NCBI GenBank assembly: GCA_963663475.2 | Contig: CAXXJV010000001.1 | Coordinates: forward strand, 2,336,001 to 2,400,000 | DNA: 64,000 nucleotides | Reading direction: 5' to 3' | Source of the DNA: Candidatus Cloacimonadales bacterium | Lineage (GTDB): Bacteria > Cloacimonadota > Cloacimonadia > Cloacimonadales > JAFGVF01 | Part shown: piece by piece, positions 1 through 64,000 of the stretch | Layout of the letters: every line of letters starts with the position of its first letter | Position numbering within the stretch: the first letter of the stretch is position 1 | Notes under the pieces: model-generated | The model's input: only the letters and a program-made list of their open reading frames with translations | Told to the model about the DNA's origin: nothing | Database searches by the model: none | Translations under genes and position numbers: made by a program

Positions 1-2
1 AA

Positions 3-1568
3 GAACATAGATTTGTAATGTCATCAAATTCGCATAGTGGGGTTGTAGTTGTTAATTATCCTTGGGATACTTGGCCAAGACTACATCCTGATGATGATTG
101 GTTCCAGTATGTAAGTAGATTATATGCAGATACAGTGCAAGAGAATGCTCCAGCACCATATATGACAGATTTTGAAAATGGAATCACAAATGGCTTTGCT
201 TGGTATGTTGCCATTGGGTCTCGTCAAGACTGGTTTAATTATTATCGTAACTGCCGTGAGATAACTATAGAATTATCTTTTAATAAAACTGTACCCGCTA
301 ATCAGTTAAATGCCCATTGGGAATATAATTATCAAGCTATGATTGAATGGCTAAAACAAGTTCAATATGGTATAAGAGGCTTTATTAGTGATGCTCAGGG
401 AAACCCTCTTGAAGCGAAAATTGAAATCTTAAATCATGAAGAAGACAACTCCTTTGTTTTTAGCTCTCCCCTACATGGAGATTATTATAGACCAATAGCT
501 GCAGGCACTTACTCTGTCATAGCTTCTGCACCTGGTTATGAAAGCCAGATAATTGATAACGTTAGCGTTCAATATGATTCTGCAACCCAAGTAAACTTTG
601 TTCTAAATCCTGCTGTTTTAACCTCTGTGCAAGGAAATATTCTTGACCAAGCTTCTCAACCTATTGCTGATGCGACAGTTACTTTCACAGGTTCTTCTAA
701 CTATAGTACTTCCACTGACACTGAAGGTTATTTCGCGATAGCAGATATTTATAGTGGACACTACACTCTTACTGTATCTGCAAGTGGTTATCAGACAAAT
801 ATTACTGAGATTCAAATAAGTGAAAATACCCCAGCTTTAGAAATTTCTTTAGAAGAATCAACAGCTATTAGTTTTGAAAATGAACTTTCTGCAGACTGGT
901 TTTCTTCTAGTAATAATCCTTGGACTAGAACAAATAATGAATCTTTAGATGGAGCTTATAGTTTAAGATCTGGTATCATTGGCAATGATGCTTCTTCTAA
1001 TATTCAGATTGAAACAGAAACACAAGCAGCAGTTATTTCCTTCTATTATAAAGTATCTAGTGAAGATGGTTATGATTTCTTCTCCTTCTATATAAATGAT
1101 GATTTGAGAGGATCATGGAGTGGTGAAATTGACTGGTCTTATGCTGAATTTCCAGTAAATGCAGGCAATAATACCTTCAAATGGGTATATGAAAAAGATG
1201 GTTATGTGCAAGATGGAAGTGATTGTGCTTGGATTGACCTAGTGCAATTACCTTCTGCAACAGAAAATTCAGATAATGATATCATGCCACTTGTAAATCA
1301 ACTTTCTTGCTATCCTAATCCCTTTAATCCATGCTTAAATATTCGCTACTATCAATCCCTTGATAAGCCAATTAACCGAATATCAATCTATAACCTAAAA
1401 GGTCAAAAAGTTAGAGATTTAATAAATCTTAGCAAAAAAACTGGCTACCATACTATCCAATGGAATGGCAGAAATCATAATGGTAATGATCTTTCATCAG
1501 GACTTTACTTCATATCAATTGATAATGACAATAGTAAATTCTTAAAGAAAGTAATTTTAATGAAGTAA
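3..1568 (+). CDS. Secreted M14 zinc carboxypeptidase with carboxypeptidase-regulatory (CarboxypepD_reg) domains and a C-terminal FlgD-Ig/T9SS-like tail; 5'-partial
   Basis: Frame is open from position 3 (EHRFVMSSNSHSG, equivalent to the M14 FVLSANLHGG motif). Also NYPWD, GITNGxAWY, GSRQDW, EITIEL, GDYYR and a C-terminal YPNPFNP...IYNLKGQ...SGLYF. Confidence 0.85.
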   Translation, partial: EHRFVMSSNSHSGVVVVNYPWDTWPRLHPDDDWFQYVSRLYADTVQENAPAPYMTDFENGITNGFAWYVAIGSRQDWFNYYRNCREITIELSFNKTVPANQLNAHWEYNYQAMIEWLKQVQYGIRGFISDAQGNPLEAKIEILNHEEDNSFVFSSPLHGDYYRPIAAGTYSVIASAPGYESQIIDNVSVQYDSATQVNFVLNPAVLTSVQGNILDQASQPIADATVTFTGSSNYSTSTDTEGYFAIADIYSGHYTLTVSASGYQTNITEIQISENTPALEISLEESTAISFENELSADWFSSSNNPWTRTNNESLDGAYSLRSGIIGNDASSNIQIETETQAAVISFYYKVSSEDGYDFFSFYINDDLRGSWSGEIDWSYAEFPVNAGNNTFKWVYEKDGYVQDGSDCAWIDLVQLPSATENSDNDIMPLVNQLSCYPNPFNPCLNIRYYQSLDKPINRISIYNLKGQKVRDLINLSKKTGYHTIQWNGRNHNGNDLSSGLYFISIDNDNSKFLKKVILMK

Positions 1569-1574
1569 AATATT

Positions 1575-3728
1575 ATGACTATAAATAGTAGAGTAGAAGA
1601 AGAGATTATTAATGAAATTATTTCATTAACTCCTAACTTAAATTTAGCTATATTTAACAAAGCTATTGATGTAGCTTCAAAGGCTCATACTAAACAGAAA
1701 AGATTATCAGGGGAGAATTATATTATTCATCCCCTGAATGTTGCTTTAATTCTAGCAAAAATGAACTCAGATACTGAAACTCTCTGTGCTGCAATACTTC
1801 ATGACACATTAGAGGATACCCACCTAACAGAAGAAGATATCACAAAAGATTTCGGACCCACCATCTTTCGTTTGGTTGAAGGTGTTACTAAATTAGATAC
1901 TTTTCATTATGTAAGGAAAAAAAATAGGATAATTAAACAAGCTGAAAACTTTCGGAAATTATTACTTTTCACTATTAAGGATGTTAGAGTTCTTCTTATA
2001 AAGCTTGCTGATAGACTCCATAATATGCGCACAATTACTTTTATGGATAATGTAAGACAAATGAGAATAGCCCAGGAAACTATTGAAATTTATGCTCCTT
2101 TAGCAAACAGATTTGGACTTTCAATAATTAAGAGTGAGCTTGAAGATTTATCTTTTAAAATAATAAACCCCCAAGAATATCAAATCATCGCTAATATGAT
2201 CAAAGTGAAAAGTTTGAGTAGAGATTTATACATTAAAGATGTCATAAAAGAAACAATTACAGCCTTATCAAATCTAAATATTGAATTTGATATTCAAGGT
2301 CGTAATAAAGATTTCTATTCTATATATCAAAAACATATTCGAAAAAATATTTCCTATGATGATATCTATGACTTCATAGCAATTAGGATTATTACTACAT
2401 CCATAGAATTATGTTATAGAATTTTAGGAGTAATCCATTCACTCTTCCAACCAATAAATAACCGTTTTAAAGATTATATTTCTAAACCTAAAGAGAACAA
2501 TTACCAATCACTCCATACACTTGTAATGGGACCTGATGCCAAAAAAATAGAGTTCCAAATAAGAACTCAAGAAATGCACTTAGTTGCAGAAGAAGGAATT
2601 GCTGCTCATTGGAAATATAAAGAAAACCATTTGAATCTTGAACATAATTTTGTTAAGCAAATTGAGAAAATAAGATCTTTTATTAGCCTTTCAAATATTG
2701 AAGAAGATTTCATAGAGACTTTTAAAAGTAATTTCTTACATGATGAGATTATCGTTGTTACCCCAGCAGGCGATTATATAAAACTCCCAATTGATTCAAC
2801 AACCATAGATTTTGCTTTTGCTCTCCACACTGAGATTGGTTTAACCTGTACAGGAGCAAGAGTAAATTCTGAATTTGTACCTCTAAGAACTATCTTGCAT
2901 AACGGAGATAGTGTTTCCATTATTACATCTCCCAAAGCAAATCCAAGTTATGATTGGCTACGAGTTGTTAAAACTGCTAAAGCTAAAGCTAATATTAAGT
3001 CTTTCTTTAAGAAAAAAATGTTAGCTGATTCCATCCTTCTTGGCAAAGAGATTTTTAACAAAAGAATTAGGAAAAGTCCTTACCGAGTTAAAGAAGATTG
3101 TGATGTATTGAAATTAGCCCAGCATTTTAAATACCCAAATATTCAAGAGTTCTATGCTGGATTAGGCTCAGGAAAATTAGCTTTTTCTGATGTTTTAGAT
3201 TTTCTAAAAGAAGATGTGGAAACTAAAATTGATGAGCAAACTATAGAAAGCAATGATATTTCTCTTGAAAAGACTATGCAAGATACTATCTATTTGGATG
3301 ATATAAATAATTTGATGGTAAATTTTGCTAAATGCTGCAATCCACATTATGGAGATGAAATTCTAGGCTATGTAACTAGAGGTAGAGGTATAACAATTCA
3401 TAAAGCTGATTGTCATAATAAGAACTTTCTAAAAATTAAAAAAACAGAAGCAGATCGAGTTTTCAAAATTTCCTGGGATAAAGAGAAGATCTTTAGGAAG
3501 CCTAAAACTATAGAAATTTCAGGTTATAACAACAAAATAATTTTCTATGAAATTGTCGAAACTATAAGTAATTTTAATATTGATATTTTAGAAAATAGTT
3601 TTAATGCCCGAGGAGATAGATTCACTTACTATGTAAAATTTGATAGTAAGCATTTTAAAAACTTAACTATTCTACTGCAAAGTCTTAAGAGAATTGTTGG
3701 GGTAAATAAGGTAAAATATTTTGATTAG
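1575..3728 (+). CDS. rel: Bifunctional (p)ppGpp synthetase/hydrolase, long RSH
   Basis: Intact HD motif (LHDTLED), KLADRLHNMRT, RFKDY, YQSLHT, EFQIRT, GIAAHWKYK, TGS domain (DFAFALHT) and AKCCNP. Confidence 0.95.
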   Translation: MTINSRVEEEIINEIISLTPNLNLAIFNKAIDVASKAHTKQKRLSGENYIIHPLNVALILAKMNSDTETLCAAILHDTLEDTHLTEEDITKDFGPTIFRLVEGVTKLDTFHYVRKKNRIIKQAENFRKLLLFTIKDVRVLLIKLADRLHNMRTITFMDNVRQMRIAQETIEIYAPLANRFGLSIIKSELEDLSFKIINPQEYQIIANMIKVKSLSRDLYIKDVIKETITALSNLNIEFDIQGRNKDFYSIYQKHIRKNISYDDIYDFIAIRIITTSIELCYRILGVIHSLFQPINNRFKDYISKPKENNYQSLHTLVMGPDAKKIEFQIRTQEMHLVAEEGIAAHWKYKENHLNLEHNFVKQIEKIRSFISLSNIEEDFIETFKSNFLHDEIIVVTPAGDYIKLPIDSTTIDFAFALHTEIGLTCTGARVNSEFVPLRTILHNGDSVSIITSPKANPSYDWLRVVKTAKAKANIKSFFKKKMLADSILLGKEIFNKRIRKSPYRVKEDCDVLKLAQHFKYPNIQEFYAGLGSGKLAFSDVLDFLKEDVETKIDEQTIESNDISLEKTMQDTIYLDDINNLMVNFAKCCNPHYGDEILGYVTRGRGITIHKADCHNKNFLKIKKTEADRVFKISWDKEKIFRKPKTIEISGYNNKIIFYEIVETISNFNIDILENSFNARGDRFTYYVKFDSKHFKNLTILLQSLKRIVGVNKVKYFD

Positions 3729-3775
3729 ATTATTATCCTATATAATATTTATTTGATTTAGCTATTATATACTAG

Positions 3776-4153
3776 TTAACGATGGGGATTTTTAGTCTGA
3801 CTTCTAAATACTATAATCCCCCCAATAATGGCTATAACGATTATAGAAGCGATAGTAACAGCTACTAAGGGATGAATAACTCCTTGATTGAAAACAGGTA
3901 CATTCCAAGATCTATCAACTGACTTTTTTTGCCATTTACTCTTATCTACTGGTCCAGGATCTGAACCTGGCTCAGATGTATATCCACCTTGATAAGTCAC
4001 ATACTGAACACCACGAGATTCAAATGTTTTTTCAAAAAAATACTCAACAATAAAATAAATAGTAAAAACCCCAATTACAGCAGTTATCCCATAAATAGTC
4101 CAACTAAGTATTTTTTTATAATAAAACCAATTATTATCTTCTCTAATCATCAT
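3776..4153 (-). CDS. Hypothetical membrane protein, two TM helices
   Basis: 125-aa ORF with two hydrophobic stretches; overlaps the stop of the upstream gene. Confidence 0.6.
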   Translation of the reverse strand: MMIREDNNWFYYKKILSWTIYGITAVIGVFTIYFIVEYFFEKTFESRGVQYVTYQGGYTSEPGSDPGPVDKSKWQKKSVDRSWNVPVFNQGVIHPLVAVTIASIIVIAIIGGIIVFRSQTKNPHR

Positions 4154-4922
4154 CTCTCCAGTATTTTGAAATGTCTCTTATTATTAGATTTATCATCCTG
4201 ATATAATCCTTACCAATTCCAGAATAATTTACCAAGCCAGAACTTAATATTGAACCATCGATGATTTTATCTTCATCTCTTAAATCAGCTCTTAGAGCTC
4301 TAAAATGACCATAAGCTCTGTTGGTGTTTAAGTTTAGCATGTACTTCTTTACTGAGTCATTTACAGAATTGAATATTGCTATCTCATGAGTCTGACCTTC
4401 ATCCCGCTTAGAAGGAACAATACCAGAACCAATTTTATAGGTCCAATGCCCAAACATATTGTTAGCTTTCTTAGCAAAGACTGAAGTTCCCCATCCTGAC
4501 TCTATAGCAGTTTGCGAGATAGCTAACTCAAGAGGAATAATATCTACTCTGCGTAAGATTTCTTGCCAGTCTATTGAATCAGAACTTTGCGATATATCAA
4601 TCTTATAAACTTTTTCTATATTATTAATATAATTAAGCTGGTCTTGTGTCAAACTATTTTTTTTGCTGAGCTCAATTATCTCTTGCCTATTAGCCAAAAT
4701 TTCCTGGTTCTCAGATTGAATTATCAATGACATAAAGTCACAAAACATTTTTTTTCGTAGACTTATGTCTTTAATCCTAGAAAAGTCATATACTTTTTTA
4801 GCCTGATAACGGTCATTTATATAGTCATAACTAATATAATCTTTATAGACCATTATACTTGCTAATTGGCTAACTGATAAAAATAAAAATAAAAAGATTA
4901 GTTTAAAAATAAACCTTTGCAT
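4143..4922 (-). CDS. Glucosaminidase domain (GH73, Bax-like) protein
   Basis: LAISQTAIESGWGTS, ANNMFG and YMLNLNT motifs. Signal peptide when started at ATG 4922 (MQRFIFKLIFLF). Confidence 0.85.
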   Translation of the reverse strand: MQRFIFKLIFLFLFLSVSQLASIMVYKDYISYDYINDRYQAKKVYDFSRIKDISLRKKMFCDFMSLIIQSENQEILANRQEIIELSKKNSLTQDQLNYINNIEKVYKIDISQSSDSIDWQEILRRVDIIPLELAISQTAIESGWGTSVFAKKANNMFGHWTYKIGSGIVPSKRDEGQTHEIAIFNSVNDSVKKYMLNLNTNRAYGHFRALRADLRDEDKIIDGSILSSGLVNYSGIGKDYIRMINLIIRDISKYWRDDD

Positions 4923-5400
4923 AATGTTTCTGAATAATTTTAATATTCTGTTTGTTAGGAATTTCAATTTCTTTGACTAGTTTCCAATTCTTTAAATCTA
5001 TCTTAGGGAAATATGTGTCTCCATCAACTTCAATATCAATTTCACTAATTATTAACTTACCAGCTAGAGGTAAATATAAATCAAAAATAGATTTTCCACC
5101 AATAACATAGAAAGTTTCATTAGCTTTTTCAAGTAAATGAAACATCATTTCACCGAAACCCTTAACTATAGTAGCATCAGGAATTTCAATATCATTTTTA
5201 CGTGTCATAATATAATTCTTTCTGTTAGGAAGCAACTTACCTATTGATTCATAAGTATTCATTCCCATAATAACATTGTTATCAGAGGTAATTTTCTTGA
5301 AACTTGCTAGCTCTTCTGGAATATTCCAAGGCATCTGATTATTTAAACCAATCACACCATTTTTAGAAACAGCAGCAATAATTATTACATTACTTTTCAC
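4903..5400 (-). CDS. folA: Dihydrofolate reductase
   Basis: IAAVSKNGVIG, MPW, IMGMNTYESIG, LPNR, VIGG, GDTYFP. Start reassigned to GTG at 5400. Confidence 0.95.
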   Translation of the reverse strand: MKSNVIIIAAVSKNGVIGLNNQMPWNIPEELASFKKITSDNNVIMGMNTYESIGKLLPNRKNYIMTRKNDIEIPDATIVKGFGEMMFHLLEKANETFYVIGGKSIFDLYLPLAGKLIISEIDIEVDGDTYFPKIDLKNWKLVKEIEIPNKQNIKIIQKHYAKVYF

Positions 5401-5962
5401 TATTCTTACCTTTGTTGAGATTATCTTTAGGGTTAGCACTCACGATTATCGTAGACATGAAATCGTCGTACTTGGCATTGCTTGCCATTTCACCTATACT
5501 GTTAAGAATTTCCATCATATTCTTGAATACTAACATCAAGTTATATTGTCGTTTTTTGTTTTTGTTATCAATATAATCAATAATTACATAACGTTTCTTA
5601 CTTTTACTCATACTAATTTTTGTAATACCATCAAAAGGAATCACTCTTTTTATACCTATTAAAGATTTGGCAATTAAAAATTCTTTAGTAAAAGTTAAAG
5701 TATGTATATTTAGCAAATTCTGTAATATGGTATTCAATCCAGCAAAGAAAATAATGATAGGAATAAGTTTGGCTACCATAGTTGCATCAGGCGAAATTGC
5801 AACTTTAGTAAGAAGATAATAAACAGCATAGATACAAACAAGTACTGCAAATGAGAGAATTATAAGTCTAGTTAATAAACTAAATCTGTAACTTCTAGGC
5901 AATCCCTTCTTCTGATTAATATTTATCAGTTCTGCAGGATCAATTAAATTATCTTTTGGCAT
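5390..5962 (-). CDS. Hypothetical membrane protein (two TM helices plus soluble C-terminal domain)
   Basis: 190-aa ORF coupled to both neighbours; two hydrophobic helices. Confidence 0.6.
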   Translation of the reverse strand: MPKDNLIDPAELININQKKGLPRSYRFSLLTRLIILSFAVLVCIYAVYYLLTKVAISPDATMVAKLIPIIIFFAGLNTILQNLLNIHTLTFTKEFLIAKSLIGIKRVIPFDGITKISMSKSKKRYVIIDYIDNKNKKRQYNLMLVFKNMMEILNSIGEMASNAKYDDFMSTIIVSANPKDNLNKGKNSEK

Positions 5963-6794
5963 CTTCCACCTCTATTTTGTTTTTTAATAATCTATTTATG
6001 TTTTCAAATATTTTTATGTTTCCCTGATATGAACCTAAATCTTCTCTCCTCCCATAACCATGAAAATCACTTCCACCTGTGGAAATAAGATTCATATCAC
6101 GACATAGGCCTTCTAATCTTTTAATTTGCGATGGAGAATGATCATAGTAATAGGTTTCAATTCCATCAATTCCAGCTTTTTTAAAAAAATGAATATCTTC
6201 AATATTAATAGACTTATATGGATGAGCTAAAACAGCGAAACCCTTTGCTTTATGGATAGTATCGATAATTTCTTGAGGAGCTATTTCTATTTTAGGAACA
6301 TAGGCAAAACCTGAATCACCTATATATCTATCAAAAGCCTGTTGTTGATGTTTCACTATTCCTCGTTTTACTAAAGCCTGAGCTATATGTGGTCGGCCTA
6401 TAATATTCTCATTTCCAACTAAGTCTTTTACTTCAGAAAACTCTATATCTACGCCCTTATCACTTAATAGACCAAGAATCTTTTTAGCTCTTTCAATTCT
6501 GGAATTCTTTATGATATTGAGTAATTTAAGTAATTCTGGGTTGGTATAATCAATATCATAGGCTAAAATATGTACTTCTCTACCTGCATATCTACTTGAT
6601 ATTTCAGTTCCACGAATTACTCTCATTTCTTTATAATAATCACTTTCAAAATTATTAAAAGCATCTACAGTATCATGGTCTGTTATAGCTATTGCCCTAA
6701 AGCCTTTTAGATAATAACCTTCTAATACTTCTTCAAGAGTAAAAGTACCATCAGAAGCCCTTGTGTGTATATGAAGATCTATGTAATTATTCAT
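5949..6794 (-). CDS. PHP-domain metallophosphoesterase (TrpH/YciV-like)
   Basis: DLHIHT, TDHD, GRPH, AHP and GGSDFHG motifs. Confidence 0.9.
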   Translation of the reverse strand: MNNYIDLHIHTRASDGTFTLEEVLEGYYLKGFRAIAITDHDTVDAFNNFESDYYKEMRVIRGTEISSRYAGREVHILAYDIDYTNPELLKLLNIIKNSRIERAKKILGLLSDKGVDIEFSEVKDLVGNENIIGRPHIAQALVKRGIVKHQQQAFDRYIGDSGFAYVPKIEIAPQEIIDTIHKAKGFAVLAHPYKSINIEDIHFFKKAGIDGIETYYYDHSPSQIKRLEGLCRDMNLISTGGSDFHGYGRREDLGSYQGNIKIFENINRLLKNKIEVEDAKR

Positions 6795-7422
6795 AGCTTA
6801 TTTTCTTCCTTTCAACAAGAATATGCTTTAGGCGTGAAATTATCATGTCTATTGCTATCTTATTATGTCCACCTTCAGGAACAATAACATCAGCATAACG
6901 CTTTGTTGGTTCGACAAATCTTATGTGCATAGGACGAACCATAGTACGGTATCTATGCATGATAGATTCTAAACTTCTACCCCTCTCTGCCATATCTCTT
7001 TCTATACGACGTAAAATTCTTATATCTGAATCAGTATCTACGTAGATTTTAATATCAAGAAGTTTTCTTATTTCTTCATTCTCAAAGATTAATATACCTT
7101 CTATCACAATAATTGTGTTGGGGTAAACTTTACAAGTTTCTTCAGCTCGGGAATGAGTTTTAAAATCATAAATTGGTTGATTTACTGGAACTGAATCTTT
7201 AAGAGCTCTTATATGATTTATTAGCAGTTCAGTATCGATAGCACTAGGATGATCATAATTAATAGCATTTCTCTGCTCATAATTTAAATCTGTAAAATTT
7301 TTGTAATATGCATCTTGAGGGATGACTGTTATATGATCAGAGATAGACTCTTGAATTGCCTTAGTAACACATGTTTTACCTGAGCCAGTTCCACCAGCTA
7401 TTCCTATAATGACAGGATTCAT
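6787..7422 (-). CDS. udk: Uridine kinase
   Basis: GIAGGTGSGKT, QDAYY, NYDHP, IEGIL, RRIERD. Start at ATG 7422 after GGAGA. Confidence 0.95.
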   Translation of the reverse strand: MNPVIIGIAGGTGSGKTCVTKAIQESISDHITVIPQDAYYKNFTDLNYEQRNAINYDHPSAIDTELLINHIRALKDSVPVNQPIYDFKTHSRAEETCKVYPNTIIVIEGILIFENEEIRKLLDIKIYVDTDSDIRILRRIERDMAERGRSLESIMHRYRTMVRPMHIRFVEPTKRYADVIVPEGGHNKIAIDMIISRLKHILVERKKISYE

Positions 7423-7430
7423 AATTCTCC

Positions 7431-8540
7431 TTAAATTTTCCATTTATATTTCATAATTACACCTCTTAAAGAGAAAATTATGAAGATTAAAACATATACT
7501 AGTGTAAATAAAAAATAGTATATGATATATTTTTTTTTATTAATTTTTATACAAAAATAGGTCATCATGAAAAGTTCAAAACCTATTCTTAAAGCCAATA
7601 ATATACAAAACATAGGCAATGAATCCATATTAAATGGGAGTAATATTGCCATAACAATAAAATATATATAATAAAAGAACACTAAGAGGCTAAAAAGTTT
7701 TAAAGCCCATGGGAAATACTTAAATTTGGAAGCTCTCCTAGTGTCAAGATTTACATGTGATGAAAAACTTTCTTTCTCCATGGTAATTACTGATGCTTGA
7801 GGTGTAAAGAGATACTTTTTCTTTCTTAGATGAATCCAAAGATTAAATAACTGTAAATCATCATCACCAGATTTAATATTTTTGTACCTACCAAAACCTT
7901 TAGCTTTTAGATAAGAACTTTTTCGGTAAGACATGTTGGAAGCAGAAGCTGTCATTGGAGTTCCATTCCCTAAGCCACTAGCAGCAATAACTCGATATAA
8001 TATAGCTTCAAAAGTCTTAATTCTATTAAAAAGGGTCTTCTTATTAAACTTAACATGGGTATAGGCTAAAATATAATCAGTTTCATCATCATAAGCCTTT
8101 GCAAAGGTCTCGATCCACTTAGGATTAGCTATACAGTCTGAATCTGTAAAAAGGAGAATATCATGACTAGCATGGTCAATTCCTTTAGCAATAGCATATT
8201 TCTTGCCATTTCGTCTTCCTTTTTCAGGTAATTCAAAAAGTTTCATATCTAGCTTTGAACTTTCCATATAGCCACATATCAAGCGATTAGTGTTATCATA
8301 ACTTCTATCATCTACTATTATTACCTCAAAGTATTCCTTAGGATATGTTTGGTCTTCTAAGGACTGTAATAAGCTAAGTACATTATTTTCTTCATTTCTT
8401 GCTGCAATAATAACAGAAATATGCTTTTTTTTATTATTGTCTATAGTACTTTTCCGAGAAATTCTTAAGAGACCGAGTATTAAATACGAGATTAATAATA
8501 TATAGATTATTGAAAATATTAAAAAACTTATTCCTAGCAT
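7431..8540 (-). CDS. Membrane-bound family 2 glycosyltransferase
   Basis: IAARNEE, VDDRSYD, GKK, FTDSDC, SGDD; N- and C-terminal TM helices. Confidence 0.9.
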   Translation of the reverse strand: MLGISFLIFSIIYILLISYLILGLLRISRKSTIDNNKKKHISVIIAARNEENNVLSLLQSLEDQTYPKEYFEVIIVDDRSYDNTNRLICGYMESSKLDMKLFELPEKGRRNGKKYAIAKGIDHASHDILLFTDSDCIANPKWIETFAKAYDDETDYILAYTHVKFNKKTLFNRIKTFEAILYRVIAASGLGNGTPMTASASNMSYRKSSYLKAKGFGRYKNIKSGDDDLQLFNLWIHLRKKKYLFTPQASVITMEKESFSSHVNLDTRRASKFKYFPWALKLFSLLVFFYYIYFIVMAILLPFNMDSLPMFCILLALRIGFELFMMTYFCIKINKKKYIIYYFLFTLVYVLIFIIFSLRGVIMKYKWKI

Positions 8541-10334
8541 CTAAAAATCTTTCTTCTTAACAATTCGATTAATTATCTTTGAATTTGTATCTTTGATTAG
8601 TTTGGCTAACTCTGGAATATCTTTTTGGATAGCCTCCATTGTTAACTCTTTTTCCTCTTTCTCTTCCTTATCAGTATAATCAACCTCAAACATCAAATCT
8701 CTTCCAAAGAAATCAATTAAATATTTACTTAACTTTTCTTTATTTTTGGCTAATATATCAGCAGTCATTTTCTTTTCTGTATTCACTCTGATAACTCTTG
8801 AAGTAACACTAGTAATTGTTACATAATTAAGCATACTCGCAAGCATTGAATCTTTTTTAGCAATAACTTTGATGAACTTATCCCAATGTTTGTTAATAAA
8901 ATCTATATCAAAAACAAGAGCTTCTTCACCTAAGGGTTTAACACTTGGAGCTTGCTTGGGTTTTATAGTTTTTTTCTCAACTTGAGAATTTTTATTATTA
9001 AATTCTTCTTCGAATCTCTGTTTTAAATTATTAGTGTTTGAGGTATTTTCTACTTTAGGTGAATCTTTTACTGCTTGTTCTTGTTTTGAGATAGTTTGCT
9101 TTTCTAGAACTGGTCTAGGATTAGGGCTGGAAGTAGACGCAGGTGTTTTATTGCCTATATTGTCAGGAATAGATTCTGAGATTTTCTGATTTAGATTATC
9201 AGCTTTAACTATTATGGGTTGGATTGGATTATTAACAGATTCTATATCAACAAGATCTTTAATTTTAGAAAGTTTAATCAAAACTATTTCAAATAGAATA
9301 GCTGGATTATCACCAGTTTTCATATCAACTTTTGTTTTCATTAATATTGATAAGATATACAATAAATCTTGATCATCAAATTTAGTTACTAGGCTTTTAA
9401 TGCCTGCTAGTTGTGCTTTTGAAATCTCCCCTGTATCAACATCATAATAAGCAAGTAAACATAGTCGTAAATAATCTAGAAATCCATTTACTATCTCAAT
9501 AATATCATTGCCCATTTCAATTATAGAATGGAGGTTCCTGATAACTTGAGCTGAATTACCAGAGTTTATTGCCAATAATATTTTCTCATAGATTTCAAAA
9601 GGTAGAATACCAAAAACATCTCGTACTATTAATTCACTAATAACCTCATTTCCCGTAGAGATAACTTGGTCCATTAATGATAAAGCATCTCTCATGCCAC
9701 CATCAGCTTTTTTAGCAATTTGAAACAAAGCTTCTTCTTCATACTTTAAGTTCTCTTGTCCACAAATATTCTTTAAATTTTTGACTATCAGTTCAATTGG
9801 TATTCTTTTAAAATCAAATCTCTGACATCTAGAAATAATTGTCGGTATAACCTTATGAGGTTCTGTGGTAGCAAAAATGAAAATTACATTATCAGGTGGT
9901 TCTTCAAGTGTTTTAAGCAAAGCATTAAATGCATTCTTAGATAACATATGAACTTCATCAATAATATATATTTTATATTGTGCTGAGTTTGTAGTATATA
10001 AGAGATCCCTTTGTAGATCTCTTATATCATCAACACCAGTATTAGAAGCACCATCTATTTCGACCACATCAGTTGAAGTACCATTAGTTATTTCTTGGCA
10101 GATAGAACAAGAATTACATGGGTGACCTTTTTCACCTTCTTGACAATTCAAAGATTTTGCTAATATTCTAGCCATCGAAGTTTTACCAACACCTCTGGGA
10201 CCTGTGAACAGGTAAGCATGGGCTATTCTACCTTGTTCTAAAGCATTTATAAGTATTTTTGTAACATGATCTTGAGCGTAAACATCGGCAAATGTTTGGG
10301 GTCTATATTTTCTAGCTAACACTATGTATGACAT
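8541..10334 (-). CDS. dnaX: DNA polymerase III subunit gamma/tau
   Basis: LARKYRPQTF, GPRGVGKT, zinc-binding cysteines, DEVHML, SRCQ. Confidence 0.97.
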   Translation of the reverse strand: MSYIVLARKYRPQTFADVYAQDHVTKILINALEQGRIAHAYLFTGPRGVGKTSMARILAKSLNCQEGEKGHPCNSCSICQEITNGTSTDVVEIDGASNTGVDDIRDLQRDLLYTTNSAQYKIYIIDEVHMLSKNAFNALLKTLEEPPDNVIFIFATTEPHKVIPTIISRCQRFDFKRIPIELIVKNLKNICGQENLKYEEEALFQIAKKADGGMRDALSLMDQVISTGNEVISELIVRDVFGILPFEIYEKILLAINSGNSAQVIRNLHSIIEMGNDIIEIVNGFLDYLRLCLLAYYDVDTGEISKAQLAGIKSLVTKFDDQDLLYILSILMKTKVDMKTGDNPAILFEIVLIKLSKIKDLVDIESVNNPIQPIIVKADNLNQKISESIPDNIGNKTPASTSSPNPRPVLEKQTISKQEQAVKDSPKVENTSNTNNLKQRFEEEFNNKNSQVEKKTIKPKQAPSVKPLGEEALVFDIDFINKHWDKFIKVIAKKDSMLASMLNYVTITSVTSRVIRVNTEKKMTADILAKNKEKLSKYLIDFFGRDLMFEVDYTDKEEKEEKELTMEAIQKDIPELAKLIKDTNSKIINRIVKKKDF

Positions 10335-10342
10335 CTAAAACC

Positions 10343-12262
10343 TCATATTAAATTTTTCTTAGTGATGTTTCTGTAATCATCTTTTCTCTGAGTTATACCT
10401 AATTTATCAAAGATCTCTAAATAGTAAAGAGCAATCTTTCTATTTGTTCCAAGCATATCTCTAAAGTCTGCAATTCTAAAAGCTTGGTCTTTGAACTCTT
10501 CTTTCATTTTTGAAAGAATTTCTTCTAATTCTTGAAGACTTACATATAGATTATCATAAAAGAGGACTCTTTTCATTTCAATTAGTGAATTCATGATCGA
10601 GTTGAATTCCTGATTCTTAAGATTATACTTAATTTTAATATTTTCCTTAGTAACTTCTTCTGGGATTTCCTTTTTAAAACTATTGATATACTGTATTATA
10701 TCTTGTCTTTTATTCAGTAAATCAGTAAAATCTTGAGGATTATGATTTATCGGACAATAAGTATTTTGAGTAATCTTAAGTTTCTTAGAATCGACCATGT
10801 TATCCAAGATTATCTTTATACTATTCTTATCTAGTTTTTCCTTTGTTGAAAGAAGATATTTAGCAATATCACTTACATCTAGACCTTTTTCAGATAGGCA
10901 ATTATTGATCTGATTATGTCTCACAATTCTAATAATCTCATTATGAATCTTGTTTAAGTGAGATAAGATTATATATATTTCTAAATCATTTTGCTGGATA
11001 ATGGCCACTTCATCTGCTAAAGAATTAGCTAAATCTCTTACTCTTTCTTCTGGGATATTTAGTTTTAGACTTAAGTCTCGGCTATTTTCGATATCAATAC
11101 TTTTTTCAATTTCGTGGAGTAGCAAGTATTTCATATCAGATTCTGCTAGTTTTTGTAAATCTTCTATAAGTCCTTTAGGTCTTTTTCTATGTTTAAGAGG
11201 AAATGCATCAATAATTCTTCCTCCTCCAATGGTATAATTATTGGAAGTATCTCTTAAGATGTACTTATCATTATAATAGAAAAATGAACCTGTATCAAGA
11301 GTAATCTGGACAATTGCCCTAGAATTTTCTTTGAGTTCGTCACAATCAATAAGATGAACCTTAGCTTTACTCTTAAAAGTTCCAGAGAGAAATATAACAG
11401 TAGTCCACAGTTTTAATTTACTAGCTGAAAAGTTATCTAAAACACAATCTAGGAGTAAACTCATCTCTCTGGGATAGTTTGTTATAAGCATACCTCTTTT
11501 GAAGTCACTCTTCTTTAAACCAACCACATTTAAAGAAGCTCTATCACCTGCCTTAAGTTCATCAACTTCCTTATGAAACTTTTGCATTCCTCTAATTCTT
11601 AGATCCTTCCTTAAGGGTAACAAGGTAAGTTCATCTTGTTTGTGAATTTTACCACTCAAGACAGAACCATTTATGATTGTCCCATGTCCTTCAGAAGTAA
11701 AAATACGATCAATATACATTCTAAAAATTAAACCTAAATCTCGTTCATCAGTATTATCAATTTGATTAACAATTTCAGCTTTTATATCTTCTAAACCTTG
11801 ACCACTTTTTGTAGAAACTTTGATAATATTTGAATTCTCAAGGAAAGTTCCTTCAGTAAATTCTTGGATTTCTGCAATAGCTAATTCAAGCAAATCTTCG
11901 TCAACTAAATCAATTTTAGTCAAAGCTATAAAACCAGATTTTATATTGAGTAATTGCATAATTTTCATATGTTCTATTGTTTGTGGCATGATTCCACTAT
12001 CTGCAGCAATTACTAACATAACAAAGTCAATTCCAGATGCACCAGATATCATAGTATTAACAAAATCTTTATGACCTGGGACATCGATAACACCTACCTG
12101 ATGATCTTGATCAATAGAGATATTAGTAAAGCCTAAATGAATAGTAATGCCTCTACTTTGTTCTTCTTTATGAGTATCGCAGTCAAAACCAGTTAAGGCT
12201 CTGATTAGCGAAGTTTTACCATGATCTACATGACCAGCTGTTCCAAGAATTAAGTGTTTCAT
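10343..12262 (-). CDS. selB: Selenocysteine-specific elongation factor
   Basis: GTAGHVDHGKT, DVPGH, TKID, IDRIF, C-terminal winged helix (FRDMLGTNRK...R). Adjacent to selA and selC. Confidence 0.95.
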   Translation of the reverse strand: MKHLILGTAGHVDHGKTSLIRALTGFDCDTHKEEQSRGITIHLGFTNISIDQDHQVGVIDVPGHKDFVNTMISGASGIDFVMLVIAADSGIMPQTIEHMKIMQLLNIKSGFIALTKIDLVDEDLLELAIAEIQEFTEGTFLENSNIIKVSTKSGQGLEDIKAEIVNQIDNTDERDLGLIFRMYIDRIFTSEGHGTIINGSVLSGKIHKQDELTLLPLRKDLRIRGMQKFHKEVDELKAGDRASLNVVGLKKSDFKRGMLITNYPREMSLLLDCVLDNFSASKLKLWTTVIFLSGTFKSKAKVHLIDCDELKENSRAIVQITLDTGSFFYYNDKYILRDTSNNYTIGGGRIIDAFPLKHRKRPKGLIEDLQKLAESDMKYLLLHEIEKSIDIENSRDLSLKLNIPEERVRDLANSLADEVAIIQQNDLEIYIILSHLNKIHNEIIRIVRHNQINNCLSEKGLDVSDIAKYLLSTKEKLDKNSIKIILDNMVDSKKLKITQNTYCPINHNPQDFTDLLNKRQDIIQYINSFKKEIPEEVTKENIKIKYNLKNQEFNSIMNSLIEMKRVLFYDNLYVSLQELEEILSKMKEEFKDQAFRIADFRDMLGTNRKIALYYLEIFDKLGITQRKDDYRNITKKNLI

Positions 12263-12264
12263 AA

Positions 12265-13629
12265 TTATAAGTATAGTTTATTGATCTCTTGCGAGATATA
12301 TTGTATGTCAGAATCATCGACACTAATAATATCGATAATTAAGTTACCTTGAGATAAATAAGTAACTATAGGTTTATCTAGTTCTAATAATTTAAGATAG
12401 TTTTTAGCATTTAATTCTTCAGCTTCTTTAATTTGGATAGCAAAAGAATCTAATTCTTCACCAGGCATAGAACCACCACCAGTTTTAGCTTTGGAAGAAA
12501 TGACATCGTGCTTAATATCTTGACTAATAAGATTACATAGTTGATCTGCTCTATTTCTAAGTGTTGATTGAGATTGATTTAGCATCTTAAAGAAAGGAAT
12601 CTGACCATAATCATTTTCAAAATCTAAATAATTTTTCAGGGTGTAATAGAGAACAGCATCAGTTAGCTTACCAACCCGTAGTATTCTATAAAGTGGATTC
12701 TTTTTTAGTCTATCAATATATTCTTTTTTGCCTACAATAAGACCAGCTTGAGTTGCTCCGAGTAACTTATCTCCACTAAAACTAACTAGATCAATATCCA
12801 TATCAATAATTTCTTTAACTGAATGGTCCCATTTGATATTTATGTTATCTTTAGGTAATATTAAACCTGAACCAAGATCATAGTAAGAAATCAGACTGTT
12901 AGCTTTTGCTAAAGGAATTAAATCTTTAATATCTGTTTCTTCAGTGAACCCTATAATTTGAAAGTTAGATTGATGAACTTTCATAATCATAGAAGTATTA
13001 TTAGATATATTATTCTGATAGTCGGATAATTTAGTTTTATTGGTAGTACCAATTTCTTTAAGATTTGCTCCACTCATAGCCATAATATCAGGAACTCTAA
13101 AAGACCCACCAATTTCAACAAGCTCTCCCCGTGAAACTAGAACATCTGTGTTACGGGAAAATTCATTAAGTATCAGATAGGTTGCAGAAGCATTATTATT
13201 AACTACTAGAGCTGATTCAGCATTCGTTAAGTTACAGAGAAGTTGCTTTATGTAGTCTCCCCTCTTTCCACGTCTGCCTGTTTGTAGGTCAAATTCAACA
13301 TTTACATAATTAGTTAGTAATTCAGTGACTTGATTCATAACCTTTTTACTGAGAATAGCTCTTCCTAAATTAGTATGGAGTAGTGTTCCAGTACAGTTTA
13401 TTAGAGCTTTAAGCTCAGTAGGTTTATATTTCTTAAGGTCAGATTTAATCATATGTATAACATCACTTTTTTCAATTTTCATACCAGCTTTGATCTTTGT
13501 TCTTATGTCTGTAATAGATTTATTAAGAAGATCTTTTGCCTTGTCCTTTCCTAGTTGAGAAATTAAATCTTGCAAATCAATGTTTTCCAGAAGTGAGTTT
13601 ATTGATGGAATTACCGTGTAATCATTCAT
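12265..13629 (-). CDS. selA: L-seryl-tRNA(Sec) selenium transferase
   Basis: INCTGTLLHTNLGRA, VNNNA, SRGELVEIGGSFR, VHQSNF, DLGSG, FSGDKLLG. Confidence 0.97.
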   Translation of the reverse strand: MNDYTVIPSINSLLENIDLQDLISQLGKDKAKDLLNKSITDIRTKIKAGMKIEKSDVIHMIKSDLKKYKPTELKALINCTGTLLHTNLGRAILSKKVMNQVTELLTNYVNVEFDLQTGRRGKRGDYIKQLLCNLTNAESALVVNNNASATYLILNEFSRNTDVLVSRGELVEIGGSFRVPDIMAMSGANLKEIGTTNKTKLSDYQNNISNNTSMIMKVHQSNFQIIGFTEETDIKDLIPLAKANSLISYYDLGSGLILPKDNINIKWDHSVKEIIDMDIDLVSFSGDKLLGATQAGLIVGKKEYIDRLKKNPLYRILRVGKLTDAVLYYTLKNYLDFENDYGQIPFFKMLNQSQSTLRNRADQLCNLISQDIKHDVISSKAKTGGGSMPGEELDSFAIQIKEAEELNAKNYLKLLELDKPIVTYLSQGNLIIDIISVDDSDIQYISQEINKLYL

Positions 13630-13654
13630 TGAATCATTCCTTTAAACTATTTAA

Positions 13655-13685
13655 TTAAAAATATGAGTCGGATTTCTCCGACTCA
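13655..13685 (-). terminator. Hairpin and U-tract between selC and selA (intrinsic terminator or attenuator)
   Basis: On the minus strand, TGAGTCGGA-GAAA-TCCGACTCA followed by TATTTTT. Confidence 0.7.
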
Positions 13686-13689
13686 AATT

Positions 13690-13784
13690 TGGCTGAGAGG
13701 GCAGGAATCGAACCTGCCAAAGACGGTTTTATCCGCCTCTTATCGGTTTTGAAGACCGACTGAACCACCAGATTCATCCTCCCG
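13690..13784 (-). tRNA. selC: tRNA-Sec (UCA), 7/5 fold, CCA encoded
   Basis: CGGGAGG-A-TGAATC(TGGT)GGTTCA-GTCGGT(CTTCAAA)ACCGAT-long variable arm-GCAGG(TTCGATT)CCTGC-CCTCTCA-G-CCA. 6-bp D stem with 4-nt loop, TCA anticodon at 13750-13752, G73. Confidence 0.95.
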
Positions 13785-13797
13785 TTATTATTTCAAT

Positions 13798-15636
13798 TTA
13801 GTAGATATCTTTTTTACTTTCTTGGATAGCATTTAGAGTTTCGTAATGCATTCCAGGGATAATATTAACTGCATGAACAGGGCAAACATCAGCACAGTTA
13901 CCGCATTTAACACAATCAAGTTGGTGAATAGTATATTTTTCTTCTCTACTACCAGTAATACAGTTTACAGGGCATTTTCTTGCACATAGAGAACAACCAA
14001 TACATTTTTCTTTATCTATATCAAAGTGAATTAGTGAAGTACAAACTTTAGCTGGACATGATTTATCTTTAATATGAGCATCATATTCTTCTCTAAAGTA
14101 TCTAATAGTACTTAATACAGGATTTGGAGCTGTTTGACCAAGACCACATAGAGATGATTTTTTAATATCGTTGCCTAGTCTGATTAACTCTTCAATATCC
14201 CCTTCTTTACCTTTTCCACTAGTAATGTTTTCCATTATACCATACATTTGTTTCAGGCCTAAACGACATGGGAAACATTTACCACAAGATTCTTCAACTG
14301 AGAAGTCTAAGAAGAATTTTGCAACATTTACCATACAGTTAGTATCATTCATAACAATAACACCACCAGAACCCATCATAGCACCTTTTTCGAGAAGTGA
14401 TTCATAGGTAATAGGAGTATCTAAATCTTTTTCAGTAAGACAACCACCTGAAGGGCCACCAAGCTGAACAGCTTTAAATTTTCTTCCATTAGTGATTCCA
14501 CCACCAACTTCAAAGATTAAATCTCTTAAGGTAATCCCCATTGGAACTTCTACAAGACCTGTATTCTTTACATCACCAGTTAAAGCAAAAACTTTTGTTC
14601 CTTTTGATTTACCTACACCCATTGATGCAAACCATTCTGCACCCTTAGTATAGATAGAAGTAAGGTTAGCTAAAGTCTCAACATTATTTACAACTGTTGG
14701 TTTTTCCCATAAACCCTTTTCAGCAGGGAATGGTGGTTTAGGAGTAGGCTGTCCTCTCATACCTTCGATTGAATGAATAAGAGCAGTTTCTTCACCACAA
14801 ACAAAAGCACCAGCTCCAGTTCTAACTTCTGCATCAAAAGCAAAACCACTTTCAAATATATTTTCACCTAGGAGCCCTACTTCACGCATGTTCTCCATAG
14901 CCATATTAATTCTCTTAATAGCAAGAGGATATTCAGCTCTAATATAGAAATAACCCTTTGAAGCTCCAATTGCATAACCAGCAATCATCATACCTTCAAT
15001 AACTCTATATGGGTCACCTTCAAGAAGTGATCTATCCATGAATGCGCCAGGGTCGCCTTCGTCAGCATTACAGATAATGTATTTTTGATCAGCTTTATTG
15101 TTAAAACCAAATTGCCATTTAAGACCAGTAGGGAATCCACCGCCACCACGGCCTCTAAGTCCTGATTCTTTTACTACATCAATAGTATCTTGTTGGCTCA
15201 TTTCTGAAAGTACTTTACCAATAGCTTCAAATCCACCTGTTGCAATGTATTCTTCTATTGATTCTGGATCAATATGTCCACAGTTTTCTAAAGCAACTTT
15301 TACTTGTTTTTGGTAAAAAGGAATCTCTTTTTTAGTAGCTTTTAATTTTTCATCTTCAGTAACCATTAAGCGCTGAACAGGTCTTCCCTTTAAGAAGTGT
15401 TCTGAAACGATTTCTTCTACATCTTCTACAGTAACTTTTTGATAAAAGACACCTTCAGGATAAACCATCATAACAGGGCCAAAATCACATGGTCCCATAC
15501 AACCTGTTTCAATGATATTTACTTCAGAGCGTAAGTCATTTTTTTCTAATAATTCGATAAATTTATTTTTAATTTTCAAAGATCCAGCTGATACACAACC
15601 GGAACCACAACATATAAGTAAGTCAATTCTTTTCAT
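13798..15636 (-). CDS. NADH-binding FMN/Fe-S subunit (HydB/HndC/NuoF-like), electron-bifurcating type
   Basis: N-terminal [2Fe-2S] domain, GLRGRGGGGFP, CNADEGDPGAFMDR, CGEETAL, GGPSGG, ESCGKCFPCR, C-terminal 2x[4Fe-4S]. Confidence 0.92.
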   Translation of the reverse strand: MKRIDLLICCGSGCVSAGSLKIKNKFIELLEKNDLRSEVNIIETGCMGPCDFGPVMMVYPEGVFYQKVTVEDVEEIVSEHFLKGRPVQRLMVTEDEKLKATKKEIPFYQKQVKVALENCGHIDPESIEEYIATGGFEAIGKVLSEMSQQDTIDVVKESGLRGRGGGGFPTGLKWQFGFNNKADQKYIICNADEGDPGAFMDRSLLEGDPYRVIEGMMIAGYAIGASKGYFYIRAEYPLAIKRINMAMENMREVGLLGENIFESGFAFDAEVRTGAGAFVCGEETALIHSIEGMRGQPTPKPPFPAEKGLWEKPTVVNNVETLANLTSIYTKGAEWFASMGVGKSKGTKVFALTGDVKNTGLVEVPMGITLRDLIFEVGGGITNGRKFKAVQLGGPSGGCLTEKDLDTPITYESLLEKGAMMGSGGVIVMNDTNCMVNVAKFFLDFSVEESCGKCFPCRLGLKQMYGIMENITSGKGKEGDIEELIRLGNDIKKSSLCGLGQTAPNPVLSTIRYFREEYDAHIKDKSCPAKVCTSLIHFDIDKEKCIGCSLCARKCPVNCITGSREEKYTIHQLDCVKCGNCADVCPVHAVNIIPGMHYETLNAIQESKKDIY

Positions 15637-15647
15637 CTCTACCTCGT

Positions 15648-16010
15648 TTAGTCTCTGCTTATAATATAATCGTTTACTGGTTGTCCGTTAACAATATGTT
15701 CTGAAATTACTTTTTTTGCTTTTTCAGGGCTCATATTTCCATAAGTAATAGTTTCTTTACCTTCTTCAATAACATCAACTACAGGTTCCATGGAAGAAAG
15801 GCCTTTTTCACCTGTTTGAGTTACTACCACATCAAGAATTTTTCTTGTTGCTATTTCATCTAAGAAAGTCTTCATTACTTCACGGGCTCCCATAGCAATA
15901 CCAGAAGTTCCCATGCCAACAACTATTTTTATTCTACTTCCCGCATTTCTCAATTGCATATCCTGCTGAGCTTTCTCGCGTATTTTTCTGAGGTCAGCTA
16001 ATGTTTTCAT
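15648..16010 (-). CDS. Thioredoxin-like ferredoxin subunit (HydD/HndB-like) with no cysteines
   Basis: VVGMGTSGIAMGA...QTGEKGLSSMEP...YG...EHIVNG aligns with the HndB pattern VGMGTCGIAAGA...TGCxGxCxxEP. Confidence 0.8.
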   Translation of the reverse strand: MKTLADLRKIREKAQQDMQLRNAGSRIKIVVGMGTSGIAMGAREVMKTFLDEIATRKILDVVVTQTGEKGLSSMEPVVDVIEEGKETITYGNMSPEKAKKVISEHIVNGQPVNDYIISRD

Positions 16011-16579
16011 CAGATTTCTCCCATTTTTGTATTTTTTATTCCATTATTTACATCTTCCATGATAAATTGAATAACGTCCGGATAAGTCAAAGGAATGTCT
16101 CCCAACTCCTCTTTAATTAATCTAGTATCAAATTCATACTCAAAATTTTGTTCCTGCGTATTATGAGAAATTCGTAAGTAAAAATCTGTTTCCGGATGTC
16201 CAATTAAGGAACCGATTATAGTGTCTGCCAGACTTCCAACTGGCATTCTATCAATATGGCTTTTTTTAAATGAAGCTTCCAATTCTGTGCCCTGTCCTAA
16301 TTTACTTTTAACATCAAAGGAGCCATCACATAGTTCTGCGTTTTGCATAAAAAGTGGAATACCTAAGCCAACTTTTTTTTCACGTGATGTTTTAGATGTA
16401 TAAAAAGGATTCAAAGCATTATTGAGAGTTTCTTCATCCATCCCAGAACCATTATCGGTTATTTTAAACTTCAATATATCATTATTTTCATCAGCATCTA
16501 TAAATATTTGGATAAGTGAAGCTCCAGCTCTAGCTGAATTCTCAATAATATCTAATAGATGGAGTGATAAATCTTGCAT
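16010..16579 (-). CDS. Stand-alone HATPase_c (histidine-kinase-like ATPase) of hydrogenase operons
   Basis: LHLLDIIENS, DNGSGM, NPFYTSK, GLGIPLF, HIDRMP. Confidence 0.85.
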   Translation of the reverse strand: MQDLSLHLLDIIENSARAGASLIQIFIDADENNDILKFKITDNGSGMDEETLNNALNPFYTSKTSREKKVGLGIPLFMQNAELCDGSFDVKSKLGQGTELEASFKKSHIDRMPVGSLADTIIGSLIGHPETDFYLRISHNTQEQNFEYEFDTRLIKEELGDIPLTYPDVIQFIMEDVNNGIKNTKMGEI

Positions 16580-16584
16580 TATTA

Positions 16585-17067
16585 TTAACGATAGTGGTTA
16601 AGAATTTCAACAACTTGTGCTTTAGTTTCGATTCTGCCATAAGTTTCTTCACCTATAACAAAAACAGGTGCTAATGAACAAGCACCAACACATCTTACTG
16701 CTGAAAGAGTGAATAAGCCATCAGGAGTAGTTTCACCCATTTCAATGTTTAGTTCTTCACCAATCATTTGAATAATTCTAGGAGCACCTTTAACATAGCA
16801 TGCTGTTCCTGTACAAACATTAATAACATACTTTCCACGAGGTTTCATAGAGAAAAAGTTGTAGAAAGTTACTACACCATAAATCTTGTTAAGTGGTACA
16901 TCAAGTTCCATAGAAATGAACTCTTGTACTTCAATTGGTAAGTAACCAAAAATTGCTTGAGCTTCCCTCAATACTTCAATCAAAGGGTTTCTGAGCTTTT
17001 TCTTTTCAGAAATAATCTCTTTCAACTCTCTGTACATTTGGTTGTCGTAATTAGCTATTTGCGACAT
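16585..17067 (-). CDS. [2Fe-2S] subunit (HydC/HndA/NuoE-like)
   Basis: AQAIFGYLP, VVTFYNFF, CTGTAC, RCVGACSLAP. Confidence 0.92.
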   Translation of the reverse strand: MSQIANYDNQMYRELKEIISEKKKLRNPLIEVLREAQAIFGYLPIEVQEFISMELDVPLNKIYGVVTFYNFFSMKPRGKYVINVCTGTACYVKGAPRIIQMIGEELNIEMGETTPDGLFTLSAVRCVGACSLAPVFVIGEETYGRIETKAQVVEILNHYR

Positions 17068-17513
17068 TTTTCCTCCAATATTATATATTTTTTATTGAAA
17101 TTCATCTTTACTTAATAATTTTGCAATAAAACTTGCCCTTTATCCATGTTAAATAATAACTTAAGACAGTGTTTATGCAGGGGAGAAAGCTTAAGAAATT
17201 AGCATTTTATCTTAGTAATTCTCTTTTAAGAATTATTTTTCTAAAAGTATCAGATTAGTCAACTATCTTTTTTAAAATCTTTATTTTTATAATTTTTTAT
17301 CATGATTTTATACTTATAATTAGTTTAATGTTTATTTATAGCCTTTATTATATAACATGATTAAAGAAATATAATAAATTTTTTTACCATAGGCATTTGT
17401 CCTTTTTATTTTCTGCTTCATCTATCTTTACATAAATGGAATATTAATTGCATAAATTATATAAAGATAATAATATTATAATATAGATAAAATAACTAAA
17501 CAGGATGGCTTAA

Positions 17514-20500
17514 ATGAAAAAACTTATTTTTACGTTTTTTGTACTAACTTGTATCTTTTCTATGAATGCTCTAGTTATTGAAACAGGAAGTCTACGTGAA
17601 TTCCTATATGGACAAGAACCTACTTTAGAGTATGATAATTACGTATCTCATGTCTCTGAAGGAATTGCTTCTCCCAACTATAACTATTATGCACCTTTTG
17701 ATCCTCAAACAAACGGTTTTGGAGATTTCATTATCCCCAATACTGGTCAATTAGATGCTTGGGCTCAAATTTCCCAATCCTTCATAGACCAAGATTGGCA
17801 AGGTGCTCAAGACCTTTTAGATTTCTATGGATTCCCTTATAATGTTGTTCAGTTTAATGATACTGATTATGACAGAACATACTACATGCTTAGGGAAGTT
17901 TTAAATAGTGACACAGATAACAATATTGACACTGATACAGATGATGATGTTGTTGGTTCATTTGATTATGGTTGGGGTTTATATATCTTCAATCCAGATG
18001 CAGCTAACCCAATAATCGTTACTGTTCCTCATCCTACTGATGATTATCCTACAATTGTTTTAGGTTATCACACTTTTGTGAAATGGGACTCTGCATTTTT
18101 GATGGTTTCAGGTGCTGGTAGAGAAGTGAAATGGACTAATGTTCCTCCCTACTGGAACTCAAAATCTATAAGTGATCCAACTCGTAATCTTGACCATCCT
18201 TACAATGAGAGTTACCATGTCTTTGCTGATTATATTAGAGATAATTATGGAAGATTAGAATTCTCAGCCCAAATGCATTCATATGACTGGAACGACCGCC
18301 ATACTGGATATCCTAACACTCAAATCTCTGCTGGAAGTTCTAGAGGTAATGTAAATCTTCCTACTTTTGACCAATCTAATAATGGACAAGACTTACTTCA
18401 TTGGTCAGATGAGATAATTTTCCCAGCTAATACTTTTGGAATTCATAGACAAGTGGATAGAAATGAATATTATGGTATCCATAATACTGTCCATGAACTA
18501 TACTATGACAACAATCCTGAAACACCTATTAATACCTATATAGATCTTCCTGGGTACAGTCAAAACCGACAAATGCAATACACTTTATCAGGAACCACTG
18601 ATTATGATGTTGTTGATCCTTTCTTCCATATAGAAATTGATGAACTTCCTGAAGTATATGATCAAACTGAAGCCAATTACTGGTGGTTTTATGGATATGA
18701 TCCAACCACTGCAAAGTTTGTTCCTGAAAATATCTATCTAATGACAGAAAATTTCTATACTTACTGGATTGATATAATAGCAGAGAATATTGATACTTTT
18801 ATTGGTATTGATAATGATTCTCCTGCTCCTGCAATGCCAGAGAACTTTGCCATGGTTGCAGGGAACTATAGTGATATTTTACTGTCTTGGGATCCTGTGT
18901 CTGACCATAATTTCCAAAGCTATGAAATTCTTTATTCAACAGAACCAATTACAGGTCTTAACTATCAAGTTTTTGATAGAAGCAATAATAATAGCCTTGC
19001 AGACCAAAAAACTACTCAAGTTAATGTAACTGGCTTAACCCCTGATACAGATTACTACTTCCAAATTAGAGCAAAAGACTATTCTGGAAATTATTCAGAG
19101 ACTCATGAAGAAATCACTGCTTATACTACTCCAGTAAAATTTCTTAGTCTTGAAGCTAAAGCTGATGACCCATATATTCAAATTGAATGGAAAACTATGT
19201 ATGAATCTAATTTATCAATCTTCAAAGTAATGCGTAGGAATTTAGGTAGTGAAGATTGGGAAATAGTTTCAGAAAACATTTTAGCTAATAATTCTGCAAA
19301 TTTAAATACTTACACATGGTATGATGAAAGTGCAGAATATGGAAATTATTATGAGTATAAATTACAGGTTTATAATCAAGCTGGTTCAACCTATCAATAT
19401 GATCTTGTTGTTAGTGCTCATTTCTCAGACTTCTTAACTCTTGTAGCTTCTAATAATGATGGAACAGTCTCTGACCAAGTTATCTTTGGTGTGAATGAAG
19501 ATGCTAGTGATTCTTATGAGAGTAAGTATGACCAAACAACTTCAACATCTGGTACAGGAACATACGTCTTAGCTGCTTTCTATGAACAATATTATCAAAG
19601 TGCACAAAGGTATTTAGAGAAAAATATCTATGGCAATATTGATTTAGAAGAAGACTATAAAACATATACATTCCAAGTTAAAAGTTCACTTTATAATCAA
19701 CAGTTAAAAATCACTTTAGAAGATTTTGCTCAAGATAGATTTTCTAGAAAAGTTTGGTTAAAAGAATCAAATAATAACTATGTTGATCTTACCCAAGAAC
19801 CGCTATATTTTACTGTATCAAATTCTAGTTTTAAAACATTCACCCTCTATTATGGTAACATAAACCCAACCCTTGTAATGTCTTCAGCTCCTGCAGAAAA
19901 GATACATCATCCTAATGATATTATTAATTTCCAGTGGTCATATCAAAATAATGAAATGTTAGATCACTATAGATTAGATCTAATTTCCGCAACTGATTCT
20001 GTTAATATTGAAGATAATGTATCAGCAGACACCTACTTCTTCCCTTGGTTAGTTCCATATGAAACAAGTATTGAGGATGCAAAATTTGTTATTACTGCCT
20101 TTGCTAATGATGGTGAAGTCAGACGTTTTGAATCAAGCTGGAATATGGGTGTGCTACCAACAGAGTTAACCTATGACTTTGATGCTGGTTGGCAATTAGT
20201 ATCCCATGTTTGGGAAGCTGATGCACCTTCCGCAAGTGAAATTTTTGGTCCTGGAACTAGTCTAGTTGAATATATGCCAAGTCAGGTTTATGAACCAACT
20301 TTGTTCTATAGCCAAGGTAATGGTTACTGGGCTAATCTTCCTGAAGCCTATCAAACAACCAACAGTGGTGATATAAATAATGAAGAAGTAACTGTGGAAA
20401 TTCATCAAGGCTGGAATCTTTTAGGAAATCCTTATCCTTCTGAAATTGACCTTTCTTCTCTAATCTTTAATGTTGATGGTAGTGATTATACTCTTGGAGA

Positions 20501-21416
20501 GATGATTACCTATAACTATGTTTCTCGTGGCATTTACACCCATGATGACCAAGGTTATAAATTAGTAGATAGAGTTGCAGGTATGGAAGCTTTCTTCCTT
20601 TATAGTGCTTTAGGAGAATTTAATTATGTAACTTTAACATATACTCCTTATAGACATCATTGGCAATTAGATGAAATTCCTACTAATTGGACTGCTAAAA
20701 TCATTGCAGAAGCTAATGAAGACAAAGATAATTTTGTTATTGGTTTCTCAGATTATGCAAGTGATTATCTAGATCCTAATTTAGATTTCCCAAAAGCACC
20801 AAACAAACCATATGATGGTGTTGATATCTATACTAATTATCAAGATGATCTTGAAGTTTACGGACAACAAGATATTAAAGCTCCTCTTGCTCCAGAAGAG
20901 ATAAAAGATTGGACTTTTATTGTTAATGCAAGAAGTCTTGAACCTATTACATTGACTTTTGCATCAGATAATTTCCCTCAAACATCTCTTTATAGTGCTC
21001 TTGAATTCAATGGTAATATTTATTACTTTGATTTAGACCATGATTATGAATTCACTCCTACTGAAATAGGAGAACATCAATTTACACTCAAAATAGCTGA
21101 TAACCCACTAGATAATCAAAATGGAGATGTTAATCCTATTGCCTCTATCTTCAATGTTTATCCAAACCCATTTAATCCTGAAACTACAGTATCTTTTGAT
21201 CTTAAAAAGGAAGGAAAGGTTCAACTTTCTGTCTATAACTTAAGAGGTCAAAAAGTTAAAAGTCTTTGCAATGACGTATTAAGTGCAGGAAGACAAACTT
21301 TTGTATGGAATGGTAAAAATGCTGAAGGTAAACAAACTGCTTCAGGTATTTACTTTATGAAACTTGATAGACAAGGTGAAAAATCTAGGATAAGAAAAGT
21401 AATGTTAATGAAATAA
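17514..21416 (+). CDS. Large secreted multidomain protein: uncharacterised N-terminal domain, fibronectin type III domains, C-terminal FlgD-Ig/T9SS-like tail
   Basis: Signal peptide, FN3 motif (WDP...GLTPDTDYYFQIRAKD..GN), GWNLLGNPY, YPNPFNP...YNLRGQ...SGIYF. Confidence 0.75.
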   Translation: MKKLIFTFFVLTCIFSMNALVIETGSLREFLYGQEPTLEYDNYVSHVSEGIASPNYNYYAPFDPQTNGFGDFIIPNTGQLDAWAQISQSFIDQDWQGAQDLLDFYGFPYNVVQFNDTDYDRTYYMLREVLNSDTDNNIDTDTDDDVVGSFDYGWGLYIFNPDAANPIIVTVPHPTDDYPTIVLGYHTFVKWDSAFLMVSGAGREVKWTNVPPYWNSKSISDPTRNLDHPYNESYHVFADYIRDNYGRLEFSAQMHSYDWNDRHTGYPNTQISAGSSRGNVNLPTFDQSNNGQDLLHWSDEIIFPANTFGIHRQVDRNEYYGIHNTVHELYYDNNPETPINTYIDLPGYSQNRQMQYTLSGTTDYDVVDPFFHIEIDELPEVYDQTEANYWWFYGYDPTTAKFVPENIYLMTENFYTYWIDIIAENIDTFIGIDNDSPAPAMPENFAMVAGNYSDILLSWDPVSDHNFQSYEILYSTEPITGLNYQVFDRSNNNSLADQKTTQVNVTGLTPDTDYYFQIRAKDYSGNYSETHEEITAYTTPVKFLSLEAKADDPYIQIEWKTMYESNLSIFKVMRRNLGSEDWEIVSENILANNSANLNTYTWYDESAEYGNYYEYKLQVYNQAGSTYQYDLVVSAHFSDFLTLVASNNDGTVSDQVIFGVNEDASDSYESKYDQTTSTSGTGTYVLAAFYEQYYQSAQRYLEKNIYGNIDLEEDYKTYTFQVKSSLYNQQLKITLEDFAQDRFSRKVWLKESNNNYVDLTQEPLYFTVSNSSFKTFTLYYGNINPTLVMSSAPAEKIHHPNDIINFQWSYQNNEMLDHYRLDLISATDSVNIEDNVSADTYFFPWLVPYETSIEDAKFVITAFANDGEVRRFESSWNMGVLPTELTYDFDAGWQLVSHVWEADAPSASEIFGPGTSLVEYMPSQVYEPTLFYSQGNGYWANLPEAYQTTNSGDINNEEVTVEIHQGWNLLGNPYPSEIDLSSLIFNVDGSDYTLGEMITYNYVSRGIYTHDDQGYKLVDRVAGMEAFFLYSALGEFNYVTLTYTPYRHHWQLDEIPTNWTAKIIAEANEDKDNFVIGFSDYASDYLDPNLDFPKAPNKPYDGVDIYTNYQDDLEVYGQQDIKAPLAPEEIKDWTFIVNARSLEPITLTFASDNFPQTSLYSALEFNGNIYYFDLDHDYEFTPTEIGEHQFTLKIADNPLDNQNGDVNPIASIFNVYPNPFNPETTVSFDLKKEGKVQLSVYNLRGQKVKSLCNDVLSAGRQTFVWNGKNAEGKQTASGIYFMKLDRQGEKSRIRKVMLMK

Positions 21417-21440
21417 TTAACATAAATATAAATATAAGTA

Positions 21441-21467
21441 TAACCCCTCTAATTAGAGGGGTTTTTT
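21441..21467 (+). terminator. Intrinsic terminator
   Basis: AACCCCTCT-AATT-AGAGGGGTT followed by a T-run, about 25 nt after the stop. Confidence 0.85.
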
Positions 21468-21588
21468 GGTTTAAGTTTAACCCAAATAGAGCTGTAGACT
21501 TTTGTGAATAGTCCTATATTCTTTTAGGAAATTATTAAAGTATAATTTTGAAATAAAAACCATCTTCTTTCTTATTCCATCCTTATTC

Positions 21589-21645
21589 CTTCCTTTACAC
21601 TCTTTCGATGAAAAGCGGACTTTCATCGAAAGAGTGTAAAGGAAG
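21589..21645. repeat. Perfect inverted repeat, 25-bp arms and 7-nt loop
   Basis: CTTCCTTTACACTCTTTCGATGAAA-agcggac-TTTCATCGAAAGAGTGTAAAGGAAG. Confidence 0.9.
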
Positions 21646-21909
21646 CTACAAGGATGAATATAAGTTAAATGCATGTTTCTATAACCCTGATTTATGTAAT
21701 TGAACTTTGGGAAATAATAGAGATTCACCAAAAAATCGGTTCTCTCCAAAGAAGACTAGACTTCCTCAATAGTACATTTTAATCCAAATAATGCATTATT
21801 GAGGTTAAACCACAATTTCAATGAAACATTCTGATTTACTTGAGTATTTTTTGTCAAGTACCAATATAGTGGACACCTTTTTTATGTATCCTGAGGGGAT
21901 AAGTCTTGA

Positions 21910-21998
21910 ATCCCCAAAAGGGGATAAATAGTTTAGCCCAGGGTAAATTCCTGAAGGGAATGCAACCCTGGGTACTGGTGATGAAAAACAAAGCCTAA
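21910..21998 (+). repeat. REP-like element copy 1, left part (interrupted by IS21; continues at 24368-24390)
   Basis: ATCCCCAAAAGGGGAT-AAATAGTTTAGCCCAGGGT...GCAACCCTGGGTA, continuing after the IS as CCCTGAAAGGGTTAAATA. Confidence 0.75.
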
Positions 21999-22068
21999 TG
22001 TCAATAGCAGTTTAAATTGGTACAGTTTTGGCAGTTTAAAATGGTACACTATTGTAAATCATATTTCC

Positions 22069-22797
22069 TTATAGTTTTCCTTTCATTCTATAACTATTTC
22101 CATCTATTAGAACTGTTTCTGCATGATGAACTAATCTATCTACTATAGCAGTAGTTATTACATTATCTCCAAAGGATTCTCCCCACTCTTGGAATAGCCT
22201 ATTAGAGGTAATGATAATAGACCTATATTCATATAACTCATTTATTAGCTTAAAAAATAAACTCGCATTTACTGCCTTAATAGGAAGATAGCCTATCTCA
22301 TCAATAATAATAAGATCATTTTTTACTAACTTTGAAATCCATTTTTTGAAGTTATTTTCTACATTAGCAATAATCATTTCATCAATTAGGTCATTCATAT
22401 TGTAAAAAATAACTTTATATCCTTTTAAGATAGCTTCATATCCTAAAGCTATAGATATATGAGTTTTACCTACACCAGGAGGACCCATTAATATTTTGTT
22501 TTCTCTGTTATCTATCCAAGTAAAGTCCTTCCACTCAGTAATCATTCTTTTAGTTATTGAATGCTGATATTTAAAATCAAAATCATCAAAACTTTTCAAA
22601 AGAGGAAATTTTGACCTTCTAATCTGTAAATTTATCATCGTTTGATTTCTACTATTGCATTCATTATCAATTACATATGAAAGAAAATTCATATAAGATA
22701 AATGATTATCTTGTGCATATTTAAGATATGATTCTAAATTATTAATAGTATGCCTGCATCTTAGTCTAAATAGATTTTTCTTTAATGTTTCGATCAT
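22069..22797 (-). CDS. istB: IS21 helper AAA+ ATPase
   Basis: GPPGVGKT, IIDEIGY, ITSN, AIVDRLVHH, GNSYR. Confidence 0.95.
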   Translation of the reverse strand: MIETLKKNLFRLRCRHTINNLESYLKYAQDNHLSYMNFLSYVIDNECNSRNQTMINLQIRRSKFPLLKSFDDFDFKYQHSITKRMITEWKDFTWIDNRENKILMGPPGVGKTHISIALGYEAILKGYKVIFYNMNDLIDEMIIANVENNFKKWISKLVKNDLIIIDEIGYLPIKAVNASLFFKLINELYEYRSIIITSNRLFQEWGESFGDNVITTAIVDRLVHHAETVLIDGNSYRMKGKL

Positions 22798-24278
22798 TTT
22801 TTTACCACCTTATTATAAATTGATAAATCTCTCTGTATAACTGATTTTTTTGTTTCTATTATCCCATTGACTTGATTTTGATAGTTAGCAGATAACTTAT
22901 TGCCTTTTATCTCTTCTTTGACTATAGACTCTATCTTTGTTGCTTTTATATCTTCTAATTCTAGTGCTTTAGAAATTATGTTTGACCAATTTAAGTATTT
23001 ATTTTTATTATACATTTTTAAAAATGCTAATAGTTGCTCTCTGGGATTTCTGTGATTATGTGCTATGAGTAAATTTAATAAAAGGATTATCTTGTCATTA
23101 TTGGGGAATAGTGAGCAAATATCTTCCTTTATATTATTAATTGTTTTCGAGTAGTCTATGTAATGACATTGAGATATGATAGGTTTTGTTCTTTCTCTGG
23201 AAATCCTATGAGATGCAACTTTTTTTCTACTATTCCTATCTATTATTTCTAAAGTGTCTTCATTTTCTTTAACTATAACTATCTTTTGTTGATAGATATA
23301 AGGAACTGAATATTTGTTACCATTCCATGAGATAAGACCTGTTTTATCTACTTTTCGTGTCTCTGCAATATTTAGGTTATATCTTCTTAATAGTTTTTCT
23401 TCTTCTTTAAACATTACTATAGGTCTTTCTCTAAGCGTACTGTGGATACGATTATTTACTTCTTCTAACCAGCTTTTTGATTTCAACTTAACTTCAGATA
23501 AACTAGTAAATACTTCACCATCAAGAAAATCATACTTAACTTCTTGAACTTGTCTTTCTACCAACCCTTTACTTTCAGGATCATAACCTTCACAAACATA
23601 AGGACTTATTGTTAGATTATTCATAAATTGAAAAAACTTATTATTATAAGTTACTTCTCGATAAATCTCCTTTATAACGACTAGTTTTGTTTGATCATAA
23701 ACCATTGTCTCTGGGATATATCCAAAATATTCAAAGCAATCTTTATGGGCTTGGATGAAGTCTTGAGTCTTATAAGGTCTTGTTTGAAAATGTACATATT
23801 TCATTCGTGAATAGCAATAGCTAAACACACAAAAGTATATTTTTAACTTGCTCTTATCAGATAAATAGATATTATACTCTCCGGGATCAACCTGCATCTG
23901 ATTTCCTGGTTCATAATTGACAACTCGATAATAACGCTTAGTTGGTTGTATTAAATTATTTTTTATTTTTTTTGAAAAATTAAAAAAAGCTCTTTGTTTT
24001 ACAGGTAATTTTCCATGCTGTTTGGATAATTTACGATATAATTTACTTAATCGCATATTAGGAAATTTTGTTAAATGTTTGCTAATTTCTTCCCTGTAAA
24101 TTTCGAGCTTACTTGTTCGATTGACTTTCATTAAAGTTTTTTCTACGGTTTCAATGTCTTTTTGTAAGTAACCCATAACTGTTGTTTTAGAGATACTTAA
24201 CTGTTCTGCTATTTCTCTTATACTCTTGCCATTTTCTCTTAATACTCTTATTGCGTGATACACTTGGACTCCTTTCAT
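22794..24278 (-). CDS. istA: IS21 DDE transposase
   Basis: N-terminal HTH, PGNQMQVD, YDQTK, SKGLVER; ATGA overlap with istB. Confidence 0.95.
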   Translation of the reverse strand: MKGVQVYHAIRVLRENGKSIREIAEQLSISKTTVMGYLQKDIETVEKTLMKVNRTSKLEIYREEISKHLTKFPNMRLSKLYRKLSKQHGKLPVKQRAFFNFSKKIKNNLIQPTKRYYRVVNYEPGNQMQVDPGEYNIYLSDKSKLKIYFCVFSYCYSRMKYVHFQTRPYKTQDFIQAHKDCFEYFGYIPETMVYDQTKLVVIKEIYREVTYNNKFFQFMNNLTISPYVCEGYDPESKGLVERQVQEVKYDFLDGEVFTSLSEVKLKSKSWLEEVNNRIHSTLRERPIVMFKEEEKLLRRYNLNIAETRKVDKTGLISWNGNKYSVPYIYQQKIVIVKENEDTLEIIDRNSRKKVASHRISRERTKPIISQCHYIDYSKTINNIKEDICSLFPNNDKIILLLNLLIAHNHRNPREQLLAFLKMYNKNKYLNWSNIISKALELEDIKATKIESIVKEEIKGNKLSANYQNQVNGIIETKKSVIQRDLSIYNKVVKK

Positions 24279-24446
24279 ATTGTCTCCTAGATTTCTCTAT
24301 TTTTTTATCTAGGAAACTGTACCAGATTAAACTGCCATTTGTGTACCAATTTAAAATGCCATCTACACCTAACCCTGAAAGGGTTAAATAACATCATATA
24401 TACCATAGACTTATTATAATCCCAAATAATGCATTATTTATCATTT

Positions 24447-24553
24447 TATTAAACCCTTACAGGGTAATATCTTTGGGCTAGCCATCTTTACCCAGGGTTG
24501 CGATACTTTCAGCATCTTACCCTGGGCTAAATTATTTTATCCCTTTCAGGGAT
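24447..24553 (-). repeat. REP-like element copy 2, inverted relative to copy 1
   Basis: Reverse complement reads ATCCCTGAAAGGGAT-AAAATAATTTAGCCCAGGGTAAG...GCAACCCTGGGTA...CCCTGTAAGGGTTTAATA. Confidence 0.8.
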
Positions 24554-24795
24554 TTTTGATGAATCAATATTTAATAAAATATTCTCATTTTCCTATATTA
24601 TTCCCACACCAGACTTGAACTTGAGCCTAATAAACACAAATTAACACTAATAATCAATATCTTAAAATCCTTAACACAGAGTTTTTAAGAAAAGGGAAGG
24701 AAGAAGGAAGAAAATTGCCACCGAAAACACTGTGAAAACACCGATATTAATGTCTCTCTCTTTGAGTAAAAGCTCTTTCATTTTTCACTTTTAGC

Positions 24796-24880
24796 GAAAG
24801 GGGAATGTTTACTCTCCCCGCCTTACGGCACCCCTCTCATACCGCTCTTTCGAGCTGAAAGGGGAATGTTTACTCTCCCC
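24796..24880. repeat. Two identical 24-bp direct repeats, 61-bp period
   Basis: GAAAGGGGAATGTTTACTCTCCCC at 24796-24819 and 24857-24880. Confidence 0.85.
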
Positions 24881-24917
24881 TATTTTAGTCATGCCACAAA
24901 TAGCTTAGTATAATTTA

Positions 24918-24980
24918 ACCCAGGGTTACGATACTTTCTGCATCTTACTCTGGGCTAAACTATTTAATCCTTACAGGGAT
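24918..24980 (-). repeat. REP-like element copy 3 (partial)
   Basis: Reverse complement reads ATCCCTGTAAGGATTAAATAGTTTAGCCCAGAGTAAG...GTAACCCTGGGT. Confidence 0.75.
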
Positions 24981-25079
24981 ATTTGATAATAAGTCACACT
25001 ATTAATGAAATATTCGGATTTACTTAAGTTTTTCACCAAACTTGAACTTGATCCTTAATTATTAGAAACTTGCCCAAAT

Positions 25080-26147
25080 TTAGATATATTTTTTAAGGAT
25101 ATGTGCTCCAGTAATTAAGTCTTCTTGAGGCAAGGCATAAGAAATTCTTATCCAATTTGCTAACCTCGGAGAGAAGGCTATCCCAGGAATAACAATTACT
25201 TTGTATTCTAACATTTTTTTAGCAAATTCGTAACCATCTTTAAGAATATTAATAAAAATATAGGGAGCAGCATCTGATTTAATTGGAGATAAATTTGACA
25301 TAATATCATGAAAGTTGCGATAGTTTAGTCGTAATTTAGCCCTCAGCTCTCTTTGATAGAGGTCTGCTTCTTGGGTAAAAGCATATTCGCATAAACGTTG
25401 ACTGAGATAATTTGCACAAGTAGTAAGATATTGGTGAGTTACACTTATCTCTTGAGCAATTTCAAGTGGAGCTTTAACCCAGCCAATCCTCCAACCAGTC
25501 ATACAGTGAGATTTCGATAATCCCGAAACTATAATGGATTTATCATAGATTTCATGAGCAGATGGGGCTTGCTTTTCCAAATAGAGGCTTGAATAAATTT
25601 CATCTGAAATTAGGTATAAATCATGAATTCTACATGAGTTTGCAATAACATTAAGCTCATTTTCACTTAAAGAAGTTGAGCTAGGATTTCCAGGACTATT
25701 TATCAAAATGGCTTTTGTTTTAGGACTTATCTGTGAAAACAAAGAATCTTTATCTAAGGAAAAATTATGTCTTTCATCTAACTTATAATATTTAGCAACT
25801 CCTCCAAGCATTTTAACAATAGATTGATAAGCAGAGAATCCAGGATCAGGGAGAATAATCTCATCTCCTGGATTAAGAATTGTTTTTAGACTAGCATAGA
25901 GAGCTTCTTGCGCTCCATTAGTTAATACAACCTGCTGGTAATTGGCTCCAGAGTATTGATTAGCAACGGCTATGCGAGAGTTCTTTAAGCCTGCATTAGG
26001 TGTATAACGCAAGTTTTCATTGAACAAAATTTTTACTGCTTCACTATGTAAGTATTCTGGCATAGGAAATTGTAGCTCACCTAAACCTAGATTTATAGAA
26101 TCAGGTGGAGCTGAATCAAATATTTGCCTTATTATAGACTTTTCCAT
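25080..26147 (-). CDS. Class I/II PLP aminotransferase, possibly DapC-like
   Basis: INLGLGE, INSPGNP, SDEIY, GLSKSHCMTGWRIG, IRISY; directly downstream of dapD. Confidence 0.85.
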   Translation of the reverse strand: MEKSIIRQIFDSAPPDSINLGLGELQFPMPEYLHSEAVKILFNENLRYTPNAGLKNSRIAVANQYSGANYQQVVLTNGAQEALYASLKTILNPGDEIILPDPGFSAYQSIVKMLGGVAKYYKLDERHNFSLDKDSLFSQISPKTKAILINSPGNPSSTSLSENELNVIANSCRIHDLYLISDEIYSSLYLEKQAPSAHEIYDKSIIVSGLSKSHCMTGWRIGWVKAPLEIAQEISVTHQYLTTCANYLSQRLCEYAFTQEADLYQRELRAKLRLNYRNFHDIMSNLSPIKSDAAPYIFINILKDGYEFAKKMLEYKVIVIPGIAFSPRLANWIRISYALPQEDLITGAHILKKYI

Positions 26148-26157
26148 TGATAATACC

Positions 26158-26964
26158 TTATCTTAAAAGTTTTTCTAATTCTACTGATGCAGATGACTTA
26201 GCATCACGGTATTTCACAATAATTGGACAGTATAAGTGAAAGTTTGGGTTTGATTTAAGTGGTCTACTACCAGGTACTACAACTGCATTTTCTGGTATGC
26301 AAGGAGACTTCTCAAAATCTAAATACTTATCATTTACTGCATCGAAAACAGGAGTAGCTTTGGTGATTATTGTTCCTGGTGCTAAAATAGCATTCTTTTG
26401 AATAATTACACCTTCATATAATCCACTATTACCGCCTATGAAGGCATTATCTTCAATTATAACTGGTTGGGCATTTATTGGCTCTAAAACTCCTCCAACC
26501 ATAGCACCAGCAGAAAGATGAACCCCTTTGCCGATTTGAGCACATGAACCTACTAGAGCATGAGAATCTACCATTGTTCCTGTATCGACATAAGCACCTA
26601 CATTTATATAAGCTGGAGGCATAATTGTTACGCCTTTGGCTACATAAGCGCCAGATCTAATCGATGAACCACCAGGTACTATCCTAATACCTGACTTTGC
26701 TGTTATACTTTTTTCTGGATAAGTGTTTTTATCTGTGAAGTTTTTATTCTGCGAATATGGCATATCGATTATCTCACCAAGCCTAAAGCCTAATAATATA
26801 CCCTTCTTTACCCATTCATTAACTATCCATTTTCCATCTACTTGCTGTGCAGATCGTATTTCTCCTGTGTTCAAGAGATTGATAAATTGATTAAAAATCT
26901 CTATTGCTTGAATTTTATTAAAGTCTTTGTCTTCATAGATTGCTAATATTTTTTCTTTAATCAT
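26158..26964 (-). CDS. dapD: Tetrahydrodipicolinate N-succinyltransferase
   Basis: NEWVKKGILLGF, RIVPGG, VNxGAYVD-type hexapeptide repeats, VGSCAQIG, GGVLEP. Confidence 0.93.
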   Translation of the reverse strand: MIKEKILAIYEDKDFNKIQAIEIFNQFINLLNTGEIRSAQQVDGKWIVNEWVKKGILLGFRLGEIIDMPYSQNKNFTDKNTYPEKSITAKSGIRIVPGGSSIRSGAYVAKGVTIMPPAYINVGAYVDTGTMVDSHALVGSCAQIGKGVHLSAGAMVGGVLEPINAQPVIIEDNAFIGGNSGLYEGVIIQKNAILAPGTIITKATPVFDAVNDKYLDFEKSPCIPENAVVVPGSRPLKSNPNFHLYCPIIVKYRDAKSSASVELEKLLR

Positions 26965-26965
26965 T

Positions 26966-28129
26966 TTACAGGTCCTTTAAAGCATTTTCAAGATTATCCA
27001 TTGCTTGCACAAGAATAGAACGAGGACAAGCAAAGTTTAATCTCATGAAACCAGATCCTCTTTGACCAAATGAGACACCAGCATTTAAGGCTAATTTCGC
27101 TTTGTTCTTACAGAAGTCAGCTAATTGTTCATCGGTTAATTCTAATTCTCTAAAATCTAACCAAGCTAGATAAGTTGCTTGTGATTTATTCATTTTTACT
27201 TTAGGCATTTTAGCAATTCTCTCGAAGAGATAATCACGATTATTCTTAAGATATACTAAGAGTTCTTTTAGCCAATCTTCCCCATCTTCATATGCAGATT
27301 TAAAGGCAACTGTTCCTAGAGCATTTGAACCATATACATGAATATCAAAAAGATAGGTCCTAATTCTATCAAATAAGTCACTATTAGGAGCGATAATAAC
27401 AGAAGCTTGCAGACCAGCGATATTATACGTTTTAGCAGGAGACATCATAGTAATAGTGAAATCAGAAAAATCTTCAAGAGAAGCTATAGGAATATGTTTC
27501 GCACCAGGATAAACTAAATCATTATGAATTTCATCCGAGAATATTAAAACATTATGTTTCTTGCACAGATTTCCAATTTTGCTAAGTTCTTCTTTTGTCC
27601 AAACTCGGCCAACTGGGTTATGAGGAGAACAGAAGATAAATATCTTACTCTCGGCTAGCTTTGCTTCCAAATCAGCATAATCAATGGTATAATGACCATC
27701 AGATTCAATTAGATTATTAACTAGCAAGGATCTCTTGTGGGCCAGAACTGCTTGTCCAAATGGAGCATAAACAGGTTCTTGGATAGTTATCTTATCTCCA
27801 GGTTTGCTGAATATCTTGACCATAAAATTTATTGCAGGAACTATTCCAGGAGACATTTGCAACCATTCTGTTTTTAACTTCCAGTTATGGCCTTTTTCAA
27901 TATAATTTATAAATCCTTCGAAATGATTTGCTTGTTTAAAATTATAACCAAAAATTGGATGTTCCATTCTCTTACTAATCTTAGCAAGAATTTCAGGCGC
28001 TACTGCAAAATCCATGTCAGCTACCCATAATGCTAAGAGGTCATCACGTCCATAAACAGCAGACATAGCATCATATTTAAAACATCCAGATCCTTTTCTA
28101 TTATATATTTCATCAAAGTTATACTTCAT
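26966..28129 (-). CDS. MalY/PatB-family cystathionine beta-lyase
   Basis: LWVADMDF, CSPHNPVGRVW, SDEIH, SPAKTYNIAGL, MRLNFACP. Confidence 0.92.
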   Translation of the reverse strand: MKYNFDEIYNRKGSGCFKYDAMSAVYGRDDLLALWVADMDFAVAPEILAKISKRMEHPIFGYNFKQANHFEGFINYIEKGHNWKLKTEWLQMSPGIVPAINFMVKIFSKPGDKITIQEPVYAPFGQAVLAHKRSLLVNNLIESDGHYTIDYADLEAKLAESKIFIFCSPHNPVGRVWTKEELSKIGNLCKKHNVLIFSDEIHNDLVYPGAKHIPIASLEDFSDFTITMMSPAKTYNIAGLQASVIIAPNSDLFDRIRTYLFDIHVYGSNALGTVAFKSAYEDGEDWLKELLVYLKNNRDYLFERIAKMPKVKMNKSQATYLAWLDFRELELTDEQLADFCKNKAKLALNAGVSFGQRGSGFMRLNFACPRSILVQAMDNLENALKDL

Positions 28130-30101
28130 TCTTATTCTCCTTTTCGATTAAATAACCAAACTCCAATCCCCAGGGATTGACAACTAAATCATTTGTATGC
28201 AAAACATTGTTAAATGCTTGCAAAATAGCTAAAGATATATAAAAAATACTTTCATTTAGTTTTTTACCATTATAATCATGGTAATTATATTTTGATTTAT
28301 GATTTATCATATCATGCAGAGTAAACATAAAATCCTGCAAATCATAATTTTTTAATTCATAGAAGTGTTCATAATGTGTCTTACCTTCATAGATACAAGA
28401 TAAATTCTGAAAAACCTTTCCTACTCCATAGATACATGAACCTTCTTTTATTGGGAAATTATTATCATTAATCAGTTCTTCTATCTCCTGTTGAATTATT
28501 TCTGAAATTTGCTCAAAGTTATAACGTGAGTCTTTAAATCTTTGATAATAAATGAGAATACCGAGCGGTAAACTTAATAGTTCAATAATCTCTCCTTGTT
28601 TTATTAAGGATATCTCTGTAGATGAACCTCCAATATCAAGGTTATAAAAATCACAATTATTATTATCAACATTCAGAGATGAAATAACACCTAATTTTGC
28701 TTCTCTGTTAGGAGAAATCACTTCCCAGATTACACTATATTTTCTATTAATTTTTTCTTCAAATTGGCTGAAGTTCTGTGATATTCTTCCAATATTAGTT
28801 ACGAGGATATGTGGAATAATACCTGAAGCCTTACATAAATCTAGTTGGATAGATAATTCTCTTACCGCTTTAGTCATAGATTTCTGATTTATAAGTCCCT
28901 GATCAATATTTAAGCCTATACCTGTAATTCTAATATCATAATAGATAACTTGATGTTTGTCATTATCTAAAGAGTAAATTAAAAGTGTAGAATTGTTAGT
29001 ACCAAAATCAATCACAGCCCCTAGATTTGATGATTTTTCTTGCAAATATGAAGATATGATAGCTAAGCCAATTTCATTATTCTTTAAAGCAAATCTAGGA
29101 CTATAATATTTATCTATCTTCTCTTTAGGAAGATAAATATCTATCTTATCGTCTAATAATTGAAAATGCTGACTATGAGGATAATTCTTTAATTCCTCAA
29201 CCAAAGGTCTGTCTTCAGGAAAATTGTCTCTAGTAGCGTAACAAAGATATGTTCCTGCAGCACAAGTCTCGGCTAAAGTACTATACCCTACCTTAGTAAT
29301 TACTAGATCACATGAAGCGATAAGAAGTGAATAATCATAATCTCTAGGAAGTAAAACTATATTATCAGCCTGGCCAATTGGTGAGTTTGTTAGGAAAACA
29401 TAGTCTTTATTACTAGTTAGGTTTTCAAAATATGATATATCAGACATAATCCCACCAAAGGTTATTAGAGCCAGCTTTTTACTCTTATCAATATTAAATT
29501 GCCTACAAATCTCATCCCTATTAGCTTGAGAACTTTTAGCTAAATTTCCACATTTTACCTGATTGGGTAAAGCTTCCACACTTTTATCATTTGAAAAAGG
29601 AAGAATAAAGGATTTATTACACAGCTGGTATATCTTCTTAATTTCATTAATAATATTTTTAATCTTGCTAGGAGTTTGGTCATTTACTAGTTCTACATAA
29701 TTAAAATACCAATCAAAATTTGTTATAGCATAGACAGGGATTCCAGATCTTTTAGCTGCTAAAATTGGTAAAAAAGGTATATCTACAATTACTAAATCAA
29801 TGGAATTTGACTTTAAGAAATCTTCTTCTAAATCAACAATCCTATCTTTATTTTCCCATAGGTTAGTTAGTTCTTGATAAGTTTGCGAAATTGAAGGTAC
29901 TTTCCATGATTCTTGAATCATACCTGTATCTGTTTTTCTCTCTATTAAATGGCAAAAAGATCCCTCTTTTGGAAAAAGAAATTTTGGTCTATCTGTAATA
30001 ATATAACAATCACAACCATATTTAATTAAAACTTGAGTAAGAGCTGAAACTCTACTCGCGTGGCCAAATCCATGGGATGTAACATAAACTGCTATTTTCA
30101 T
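28119..30101 (-). CDS. Fusion of a GT-B glycosyltransferase-like domain (arabinokinase N-terminal type) and a Ppx/GppA (ASKHA) domain
   Basis: N-terminal YVTSHGFGHASR, VDIPFL, NFDW, ITKVGYSTLAE, RDNFPE. C-terminal IDFGTNNS, ISPNREA, LDIGGSSTE, SLPLG. Confidence 0.75.
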   Translation of the reverse strand: MKIAVYVTSHGFGHASRVSALTQVLIKYGCDCYIITDRPKFLFPKEGSFCHLIERKTDTGMIQESWKVPSISQTYQELTNLWENKDRIVDLEEDFLKSNSIDLVIVDIPFLPILAAKRSGIPVYAITNFDWYFNYVELVNDQTPSKIKNIINEIKKIYQLCNKSFILPFSNDKSVEALPNQVKCGNLAKSSQANRDEICRQFNIDKSKKLALITFGGIMSDISYFENLTSNKDYVFLTNSPIGQADNIVLLPRDYDYSLLIASCDLVITKVGYSTLAETCAAGTYLCYATRDNFPEDRPLVEELKNYPHSQHFQLLDDKIDIYLPKEKIDKYYSPRFALKNNEIGLAIISSYLQEKSSNLGAVIDFGTNNSTLLIYSLDNDKHQVIYYDIRITGIGLNIDQGLINQKSMTKAVRELSIQLDLCKASGIIPHILVTNIGRISQNFSQFEEKINRKYSVIWEVISPNREAKLGVISSLNVDNNNCDFYNLDIGGSSTEISLIKQGEIIELLSLPLGILIYYQRFKDSRYNFEQISEIIQQEIEELINDNNFPIKEGSCIYGVGKVFQNLSCIYEGKTHYEHFYELKNYDLQDFMFTLHDMINHKSKYNYHDYNGKKLNESIFYISLAILQAFNNVLHTNDLVVNPWGLEFGYLIEKENKNEV

Positions 30102-31024
30102 AATAACTTTATCTCTTTTGCTATTTCACAAGCTAGTAAAACATTATTTTTCACTAGCTCAATATTTGTATCTAATGAATGTCCTTTAGTTAATTCGTAT
30201 AATCTTTGCAAGAGGTATGGAGTTACTTCTTTTCCTTTGATTCCTAAATCTACTATTTCTGCTAAGGCTTTTTGAATCACAATTTCTATATCTTCTGCTG
30301 GAATTTCATATTCTTGAGGAATAGGATTACCAACCAGAAATCCTGATTTTAATGATAGGTCTTTATGACTATGCCACATTAAGGCAATATCCTTTGCAGT
30401 ATCTACTTGACGTACTTTATTTCCACTTTTTGAGCTATAAAATGCTGGGAAATCAGAAGTTTTATAAGCTACAACAGGGACAGAATAAGAATCTAAAACT
30501 TCTAAAGTTTTTGGTATATCCAATATAGCTTTTGCTCCAGCTGATACAACTATGACATCATTATTCTTCAAAGAATTAAGATCAGCTGAGATATCCCAAC
30601 TTTCGGTAACCCCCCTATGAACACCACCAATACCTCCAGTAGCAAAAACTTCTAAGCCAGCTAATTTTGCTAGATAGGAAGTGGCAGCAACAGTAGTTCC
30701 TCCACTTTTTTCTTTAGCTAAACAATAACTTAAATCAGCTATTGATATCTTTTCTACTTGGCTAGTTAATTTGCTAAGTTCAAGTAACTTATCTGAGCTT
30801 AATCCAATTTGTATTTTGCCTTTATATAAGGCAATTGTAGCTGGAGTTACACCTTTATCTCTACAAAGATCTTCTAACATAGAAGCAGTTTCATAGTTTT
30901 GGGGATAAGGCATTCCATGGGTAATGATAGTTGACTCTAAAGCAAGTATTGCCTTATTGTCTGCAAAGGCTTGCTTAACCTCAGGAGAGAATTCAAAATA
31001 CTTCATATATAACTTGTCTTGCAT
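30098..31024 (-). CDS. psuG: Pseudouridine-5'-phosphate glycosidase
   Basis: ALESTIITHGMPYPQN, GTTVAAT, FATGGIGGVHRG, DISADL, GAKAILD. Confidence 0.95.
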   Translation of the reverse strand: MQDKLYMKYFEFSPEVKQAFADNKAILALESTIITHGMPYPQNYETASMLEDLCRDKGVTPATIALYKGKIQIGLSSDKLLELSKLTSQVEKISIADLSYCLAKEKSGGTTVAATSYLAKLAGLEVFATGGIGGVHRGVTESWDISADLNSLKNNDVIVVSAGAKAILDIPKTLEVLDSYSVPVVAYKTSDFPAFYSSKSGNKVRQVDTAKDIALMWHSHKDLSLKSGFLVGNPIPQEYEIPAEDIEIVIQKALAEIVDLGIKGKEVTPYLLQRLYELTKGHSLDTNIELVKNNVLLACEIAKEIKLL

Positions 31025-31036
31025 TAACTACCTCTC

Positions 31037-33889
31037 CTACTTATTTATGTTAATACTTGTTGGAAAGAGCACTTCATCAACTAAGTTACCCTTATCTATC
31101 TCAATAAATGATTCTCCATCAAATTCTAGTATAACCCATGATGGACTAGTATAATCAAAAATAGCTTGAATATTACCTATCTCTTCATCACTATTCCATA
31201 ACCAAAAGGAAACTGACTTATTGATGTTAAAAGGATTTTGAGTATTTAAAATTAAAGAATATTTCTCTTTATCGAAAGTTCTTCCTTGGTATGAGAATTT
31301 ATTTTTTCCAAACTCGAAGCTAGGAGGCAAATAAGCTTCTACTTGTTCAAAGATTGGGTTCTTATAAAACTCACCAATGTAGAGAATAGACTTTTCTTCC
31401 CAATTAATATCTTTCAAACTTGATAATGGCATCATATCAAGAATAACTCCATTGCTCCTGAGAGTGTTGCCTATTGTATAGATATCAGTGAAATGTTCAT
31501 TATCAGAAGGAACAATTAAAATTGGTTTCTCTAAAAAAGTCCTTTTTAAATTAAAGATATGATCTTTATTATCTAAATATCTATAAAGTTTATATTCGGG
31601 ATCTAATTCTATTTTAGTAGCTTCAAAATTGAATTCTAAAACAGTTTCTTCTTTGTTAATTTTATAAGCTGTCTGAACAAAATTACTATCATTAGAAAGC
31701 TTGATATCTATGTTAAAATTACTTTTATCAGCTAGGGAACTGATTATTTTAAAACGTGTTTTTGTGCCCTCAGATTCAGCATTTCTTATATAAACTTTAG
31801 GAGGAATAACTTCATCTAACATGTTTTTAATTTCTGAAACACCTGTTTTTTCTGCAAGAAGATTAAAGAAGTCAAATCCAGAAAGACTTTCATTGCTAGC
31901 TAGAATATCTCTAATAGCTGCAAAAAATCTAGTCTCTCCTGATTTATTGTAAGCGTAATATAATATCATGCCTCCAATCTTATATCCATTTACAGCAGCG
32001 AACTTATTTGCAGCAAAAGAAAATTCTTGGAGTGATCTAATCTCTTCTTGAGGAATTGAAGATATATCTTCTAAGGCATCTTTTCTCCAAAGGTAAGCAT
32101 CTTCCGGTTTATTTTTTTCTAGCCAAAGATAGTTAGCTACAAAATTTGCTAGTATCTCTTGCCAATTCCCACCTTCTTGATTCCAAGTACATTGAGAACT
32201 AATCCAGATTTTAGCTAAATCATGTCCAAAAACTCCTGGAGTAATAAAGATATCTTTAGTTCTGAAAACATTATCAGAGACTAGTAACATGTTATCAAAT
32301 GACTTATAAGCATTATTTGCCGATTGGATAACAGAAAATGTATCATAACCGAACTGGCCAAAGTATTGACTATAAAGTTCAAAATATTGTTCAGTAAAAT
32401 AGAGGTAATCATCTAAAAGAGAATATTCATCTTCAAAGGAATAAAAACTTATTAAAACATCTTTAATATCAGAACTTTTAGTAAAATACAAGTCTCCAAT
32501 AATAGAGAAGCCAAACTCTTGATCAAATGATTGCCAAGAATAATAAATAGCATCTTTTTTTTGAGGTGTTATCGTTACTTCAGCAGGAGCAATGAATTTC
32601 ATCCTACTTGGTCCTAAGGCATTAACTTTATAGAAAGATTTTTCTCCTAATTTTGCAACAGGATGCCATTTGTATTCTTGTAAATTAAAATGATAAGGTC
32701 TTTGTTTATCTTTTGGATAATCATAGATATACACAAACTTTAATTGTCTAGCTTTAGTATTTATCTTGATTCTGTTAAATTCTTTTTTACCCGAAATAAG
32801 ATCAAAATCGACTTCTTTTTCACCCTTAAAAACCTTAAGATCTTTAATATCCTTACTAAGTAATAAGGTATTATTATCTAAATCTTGATTGAAGGTAATA
32901 ATATCTGAAACTGTTAAAACCTTGGCACTTGGTTCAAAGATAAATGAAATTTCGTGCTCACTTATATTAAGGAATTCTTGACTATCAGCCTTGTTATTAC
33001 TAATTGCAGACTCTTCGTCACGATGGTACATAATAATGTATTCACCTCTTCCATAAAGATTATAGTCCCATTCAAGATTCTTATCTGCTGGTAAAAATAA
33101 GGGGGAAATAGAAGCAATCTCAAGCATGGGGTTTAGAAGTTCTAGCTTTTGATAAATTCCATAGTGATTTCGGGAATGAAAATCTCCATTAATATGAAAT
33201 ATCTTAGCTTTAAGATTATTTTCTAAATAATCAAAGATTGATTCTGCTATTGTATCATCTTTTAAAGAGTGAGCTTGATAAAGTCTATCAATAATTATTG
33301 GGTCTATATCCTCCAAATTGTTGGGAAAGAGAAGACTAATTTCATCAATAAACATTTCTTTATATTCATTTTCAAATAGTTTTAAGACTCTTGCATAATA
33401 CGAACGTTCAGATTCTGATAAGTTTCCTAAAGCTTGATAGCCCTGTTGGGCAACTAAACCACTTATATATATAGGAACATTAGTTGCTAGAACTTTTATA
33501 GAATCCTCTTTAGCAAAATCAATAATTCCAGAATAAGCTTCTTGATAATTAGACCAAAGATTAGCATTAGCATCTAGCTGTTCATAAGAATATTCTCCAG
33601 CTAGGTATTTATTCAAGGCTACTTGGTCATTACGAGCAAAAGCTTCCATACCCAAAACAAAATTGCTATCAGCATAAGTTAATTTCTCTAAAAGTTCTTT
33701 CTCAATCGAGTGAAGGAGAGAATCATCGTGTAATTCACCAAAAAATACAACATCCTTATCTTTTAACTCATCAACTAGATTATCTAAATTTATTTCCAGA
33801 CCAGTCTCTGCTTTAAAGATTTTATATTCCTGACCAAAAGCTATCACACTAAATGATAATATCATTAATAGTAATATTATTTTCTTCAT
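31037..33889 (-). CDS. Secreted ChaN-like domain fused to a degenerate M1 aminopeptidase-like region
   Basis: Signal peptide; FFGELHD...HINGDFHS (ChaN/EreA-like); later GHDLAKIW...GNWQEILANF...GYKIG resembles the M1 HExxH...E...Y region. Confidence 0.7.
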   Translation of the reverse strand: MKKIILLLMILSFSVIAFGQEYKIFKAETGLEINLDNLVDELKDKDVVFFGELHDDSLLHSIEKELLEKLTYADSNFVLGMEAFARNDQVALNKYLAGEYSYEQLDANANLWSNYQEAYSGIIDFAKEDSIKVLATNVPIYISGLVAQQGYQALGNLSESERSYYARVLKLFENEYKEMFIDEISLLFPNNLEDIDPIIIDRLYQAHSLKDDTIAESIFDYLENNLKAKIFHINGDFHSRNHYGIYQKLELLNPMLEIASISPLFLPADKNLEWDYNLYGRGEYIIMYHRDEESAISNNKADSQEFLNISEHEISFIFEPSAKVLTVSDIITFNQDLDNNTLLLSKDIKDLKVFKGEKEVDFDLISGKKEFNRIKINTKARQLKFVYIYDYPKDKQRPYHFNLQEYKWHPVAKLGEKSFYKVNALGPSRMKFIAPAEVTITPQKKDAIYYSWQSFDQEFGFSIIGDLYFTKSSDIKDVLISFYSFEDEYSLLDDYLYFTEQYFELYSQYFGQFGYDTFSVIQSANNAYKSFDNMLLVSDNVFRTKDIFITPGVFGHDLAKIWISSQCTWNQEGGNWQEILANFVANYLWLEKNKPEDAYLWRKDALEDISSIPQEEIRSLQEFSFAANKFAAVNGYKIGGMILYYAYNKSGETRFFAAIRDILASNESLSGFDFFNLLAEKTGVSEIKNMLDEVIPPKVYIRNAESEGTKTRFKIISSLADKSNFNIDIKLSNDSNFVQTAYKINKEETVLEFNFEATKIELDPEYKLYRYLDNKDHIFNLKRTFLEKPILIVPSDNEHFTDIYTIGNTLRSNGVILDMMPLSSLKDINWEEKSILYIGEFYKNPIFEQVEAYLPPSFEFGKNKFSYQGRTFDKEKYSLILNTQNPFNINKSVSFWLWNSDEEIGNIQAIFDYTSPSWVILEFDGESFIEIDKGNLVDEVLFPTSININK

Positions 33890-33904
33890 TAAATTTTATT
33901 TCCC

Positions 33905-34795
33905 TTACTTATCTTCTCTATGTATTAAGATTAAAAAATCACCTGCATCAGAATATTCAGGACTCCACTCAAGCTTATCTTCAACAGAAAAAGTAACAGG
34001 TGCAATAACAGCAATTTTTAAATTTCCATCCATTAAAGCTAATTTTTGAGCAGTACCTAAAAAGTATCTACTGTGAAAGTCACCATTAATGTGGAGAATT
34101 TTACTTTTAGGATTATCTTGCAAGTATTTGTGCATTGATTCAGCCATAGTATCATCTTTTAGACATTGGGCTTTATAAATATTGAGGATTCTATCTTGGC
34201 CTGTTTTGTTAGGCATACCATGATCAAACATACCTTTCATAGTATTGTAAAATTCTGTTTTATATCTATCATCTAAAACAAGCAAATCTTGGGAAATGTA
34301 TTTCTTTTCATCTTGAGGAATTTCAGCAAGAGCATCTTGACCTTCTTTAGCTAGTAAAGAAGCATATTTCCTTGGGACATTAGCAGCAATTACATCTCTT
34401 TTATGCTTAATAGCAATCTGAAGTAAGGGTTCATAATCTGTCTCGTGATTAGGCCATAAACGAGCTTGTTCTGAGAAATCTTGATAGGATATTTCTCCAT
34501 TAATATATTTATTTAAGATATCTTGATTATCTCTTTCAAACATTTCCATTGATAAAACTATTTCCTTAGCTGATGAAGCTAACTTCTCAAAGAGATCTGC
34601 TTCTAGTTTATGAAGTAAAGCATCATCATGTAGTTCACCAAAAAATATTACATCATAATTTAACAATTCTTTAGTCATGGAAGTTAAATCATAAGGTTTT
34701 CCACTTTCAGCTTCAACAATCTTATATTCTTCAGCAGAAATGCTTGTAAATCCAAGCAACATTATAGAAATCAGGATTAAATTAAAATAAGTCAT
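33905..34795 (-). CDS. Secreted ChaN-family (DUF399) protein
   Basis: FFGELHD, MEMFERD, WPNHETDY, AQCLKDDTMAES, HINGDFHS. Confidence 0.85.
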   Translation of the reverse strand: MTYFNLILISIMLLGFTSISAEEYKIVEAESGKPYDLTSMTKELLNYDVIFFGELHDDALLHKLEADLFEKLASSAKEIVLSMEMFERDNQDILNKYINGEISYQDFSEQARLWPNHETDYEPLLQIAIKHKRDVIAANVPRKYASLLAKEGQDALAEIPQDEKKYISQDLLVLDDRYKTEFYNTMKGMFDHGMPNKTGQDRILNIYKAQCLKDDTMAESMHKYLQDNPKSKILHINGDFHSRYFLGTAQKLALMDGNLKIAVIAPVTFSVEDKLEWSPEYSDAGDFLILIHREDK

Positions 34796-35424
34796 TTTTC
34801 CTCTTTATGGTATTCAATTTTATTGTTATTAGTTAAATCATCTAACATAGATGTTACACCTTGTAAGATATGTTCAGATATTTTTATTGTAACTTGGACA
34901 TCAATACCAAAATCTGAAGATATGATATCTAAGTCAAATTGTTTGAGTTTATATTGTAAGATATTATTATAATCGTAGCTAGTAGTGATTTTAAAATAGT
35001 GGTAATCAACAAGTTCTTGTCTTTTGTTTAATTCAATCGCTCTTTCAGTTATTCCCCCATAAGCATCAATTAGACCTCTAATCCCCAGCTTAACACCACC
35101 AAAATAACGAGTTACTACTACCACAATATTTGTTAAATCATATTTATTTATAGCATTAAGAATAGGTTTTCCAGCTGTACCAGAAGGTTCACCATTATCA
35201 GAACTATGAGCCCAATCACCTTGTTTGCCTATCACATAAGCCCAACAATTATGATTAGCATTTTTATGTTCTTTACTGATATGAGTTATGAAATCCTTAG
35301 CCTGCTCCACTTGAGTAATATATTTGAGATTAACAATAAATCTGCTTCTTTCTATTTTTTCCTCATAAACTTCTTCATTAGTTATTCTTTGCACATTATC
35401 CTCTATTGATTTATTTCTAATCAC
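34792..35424 (-). CDS. yigZ: IMPACT/YigZ family protein
   Basis: SRFI, ANHNCWAY, DNGEPSGTAGKP, VVTRYFGGVKLG. Confidence 0.93.
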   Translation of the reverse strand: MIRNKSIEDNVQRITNEEVYEEKIERSRFIVNLKYITQVEQAKDFITHISKEHKNANHNCWAYVIGKQGDWAHSSDNGEPSGTAGKPILNAINKYDLTNIVVVVTRYFGGVKLGIRGLIDAYGGITERAIELNKRQELVDYHYFKITTSYDYNNILQYKLKQFDLDIISSDFGIDVQVTIKISEHILQGVTSMLDDLTNNNKIEYHKEEK

Positions 35425-35454
35425 AATAAATATGGATTAAGAATTAAGTCAACT

Positions 35455-36009
35455 TTAATGTGTTTTCTTATCGGAAAAAGAGACTGTATCAAAGATATAG
35501 ACCTTACATTCATCATCTTCCCAAGTAAAAGATGGTAAACCAGCTTGATGACAAACCTCATTTAGAAAAATAACTCTATCAAAATCTCTTTCTATAGCTA
35601 CTTGAGGTAAGAGCAAACCCTGTCCTTCTGGATGATTAACATACAAACCATGCTTGCCTATCTCAATTTCTTGTTTTGTATAAATCTGTTTTAAAGCTGA
35701 GAGAATGCTTATTTGAATTGTTAGGTAAGGCAATTCAAACTTCTCAAGCTTAGGATACTTAGTATTACCTTGAGAGACAGCTTTTGCCAGGTCAATAACA
35801 CTCTCCATTAGACAATCTTGGCTATCAACATAGCCTAGACTTCCTCTTAATTTTTCATCAACAAATATTGTCAAAAAAACACCATGTTTTTCATTTAGTA
35901 TTGCTAGAGGTGGAATTTGATACTTGAATTCTTGTGCTTGAAGATGGTATTCAATAGCCAATCTTGCATTCTGTAAAAGCAACTCTTGAGTTTCATTTGG
36001 TATTTTCAT
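35455..36009 (-). CDS. AMMECR1-family protein (AmmeMemoRadiSam protein A), divergent
   Basis: GVFLT, LRGSLG (canonical LRGCIG), ISILS, GKHGL, GLLLPQVA, AGLP. Confidence 0.85.
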   Translation of the reverse strand: MKIPNETQELLLQNARLAIEYHLQAQEFKYQIPPLAILNEKHGVFLTIFVDEKLRGSLGYVDSQDCLMESVIDLAKAVSQGNTKYPKLEKFELPYLTIQISILSALKQIYTKQEIEIGKHGLYVNHPEGQGLLLPQVAIERDFDRVIFLNEVCHQAGLPSFTWEDDECKVYIFDTVSFSDKKTH

Positions 36010-36169
36010 AATTGATCCTTTATCTTGTACTTAGTGTTATCCCTATAGAGACTATGAATAATATCTCTAGGAGAATAAGTGACCTATATTTTGTTTGCTA
36101 ATTATATTAGCAATATAAGCTTATTCAACATCATTTTTATTCGAAATTAAGAATCTTATAAAAAGTAGA

Positions 36170-36197
36170 GAGTGCAACTAGTTACCTGGTTGCACTC
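36170..36197 (-). terminator. Probable terminator after pfk
   Basis: GAGTGCAAC...GTTGCACTC hairpin with a T-rich tail on the minus strand. Confidence 0.65.
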
Positions 36198-36205
36198 AAC
36201 ATTAT

Positions 36206-37417
36206 TTAAAGTATTTTATCAGCTCTAGGAACTCTCAATCTATGGGCTTGTTTGAAACCTGACCCAACTAATGGTCTGCAATAAAAGAGGAAGTCTTGTG
36301 TAACATTATTACCTTCTGGAGTAATAAAGTTATCTGGCATTACTCTTGTTTTTCCAGCTATATCTTCCAATTTTTCTAAAGAATAATTTACTGAATAGTT
36401 ACCTGTTCTTTTGATACTTATTGAGCCATCTAGATTATGCCATATTGCATAGTGAGCAGCTTTCTCCCCTACCTCTCTAGCCTCTTGTTGATCAACATCA
36501 GAAACACAATCTAGGAAGGATCTTTGTAAATAACCAAAAGTATCCGATCTTACTCGAGAAATCTTAAGCTTTGATCTAATTTCATCTGCTAGTAAATCTC
36601 CAAGAGCACCTGTTCCAGATAACTGGACATTTCCATGAGCATCTTTTTCTTGCGATTTAGTAAGTTTAGTGATAATTGGGATACCTTTACCATCTGATAT
36701 ACCTTCAGAAACAGCAATAACACAACGTCCATATTGGGCATATACTTTTTTAACATCTTCCAAGAACTGGCTTATTTTAAACTTCTTTTCTGGTAGATAA
36801 ATCAAATGTGGACCATCATCTGGATACTTCTTAGCTAAGGCTGAAGCTGCAGTTAAGAAACCTGCATGACGTCCCATGACAACTCCAATATAAACTCCTG
36901 GTAAAGCTCGATTATCAAGATTTGCTCCTGCAAAAGCATTTGCTACAAATCTTGCTGCTGAACCAAAACCTGGTGTATGATCATTTAGGACAAGATCATT
37001 ATCAATAGTCTTAGGAATATGAATAGCCCTAAACTCATAAGAAGCTTTTGCTGCTTCATCATTTACGATCCTAACTGTATCTGAGGAATCATTTCCTCCT
37101 ATATAGAAAAAATATCTTACATCATGAGCTTTAAGTACTTTGAACATTTCTTGACAGTACTTAACATCTGGTTTGACTCTTGTTGATAAAAGAGCGGAAG
37201 ATGGTGTTTGAGCAACTTTTTCAAGATTATTAGTAGTCTCTTGACTCAAATCAAAAAAGTTTTCATTTAATATGCCATCAACTCCATGTTCAGCACCATA
37301 AACTCGGGTTACTTGTTGAAATTTACGTGACTCTAAGACTACGCCTACAAGTGATTGATTAATCACTGCAGTAGGTCCGCCACCTTGAGCCACAACAACT
37401 TTTCCTTCTAATTTCAT
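36206..37417 (-). CDS. pfp: 6-phosphofructokinase, PPi-dependent type
   Basis: QGGGPTAVIN, GGNDS (Asp), PKTIDND (Lys) and MGR; the Asp/Lys pair is diagnostic of PPi use. Confidence 0.88.
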   Translation of the reverse strand: MKLEGKVVVAQGGGPTAVINQSLVGVVLESRKFQQVTRVYGAEHGVDGILNENFFDLSQETTNNLEKVAQTPSSALLSTRVKPDVKYCQEMFKVLKAHDVRYFFYIGGNDSSDTVRIVNDEAAKASYEFRAIHIPKTIDNDLVLNDHTPGFGSAARFVANAFAGANLDNRALPGVYIGVVMGRHAGFLTAASALAKKYPDDGPHLIYLPEKKFKISQFLEDVKKVYAQYGRCVIAVSEGISDGKGIPIITKLTKSQEKDAHGNVQLSGTGALGDLLADEIRSKLKISRVRSDTFGYLQRSFLDCVSDVDQQEAREVGEKAAHYAIWHNLDGSISIKRTGNYSVNYSLEKLEDIAGKTRVMPDNFITPEGNNVTQDFLFYCRPLVGSGFKQAHRLRVPRADKIL

Positions 37418-37453
37418 TTATCCTCCACGAATTATATTTCTATAACTTTATAT

Positions 37454-38383
37454 CTATTTACTCTTATTTAGATCAAGAATCAAAGGCATTCCAGATGCTC
37501 CTGGGTCAGTTGGAGCAATAACGAATGTTGTGTTATTGCTTTCTGCCAGTTCTTTATAAGCTTGGACTGCTTCATATTGTATATAAAGAGGGGTCAATTT
37601 ATCTTGAATAATTTCTTGAGCATCAGCTATACCTTGAGCAGTTACTTTTCTAATCTCAGCATCTTTGGCAGCTTTTTGAAGTTCAAGACTCTTAGTCTCT
37701 AAGTTTTGCTCTTGAACTAATTTATTTTCAATAGAATTTTTAACAGATTGAGGTGGATCTACCTTCCTGATTAAAACCCTGTCTGTTGTGATACCTTTAG
37801 TATCAATTATTTCTTTGAGACCTTGTTCCATTTCTTGGGAGAATTGCTCTCTCTTCTCAATAGTCTCTCTAAAAGAGTATCTTGTTGCTACATTTCTAGT
37901 TATGTTTCTTACTGAAGGCCTGATAATCTTAGCTTTTAGATCATAATTATTTTTAGCAATATTCTTATAAATATCAGTTACTAAATCAGCATTAACCGTG
38001 TACCAGACTGATAAATCTATTGTCAATTCAAGATTATCACGAGTAATTACCTTAATTGCATCATCACCATAAACATCTCCTTCGTTAGGTAGTGATGATA
38101 AGGTGTATTCTTGTAATCTAACTTCAAAACGAACTATATCGATAAAAGGACTTTTTAAGTTAAATCCATCTGCTAGGGTAGTATCTAATACTTTTCCAAA
38201 TAAAACCTGAACACCAACTTCTCCTGGATTAATAATTGTAAAACTCTGAGAAAGTATTATTATAATACCAATCAAAGTTAGAATATTACCAGCAATTTTT
38301 CCATCTTTCTTTACTTGTGATTTCGCTACAAAGAAAACTATCAAACCTAGGGCTACCCCTGCTATTCCTAATAAAGCTATCAT
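37454..38383 (-). CDS. SPFH/prohibitin family membrane protein
   Basis: N-terminal TM helices, PGEVGV..FG, IIRPSVR, C-terminal coiled coil (AQGIADAQ). Confidence 0.9.
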   Translation of the reverse strand: MIALLGIAGVALGLIVFFVAKSQVKKDGKIAGNILTLIGIIIILSQSFTIINPGEVGVQVLFGKVLDTTLADGFNLKSPFIDIVRFEVRLQEYTLSSLPNEGDVYGDDAIKVITRDNLELTIDLSVWYTVNADLVTDIYKNIAKNNYDLKAKIIRPSVRNITRNVATRYSFRETIEKREQFSQEMEQGLKEIIDTKGITTDRVLIRKVDPPQSVKNSIENKLVQEQNLETKSLELQKAAKDAEIRKVTAQGIADAQEIIQDKLTPLYIQYEAVQAYKELAESNNTTFVIAPTDPGASGMPLILDLNKSK

Positions 38384-38400
38384 ATTATTCTCCTATTTTT

Positions 38401-38961
38401 TTAAAATTTTACAATTATTCCTGCTTGAGGAATGTAAGTATCAATTTTATAATTTGAAGATACAGAAACTGGTAGTTCAGCATTAAAAGAAATAAATCTG
38501 CTTAATTTAAATTCTATACCTATTCCAGGTCCGAAATAGTAAGCATTATCATTTTTAGTCTTTTTAACTGGTGAACCAGATATCTGGCCAGAAACATATT
38601 CCTGGGTATACTTCTTCTTATAATCAATATTCATACTTGCTCCTAAAAAGCAATAAAATCTTGTAAATTCACTCTGTCTTAAAACTCTTAAATACATTCC
38701 ACTAATCCAACCATCAACTTCCCAACCTGTTTTAGTGTTATATTCATTATAATAGGTAACTGGAAATTTAGGAACTTCATCTGCATCTGATAAAAGGCCT
38801 AAGGTAAATTGAAAACCATTTTTTTCGAAAAATTGTCTATAAGCAATCCCAATTCCAGAAACCTTTCCTGCGGTAAAACCTAATCCCCTATCTAAGACAT
38901 TTTCTGAAAAAAGAAAAGCCGTAGATAATAAAACAAGGCAAATTATAATTAATCTCCTCAT
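38401..38961 (-). CDS. Small secreted protein, probable outer-membrane beta-barrel
   Basis: Signal peptide, alternating beta strands (GPGIGIEF), C-terminal Phe. Confidence 0.6.
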   Translation of the reverse strand: MRRLIIICLVLLSTAFLFSENVLDRGLGFTAGKVSGIGIAYRQFFEKNGFQFTLGLLSDADEVPKFPVTYYNEYNTKTGWEVDGWISGMYLRVLRQSEFTRFYCFLGASMNIDYKKKYTQEYVSGQISGSPVKKTKNDNAYYFGPGIGIEFKLSRFISFNAELPVSVSSNYKIDTYIPQAGIIVKF

Positions 38962-41900
38962 AGAATCTCCTTTTTTATAATCTTTTGTAAAATTTCTTTA
39001 ATATCACTCAATTTAACTGGCTTAGGTAGGAAACCTGCCATGCCAGCATCTATACATTTTTCTTTATCCTCAGGTAATACATTAGCGGTTAGAGCTATAA
39101 CAATAGGAGATTTTTCTTGCATCTTTTCTTTAATAATCTCTGTAGCTTTTAATCCATTAAGAATAGGCATTTGAATATCCATGAAAATAACATCATAATT
39201 ATTTTTCAGTGCCAACTCATAGGCTTCCTGTCCATTCTGAGCTAAATCCGCTGTTATCTGTAATTTTTTAAATAATCTATTCATTAGTTTTTGGTTTATT
39301 AAATTATCTTCAGCAACCAAGACTTTTAGTTTGGTGATATCATCTTCAGTTACATCTTCTTTTTTACTATTCAGGTTACTATTTTCTAAACCAAGCAGTT
39401 TCCTAAAACTCTCATATAACTTCTGTCTGTGAATAGGGTAATTAACAAATTGATATCTTGGTACATTGATATCCTCAATCTGCCTTACCTCTTTAATATC
39501 TTTCAAGAAAACAATTCCGATATTAGTTATATTCAAGTTGGAAATAAATTTATTCACATTATCTGAATATGACTTATAAATAGAGTAATCAATAATAATA
39601 ATATCCCAATCATCAAGGAAAAATTCAATACTATCTAGTGAGTCACTGTCTGCAACCTGGTCAACACTTTTACAATATTTCTTTAGTATTGAATTTAAAT
39701 TATCAAATACATCTTTACTTGAGATAACACCAAGCTTAATATTTTCAAGATATTTAAACTTACTTCTATGTTCAGAAACCAATATTCTAGAATCTGTGGC
39801 AATAGTAAAGCTGACACGTGTTCCAACTCCTAATTTAGACTCTACCCAAATTTTCCCATTAAGATTAGTGATTATTGCTTTGGAGATTGCTAAACCTAAG
39901 CCCGTTCCTGTAACATTTCTAGATTGCTCTGATTCAACTTGTGAAAATGAATCAAAAATAGTTGAAATTTTATCTTCAGGAATTCCAATGCCTGTATCAG
40001 AAATTACAAATTTCAACATTAAAACATTATTATAAGAAGATTCTTTACTAACCTTAACTTGTATTAGACCTTGATTAGTGAACTTATAAGCATTATTGAG
40101 AGTATTTATTAAGACTTGCTTTAGCCTATCAAAATCAGAGTTAATATATGTCGGAACATCTTCGTCTATTATGTAGGCAAGTTTAACATTTTTTTCCTGT
40201 ACTTTCAAAGCTATAACATCCAATGATTTTTCTATACAATCTGACAAGACAAAATCAGAGAAGTTAAATGTATCTTTTCCTGATTCTAATTTTGAGAAAT
40301 CAAGAATATCATTTATGATTCTTAATAGACTTTCACCTGACATTTTTATTGTATCAACATAATCTTGTTGTTCTTCATTCAAATTTGTCTTTGCAAGTAA
40401 ATCTGCCATTCCAATAACACCATTCATAGGTGTTCTGATTTCATGGCTCATGTTTGCTAAAAACTGAGACTTTGTTTTTGCTGTTTTCAAAGCTTGTTCT
40501 GAAGCTACTTTAAGTGCAATATCATGTTCTATAATATCAGTTTTGTCTTGATAAACTCCAAAGACTGCTTCAATATTACTGTGATAAATTACTGGAATAC
40601 CAGTTATAAACATGTTCATTATTTGATTATTCTTAGCTACTCTATTAGCATAAAATTTTACTGTAATACCTGAGGCAACTTTCTTTGTATTATTTTTAGC
40701 TTGTAAAATCTCTGTAGGACTACATAGAAGTTCATCAATGTTTTTACCTTTACATTCTTCAATTGTATAACCAAAGACTTTAGTAAAAGCAGGATTTATC
40801 TTCATAATATTGCTTTCTTTATCCACTAAAGCTATTGCTTCTGGATTTTCAATCATTAACTGATCAATATATATTTTATCCTTGATTAACTTATCAGAAA
40901 TCTCTTTTTTAGAAATTAACATTTTGTTTACAGAATTTGCAATATTTTGGAATTCTTGATATTTTAGCTTATCTTTGGCTATCAACTGGTCATTTTCAAT
41001 TGATTCATGGAAGAAGTTCTCTAAACTATTAAAGAGATTCTTTAAAATTGCTAATATTCGGTTATTTAAAAGGAGGTATATGATTAAAATTAAAAAGATT
41101 AAAGATGAAATGATAATTAGATTTGTGATAACTTTTTGTCTGAACTGATCCCGATCACTTTCAAAGAAGGCATTAATATAGTTTTCATAAATACCTGATG
41201 CAACAATCCAATTCACTTCTGGAATCTTATCAATTTTAACTAAGGCCTTTTCTTTAATACTTGGGTCACCTTCAGAAAAGTGAAAATCAATAAACCCTTC
41301 GCCATTCTTTTGAGTAACCTTAATAGCATCTTCTAATATTTTATCATCAACTTTAGTGGGAGTGTCTAAAATGCTTGGGTTGTTGATAGCAATCTGATTG
41401 TTTATAATAATAAATTTATTAGTCAAAATATCAATGATGTAAAAGAAGCCATAATTACTGTTTTTTAATATCAATATATCATTGAGTAGTTTAGTTTTAT
41501 ATTCATCAACAAAATCATAATAATATTCACCAGTACCAATATACCAGTCGGTACCTTCAATCTTTGAGAGATAAGACCATTTAAGAAATTTACCTTGTTT
41601 TTCAGCACCAGGTTTAAACATCATTCCTTTGAACAGTCCTTCACTTTCATTATCCATAATTACTTGAGCTTTTTCAGTGTACTCGTCATTAGCAATATCA
41701 GTATTCTCAAGTTCAGGAAAAACCGAATTAAATATAATTTTACCAGATTTATCTAATATATAGTAATAACCACGGCCATTAAAGAATTTAGAGACTCTAA
41801 ATGCATTTTCAATATGTTCAAATTTCGTAACATCACTTGCAGTCTTATACTTAGAAAGTATTTTCTCGACAACTAGTTTTCCTTGATCAGTTTTCTTTTT

Positions 41901-42149
41901 TATTTCTTCTATAATTAAATCATCAATTTTGTCATAAGATTGCTGTGTATATCTGACAATCCTATTATTGATATTAGAAAGATTTTTTTGAGAATCTGAA
42001 ATTCTTTTATTGTTCAAGAAATCTAGGTTTCTGGAGTAAAAATAAAAGTCAACAAAGATTGATACAGTAGCTATAATAATTAAACTACTGATGATAATGT
42101 ATAAATTTAATCTCTTTACTCTTACTAAAATCTCTTTATTTTTTTTCAT
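38958..42149 (-). CDS. Hybrid sensor histidine kinase (Cache domains, PAS, HisKA, HATPase, degenerate REC, REC)
   Basis: Two TM helices, WYIGTGEY and WIVASGIY (Cache), FLANMSHEIRTPMNG, DTGIGI, GTGLGL, VAEDN...FMDIQMP...KP. Confidence 0.93.
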   Translation of the reverse strand: MKKNKEILVRVKRLNLYIIISSLIIIATVSIFVDFYFYSRNLDFLNNKRISDSQKNLSNINNRIVRYTQQSYDKIDDLIIEEIKKKTDQGKLVVEKILSKYKTASDVTKFEHIENAFRVSKFFNGRGYYYILDKSGKIIFNSVFPELENTDIANDEYTEKAQVIMDNESEGLFKGMMFKPGAEKQGKFLKWSYLSKIEGTDWYIGTGEYYYDFVDEYKTKLLNDILILKNSNYGFFYIIDILTNKFIIINNQIAINNPSILDTPTKVDDKILEDAIKVTQKNGEGFIDFHFSEGDPSIKEKALVKIDKIPEVNWIVASGIYENYINAFFESDRDQFRQKVITNLIIISSLIFLILIIYLLLNNRILAILKNLFNSLENFFHESIENDQLIAKDKLKYQEFQNIANSVNKMLISKKEISDKLIKDKIYIDQLMIENPEAIALVDKESNIMKINPAFTKVFGYTIEECKGKNIDELLCSPTEILQAKNNTKKVASGITVKFYANRVAKNNQIMNMFITGIPVIYHSNIEAVFGVYQDKTDIIEHDIALKVASEQALKTAKTKSQFLANMSHEIRTPMNGVIGMADLLAKTNLNEEQQDYVDTIKMSGESLLRIINDILDFSKLESGKDTFNFSDFVLSDCIEKSLDVIALKVQEKNVKLAYIIDEDVPTYINSDFDRLKQVLINTLNNAYKFTNQGLIQVKVSKESSYNNVLMLKFVISDTGIGIPEDKISTIFDSFSQVESEQSRNVTGTGLGLAISKAIITNLNGKIWVESKLGVGTRVSFTIATDSRILVSEHRSKFKYLENIKLGVISSKDVFDNLNSILKKYCKSVDQVADSDSLDSIEFFLDDWDIIIIDYSIYKSYSDNVNKFISNLNITNIGIVFLKDIKEVRQIEDINVPRYQFVNYPIHRQKLYESFRKLLGLENSNLNSKKEDVTEDDITKLKVLVAEDNLINQKLMNRLFKKLQITADLAQNGQEAYELALKNNYDVIFMDIQMPILNGLKATEIIKEKMQEKSPIVIALTANVLPEDKEKCIDAGMAGFLPKPVKLSDIKEILQKIIKKEIL

Positions 42150-42520
42150 ATATCCTCTTTTGCAACTTTATTGCAGACTATTCTTACTGTCAACTGATTT
42201 AATTTATTTGTGCTCAATAAAAGAAGCAAGATAAAAAAATGGTGAAAATATCTTAAGATTAATATTAATGTTCCAAATTAATGTTACTTTTATTTTTTAT
42301 AGTTCCTTTACGGTCTATTGGGCCTCTATTAGACCTTACTTAGGCATCTATTGCTAAAGTAAGTAATAGCGACCTGATAGTTACTATATAATTACCTTAA
42401 TTATTGCATATAGTCTTGTAGCTGACCTACCATAAAACCTGAAAAGGCAGACTTAAATGCTAATTAACTTTGAGATTTTAGAAAGACTTGTCAGCAGAAC
42501 AAGTAAGAACATTCCTAAGT

Positions 42521-43285
42521 CTATTTTGAATTTCTAAAGTTGATTATCTCGCCAGCTATACTAACAGCGATTTCATAGGGAGTATGAGATCTCATAGCGA
42601 GGCCAATAGGACATCTAACTTTTTGAATAATTTCTTCTGTATGATTTTCAGATAAATATTGTTTTAATTCATGAGCTTTACTCTTACTTCCCATTACCCC
42701 AATGTACTTTATATCTTTATCGATTAGTTGGTTAGTTACAATATTGTCGAATTCATGACCATAAGTCATTATAACAATATAATCAGCAGGACTGATTGCT
42801 ATATTTTCATTTATATGAGTAAAATCTGCTTTAATAAATGTGGTATTCTCTGGGAAATTAGCTGGTTTGAGCCATTGGTCTCGGTCATCGTAAATAGTAA
42901 TATTAAAATCTAATTGTGCTAATAGTCTGGAAAGAGCTTGCGAACAGTGACCTCCACCGAAAATTACAACCCTTTCTTTAACATTAATTGGCTCGACAAT
43001 CAGTTCAATATCGCCACCACAAACCATACCAAGCTCTGCTTGTTTCGAAAGAGGATAAACTAGGGTTATAAATTTGCTAGGTTGTTCCCGTCTAATCTTT
43101 TCAATAATATGATACTCAAGATTTCCACCACCAATAGTTCCAGATATCTCGTCATTATCTTTTGCAATAAGCATCTTTTGGCCTAAACTTCCTGGAGAAG
43201 ATCCTTGTACTTTAGTTACAGTAACAGACCATCCACTTCCGTTATTGGCTAATAAATCCAATAAATGTCTATAATAATTTTTCAT
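42521..43285 (-). CDS. xdhC: XdhC/CoxI-family molybdenum cofactor chaperone
   Basis: GSSPG, GTIGGGNLE, GMVCGG, FGGGH, YIGVMGS, PIGL...TPYEIAVSI. Confidence 0.9.
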   Translation of the reverse strand: MKNYYRHLLDLLANNGSGWSVTVTKVQGSSPGSLGQKMLIAKDNDEISGTIGGGNLEYHIIEKIRREQPSKFITLVYPLSKQAELGMVCGGDIELIVEPINVKERVVIFGGGHCSQALSRLLAQLDFNITIYDDRDQWLKPANFPENTTFIKADFTHINENIAISPADYIVIMTYGHEFDNIVTNQLIDKDIKYIGVMGSKSKAHELKQYLSENHTEEIIQKVRCPIGLAMRSHTPYEIAVSIAGEIINFRNSK

Positions 43286-43829
43286 TGTCAATTAAATCCT
43301 CTTTTCTGTTGATATTTTTCAAAATTCCTGGATCATTTACAGTAATTATCTCTCGCTCACATGTTTTAGTCAAATCTTTTAAAGTTTCACTAATTTTTAG
43401 ATACTGCAAGGCTAATTTAGGCATGATAATAGGGTGTCCTAATTTTTGCTTATAAGCAGGTATGATAAATTTAGAGTTACTTCTAAATTTTAACATTTCT
43501 TCAATAGTAGATTCTTTGACTAAAGGATGATCAATAGGCCAAATAATAATATTATCAAAATCCTTAATCTCTTCAATACCTTTAATTATTGAATCATACA
43601 TATCAAGCTTACTATCACCTATTATAGTAGTAAAAAGTCTCTCTGGATTAATTAAATGATGCAAGTCAGAATTGATAACAGCAAAGACCGACAAGTTAAG
43701 GGAGAGACATTTAGATGTTATAATATCTAAAAAAGTCTCTCCTTTAAATTTTGCTAATGCTTTGTGAGATCCGAATCTTTTACTAGCACCAGCTGATAAT
43801 ATTAAAGCTATTGTTTTACTTGAGAGCAT
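43269..43829 (-). CDS. mocA: MocA/YgfJ-like molybdenum cofactor cytidylyltransferase
   Basis: LILSAGASKRFG.HKAL, WPIDHP, GHP, NIN...D; located in a Mo-hydroxylase cluster. Confidence 0.75.
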   Translation of the reverse strand: MLSSKTIALILSAGASKRFGSHKALAKFKGETFLDIITSKCLSLNLSVFAVINSDLHHLINPERLFTTIIGDSKLDMYDSIIKGIEEIKDFDNIIIWPIDHPLVKESTIEEMLKFRSNSKFIIPAYKQKLGHPIIMPKLALQYLKISETLKDLTKTCEREIITVNDPGILKNINRKEDLIDNEKLL

Positions 43830-45294
43830 CCAATAGCCCAGTTCGAGCATTAAATTCTTTTATATATTCATCCCATTGATTAACTTGAGAGTACTGAGAA
43901 GTCCAGTAATCTTTTTGATACCATTGGGCATTTAATTCTTCAACAGTCTTTCCTTGTTGTTCAATCCAAGTGAAATATTTCAAATTATGCATTCGGCGTT
44001 TATCATAATAGGTCATTTCAATCATATCATCTGTCTTCACTGCCATAAGATTCTTTTCAAAATGAATATTTGCCATCACATTATTATATTGGCCTTGTTT
44101 TTCACGATATTCTATAACACGTGATTGATACATTTCCATTGAATCAGTTGCCACTGTAAAGATGTAATCATTTTCATCATACTCATAATACTTTGCCATT
44201 TTAATACAACCAAGTAAGTTAGCTATTGATGATACTCCTAATAAATCTAACTTTGATATTAAGTCTTCATCTATGCCTTTTTGTCTGAGTAAGTCATGTC
44301 CTTCTTTTTCATTGAAAAGACGCATTACATTGATAACATCATTATCATCTACAGCGATTGCCATATCCATATTTTTTATGTTATGAATCCATGGAACATG
44401 TTTATCTCCAATACCCTCAATCCGGTGTCCTCCATATCCATTATAGAGCAAAGTAGGACATTGAGTGGCTTCGCCAGCTGCTATTTTCATGTTAGGATAT
44501 ACTTCTTTAAGATAATCTCCAGAACCTAATGTGCCAGCAGAACCCTGAGTTAAGAATAGACCAGAGAAAGTATCACCTTCTCTTTTGATATTTTCAAAGA
44601 CTTCTTGCATAGCAGGTCCAGTAACAGCATAGTGCCAGAGTGGATTACCAATCTCAGCAAATTGATTTAAATTTACTATTGTATCACCTCTTTCATGAAG
44701 AAGTTCTTTTGCTTTATCGTATATTTCTTTAACATTAGATTCACAACCTGGTGTTGCAAAAACCTCTGCACCAATTTCTTTTAACCAATTAAATCTTTCT
44801 GCAGACATCTCTTCTGGTAACACAGCAATAGCTTCACAGCCTAATAGTGATGAATTATAAGCTCCACCTCGACAATAGTTACCTGTTGATGGCCAGAGAG
44901 CTTTTTGAGTAGTTGGGTCAAACCTTCCTGTAACTAGCTTTTCAACTAAAGGGCCAAATGTTGCTCCAACCTTATGAGCTCCTGTTGGAAAAAACTTACC
45001 AATTAGTATTACGATTGGACTCTTCACACCACTTAGTTCAGGTGGAATTACAATGTGATTAACACCTTGATAGCCTCCCCCAAATTTAGTTGGCTCATTC
45101 TTCCATGTTATTCTAAATAGATTTAATGGGTTTAAATCCCACAATCCAACATTTTTTAGTTTATCGACAATTTTATCTGGAATTAGTTCTGGATTTCTCA
45201 TTTGCTCGTATGTTGGGATAATAATATTTCTTTCTTTACAGCGTTGGATTGTATTTTCAAGTACTTTATTTTGTTCTGGTGTTAAGTTTTTCAT
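43816..45294 (-). CDS. Fold-type II PLP enzyme (cysteine synthase/tryptophan synthase beta superfamily), uncharacterised 490-aa family
   Basis: FPTGAHKVG (PLP Lys), WPSTGNY, NQF, GSAGTLG, HRIEGIGDKH. Confidence 0.8.
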   Translation of the reverse strand: MKNLTPEQNKVLENTIQRCKERNIIIPTYEQMRNPELIPDKIVDKLKNVGLWDLNPLNLFRITWKNEPTKFGGGYQGVNHIVIPPELSGVKSPIVILIGKFFPTGAHKVGATFGPLVEKLVTGRFDPTTQKALWPSTGNYCRGGAYNSSLLGCEAIAVLPEEMSAERFNWLKEIGAEVFATPGCESNVKEIYDKAKELLHERGDTIVNLNQFAEIGNPLWHYAVTGPAMQEVFENIKREGDTFSGLFLTQGSAGTLGSGDYLKEVYPNMKIAAGEATQCPTLLYNGYGGHRIEGIGDKHVPWIHNIKNMDMAIAVDDNDVINVMRLFNEKEGHDLLRQKGIDEDLISKLDLLGVSSIANLLGCIKMAKYYEYDENDYIFTVATDSMEMYQSRVIEYREKQGQYNNVMANIHFEKNLMAVKTDDMIEMTYYDKRRMHNLKYFTWIEQQGKTVEELNAQWYQKDYWTSQYSQVNQWDEYIKEFNARTGLLDALK

Positions 45295-45302
45295 TAAATC
45301 TC

Positions 45303-46490
45303 CTAAAAACGATATTTTAAGTTGTTTTGAATTTTACTAATTATTTGTTCTGGTGAATCGAACCTTGTAAGAATAGCCATTGCAGCAATTACAAATGGTT
45401 TAAAGCTAGCTTGATGATAAGTTTCTCTTCGATACTCTTCAAATACTTCTTTTGAAACTTCACCTTGAGAACAACTTACATCAGTTATATCAGCAGGCAA
45501 ACAATGCATGTAGAGAGCTTTTTTATTCTTTGTTAAGTTCATTTTAGCTCTATCACATTCCCAATTAACATATTTTTTGTTATTCTCTAAACAAGATTTT
45601 TCTAATTCATCTAAACCAAGCTTATCTTTGGCCATCAGTAATTCAGTCCTTTCTTGCATTACTTGCATTGGAGCCCATGATTTTGGATAAACAATATCTG
45701 CACCTTGGAAGGCTTCTTCCATAGAATTAGTTATTGAGAATTTAGAGTTTGATTCAGAGGCAATTCTTTTTGCATAATTTATTTCTTCATCAAGTAGATT
45801 ATAACCTTCTGGGTGAGCAAGAGTAACATCCATACCTAAACGTGGAAGTAAAGTAATAATTCCTTGAGGGACTGATAAAGGTTTACCATAACTTGGAGAA
45901 TAAGCCCAGGTCATAGCAACTTTCTTTCCTTTTAACTTGTCAAATCCTCCAAAATAATCTCGAAGTTTAGCTAAATCAGCCATGGTTTGGGTTGGGTGAT
46001 CTATATCACATTGTAGGTTTATTAGACCAGGACGTTGGTGGAGTACCCCTTCTTCGTAACCCATATCTAAGGCATCTGACACTTCTTTCATGTAAGTATG
46101 ACCTTCACCTAAATACATATCATCCCTAATACCAATCATTTCTGCAAGGAAGGATATCATATTAGCAGTTTCTCGAACAGTTTCTCCATGAGCAATTTGA
46201 GATTTAACTTCATCAAGATCTTGTACACCTAATCCTAAAGCATTAGCTGCTGAGGAGAAACTAAATCTAGTTCTTGTTGAATTATCTCGAAAAATTGATA
46301 TAGCCAAGCCGTTATCAAAGACTCTAAATGATTTATGATTTTGGTGGATTAACTTAAGCCAATCAGCGAGAAGAACTGTAGCTTTAATATGATCAAAAGA
46401 CTTATCTTTGGTAAGTAAGAAGTTTCTTCCATAATTATCAAAATTGAAATCCATTATTTTCTCAAATAAATTAGTCATGTTTTCTCTCAT
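45303..46490 (-). CDS. ygeW: Knotted carbamoyltransferase YgeW
   Basis: FRDNSTRTRFS, IRDDMY, LQCDIDHPTQ, WAYSPSYGKPLSVPQG, HCLPAD. Confidence 0.93.
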   Translation of the reverse strand: MRENMTNLFEKIMDFNFDNYGRNFLLTKDKSFDHIKATVLLADWLKLIHQNHKSFRVFDNGLAISIFRDNSTRTRFSFSSAANALGLGVQDLDEVKSQIAHGETVRETANMISFLAEMIGIRDDMYLGEGHTYMKEVSDALDMGYEEGVLHQRPGLINLQCDIDHPTQTMADLAKLRDYFGGFDKLKGKKVAMTWAYSPSYGKPLSVPQGIITLLPRLGMDVTLAHPEGYNLLDEEINYAKRIASESNSKFSITNSMEEAFQGADIVYPKSWAPMQVMQERTELLMAKDKLGLDELEKSCLENNKKYVNWECDRAKMNLTKNKKALYMHCLPADITDVSCSQGEVSKEVFEEYRRETYHQASFKPFVIAAMAILTRFDSPEQIISKIQNNLKYRF

Positions 46491-46498
46491 AAACTCTC

Positions 46499-46957
46499 CT
46501 ATTTATAAAATTTTGCAGCTGCAAGTATAGAATCAACAATCTGTTGATATCCTGTACATCTGCATAAGTTAATTTTTATAGCATCTCTAACTTGATCTTC
46601 ACTAGGCTTATTATTCTTTAATAATAAGGCATGTGCTGTGAGGACCATACCAGGAGTACAAAAACCACATTGAACTGCATCATGATCCAGAAATGATTTT
46701 TGCAAGGGGTGAAGTTCATTATTTTCTGACATTCCCTCAATTGTCAATACTTCTTTATTAATAATATCAGATACCAGCATTTTACATGATCTTCTTGCTT
46801 CTTGATCAACTAAAATAGTGCAAGCTCCACAAACACCGATATTACATCCGTTCTTTGTACCTGTTAAATCTAAATCTTCCCTAAGATAAGCTAATAACTG
46901 CTTTTCTAGGTCTGCATTATCTATTGTTATTTTTTTACCATTTATAATTGTTTCCAT
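46499..46957 (-). CDS. 2x[2Fe-2S] subunit of a molybdenum hydroxylase
   Basis: GCNIGVCGAC, QCGFCTPG, NLCRCTGY. Confidence 0.93.
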   Translation of the reverse strand: METIINGKKITIDNADLEKQLLAYLREDLDLTGTKNGCNIGVCGACTILVDQEARRSCKMLVSDIINKEVLTIEGMSENNELHPLQKSFLDHDAVQCGFCTPGMVLTAHALLLKNNKPSEDQVRDAIKINLCRCTGYQQIVDSILAAAKFYK

Positions 46958-49185
46958 AAATCCTCCAACAGCATTGGTAATTTTTTCATTCTCTGGCCAC
47001 TTGCTCTATATATGGCATTAGCTATTGCTGGTGATATAATTTCTAATGCTGGTTCTCCTATACCCTTAGCTCCTGATGGAGTATTTGGGTCTGGATTCTC
47101 TAGCACAAAATCATGAATTCTAGGCAATTCATTTGCTCTATAAATTCTATACTTGTTAAAGTTATCTGTTATAATATGACCATCTTTTATTATTAAGTTC
47201 TCCTTTAAAGCCATTCCTAAACCTTGAACAATTCCTCCATAAATCTGACCAGATAATAGTCCATTATTTATTGCCTTACCAATATCATGAACAGCATAAA
47301 TATTTAAGACTTTCAAATTTTTCCTATCAGTATCAATCTCAATTTCGGCTACTTGAGCACTATAGACATAAGTAAAATATGCTTTACCTGCGCCACATTC
47401 TTCGTCCCAAGTAACTGCTGGAGCTTCGAAACTTCCAAAAGCATAGGGATAAGTACAGTTCTGATACATTATCGACATAGCCTCTTCCCAAGAGATACTC
47501 TTACCTTGTGGACTATTCAATGTATCGTTAAGGTAGATAATTTCATTAGGCTGACAACCTAAATGAGGAGCTATAACATTATTAATAATAACTTTCAGCT
47601 TTTTTATAGCATCCATCAAAGCTCCCCCACCCATTAGAGTACCTCTAGAAGCAACAGTTGTTCCTCCGTCAGGTATCTGTGAAGTAGATGATCTTCTATA
47701 ACGAATTTTTGAGAAAGAAACACCAAGTTCTTCCTGTAAAATTTTCATCATTGCAGTTTCTGAGCCCTGACCATTTTCATGAATAGATACTTCAAGTAAA
47801 ATAGAGCCATCAAACTGAACATTTATTATTGCTGAAGTAAAATCCTTACCTTCGGCTCCTAGACTGCATCCCCTATAGGACATTGCTAAACCTATGCCAT
47901 AGAGTTTTGAGTTATGACTTTTCCCATAAGAAACTTTTTTGATTTTATTAAAGTAATCACTCTCTTTAATTACCTTATCTAAAACTTGATCTAAAGAAAC
48001 AATATGATTATCAAGTTTTTGCTGAGAAACAGTTATTGAATTTTGCCTTAACATATTCTCTTTTCTAAATTCGATAGCATCCTTTCCTAATTTCTCCGCA
48101 ATAATTTCAACAATTTGCTCTATAGCAAAGTTTACTTGCGGAGATCCAAAGCCTCTAAAAGCACCTGTATAAACATTGTTTGTATAAAATGATTTAACAT
48201 CAGTATAGACATGAGGGATTATGTAAGGTCCGCCACATTGAACAGTTGACCTCCAAGTAACCCAAGGAGAAACAGAGGTATAAGCTCCCCCATCTGCTAT
48301 GATATTACATTCTAAAGCATGAATTTTGCCAGCTTTAATGCCAACTTTATAATCCATTTTATAAGGATGCCTTTTATAACTTTCTTTAATCGACCATTCT
48401 CTTGTATAAGTCATTTTTACTGGTCTATTACATAAGAGTGAAGCCAAAGCAGTTCTAGCACATACTATAGCAGCGGTATCATCTTTACCACCAAAACCTC
48501 CTCCCATAGGAATAGTAATAACTTCTATTTCAGAAAGTTTTTTTCCTAGCATGGCTGCAGTAAATCTTCTTGTGGAAAAAGGATGCTGCATTGATCCATA
48601 TACTTCAATAACGCCGTCATCTCTCACTTGACAAACTGCTGCTTCTGCTTCTAGGTAACCATGTTCAACAAAATTACTTTCATAATGATCTTCAAGAATT
48701 AAGTCACACTCTGCAAAAGCAGACTTTGCATCACCCTTTCTTACCTTATGATGATTTATTAAATTGCTTCCATATACTTCATGAATTAATACTTCATCTT
48801 TACTAGCTTCCTCTGGAGAAAGAATTGCTGTTAAAGGCTGGTAAGTCACTTCTATTTTGGGTATAGCTTGCATAGCATGTTCAAGACTGTCAGCCACAAT
48901 AAGGGCTATTACATCTCCCTCATACCTTATCTTATCTTCAGCTAATAAAGAATAATCTTTGCGAATCTGTCCAAACTTCTTAACTCCAGGTATATCAGAA
49001 GCTGTAATTACTTTGACAACCCCTTCACTTAACTCAGCTTTTCCACATACTATGCTTTTAATCTCTGCATGTACCTGATCAGAATATACAGGAACACAAT
49101 GAAGCATACCATATAACTTTATATCGTCAGCATACTTAGCTTTTCCTGTTACTTTTGCAACTCCATCATTTCTCCATTGGGTCAT
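46942..49185 (-). CDS. Molybdopterin-binding subunit of a second xanthine-dehydrogenase-family hydroxylase
   Basis: AKVTG, EHGYLE, GGGFGGKDD, AFRGFGSPQ, GQG, TVASRG, GAKGIGEP. Confidence 0.9.
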   Translation of the reverse strand: MTQWRNDGVAKVTGKAKYADDIKLYGMLHCVPVYSDQVHAEIKSIVCGKAELSEGVVKVITASDIPGVKKFGQIRKDYSLLAEDKIRYEGDVIALIVADSLEHAMQAIPKIEVTYQPLTAILSPEEASKDEVLIHEVYGSNLINHHKVRKGDAKSAFAECDLILEDHYESNFVEHGYLEAEAAVCQVRDDGVIEVYGSMQHPFSTRRFTAAMLGKKLSEIEVITIPMGGGFGGKDDTAAIVCARTALASLLCNRPVKMTYTREWSIKESYKRHPYKMDYKVGIKAGKIHALECNIIADGGAYTSVSPWVTWRSTVQCGGPYIIPHVYTDVKSFYTNNVYTGAFRGFGSPQVNFAIEQIVEIIAEKLGKDAIEFRKENMLRQNSITVSQQKLDNHIVSLDQVLDKVIKESDYFNKIKKVSYGKSHNSKLYGIGLAMSYRGCSLGAEGKDFTSAIINVQFDGSILLEVSIHENGQGSETAMMKILQEELGVSFSKIRYRRSSTSQIPDGGTTVASRGTLMGGGALMDAIKKLKVIINNVIAPHLGCQPNEIIYLNDTLNSPQGKSISWEEAMSIMYQNCTYPYAFGSFEAPAVTWDEECGAGKAYFTYVYSAQVAEIEIDTDRKNLKVLNIYAVHDIGKAINNGLLSGQIYGGIVQGLGMALKENLIIKDGHIITDNFNKYRIYRANELPRIHDFVLENPDPNTPSGAKGIGEPALEIISPAIANAIYRASGQRMKKLPMLLEDLWKQL

Positions 49186-50507
49186 ATAATACTTCCTCTT
49201 GGTGTGTTTGTAAGAAATTCTCCATTTTCTACTAAGAAGTCACCACTTTTCATTACCTTATAAATATTTAATGAAGTTGTTAAATCTTCATATGGATTAT
49301 AAATACCTTGTCTTCCTTCAATTGGGTGTTCACGATCAAAATCAATAACAACTAAATCTGCCATTGAACCTTCTTTGATTATTCCTTTATCTGGATATAA
49401 GCCAGCTAGATGGGCAGGTTCTGATGAAAATTTATTTTGCAGAAACTTTGCTTTATCAAAATCTCTATCAAAGATATTCGCTGTTAAATAAGGTATGAAA
49501 TCTAAACCATCAAGTCCGCCTGGAGCCTTAGAATAGAATGTTTTACCTATCATCTTTTGATTGATAGTAAAAGGACAATGATCTGAGGCTATTATATTAA
49601 AATAGTTTAATTTAAAACCTTCAGCTATCTTTCTGGCATTTTCTTTATCTCTGAGTGGAGGCGCACAGATTAATTGCTCTCCATATGACTCAGTATATTT
49701 TGTGTTATCTAAGAAAATGTACTGAGGACAGGTCTCACAACTAACATAATTATTGTATTTAAGTCTGTTAATTAGCTCCATTGCCTCAACAGTTGAGACA
49801 TGAACAATATGGAAATGAGCACCTGTTGAACGAGCAATTCTAAGAATTCTATTAACAGCAGTTAACTCTACAGTTTTAGATCGTACTCGCGATATGTTAT
49901 TTAAAGAAGTCTTGTGTAGTTTTATAGACTTAGTCTTTATCAAGTCATCATCTTCACAATGAACTAATATTAAAACTTGTTTATCAACATATCGTTTAGC
50001 AAATTCTTCTATCTCATGGTAAGTTGAGTATATTCCAGCTTTTTTATAGGTTGTATATAATTTAAAAGTAGTAAAACCTTCTTCTATGAGTTCTGATATT
50101 GTTTTATGGCTTTCTTCATCAAAAGTAGTAGGAGTTAAATGCCAACCAACATCACACCATAAATTATCTTTGGCTTTTTGATGTGTCCTCTCAACTGCTT
50201 GACGTAAACTTTCTCCCTTCCTCTGAGTGATAAAGCTAAATAGACTTGTTATACCATTCTTTAAAGCTACTCTAGTACCTGAATCATAGTTATCAGCAAT
50301 AGGTATTCCGTTTATCTCATCATCTAGATGTACATGAAAATCTATAAAGCCAGGTAAAACAAATTTAAAATCAATATCAGTAACATCCCAGTCAGATTCT
50401 GCTTTAATTTCATCAGCAATTTTTACAATAGTATCTTTATCAATTAATATATCTTGATTTATAATAACATCTTCACTAATTAAGCTACAATTCTTTAATA
50501 GTTTCAT
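49182..50507 (-). CDS. hyuA: Hydantoinase/dihydropyrimidinase (HyuA-like)
   Basis: PGFIDFHVH, FKLY (carbamylated Lys), VHCE, VHVS, ETCPQY, SDHCPF. Confidence 0.8.
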   Translation of the reverse strand: MKLLKNCSLISEDVIINQDILIDKDTIVKIADEIKAESDWDVTDIDFKFVLPGFIDFHVHLDDEINGIPIADNYDSGTRVALKNGITSLFSFITQRKGESLRQAVERTHQKAKDNLWCDVGWHLTPTTFDEESHKTISELIEEGFTTFKLYTTYKKAGIYSTYHEIEEFAKRYVDKQVLILVHCEDDDLIKTKSIKLHKTSLNNISRVRSKTVELTAVNRILRIARSTGAHFHIVHVSTVEAMELINRLKYNNYVSCETCPQYIFLDNTKYTESYGEQLICAPPLRDKENARKIAEGFKLNYFNIIASDHCPFTINQKMIGKTFYSKAPGGLDGLDFIPYLTANIFDRDFDKAKFLQNKFSSEPAHLAGLYPDKGIIKEGSMADLVVIDFDREHPIEGRQGIYNPYEDLTTSLNIYKVMKSGDFLVENGEFLTNTPRGSII

Positions 50508-50514
50508 TTCACTC

Positions 50515-51651
50515 CTAATAATTTAAAATTGAATTTATATCTTTCAACCCGTGACCTGTAAGTAATAGAACAATCTGTGAATTTTGCATAAATTTATCTG
50601 TAAGATTGAAAATCTCAGCTACAACAGCTGAAGAAGGCTCACAAAATATGCCTGTATTACTAGCTATAATAAATTGGTAATCAACAATATTTTCATCTTC
50701 TACCTCAAGCATAAAGCCAGAAGATTCTTGAATTGCACGGAGAGCTAAGTCTGCACAAGCTGGACTCTTCACAGAAATTGAATCTGCAATTGTATCTGCA
50801 CAATCAAGCGACTTATATTTTCCACTTTTCCAATACCTATAAATCGCGTTAGATTTGTTACTTTGAACTCCAATAATTTTGGGAACAGAAGAAGATATTC
50901 CGAGATCTTGTAAATCTTTAAAGCCCTTATAAAGACCAGAAATAATCACACCATCACCAACAGGAACTACTACATAATCAGGAACTTTATAATTATTTTG
51001 CTTGAAAATCTCGATTGCTGAGCTCTTCTTGCCTTCAATCGTTATTGGATTATAGCCAGTGTTTCTGTTAAGTGTCTTATAAAGACTAGTGTAATTAATT
51101 GATTTTTCATAAGCATCATCATAAGAACCATCTACTAGCTCTAAATCAGCACCGTAAGCAATATTTTGCGCTCTTTTGCCTAATGGGGCTTTTGCAGGTA
51201 TAAAAATTTTAGCTGAAATTTCTGTTGCTGCACAGATTCCAGCTAATGAAGATCCAGCATTTCCTGTTGAAGCACAAACTATTTTATCAATATTGTGGTG
51301 TTTTGCTTGAGCTAAAACCCAGTAAGAAGCTCGGTCTTTATAAGATCCAGTGGGATTAACTGTATCATTTTTTAACCAGATATCTAGATTTACTTTTTTA
51401 CTTAATTTATCAGCATGATAGAAAGGGGTATCACCAACTTTAATGTTGGGCAGATCCTTTTCATTAAAAGGGAAAAATTTGTTAATATCTAGTTCTTCTT
51501 TAATTAAAGCTTTATCATCTTCATCATATATAATTTCTAAGACACCACTAAGCTTATTACCAGGTGTCCACTCTTTACCACAATCATCACATAAGTATTT
51601 GATTTGGTTAATATCATATTCTCTCTTGCACTTACTACATACGTATTTCAT
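50515..51651 (-). CDS. Threonine synthase-like fold-type II PLP enzyme
   Basis: N-terminal CxxC...CxxC, NPTGSYKDR, ASTGNA, EGKK, PVGDG, EPSSA, TGHGLKD. Confidence 0.85.
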   Translation of the reverse strand: MKYVCSKCKREYDINQIKYLCDDCGKEWTPGNKLSGVLEIIYDEDDKALIKEELDINKFFPFNEKDLPNIKVGDTPFYHADKLSKKVNLDIWLKNDTVNPTGSYKDRASYWVLAQAKHHNIDKIVCASTGNAGSSLAGICAATEISAKIFIPAKAPLGKRAQNIAYGADLELVDGSYDDAYEKSINYTSLYKTLNRNTGYNPITIEGKKSSAIEIFKQNNYKVPDYVVVPVGDGVIISGLYKGFKDLQDLGISSSVPKIIGVQSNKSNAIYRYWKSGKYKSLDCADTIADSISVKSPACADLALRAIQESSGFMLEVEDENIVDYQFIIASNTGIFCEPSSAVVAEIFNLTDKFMQNSQIVLLLTGHGLKDINSILNY

Positions 51652-51680
51652 AGTTCCTTCATATTTATTTATTATATATT

Positions 51681-51711
51681 AAAAGATTGAGGACCATTAT
51701 AGTCCTCAATC
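51681..51711 (-). terminator. Intrinsic terminator
   Basis: On the minus strand, GATTGAGGAC-tataatg-GTCCTCAATC followed by TTTT. Confidence 0.75.
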
Positions 51712-51745
51712 AATTAATAATTTATCATAAGTTTTGTCAATAGCT

Positions 51746-52591
51746 TTAGAACAATTTATAGGTTAAAGATAAACCTGAAGTCTGTTTGAATCTTCCAGTA
51801 TAATCAATTTCTTTATCATATAGAAGTTGAGTATAAACATTGAATGAAAGATATTTGTATAATTGGATACTGACTTCGTTTGTCCATTCTATATCAATTT
51901 GCTTCCAGTCATCATTACCCTCTAAAGCTTCATCTTCTTCTGAGTTGAAAAAAGCTTGGAATAAGAAAAGATTAGAAGTAAATTTTGTTCTTTCTAATGG
52001 GCAAACCCACATGAATTCAGTCACAGATTCAGCACCACCATCTATCATAGGGGCTATACCATAAACATAATTTTCTCTCATAAGAAGACCGGCTCTGGTA
52101 TTTAGAGCTAAACGTTCTTCTTCAAGTATGATTTTAGCAGCACCAATACCTTGAGAGAATCTTGCAGGATCTAAAGCTCTCTTACTTTCACCTTCGAAAA
52201 CAGTTTCAAGTCTGAGTGAAACATAAGGATCTACCCAGCCATCAAAGGTTAATAAGCCTAATGATAAGAAATCAATTTCATCATCTGATTTCCTGGGAGC
52301 TTGCCAACCTGGAGCTTGCATACCTTGTTCATCTTTTTCTGTATCATATATTTGACCAAATTTTAGTTTCAAAGTATTCATAGATCTGAACCAGTATAAT
52401 AATTGCTTATTTGCTGTCATATTTCCTTGAATCAACCAATTAATATTAGATTCTTCTTCACCATCCCAATTATCAGTATAGTAACTTTGAGATAAGGTCC
52501 CTTTTACATCAAAAGAATATTCCCATCTTTCTTGAGCTACTATAGTCCCTAATAACATTGTGATTAATGCAATAAATAGAATTTTCTTCAT
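51746..52591 (-). CDS. DUF3078-like outer-membrane beta-barrel protein
   Basis: Signal peptide, SQSYYTDNWDG.E, KFGQ, KSDDEI, QLLYDK, C-terminal LSLTYKLF. Confidence 0.7.
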   Translation of the reverse strand: MKKILFIALITMLLGTIVAQERWEYSFDVKGTLSQSYYTDNWDGEEESNINWLIQGNMTANKQLLYWFRSMNTLKLKFGQIYDTEKDEQGMQAPGWQAPRKSDDEIDFLSLGLLTFDGWVDPYVSLRLETVFEGESKRALDPARFSQGIGAAKIILEEERLALNTRAGLLMRENYVYGIAPMIDGGAESVTEFMWVCPLERTKFTSNLFLFQAFFNSEEDEALEGNDDWKQIDIEWTNEVSIQLYKYLSFNVYTQLLYDKEIDYTGRFKQTSGLSLTYKLF

Positions 52592-52594
52592 TTT

Positions 52595-53797
52595 TTACTC
52601 CTTTAGTGTTTTAATGTAAGAAGTATAGAATGCAGTTGCCTTCCATAAATCTTCTCTTTTCACCTTTTCATTTGGTGCATGTGCTTGATCTTCATCACCA
52701 GGTCCAAATCCTAAACATTTGATTTCAGGATGTTTACCCATAATGAAAACACAGTTAGTACTAAAAGTCCACTTATCAACAAGTGGCTCGTTATTAAATA
52801 TAGAGGAATATCCCTTTTTTGCAACTTTTAAATATTTAGAATCTTCACTCAAAACCCAAGTTGGATAGTATTTTTCTACTGGATATATTTTACCAGTGTA
52901 TGCTTTCTCTTTGTATTCCAGAACCTTAACTTCTGCATCTGGATAACCAGCTAAAGCACAACATTCTTTAAGCTCATTTACAGCTATTTCTTTAGTTTCT
53001 CCATCAGTTAATCTTCTATCACATTGAAGATAAACGTAGTCAGATACTGCACATTGAGATGGAGAATCTGATTTCATCACAGATACTGTAATAGTTCCTT
53101 TGCCTAGGAAATCATCATGTTTCAATCTTTCATTTAATTTTTCAATCTCTAAGGCGATACGAGACATTTTATAGATTGCATTATCGCCTCTTTCTGGAGC
53201 AGAACCATGACATGATATACCCTTAACTTCAATAGATATCTCCATTCTTCCCCTATGACCTCTGTAAATATTACAGCTTGTAGGTTCTGTACTTATTACA
53301 AGTTCTGGCTTAATTCCATCTTCTAAAATTAAATGTTCCCATGCTATGCCATCACAATCTTCTTCCATCACAGTTCCTGTAATAAGGACAGTAAAGTCTT
53401 CAAGAAGATCGTATTTTTTCATCAACCAACCAGCATAAACCATGGAAGCAAGTCCACTCTTTTGATCAGAAGTACCTCTTCCATATACATAAGTATCATC
53501 AATTTCACCACTATAAGGTTCTCTATCCCAGTTAGCAAGATTTCCCTCATAGACAGTATCTATATGAGCATCAATTGCAATTAGTCTTGGTCCGGAACCA
53601 ATTCTACCGATAATAGAACCTAGTTGGTCAATCCTGACTTCATCATAACCTAATTTTTCCATTTCTTCTTTGATTAAGAGGACAACTTCTTTCTCTGTTC
53701 CTGAATGTGATCTACATTTTATTAATCTACTTAAAAAATCTGCAATTTGTGGTTCTATTTCTTGTGATTCTTTTAAAATATTTTCATAGCTTATCAT
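52595..53797 (-). CDS. ygeY: YgeY-family M20 hydrolase
   Basis: DAHIDTV, GRGTSDQK, MEEDCDG, TEPT, GHRGR, HGSAPERG, WTFSTN, AHAPNE. Confidence 0.93.
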   Translation of the reverse strand: MISYENILKESQEIEPQIADFLSRLIKCRSHSGTEKEVVLLIKEEMEKLGYDEVRIDQLGSIIGRIGSGPRLIAIDAHIDTVYEGNLANWDREPYSGEIDDTYVYGRGTSDQKSGLASMVYAGWLMKKYDLLEDFTVLITGTVMEEDCDGIAWEHLILEDGIKPELVISTEPTSCNIYRGHRGRMEISIEVKGISCHGSAPERGDNAIYKMSRIALEIEKLNERLKHDDFLGKGTITVSVMKSDSPSQCAVSDYVYLQCDRRLTDGETKEIAVNELKECCALAGYPDAEVKVLEYKEKAYTGKIYPVEKYYPTWVLSEDSKYLKVAKKGYSSIFNNEPLVDKWTFSTNCVFIMGKHPEIKCLGFGPGDEDQAHAPNEKVKREDLWKATAFYTSYIKTLKE

Positions 53798-53798
53798 T

Positions 53799-55115
53799 TT
53801 ATAATCTCTCCCATAATTTTTTTGCTAGTTCACGTGAATGTTTGTTTATATGATGTTGATCAATGAAATCTTCAAACTGATTATTATGCCATAAAATCTT
53901 TCCATTAGATATGGTAGTTGAAACATTTGCCTCAGCAATACCAAAGACTATATGGCCATAGACATTATCCTTATTCAAAGGCGTGATAGGATCGTAATCA
54001 AGAATAATTAAATCTGCAAAATTCCCTTCTTTAATTAAACCAAATTTATCAGTATCCCATAATCTATTAGCTATTGCTGCATTATTTTCTAAGAGTGTTG
54101 AAGCAATTTCCATAAAGCCACAGGAAGGATTGTTTTGCTTAATATGCTGTAACCAGAGAGCAATTCTCATTTCATTACCCATATTATTTGTCATAGCATC
54201 TGTGCCTAGTCCTACTAAAATACCATCATTAATCTGTTTAAGAACATTAGAAATTCCCACAGCATTATTGAGATTAGATTCAGGATTATGTACGATAATA
54301 CCCTGATTTTCTTTTATGATAGCTCTATCAGTATCAGAAATATTCACGCAATGTGCTAAGATTGATTTTTCATTAACAATACCAAATTTTGCCAATCTTT
54401 CTACTACCGACATACCATATTTAGCTTGAGCATCAACTTCATCTGCCTTATCTTCCGAAACATGAATATGATAACCATAAGCTTGAGTATTCTTAGTAAC
54501 AATCTCTTTAAGGGTATCATCTGAAAGAGTAAAAGAAGCGTGAAGTCCTATCAAACCAGTAATATCTGGATTATTATTCTCTTGGATAAAGGAGAAGTTT
54601 TCTAAGATGCCAGCATCTTTAATATCTTGACCATCGCGGTCAGAAATCTCATAACACAAAGAGGCTTTAACACCCATTCTTTCAACAGCCTTAGCAATTT
54701 CAGGCAAAGAATTTGTTACAGCATAAGGGCTAGCATGGTGGTCTATGAAAGTAGTAACACCTTTTTTAATTCCATCCATAATAGCAGTTAATGCACTATA
54801 ATGACTATCCTCTAAGAGAAGTTTCTTATCTAGACGCCACCACATGTTTTCTAGTACTTCTACAAAATTATCAGAAGCTGCTATACCACCAATACCTTTA
54901 GCAAAAGAACTATAAAAATGAGTATGAGCATTTATATATCCAGGCATAACTATCTTATATTTAGCATCAATTACTCTATCAAAAGCATCTTCATTAAGTT
55001 TATCCTTGTTGATACTTTTTATATATTTTCCATCAATCTCTATATTGCTATTTTCCAATAAGATATTACTTTTATCTAAAGTAATTACTCTTGCATTCTT
55101 AATTAATATTTTCAT
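53799..55115 (-). CDS. ssnA: SsnA-family amidohydrolase
   Basis: NAHTHFYS, WWRLDK, DHHASP, GLHASFT, HIHVSE, NPESNLNNAVG, LGTD. Start reassigned to 55115. Confidence 0.9.
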   Translation of the reverse strand: MKILIKNARVITLDKSNILLENSNIEIDGKYIKSINKDKLNEDAFDRVIDAKYKIVMPGYINAHTHFYSSFAKGIGGIAASDNFVEVLENMWWRLDKKLLLEDSHYSALTAIMDGIKKGVTTFIDHHASPYAVTNSLPEIAKAVERMGVKASLCYEISDRDGQDIKDAGILENFSFIQENNNPDITGLIGLHASFTLSDDTLKEIVTKNTQAYGYHIHVSEDKADEVDAQAKYGMSVVERLAKFGIVNEKSILAHCVNISDTDRAIIKENQGIIVHNPESNLNNAVGISNVLKQINDGILVGLGTDAMTNNMGNEMRIALWLQHIKQNNPSCGFMEIASTLLENNAAIANRLWDTDKFGLIKEGNFADLIILDYDPITPLNKDNVYGHIVFGIAEANVSTTISNGKILWHNNQFEDFIDQHHINKHSRELAKKLWERL

Positions 55116-57577
55116 TAGCTTCTTGCCTCCTCTGGACTTCTTTGACGCATGAATAGGGCTCCGCTGAAACACTTTTGCACGCATATGGAGCAACCAATAC
55201 ATTTACTTGCGTCTGTAACTGGTATTTTGTCTTCATTTAATGTGATAGCTAGATATGGACATCTGCTACAGTTTCCACAATGTTCACATAAATCAGGGTC
55301 AACATCTGAGATTCTCTTTACAGGAGAGATATCCATGAAATCTAGTATTGGACTAGGGAGTGCTACACCTATTAAGTCATCGATACTTTTCATACCTCTA
55401 TCTTTCATCATATAAGCTAAGCCTTGTTCTAAATCTTTAATAACCCCTACTCCATCTTTCATTACTGCAGTACAGAACTGAACTGTCTTACAGCCTAAAG
55501 CAAGGAAATCAGCAGCATCTTTATAGTTCATAGTTCCTCCGTTGCCAGAGATTGTCAGGCCTAAAGGAGCTGCTTTTGATAGGGTAAGATTAGAAATATA
55601 CTTAACAGAATCTCCAGACATACCTACCATTATTCCATCTTCCCATTCCTCTTTAACATCTTTTCTGAAAGCAACACTTGGGAAGGAGTTCGCTAGAGTT
55701 ATACCTGCTTTTTTATTAGAGTATTTGGCAAAAACTTGCTTAATTGCTTCTAAAATAGGAACAATTGAAGTTACTGCTCCAGTTAGTTTGAAAAGTTTAG
55801 GGATTTCAGAATCAGAAACCTCTAATACCCAATCTATCACTTTAGCGGCTAGTTCTGCATTTTGTGAGACAATATCGCCTTCAGTTCCATCTCCACCTTG
55901 AGGACATGATAAACTATACTCAACACCATGAACTTTAGCAGAATCTATAAGCTTAGTATTTGCTTGCCATACAGCCTTATCTTCCTCATCATGACCTGTT
56001 ACTGGTCCACCAGTAGATACTATAGTTAACCTATCTGGGAATTCAGTAATAATGTTCTTAGCATTAGCCAGTACTTTTCTTAGTGGTACTTCAGAAACAT
56101 TATCGCAGTTAGCATAGGTTTCTTGGTTAAACTCGAACATATAATCGTGTGGGATATGGATATCTAAATCATCAAAAGCAGTTTTCATAACAGCTCCAGC
56201 CCAACCAGCCTCATATGCTTTTTTAACTTGGTCATAACCATCAGAAGGTGGTGCAGCTGAAAGAATAAATGGTGATATCATTTCTCTTCCAAAGAAGTCT
56301 GCCTTTATGGAAACATCTTTTGTATAAGTATCTTTGAGCCCCAAATATGATTTAACATGTTTATCAGGTATTTCTGCATCAATGCTTTGTCCGAAACTTC
56401 TTAGAACTTCAACAGCACAGTTGCGACCACTAGCTACAGCTTCCACAACTGTTGTAGCATTATTTCTTAAATCACCACATTTAAAAACTTTACCCTTAGC
56501 AATGTCATTTTCAATACTGGATCTACTACCAACTGCAAAAATAACATAATCGTAAAAATCAGAGTGAAACTCGGTATTAGCTATTTTTTCAATCTTAGAT
56601 AAGTCAAAGTCTCTACCATGTAGTTTTACTCTTTGGCAATGAAGCTTTAAGCCATTTTCATCAGACTCTATTTCTTTAACAATAGTTCTAAAATAATTTC
56701 CAAAATTATTGTTAAGTAACTCTTTTTGCTCTTTTGAATCTAATCTCATTTCAGATAAATTCTCTAAAGTGAAGAAATCAACAACTTCAGCACCACTATT
56801 GACTGCTTTCATACCACAGTCCATTGCTACTGCTCCCCCACCTATAATAGCATATCTGGAATTGTCTTCTAGTTTTGCTAGACTCAAGAATGACTTCCAA
56901 TCATGAGCTAACTCTTTGCCATGAATGTTTAGTTTTATGGCTTGATCTTGACCACTAGCTAGAATAACTGCATCATACATTTCAGCAAACTTATCTAAAT
57001 CCATAATATTTGTTTTGTTATAAACTCTGATATTATCATGATTTATTGCCTGATTAATATCACTTTCCAAAACTTCTTTATTGAGTCTGTATTCTGGAAT
57101 AAAATCACACATACCACCTAAAATATCTTCTCTTTCAAAGATATCAACATTTACTCCATACTGAGCTAAAATATTAGCACATCCTATACCTGAAGGTCCT
57201 CCACCAATAATACCCACTTTCTTTTTTATAGATTCATTTTGCTGGAATTCTGGTTTAAAACCTAAGTCTTTACCCATCTGGATAATCTTAGCTTGTACAT
57301 CAGGAATTTTAATGGGGTTATCAAAAGTTTGTCTGGAACAGGCTGCCATACAATGATAATCTGGACAGACAGAACCACAGATTCCTCCTAGAATATTTTT
57401 TGATAAAATAATTGTAGAAGCTCTTTTTATATCGCTATCAGCCCCATTTTTTACCGCTTTGATAAATTCAGCAGGTGAGCAAGAAACTGGGCAAGCATCC
57501 ATACAAGGCATTTCTTCACAGTAGACACATCTATCTACTTCATTTTTAAATTGGGCATCAGTTAAAAATTTATACAT
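55115..57577 (-). CDS. Fused PreT-PreA (dihydropyrimidine-dehydrogenase-like) Fe-S flavoprotein
   Basis: RCVYC..PC..ACP, CGSVCP..HC..AC, two GGG Rossmann motifs, then an FMN TIM barrel (PFILSA, VMKT, SLSCP, KLT, ANS, GMSG, SGNGG, VQFCT) and C-terminal 2x[4Fe-4S]. Confidence 0.85.
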   Translation of the reverse strand: MYKFLTDAQFKNEVDRCVYCEEMPCMDACPVSCSPAEFIKAVKNGADSDIKRASTIILSKNILGGICGSVCPDYHCMAACSRQTFDNPIKIPDVQAKIIQMGKDLGFKPEFQQNESIKKKVGIIGGGPSGIGCANILAQYGVNVDIFEREDILGGMCDFIPEYRLNKEVLESDINQAINHDNIRVYNKTNIMDLDKFAEMYDAVILASGQDQAIKLNIHGKELAHDWKSFLSLAKLEDNSRYAIIGGGAVAMDCGMKAVNSGAEVVDFFTLENLSEMRLDSKEQKELLNNNFGNYFRTIVKEIESDENGLKLHCQRVKLHGRDFDLSKIEKIANTEFHSDFYDYVIFAVGSRSSIENDIAKGKVFKCGDLRNNATTVVEAVASGRNCAVEVLRSFGQSIDAEIPDKHVKSYLGLKDTYTKDVSIKADFFGREMISPFILSAAPPSDGYDQVKKAYEAGWAGAVMKTAFDDLDIHIPHDYMFEFNQETYANCDNVSEVPLRKVLANAKNIITEFPDRLTIVSTGGPVTGHDEEDKAVWQANTKLIDSAKVHGVEYSLSCPQGGDGTEGDIVSQNAELAAKVIDWVLEVSDSEIPKLFKLTGAVTSIVPILEAIKQVFAKYSNKKAGITLANSFPSVAFRKDVKEEWEDGIMVGMSGDSVKYISNLTLSKAAPLGLTISGNGGTMNYKDAADFLALGCKTVQFCTAVMKDGVGVIKDLEQGLAYMMKDRGMKSIDDLIGVALPSPILDFMDISPVKRISDVDPDLCEHCGNCSRCPYLAITLNEDKIPVTDASKCIGCSICVQKCFSGALFMRQRSPEEARS

Positions 57578-59885
57578 ATAAACCTCTCTTTTTAATATCT
57601 TCAATTGCCAACAAGACAGCTTCCGGAGTTGCTGGCATTTTTAGCTTAATAGTTTCCGGAGACTTAGTTACATAACTTATAGCATTCATTATTGAGAACC
57701 AACCTGCTAAGCCATAAAGGAAAGGTGGTTCTCCCACAGCCTTAGACCCAAGAACACTTGCCTGAGATCTTTCTTTATTTACTTGTTTTACCACGAAATT
57801 TGAACAAACATCACTCATAGTTGGAATTTTATAGGTTGAAGGAGTAGTTGCCATACTTTCTCCTTTGTCATTATATCTTACTTCTTCCATTGTACAATAG
57901 CCTAATCCTTGAACCGTAGCTCCATATATTTGACCTAAATCAATCTCTTTGTTAATAGGAATTCCATTGTCATGAGCAATATAAATTGATTCAAAACTAT
58001 ATTCCCCAGTTAGGATATCAACTTCAGAGACTATTAAGCTCGCGCCATAAACGAAATAATAAAAGGGATTTCCCTTATTTGTAATTTTATCAAAATGTAT
58101 ATCTGGAGTCTTATAAAAACTATGTTCTCCAAGATCAATTCTATTCATATAAGCATAGTGGGCAAGTTCTTTAAAAGTAATTTTCTCATTAGGAAAGTTA
58201 CTAGAATAAACCATATTATCAGCAAAAACAATATCTGTTTCTTGAGTTTGTATTTGATATTTCTCTATTAGTAAATCTACAGCAGCTTTTCTTAATCTAG
58301 CTTTCAAGTTTTCGCTAGCTTGTCTAGCAGCATTTCCATTTAAATCAGAACCTGAAGAAGCTGCAGTAGGAGATGAGTTCCCCACTCTTTTAGTGTTAGT
58401 ACTTTCGCTTCTAACATTATCAATAGAGATACCTAGAGTTTCACTAACAATTGTAGCAACCTTAGTATATAATTGTTGGCCCATTTCAATCCCGCCATGA
58501 CTGAGAGATATAGAGCCATCTGAATATATCCAGATTAAGGCTGATCCTTGGTTTAGGAAAGTAGCGGTAAAAGAGATACCAAATTTACCTGTAACAATAC
58601 CTATTCCTTTCTTTTTATACCTATGCTTCTTATTGAAGTCATTGATTTCAGCTTTTAATTTTTTATAATTAGAAATTGCTTCAAGTTCTTCTAACATCTC
58701 TAAGCCTAAGGCTTCTTTAACTTCCATTCCGTATTGGGTTGTTTGACCTACCCTATAAACATTCTTCTTCCTAATCTCTAGCAAATCCATTCCTAAGGAA
58801 TAAGCAACTTTCTCTAAGGCTAGTTCAGTAGTAATAATTGACTGGGGAGCTCCAAAACCTCGAAAAGCAGTATTAGAAGGCAAATTAGTCCTGTAAGCAG
58901 TTCCTGTAACATGCATTTTAGGGATATAATAACCGCTATCAGAATGAAGTAAACCTCTTTCTAGAATTGCGAATGATAAATCTATATAAGCACCACCATT
59001 TGCCTTTAAGTCTAGCCTATAGTCTAACAACTTTCCTGATTTATTGAATTTTATAGTATAATCATTAACAAACTCATGTCTCTTACCAGTCCAACTAATA
59101 TCATCTTTTCTCTCAAGAGCTAAATACACAGGTTTTTTGAGATTATAAGCTGCAATAGTAGTAATGCCTGCCCAGAGGGTTGCTTGTGCTTCCTTACCTC
59201 CAAAAGCTCCTCCTAACCTTCTCACATCAACAGTAATGTAATTAGAAGATACTCCTAGTAGTCTGGCACATATTTCCTGAACTTCTGAAACAGCTTGTGT
59301 AGAGCTATAGACAGTAAAGTAGCCATTCTCTTCACAATTAACAAAGCATCTTTGTGTTTCAAAATAAAAATGCTCCTGAGCTCCAACTGTTAATTGACCT
59401 GATATTACTTTTAGATCTTCTTCTTGGTCTGGGAAATTGTCTATTCTTTGGAATAGCCTTGTTGGGCCATATTCAGTTTTAGCTTCCACTGCTTGCTGAA
59501 CTTTAAGAATTGCCTTCAAATCTTGGTATTCTACTTTTATTTTTCTACTCAAACTAATAGCAGATTCTAAAGTCTTAGCTACCACAATAGCAATAGGTTC
59601 CCCAACATAATTTACTTGATTTTCAGCTAAAAGAGGTTGCTGGTCACCATTTCCATGAGCAATATTATTTTCTCCAGGAAGGTCTTTATATGTTAAAAGC
59701 TTAACAAAGTTGGGATTATCTTCAATAGCCTGACAATCTATACTAAGTATTTTAGCTTTTGCCTTAGAACTTACCAGTGGATAAGCATATAGGCATTCAG
59801 CTACTCCTTGGGCAATATTCTCAACAAAAGTAGAAGAGCCTTTAACATGTAATTTTCCTGAGAGGTGTTTTGAATTAACTTTCAT
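57570..59885 (-). CDS. xdhB: Xanthine dehydrogenase molybdopterin subunit (Rhodobacter/Pseudomonas type)
   Basis: QEHFYFE, RRLGGAFGGKE, TAFRGFGAPQ, FGISF, TAASSGSDLNG, KAVGEPP. Confidence 0.92.
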   Translation of the reverse strand: MKVNSKHLSGKLHVKGSSTFVENIAQGVAECLYAYPLVSSKAKAKILSIDCQAIEDNPNFVKLLTYKDLPGENNIAHGNGDQQPLLAENQVNYVGEPIAIVVAKTLESAISLSRKIKVEYQDLKAILKVQQAVEAKTEYGPTRLFQRIDNFPDQEEDLKVISGQLTVGAQEHFYFETQRCFVNCEENGYFTVYSSTQAVSEVQEICARLLGVSSNYITVDVRRLGGAFGGKEAQATLWAGITTIAAYNLKKPVYLALERKDDISWTGKRHEFVNDYTIKFNKSGKLLDYRLDLKANGGAYIDLSFAILERGLLHSDSGYYIPKMHVTGTAYRTNLPSNTAFRGFGAPQSIITTELALEKVAYSLGMDLLEIRKKNVYRVGQTTQYGMEVKEALGLEMLEELEAISNYKKLKAEINDFNKKHRYKKKGIGIVTGKFGISFTATFLNQGSALIWIYSDGSISLSHGGIEMGQQLYTKVATIVSETLGISIDNVRSESTNTKRVGNSSPTAASSGSDLNGNAARQASENLKARLRKAAVDLLIEKYQIQTQETDIVFADNMVYSSNFPNEKITFKELAHYAYMNRIDLGEHSFYKTPDIHFDKITNKGNPFYYFVYGASLIVSEVDILTGEYSFESIYIAHDNGIPINKEIDLGQIYGATVQGLGYCTMEEVRYNDKGESMATTPSTYKIPTMSDVCSNFVVKQVNKERSQASVLGSKAVGEPPFLYGLAGWFSIMNAISYVTKSPETIKLKMPATPEAVLLAIEDIKKRGLYV

Positions 59886-61350
59886 CAGTCACCTCCATTT
59901 TAAATTTATATAAATGTTTGAAAACATGGTTCCTAATTAATATCTGACGGTACTCAGCTGATCCTCTAATATCACTAATAGGAGTGAACTCATCAGCAAC
60001 TTTATCTGCGACAGAGCCCATATCTATATCTTTTATATGCTTACCTCTTATTTCTAAAGCGATACTTAAAGCTAATTTTGGGTAAGCAGCAACTCCCCCA
60101 AAAGAAAATCGACTTACATTAACAACACCATTATCGTGTTCAATATAGGCAAAGGAGCAGACTGACGATATATCTAATGTCTTTCTCTTAGCAGACTTTT
60201 CAAAATTATAATAACCAGTAATATGTAGCGGAATTATAATCTCTTTTATAAACTCATGTTTTTTCAGAACAGTTTCCTTATAACCCTTGTAGAATTGATC
60301 AATTGAGACTTGCCTTTCTCCCTCATTTCCAAAGAGTATTAATCTAGCATTGAGACCAATTAAAGCTGTAGCACAATCTCCAACTGGTGAAGCATTACCA
60401 ACATTGCCTCCAATTGATGCTATATTTCTTATTTGCTTACTTGCCATTTTACTTGCAACATGGGCAAGACAAGGAAGATGTTGATTAACTAGACTATTTG
60501 TCCTGATTTCCTCTAAAGGAGTTGAGGCACCAATAACTAAATAGTCTCCTTGATATTTTATTTCTTTCATTCCAGGTATGAAACTAATATCTAGATAATT
60601 TTTAAAATAAGTTCGTCTGAGATTACCAACTACATATAAGTCTGTCCCCCCAGAAATAACCTTAATAGTTCCTTTACCTGAAAGCTTGTTAATTACTTCT
60701 TGGTATTTACTTAATGACTTAATTAGATAATAACCTTGAACACCTCTTTCAGAAATAGACTGTTCATTAGTCTCTAAATCATTTATTTTAGCTAGTTCTG
60801 CAAGTGTCTTATTAGCACCAACTAGTTTTGCTGGAAATAAATTATCATGATTATTAGTAAAATACTTTATAATCTCTAAAGCACCTTTAATTATATGAAC
60901 ATAACCTGTACATCTGCATAAGTTACCATTCAAAGATTCTTTCAAATCCTCTTCATTATAAGAATCATTCTCGGCTAAATAAGCAAAGATAGACATAACT
61001 ATTCCAGGTGTACAAAAACCGCATTGAGTGCTATAATTGTTATAAAGTATTTCTTGTATTGGGTGAAGCTGGTCTGCACCATCTGTTAAACCCTCAACTG
61101 TTATTACATGCTTATTTAAAATCTTCTCTGCTGGATATAAACATGAATTTACTGCCCTGTAGGAGATTTTGCCTTTTACATATTCACTTATTGTTACTGT
61201 GCAAGCCCCACAGTCTCCTTCATTGCAAACGGATTTGGTTCCATTTAATTTATATTCATCTCTTATAACTTCTAACAAGGTGGTAGAGGGAGTCACTTCT
61301 AAAGTCTTAACTTCCCCATTCAAAACGAATTTAATAATATTTGTTTGCAT
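59875..61350 (-). CDS. xdhA: Xanthine dehydrogenase 2Fe-2S plus FAD subunit
   Basis: CNEGDCGAC, QCGFCTPG, GNLCRCTGY, GGTD, QIRNIASIGGN, SPVGD, PISDIRGSAEYR. Confidence 0.92.
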   Translation of the reverse strand: MQTNIIKFVLNGEVKTLEVTPSTTLLEVIRDEYKLNGTKSVCNEGDCGACTVTISEYVKGKISYRAVNSCLYPAEKILNKHVITVEGLTDGADQLHPIQEILYNNYSTQCGFCTPGIVMSIFAYLAENDSYNEEDLKESLNGNLCRCTGYVHIIKGALEIIKYFTNNHDNLFPAKLVGANKTLAELAKINDLETNEQSISERGVQGYYLIKSLSKYQEVINKLSGKGTIKVISGGTDLYVVGNLRRTYFKNYLDISFIPGMKEIKYQGDYLVIGASTPLEEIRTNSLVNQHLPCLAHVASKMASKQIRNIASIGGNVGNASPVGDCATALIGLNARLILFGNEGERQVSIDQFYKGYKETVLKKHEFIKEIIIPLHITGYYNFEKSAKRKTLDISSVCSFAYIEHDNGVVNVSRFSFGGVAAYPKLALSIALEIRGKHIKDIDMGSVADKVADEFTPISDIRGSAEYRQILIRNHVFKHLYKFKMEVTDES

Positions 61351-61364
61351 AAATTCTCTCTTTT

Positions 61365-62585
61365 TTATGTGTTAACTATTCTTCCATTAATATAAACTTC
61401 CTCAATCGCAGAAGCTCCCTCAACAAAAATCAATTGTGACAGTATCTCTTGGGCTGTCTGATCAGGATTAACATTCATAATCAAAAAATCAGCAGACTTT
61501 CCAATCTCTATTGATCCAATTATATCTTCTTTAGAAAGCACTCGAGCAGAACCTAAGGTTGCTAAATAAAAAGCTTCTTCCACTTCTAAAGAATAATTCA
61601 TTTGCATATAGTTAGCCATTTTCATATGATAAAACATATCTAGACAAGTTCCTCCAGCCACATCCGAACCTAAACCAATAGTAAGATTACTGTCAATTAA
61701 TTTTTTATAGGGGAAGGGCCCAGACTTTAAAAAGAAGTTAGAATCAGGACAATGAGCTAGTTTTGTCTTAGTCTTTTCTAACAAAGCAATTTCACTATTT
61801 TCTAAATGAATTGTATGGGCCATAATTGTCTTAGGACCTAAAATGTTAGCTCTATTATAGACATCAGTATAGGATTTTGCTTGAGGGAAAAGCTTTTTCA
61901 CTAAAGCTATTTCATTCTTATTCTCAGAAAGATGGGTTTGAATATAATGGTCATTTTTTTGAGCATAATTACCAATCATTGACATCAAGTTATGACTGCA
62001 TACAGGGGCAAATCTAGGAGTAAAAATATAATCTAAGAGGGGTTTTTTATCCCATTGCTGACAGAGTTCAACAGATTCATCAAAAGACTTTTGGCTATCT
62101 TCTAATAAGTCTTGGGGAGAATTTTGGTCCATACAGACCTTGCCTATCAAGGCACGATAGTTCAATCTTTGAGCTTCTTCAAAAGCAATATTTGTTGCTT
62201 CTTGAGAAACACTTACATAAATTGAGGCACAAGTTGTTCCAGTCTTAATTAAATTCTTAAAAAAATCATTAGCAACTTGTCTAGCATAAAATTTATCATT
62301 GAATTTTGCTTCTTCTGGAAAAGTATAGCTACTTAACCAGTCTAGCAAATCACTCTTGTACCTTCCTCTGATTTTCCATTGGGACAGATGAACATGGGTA
62401 TCAATTAAACCAGGAATGACCAGCTTATCCCTCTTATCTATGATTGATTTGTTGGTTATATCAAAGTCTGTAACTGCTTGTATATTATTAATTTTACTAT
62501 TATCAATTGTTAAAATTACGTCTTTTAAATATTCTACTTCTGTCCTAGAAACTGGATTGAGTATGTTACATCTGATATATTCCAT
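61365..62585 (-). CDS. guaD: Guanine deaminase
   Basis: PGLIDTHVHLSQ, LLDWLxxYTFPEE, TPRFAP, QTHLSEN, HCPDSN, GSDVAGG. Confidence 0.93.
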   Translation of the reverse strand: MEYIRCNILNPVSRTEVEYLKDVILTIDNSKINNIQAVTDFDITNKSIIDKRDKLVIPGLIDTHVHLSQWKIRGRYKSDLLDWLSSYTFPEEAKFNDKFYARQVANDFFKNLIKTGTTCASIYVSVSQEATNIAFEEAQRLNYRALIGKVCMDQNSPQDLLEDSQKSFDESVELCQQWDKKPLLDYIFTPRFAPVCSHNLMSMIGNYAQKNDHYIQTHLSENKNEIALVKKLFPQAKSYTDVYNRANILGPKTIMAHTIHLENSEIALLEKTKTKLAHCPDSNFFLKSGPFPYKKLIDSNLTIGLGSDVAGGTCLDMFYHMKMANYMQMNYSLEVEEAFYLATLGSARVLSKEDIIGSIEIGKSADFLIMNVNPDQTAQEILSQLIFVEGASAIEEVYINGRIVNT

Positions 62586-62793
62586 ATTTTCCTTCCTTTA
62601 GTCAATCATTCCATTTTTAGGATCATTTAGAATTATGTAAAGTTTTTTTTTGTTTGAACAATGATTTATTACCGAGGAAACTCTTCAACCATCAAGCCAC
62701 CCTCCCCTCTAGCATATCCAAAAAGAACTATACTATAAAGCTGGATAAAATTGGAGAGATGATTTTTACTAAAGGGAGGCAAATAATTAAGAT

Positions 62794-62825
62794 GAAAAAA
62801 AAGAGCCTTGCTAGCAAGGCTCTTT
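62794..62825 (-). terminator. Intrinsic terminator of serC
   Basis: Perfect palindrome AAAGAGCCTTGCTAGCAAGGCTCTTT (62800-62825) with a T-run on the minus strand. Confidence 0.85.
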
Positions 62826-62849
62826 AACATATATTTCTTAAGCTAATAC

Positions 62850-63938
62850 TTATTGATTATCAGCTTGGAATTTTTTCATAAACTCACCTAAAGCTTTTGC
62901 ACTTTCAAGTGGACATGAGTTATAAACAGATGCACGACAGCCACCAACAGATCTATGACCTTTAAGACCAATCATACCATTAGCTTTAGCTTCAGCGATA
63001 AATTTCTTTTCCAGTTCTTCACTAGCTAATCTGAAAGGAATATTCATAAGAGATCTATCTTCTTTAACAACAGTTCCTTTATAGAAACCATTAGAATTAT
63101 CAATAGCATCATAAATGTAGTTTGCTTTTTTAACATTATGAGCATGAAGTTTATCTAAGCCACCAAAATTATCGATCCATTTTAGTACTTCACCAACAAC
63201 ATAAATATTAAATGCTGGAGGAGTATTAAACATAGAATCTTTATCAATATGAGTTTTATAGTCTAACATAGTTGGAAGATTTTTATTCATTTGATCGATA
63301 ATAGATTTTCTAATGGCAACAAGTGTAACACCTGCTGGACCAACGTTCTTTTGAGCACCGGCATAGATTAAGTCATATTTCTTGAAATCATAAGGTCTGC
63401 TTAAGAAGTTTGAAGACATATCAGCAACTAATTTAACACCTTCAGGAACTTGAGGAGTCTCTGCATATTCAGTACCACGAATAGTATTATTTGTAGTAAT
63501 ATGTAAGAAGGCAGGATTTTCAGAAAGCTTAAATTCTTTTGGAATATAAGTAAAATCTTTGTCTTCTGAAGAAGCAGCTATGTGCATGCCTTTTCCAATT
63601 TTCTTAGCTTCTTTTAAAGCTTTTGTAGCCCAAGTACCTGTATTGATATAATTTCCTTCTTGACCTTCACCAATAAGATTCATAGCAACCATTAAGAATT
63701 GAGTTGAAGCTCCGCCACCAAGAAATAGAATTTCATAGTCATCACCTAAATCCATAACTTTCTTAGCATTTGCCATTGCATCATCAATGATTTGTTGATA
63801 TTCAGCAGAACGATGTGACATTTCCATCACTGAAAGTCCATAACCTTTATAGCTAATTAAGTTAGCTTGAACATCTTTTAATACTTCCACTGGTAATACT
63901 GATGGACCAGCGTTAAAATTGTGAATTCTGTTTTCCAT
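62850..63938 (-). CDS. serC: Phosphoserine aminotransferase
   Basis: NFNAGP, EMSHRS, GGAS, TGTWA, DMSS, GAQKN, NTPP, GHRSVGG. Start reassigned to ATG 63938. Confidence 0.96.
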   Translation of the reverse strand: MENRIHNFNAGPSVLPVEVLKDVQANLISYKGYGLSVMEMSHRSAEYQQIIDDAMANAKKVMDLGDDYEILFLGGGASTQFLMVAMNLIGEGQEGNYINTGTWATKALKEAKKIGKGMHIAASSEDKDFTYIPKEFKLSENPAFLHITTNNTIRGTEYAETPQVPEGVKLVADMSSNFLSRPYDFKKYDLIYAGAQKNVGPAGVTLVAIRKSIIDQMNKNLPTMLDYKTHIDKDSMFNTPPAFNIYVVGEVLKWIDNFGGLDKLHAHNVKKANYIYDAIDNSNGFYKGTVVKEDRSLMNIPFRLASEELEKKFIAEAKANGMIGLKGHRSVGGCRASVYNSCPLESAKALGEFMKKFQADNQ

Positions 63939-64000
63939 ATTAAAACTCCGTAATTTTATTTTTGATACCAAAATATAAATTGCTGATTTCTTTGGCAAGG

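Follow-up and report, generated by a model that had tools for sequence, protein, structure and literature searches.

A candidate operon for anaerobic purine degradation in Cloacimonadales, a variant of the reductive urate pathway with putative stand-ins for YgfK and YgeX

Fifteen genes in the window, the 64,000-nucleotide stretch of Cloacimonadales DNA analysed here, probably form a single operon that degrades purines anaerobically through the reductive urate (2,8-dioxopurine) route. The version seen here would be one conserved across Cloacimonadales and present in Bacteroidota as well; we put the probability of this joint reading at about 0.6. The comparison covered the genome that contains the window (99.24% complete), 41 Cloacimonadales that we classed as 33 SsnA-bearing and 8 SsnA-lacking genomes, 251 Bacteroidota and 300 scored Clostridia genomes.

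Organization and gene content of the cluster

The open reading frames of the window include 15 between positions 62585 and 42521, all on the minus strand (as are all features below), with 7 overlapping junctions and a widest intergenic gap of 94 bp (51651/51746). A preliminary description of this DNA had reported one co-oriented, mostly overlapping run, and NCBIfam and Pfam profiles recover both the run and the gene order given there. A promoter-like site (62641–62613) lies near the first gene, guaD, and a terminator-like hairpin (62825–62800) lies 3′ of serC. The complete gene set is found in identical order in G002, G003, G004, G006, G013 and G027, is split or rearranged in G007, G008, G009, G014 and G034, and is present in all three Bacteroidota that carry the fusion gene described below, in one of which it is interrupted by a contig end.

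SsnA, YgeY, YgeW and GuaD score over curated NCBIfam cut-offs, which upholds the earlier assignment to a purine/urate catabolic operon of the ssnA–ygeY–ygeW type. The pathway marker ssnA (53799..55115) encodes a ring-opening amidohydrolase of 438 aa (NF005540, 512.3 bits, cut-off 444; TIGR03314, 465.5 bits, cut-off 455.5); its most likely start is the ATG at 55115, which overlaps the stop codon of the preceding fusion gene as TAATG and has GGAGG upstream. The M20 ureido-group hydrolase YgeY (52595..53797, 400 aa; NF009555, 539.1 bits, cut-off 321) and the knotted carbamoyltransferase YgeW (45303..46490, 395 aa; NF005538, 615.4 bits, cut-off 453) are 51% and 58% identical to their E. coli namesakes, and the guanine deaminase GuaD (61365..62585, 406 aa; TIGR02967, 404.5 bits, cut-off 375.4) is 37% identical to that of E. 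coli. A cyclic amidohydrolase of 441 aa (49182..50507), encoded at the same position in all related clusters, belongs to the hydantoinase/dihydropyrimidinase family and may be the equivalent of HyuA. The name hyuA given to it earlier is valid at the family level and not as a specific name, as TIGR02033 matches the protein at 276.6 bits, short of its cut-off of 393, and identity to E. coli HyuA is 27%. Carbamate kinase, previously noted as missing, is indeed not found in the window; the genome does encode one, over its cut-off, on contig 1 away from the operon, an arrangement that is already in print.

Two molybdenum enzymes are predicted. The XdhA-type small subunit (59875..61350, 491 aa) has 2Fe–2S and FAD domains (Fer2, Fer2_2, FAD_binding_5 and CO_deh_flav_C) and the XdhB-type molybdopterin subunit (57570..59885, 771 aa) has Ald_Xan_dh_C, MoCoBD_1 and MoCoBD_2 domains. 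Their best matches are full length, each below the equivalog cut-off (TIGR02963, 387.5 bits versus 467; TIGR02965, 794.6 bits versus 849.5, match 2–765), and together they would constitute a xanthine/hypoxanthine dehydrogenase. The second molybdopterin subunit (46942..49185, 747 aa) has its best NCBIfam matches far below cut-off (pucD, 433.9 bits versus 783.65). In related clusters its gene is always followed by that of a 152-aa 2Fe–2S subunit (46499..46957; Fer2, Fer2_2), and no gene for a FAD subunit adjoins the pair. By elimination, we infer that the 747-aa subunit is the urate to 2,8-dioxopurine reductase, equivalent to XdhD/DOPDH. Two features count against this part of our explanation: the subunit is no nearer to E. 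coli XdhD than to E. coli XdhA (25–28% identity to either and to the XdhB of the window), and it is missing the loop that carries E606 in XdhD and that has been linked in the literature to the formation of 2,8-dioxopurine.

The operon ends with genes for a MocA-type molybdenum cofactor nucleotidyltransferase, a MobA-like NTP transferase of 193 aa (43269..43850; NTP_transf_3, 73.5 bits; TIGR03310, 66.1 bits, below the cut-off of 186), and for an XdhC-type cofactor insertion chaperone of 256 aa (42521..43291; XdhC_CoxI and XdhC_C; TIGR02964, 150.3 bits, slightly below the cut-off of 161.6). Neither YqeB nor YqeC has a match in the genome, and YqeB, a marker of the selenium cofactor, has none in the 41 relatives. 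The MocA and XdhC of the operon, rather than the selenium-linked YqeB/YqeC system, would thus mature both molybdenum enzymes; as SelD and tRNA-Sec are both present, selenium may still be used as such. The remaining accessory gene encodes a secreted protein of 281 aa (51746..52591) with a hydrophobic N terminus and a C-terminal ...YKLF. It has no sequence match in NCBIfam, Pfam or the PDB, and its nearest ESM Atlas clusters are DUF3078 (score of 0.98). It is probably a DUF3078-like outer-membrane beta-barrel, possibly an uptake channel; within clusters, its gene occurs in family f1 only.

Two PLP enzymes and the terminal lyase step

No YgeX is encoded in the window, and the preliminary description proposed that other PLP enzymes replace it. 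One is a ThrC-like PALP enzyme of 378 aa (50515..51651) with an N-terminal CxxC...CxxC motif (TIGR00260, 161.8 bits, cut-off 167.1) and a predicted ThrC fold (pLDDT of 94.3). The other, of 492 aa (43816..45294), matches only PALP in Pfam and combines a CysK/CBS-like core with helical extensions that are conserved at both the N and the C terminus. It scores 108.9 bits against the CysK model (cut-off 350.95), and the best fold match of its predicted structure (pLDDT of 88.1) is CysK 8sru (TM-score of 0.81 target-normalised and 0.53 query-normalised). We found no published description of this pair in the literature searched.

The ThrC-like enzyme is the best candidate for a YgeX-equivalent terminal lyase. 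Among the 22 SsnA-bearing Clostridia, 13 have YgeX and 9 have the ThrC-like enzyme, with no genome having both or neither (Fisher P = 2 × 10−6, although related genomes are not independent). Another enzyme must therefore end the pathway in these nine. YgeX was likewise not found in at least 22 SsnA-bearing Cloacimonadales that belong to other genera than our organism, and the ThrC-like enzyme is the sole candidate common to all such genomes; it is present in each of the four SsnA-bearing Cloacimonadales without the 492-aa enzyme. It also occurs in three Clostridia that gave no SsnA match at the threshold applied.

The 492-aa enzyme is seemingly a companion that usually co-occurs with the ThrC-like enzyme. 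It is 54–80% identical across phyla (31-row alignment) and was found in 29 of the 33 SsnA-bearing Cloacimonadales, in none of the 8 SsnA-lacking ones and in none of the 278 Clostridia that gave no SsnA match. In 30 of 80 loci, a ThrC-like gene is no more than 1.5 kb away from it. Sixteen genomes have the 492-aa enzyme with no ThrC-like gene nearby; 14 of them carry a ThrC-like orthologue elsewhere (479–594 bits), and the other two are exactly those in which a ygeX-like gene adjoins the 492-aa gene. No pathway gene was found within 10 kb in 26 of the 80 loci, many of which are short contigs. Two full-length fusions of the enzymes, P0244 and P0246, are known from single metagenomic gene calls and could be artefacts.

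Within the genus of our organism, the proposed replacement of YgeX is contradicted in part. Contig 2 of the same genome encodes a full-length YgeX-type diaminopropionate ammonia-lyase (NF006058, 522 bits, cut-off 276; TIGR03528, 494.6 bits, cut-off 532) that shares 45% identity with YgeX of E. coli. YgeX occurs in 7 of the 41 relatives (6 from this genus and 1 partial match); it is present in all six cluster-bearing genomes of the genus, G000 included, and was not found in G005, the single cluster-less genome, from which SsnA and the ThrC-like enzyme are also absent. YgeX thus tracks the cluster in this genus and may perform the last step here, or the step may be redundant or shared with the unlinked enzyme. 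It is conceivable, although we consider it rather unlikely, that, as in E. coli, YgeX acts on diaminopropionate at the end of the pathway and that the PLP pair acts elsewhere in it; the pair may, for example, handle one enantiomer or one of the mono-ureido regio-isomers (by beta-elimination from 3-ureidoalanine), act as a racemase on an intermediate or channel the C3 unit into biosynthesis. The ygeX-like gene that adjoins the 492-aa gene at two of the 80 loci and the fold of the 492-aa enzyme, which is that of beta-replacement enzymes and not of a known ammonia-lyase, are consistent with such a division of labour; the YgeX-free genomes of Clostridia and other Cloacimonadales argue against it.

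A fusion protein as a candidate for the YgfK step

The gene directly before ssnA (55115..57577) encodes a PreT-like and PreA-like fusion with the architecture of dihydropyrimidine dehydrogenase (DPD), most likely starting at the ATG at 57577, which gives it the 820-aa length of its homologues. Its modules are an N-terminal Fe–S domain, a FAD/NAD(P)H module, an FMN TIM barrel and C-terminal 2×[4Fe–4S] (Fer4_20, 11–110; Pyr_redox_2, 129–366; DHO_dh, 485–733). E. coli YgfK has Fer4_20 at 453–532 and Pyr_redox_2 at 552–839, whereas in the fusion these modules are N-terminal and followed by DHO_dh, and the opposite domain order described previously is therefore correct. A whole-genome profile search returned no YgfK over the cut-off, in line with the earlier account; the top match is a NuoG/GltD-type fusion (325.6 bits versus 835). 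Across the 41 Cloacimonadales, 23 have the fusion, 6 have YgfK and none has both; all of these carriers are SsnA-bearing, and 4 SsnA-bearing genomes have neither. The two are mutually exclusive among SsnA-bearing relatives, and we regard the fusion as a candidate 2,8-dioxopurine reductase that stands in for YgfK. Non-orthologous replacement at this step, as first suggested, is thus supported; it is not new, as a PydA-type enzyme (UacX) has been published as replacing YgfK, with the requirement that a replacement be coupled to SsnA.

The fusion could instead be an ordinary DPD that joins the hydantoinase-type enzyme and the M20 hydrolase in a reductive pyrimidine branch, which would make the cluster a mixed purine/pyrimidine one and leave 2,8-dioxopurine reduction to some other protein. 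It aligns collinearly with pig DPD (1gt8), including the SCP Cys, its best NCBIfam match is PreA, the top-scoring assignment of the 441-aa amidohydrolase is to the dihydropyrimidinase type at 27% identity to HyuA, and the fusion family spans many phyla at more than 50% identity (neighbours were checked in Cloacimonadales and three Bacteroidota). In seven Cloacimonadales it lies apart from ssnA. However, the PreA score (197.7 bits) is below the equivalog cut-off of 335, and a Ser aligns with DPD Asn668, a residue with a role in pyrimidine binding. The exclusion of YgfK, the translational overlap of the fusion with both xdhB and ssnA, its position next to ssnA in 3 of 3 carriers among the 251 Bacteroidota and its retention with xdhAB in G034, where it is separated from the other cluster genes, also make an ordinary DPD improbable.

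The preliminary description took orthologues of YgfK and YgeX elsewhere in the genome as evidence against its reading; YgfK was not found and YgeX was. The phylogenetic exclusion that it suggested looking for is seen between the fusion and YgfK and, in Clostridia, between the ThrC-like enzyme and YgeX, but YgeX co-occurs with the cluster in the genus studied here.

Putative route from guanine to pyruvate

That the two PLP genes are the ordinary threonine and cysteine synthases of the organism, in the operon by chance, is very hard to credit: their closest solved relatives are ThrC and CysK, databases name their relatives 'cysteine synthase' or 'pyridoxal-phosphate dependent enzyme' and the ThrC-like enzyme is the sole ThrC-family match in the genome, but both score below curated cut-offs, no homoserine dehydrogenase (hom) or thrB over cut-off was found in the genome to supply a threonine synthase, a separate and higher-scoring canonical thrC is present in 5 of 5 other pair-bearing genomes, the 492-aa enzyme is confined as described above and both genes hold their place within purine clusters across phyla. 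The N-S...R positions common to 5 of 5 solved ThrCs are T-G...T in the ThrC-like enzyme, which appears not to be a threonine synthase and to be mislabelled as such in databases.

On the basis of family membership and comparative genomics, we propose that GuaD would convert guanine to xanthine, that the XdhA/XdhB-type enzyme would oxidize xanthine to urate and that the FAD-less second molybdenum enzyme (747 aa and 152 aa) would reduce urate to 2,8-dioxopurine. The DPD-architecture fusion would then reduce the ring with NAD(P)H, FAD, Fe–S and FMN, which is the job of YgfK, and SsnA and the hydantoinase-type enzyme would open the two rings. One ureido group would leave as carbamoyl phosphate via YgeW, with the unlinked carbamate kinase yielding ATP, and YgeY would take off the other. 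The ThrC-like enzyme, with help from the 492-aa CysK-like enzyme, would convert the resulting C3 amino acid (2,3-diaminopropionate or a mono-ureido form) to pyruvate and ammonia, the step of YgeX in E. coli. In this cluster, two steps of the reductive urate pathway published in 2025 thus seem to fall to unrelated stand-in enzymes, and the whole would represent a conserved variant of that pathway.

Organization of the purine operon

The purine operon consists of 15 minus-strand open reading frames that run from 62585 down to 42521, with a largest gap of 94 bp and 7 overlapping junctions. The ORF listing and the NCBIfam and Pfam scans by which we assigned gene families bear out the co-oriented 15-gene cluster, and the gene order, of the preliminary description. 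The first genes encode GuaD (406 aa; above its NCBIfam cut-off) and the XdhA-type 2Fe-2S/FAD (491 aa) and XdhB-type Mo (771 aa) subunits, which are both full-length best matches under the equivalog cut-offs. These are followed by an 820-aa fusion protein (Fer4_20 and Pyr_redox_2, then DHO_dh and a C-terminal dicluster region in Pfam), SsnA (438 aa; above both cut-offs, with 465.5 against 455.5 bits for TIGR03314 and 512.3 against 444 for NF005540), YgeY (400 aa; 539.1 bits against a cut-off of 321; 51% identity to E. coli YgeY) and a 281-aa protein without a family match (51746-52591, minus strand). The remaining genes encode a ThrC-like PALP enzyme (378 aa; under the ThrC cut-off), a hydantoinase-type amidohydrolase (441 aa; under its cut-off), a second Mo enzyme made up of a 747-aa Mo subunit (far under every cut-off) and a 152-aa 2Fe-2S subunit, YgeW (395 aa; 615.4 bits against a cut-off of 453; 58% identity to E. 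coli YgeW), a 492-aa PALP enzyme, a 193-aa MocA-type transferase and XdhC (256 aa; a Pfam match slightly under the TIGR cut-off). The 2Fe-2S subunit, the 492-aa enzyme and the MocA-type protein are named from Pfam matches.

The most likely start codons are ATG 57577 for the fusion and ATG 55115 for ssnA, the latter within a TAATG overlap preceded by GGAGG. A promoter-like site lies upstream of guaD and a terminator-like hairpin 3' of serC, and an Rfam scan found no riboswitch upstream of the operon. Directly after xdhC, with no terminator-like site seen in the interval, is the gene for a 1063-aa hybrid sensor kinase (38958-42149, minus strand; dCache, PAS, HisKA, HATPase and receiver domains); its place is kept in four related genomes (G002, G003, G004 and G006) and it may control the operon. 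In Cloacimonadales family f1 alone (G002, G003, G004, G006 and G008), ygeY and the ThrC-like gene are separated by the gene for the 281-aa product, a DUF3078-like putative outer-membrane protein; other families and Bacteroidota have clusters that are identical apart from lacking it.

According to the available text of two 2025 preprints (10.1101/2025.05.19.654654 and 10.1101/2025.04.24.650524), urate is converted to 2,8-dioxopurine by XdhD/DOPDH and the ring is reduced by YgfK; SsnA and HyuA then open the rings, YgeW with carbamate kinase and YgeY remove the two ureido groups, and YgeX converts diaminopropionate to pyruvate. The E. coli K-12 cluster is given in the accessible part of the first of these as ygeW-ygeX-ygeY-hyuA-yqeA ... 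mocA-ygfK-ssnA-ygfM-xdhD (10.1101/2025.05.19.654654). Like that cluster, the operon encodes SsnA, YgeY, YgeW and GuaD orthologues above curated cut-offs (33-58% identity), a reductase directly 5' of ssnA, a mocA-type gene and two Mo hydroxylases. Unlike it, the operon has a DPD-order fusion and no YgfK, has neither an XdhD-type subunit with the E606 loop nor YgfM, carries XdhC instead of YqeB/YqeC, and adds the ThrC-like enzyme, the 492-aa PLP enzyme and the outer-membrane protein; YgeX and carbamate kinase are unlinked here, and the hydantoinase is not a HyuA orthologue. The label 'hyuA' first applied to the 441-aa amidohydrolase is sound at the family level, as the protein belongs to HyuA's superfamily and occupies the expected cluster position. 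It does not extend to orthology: the protein scores 276.6 bits against the TIGR02033 cut-off of 393.25, is 27% identical to E. coli HyuA and falls outside HyuA as defined by TIGR02033 / IPR011778.

The candidate ring reductase and the molybdenum enzymes

In the genome as a whole (G000; 3.30 Mb in 2 contigs, 99.24% complete), a profile search for YgfK (TIGR03315) returned nothing above the cut-off of 835.3 bits, with a best score of 325.6 bits and a score of 137.3 bits for the fusion, so that the absence of YgfK initially noted for the cluster holds genome-wide. The top-scoring protein, a 1098-aa NuoG/GltD-type fusion, was rejected as YgfK; it sits in a NuoE/NuoF-like operon. This protein (L011:6862-12396; G000:C1:2646861-2652395) combines 2Fe-2S, GltD-like and NuoG-like parts, and its gene adjoins NuoF- and NuoE-like genes, with Rnf/Nqr-like genes farther along the same locus; it is a member of an electron-transfer complex, outside the purine pathway.

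The 820-aa fusion encoded just before ssnA has the domain order of DPD, being collinear with the pig enzyme (1gt8) through its Fe-S, FAD/NADPH, FMN-barrel and 2x[4Fe-4S] parts. The Cys in its ...LSCP... motif aligns with DPD position 671, which we take to be the active-site (catalytic) Cys of the SCP motif, and a Ser stands at the position of Asn668. Bacterial PreT/PreA belong to the same comparison, and the best NCBIfam matches are PreA and GltD-type models; the score for the PreA equivalog NF006183 is 197.7 bits, short of the cut-off of 335. The fusion differs from DPD in scoring only 142.9 bits, in being ~200 residues shorter and in its purine, rather than pyrimidine, genomic context. Because E. 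coli YgfK has its flavin/Fe-S module in the C-terminal half, the domain order of the fusion is opposite to that of YgfK, and the E. coli domain map thus agrees with what had been proposed from the sequence of the window.

A related exchange is described for C. difficile, in which UacX, a PydA homologue without the FAD domain and probably ferredoxin-dependent, is found in YgfK's place (10.1101/2025.05.19.654654, available text). Both variants have a DHO_dh/PydA-type FMN enzyme for YgfK and a Mo enzyme without an FAD subunit. Compared by description and the shared PF01180, the fusion is unlike UacX in that its single chain includes a full FAD/NAD(P)H module, and YgeW is kept here, whereas UacY is described as replacing it in C. 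difficile. The swap at the YgfK step is a single-chain relative of the published UacX idea with an NAD(P)H module, and not a new principle.

We used SsnA as the pathway marker in 41 Cloacimonadales, including the window's own genome. It reaches the TIGR03314 cut-off in 20 genomes, and 24 are clear carriers at ≥406 bits, truncated copies included; 9 further genomes have a second SsnA type (280-325 bits), which YgfK adjoins in 5 of the 9. The fusion was found in 23 of the 41 genomes, YgfK in 6 and the two together in none, which is the mutual exclusion that the preliminary description had predicted. Adjacency of ssnA and the fusion is seen in 13 genomes, with the fusion elsewhere in the remaining carriers; in G034 it remains beside xdhAB. 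Four genomes of family f2 (G012, G024, G031 and G036) have an SsnA-like gene (280-315 bits) together with the 492-aa enzyme. Neither the fusion nor YgfK was found in these four at the thresholds used, and they may rely on a ring reductase of a third kind. Among Bacteroidota, 3 of 251 genomes carry the fusion, all three in the order fusion-ssnA-ygeY-ThrC-like-hydantoinase-Mo-2Fe2S-ygeW-492aa-mocA-xdhC (one broken by a contig end), and a metagenome scan with the fusion as the query returned a single close relative. We conclude, on the basis of these sequence comparisons, that the fusion is a candidate functional stand-in for YgfK.

The 747-aa subunit of the second Mo enzyme is 25-28% identical to E. 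coli XdhD (25%), E. coli XdhA and the window's XdhB, and scores 204.5 bits against a TIGR03313 cut-off of 1101.9. It was rejected as an XdhD orthologue, as it is missing the E606 loop, which the available text describes as a feature of E. coli XdhD (10.1101/2025.05.19.654654). By elimination, and from its fixed place in the cluster, the second Mo enzyme would be the one that reduces urate. Searches for YqeB and YqeC gave 0 matches in the 99.24% complete genome, and none of the 41 Cloacimonadales yielded a YqeB match, though 33 of these have SsnA-type clusters; the Cloacimonadales clusters end with mocA and xdhC. YqeB/YqeC and SelD are reported from every cluster-bearing gut strain covered by the accessible text of 10.1101/2025.04.24.650524. 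In the system of Clostridium sporogenes, with its selenium-dependent DOPDH, the route to pyruvate and carbamoyl phosphate is the same as that predicted here, the urate-reducing Mo enzyme likewise is without an FAD subunit and carbamate kinase may be unlinked; judging by the part of that study available, the two differ in that YgeX is the terminal enzyme there and YqeB/YqeC were not found here. The Cloacimonadales genome has a selD gene with an in-frame TGA (G000:C1:619467-620393) and a tRNA-Sec gene (13695-13783 of the window, minus strand; 62.5 bits), and the organism therefore uses selenocysteine despite the missing YqeB/YqeC markers. The pattern suggests that maturation of the Mo enzymes bypasses the YqeB/YqeC selenium system, but selenium may still be used, given the presence of SelD.

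Two PLP enzymes and the YgeX step

The first reading, that YgeX and carbamate kinase are absent, is correct for the window but not for the genome, which encodes both elsewhere. Contig 2 carries a full-length YgeX-type diaminopropionate ammonia-lyase of 409 aa with 45% identity to E. coli YgeX, which scores 522.1 bits for NF006058 (cut-off 276), is above the TIGR01747 cut-off and is just under that of TIGR03528 (494.6 against 532.25); its gene is isolated among unrelated genes and unlinked to the operon. A carbamate kinase that qualifies as YqeA/ArcC (399.4 bits against a cut-off of 358.25) is encoded on contig 1 (38396-39325), also unlinked. In some strains described in the available text of 10.1101/2025.04.24.650524, carbamate kinase is similarly located elsewhere on the chromosome.

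Two PLP enzymes are encoded within the operon, and neither is accounted for by the biosynthetic family that it resembles. The ThrC-like enzyme is rejected as an ordinary threonine synthase, with 161.8-162.1 bits against the TIGR00260 cut-off of 167.1. Its gene is the sole ThrC-family match in the genome, in which homoserine dehydrogenase gave zero matches (all 14 control genomes were positive) and no thrB (homoserine kinase) was found above cut-off; a separate thrC with a higher score is present in 5 of 5 other pair-bearing genomes. The modelled protein (pLDDT 94.3) has the ThrC fold, with T-G...T at the positions that read N-S...R in all 5 solved ThrCs, residues that presumably bind the substrate phosphate in threonine synthases. 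An ordinary cysteine synthase is rejected for the 492-aa enzyme, which scores 108.9 bits against the TIGR01139 cut-off of 350.95. Its model (pLDDT 88.1) has a CysK/CBS-like core (TM-score 0.53 query-normalised, 0.81 target-normalised), and only this core corresponds to the compact ~300-aa CysK fold, leaving ~85 N-terminal and ~100 C-terminal residues unmatched. Both extensions are included in the 54-80% identity to the window protein that the family retains across phyla (31-row alignment). Compared with ThrC of B. subtilis (6cgq/6nmx) and CysK of S. aureus (8sru), the folds are the same and both proteins are below the family cut-offs; the pair has the PLP-lysine motifs SYKDR and TGAHK, with an STGN loop in both, and its distribution tracks SsnA and not amino-acid biosynthesis.

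Some single metagenomic gene calls, among which there may be artefacts, join these parts. A full ThrC-like part is joined to a full 492-aa part in P0244 and P0246, and other long proteins join the 492-aa part to SsnA-like parts. P0250-P0253, which are 867-1142 aa long, carry carbamoyl-phosphate-synthase-like ATP-grasp domains after the N-terminal half of the 492-aa enzyme (~residues 12-245); these could be genuine fusions or products of faulty gene calling.

YgeX-type genes occur in 7 of the 41 Cloacimonadales; six of these genomes belong to the window's genus and the seventh, G015, has a partial match, and none was found in the cluster-bearing genomes of other families among the 41 searched. 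The 492-aa enzyme is present in 29 of the 33 SsnA carriers and in none of the 8 non-carriers. All 4 carriers without it have a ThrC-like orthologue, two of them on the ssnA contig; G005, which is without SsnA, has no ThrC-like orthologue. The 492-aa family spans at least 594 loci, and we surveyed the neighbourhoods of its gene at the best 80 of these over a 10-kb span. Among these best 80, at least one pathway gene lies within 10 kb in 54; the ThrC-like gene is near in 35 (within 1.5 kb in 30), a true YgfK gene in 17 and a ygeX-like gene in 2, and no pathway gene was seen in 26, many of which are on short contigs. Of 16 genomes searched because the 492-aa gene had no ThrC-like gene near it, 14 have a ThrC-like orthologue elsewhere (479-594 bits); the other two are precisely those with ygeX beside the 492-aa gene.

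An Anaerolineales metagenome-assembled locus (L109:516-13725) encodes an OTC-like carbamoyltransferase, a carbamate kinase and a Bmp/PnrA-type nucleoside ABC transporter, then the ThrC-like gene, a GT2-like gene, the 492-aa gene and a hydantoinase, a layout that several Anaerolineae loci share. A span of 10 kb at this locus showed no ssnA, no ygeY and no true ygeW.

In an even sample of Clostridia (300 scored genomes, one left unscored; SsnA called at E <= 1e-90), 22 genomes carry SsnA, of which 13 have YgeX and 9 the ThrC-like enzyme, with none having both and none neither (Fisher p = 2e-6, with relatives not independent). Seven of the 9 also have the 492-aa enzyme, and fetched loci show urate-type cluster genes for 6 of these 7; the two PLP genes are directly adjacent in 5 of the 6 and separated by two genes in the sixth. 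In the seventh genome, G041, they are adjacent at locus L108. SsnA was not detected in the other 278 Clostridia, of which 19 have YgeX and 3 the ThrC-like enzyme; YgeX thus serves other functions too, and by itself is a poor marker of the pathway.

The exclusion of ygeX by the PLP families that was expected at the outset is thus seen for the ThrC-like enzyme in Clostridia but not in the window's genus, where the ThrC-like enzyme, the 492-aa enzyme and YgeX coexist, which weakens 'replacement' for this genome. A strict one-for-one swap of the 492-aa enzyme for YgeX is rejected, as complementarity with YgeX is clearer for the ThrC-like enzyme, which occurs without the 492-aa enzyme in 2 SsnA-bearing Clostridia and 4 SsnA-bearing Cloacimonadales. 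Judged by distribution, the strongest candidate for a YgeX-equivalent is the ThrC-like enzyme, with the 492-aa enzyme as its frequent, sometimes fused, companion. The pair might divide stereo- or regio-isomers between its members, an idea we raise because it fits both the pairing and the available text of 10.1101/2025.05.19.654654, in which YgeX is equally active on the D and the L isomer.

The most far-reaching reading is tentative, with a probability of roughly 0.4. The PLP pair, fused into a single polypeptide in some organisms, would be an undescribed two-component system that replaces YgeX for the last carbon step in many anaerobic phyla; the ThrC-like enzyme would be the true YgeX analogue, with the 492-aa enzyme handling the enantiomer or mono-ureido isomer that its partner cannot use; and Cloacimonadales would combine it with a 2,8-dioxopurine reductase that is NAD(P)H-dependent, consists of one chain and has the architecture of mammalian DPD, and with Mo hydroxylases that function without the YqeB/YqeC system. 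In the available main text of the two 2025 preprints, neither 'threonine synthase' nor 'cysteine synthase' appears, and our literature searches on the anaerobic urate/dioxopurine pathway turned up no report of a ThrC-like or CysK-like enzyme there. The network in 10.1101/2025.05.19.654654, as far as its text is available, colours 'YgeX' by PF00291, so other PALP enzymes, including the pair described here, would be captured too.

A pathway variant of environmental anaerobes

The pathway itself is known and the variant found here is new, with three departures: the DPD-order reductase, the ThrC-like and 492-aa PLP enzymes at the last step, and the absence of YqeB/YqeC. Of these, the last-step departure stands out, since its genes carry wrong names in many genomes; hundreds of 'threonine synthase' and 'cysteine synthase' genes are probably purine-catabolic, with at least 594 loci for the 492-aa family alone. 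It was only in 2025 that the anaerobic urate pathway was worked out, in E. coli and gut clostridia, and work towards urate-lowering probiotics now draws on it. At two steps, many anaerobes of the environment (Cloacimonadota, Bacteroidota, Chloroflexota, Spirochaetota and some Clostridia) appear to use different enzymes, and marker surveys by YgfK, YgeX or YqeB will overlook such organisms. For a new diaminopropionate-degrading activity, the ThrC-like enzyme offers a concrete candidate, and as this version of the pathway appears not to need the selenium-cofactor system, it could prove easier to transplant.
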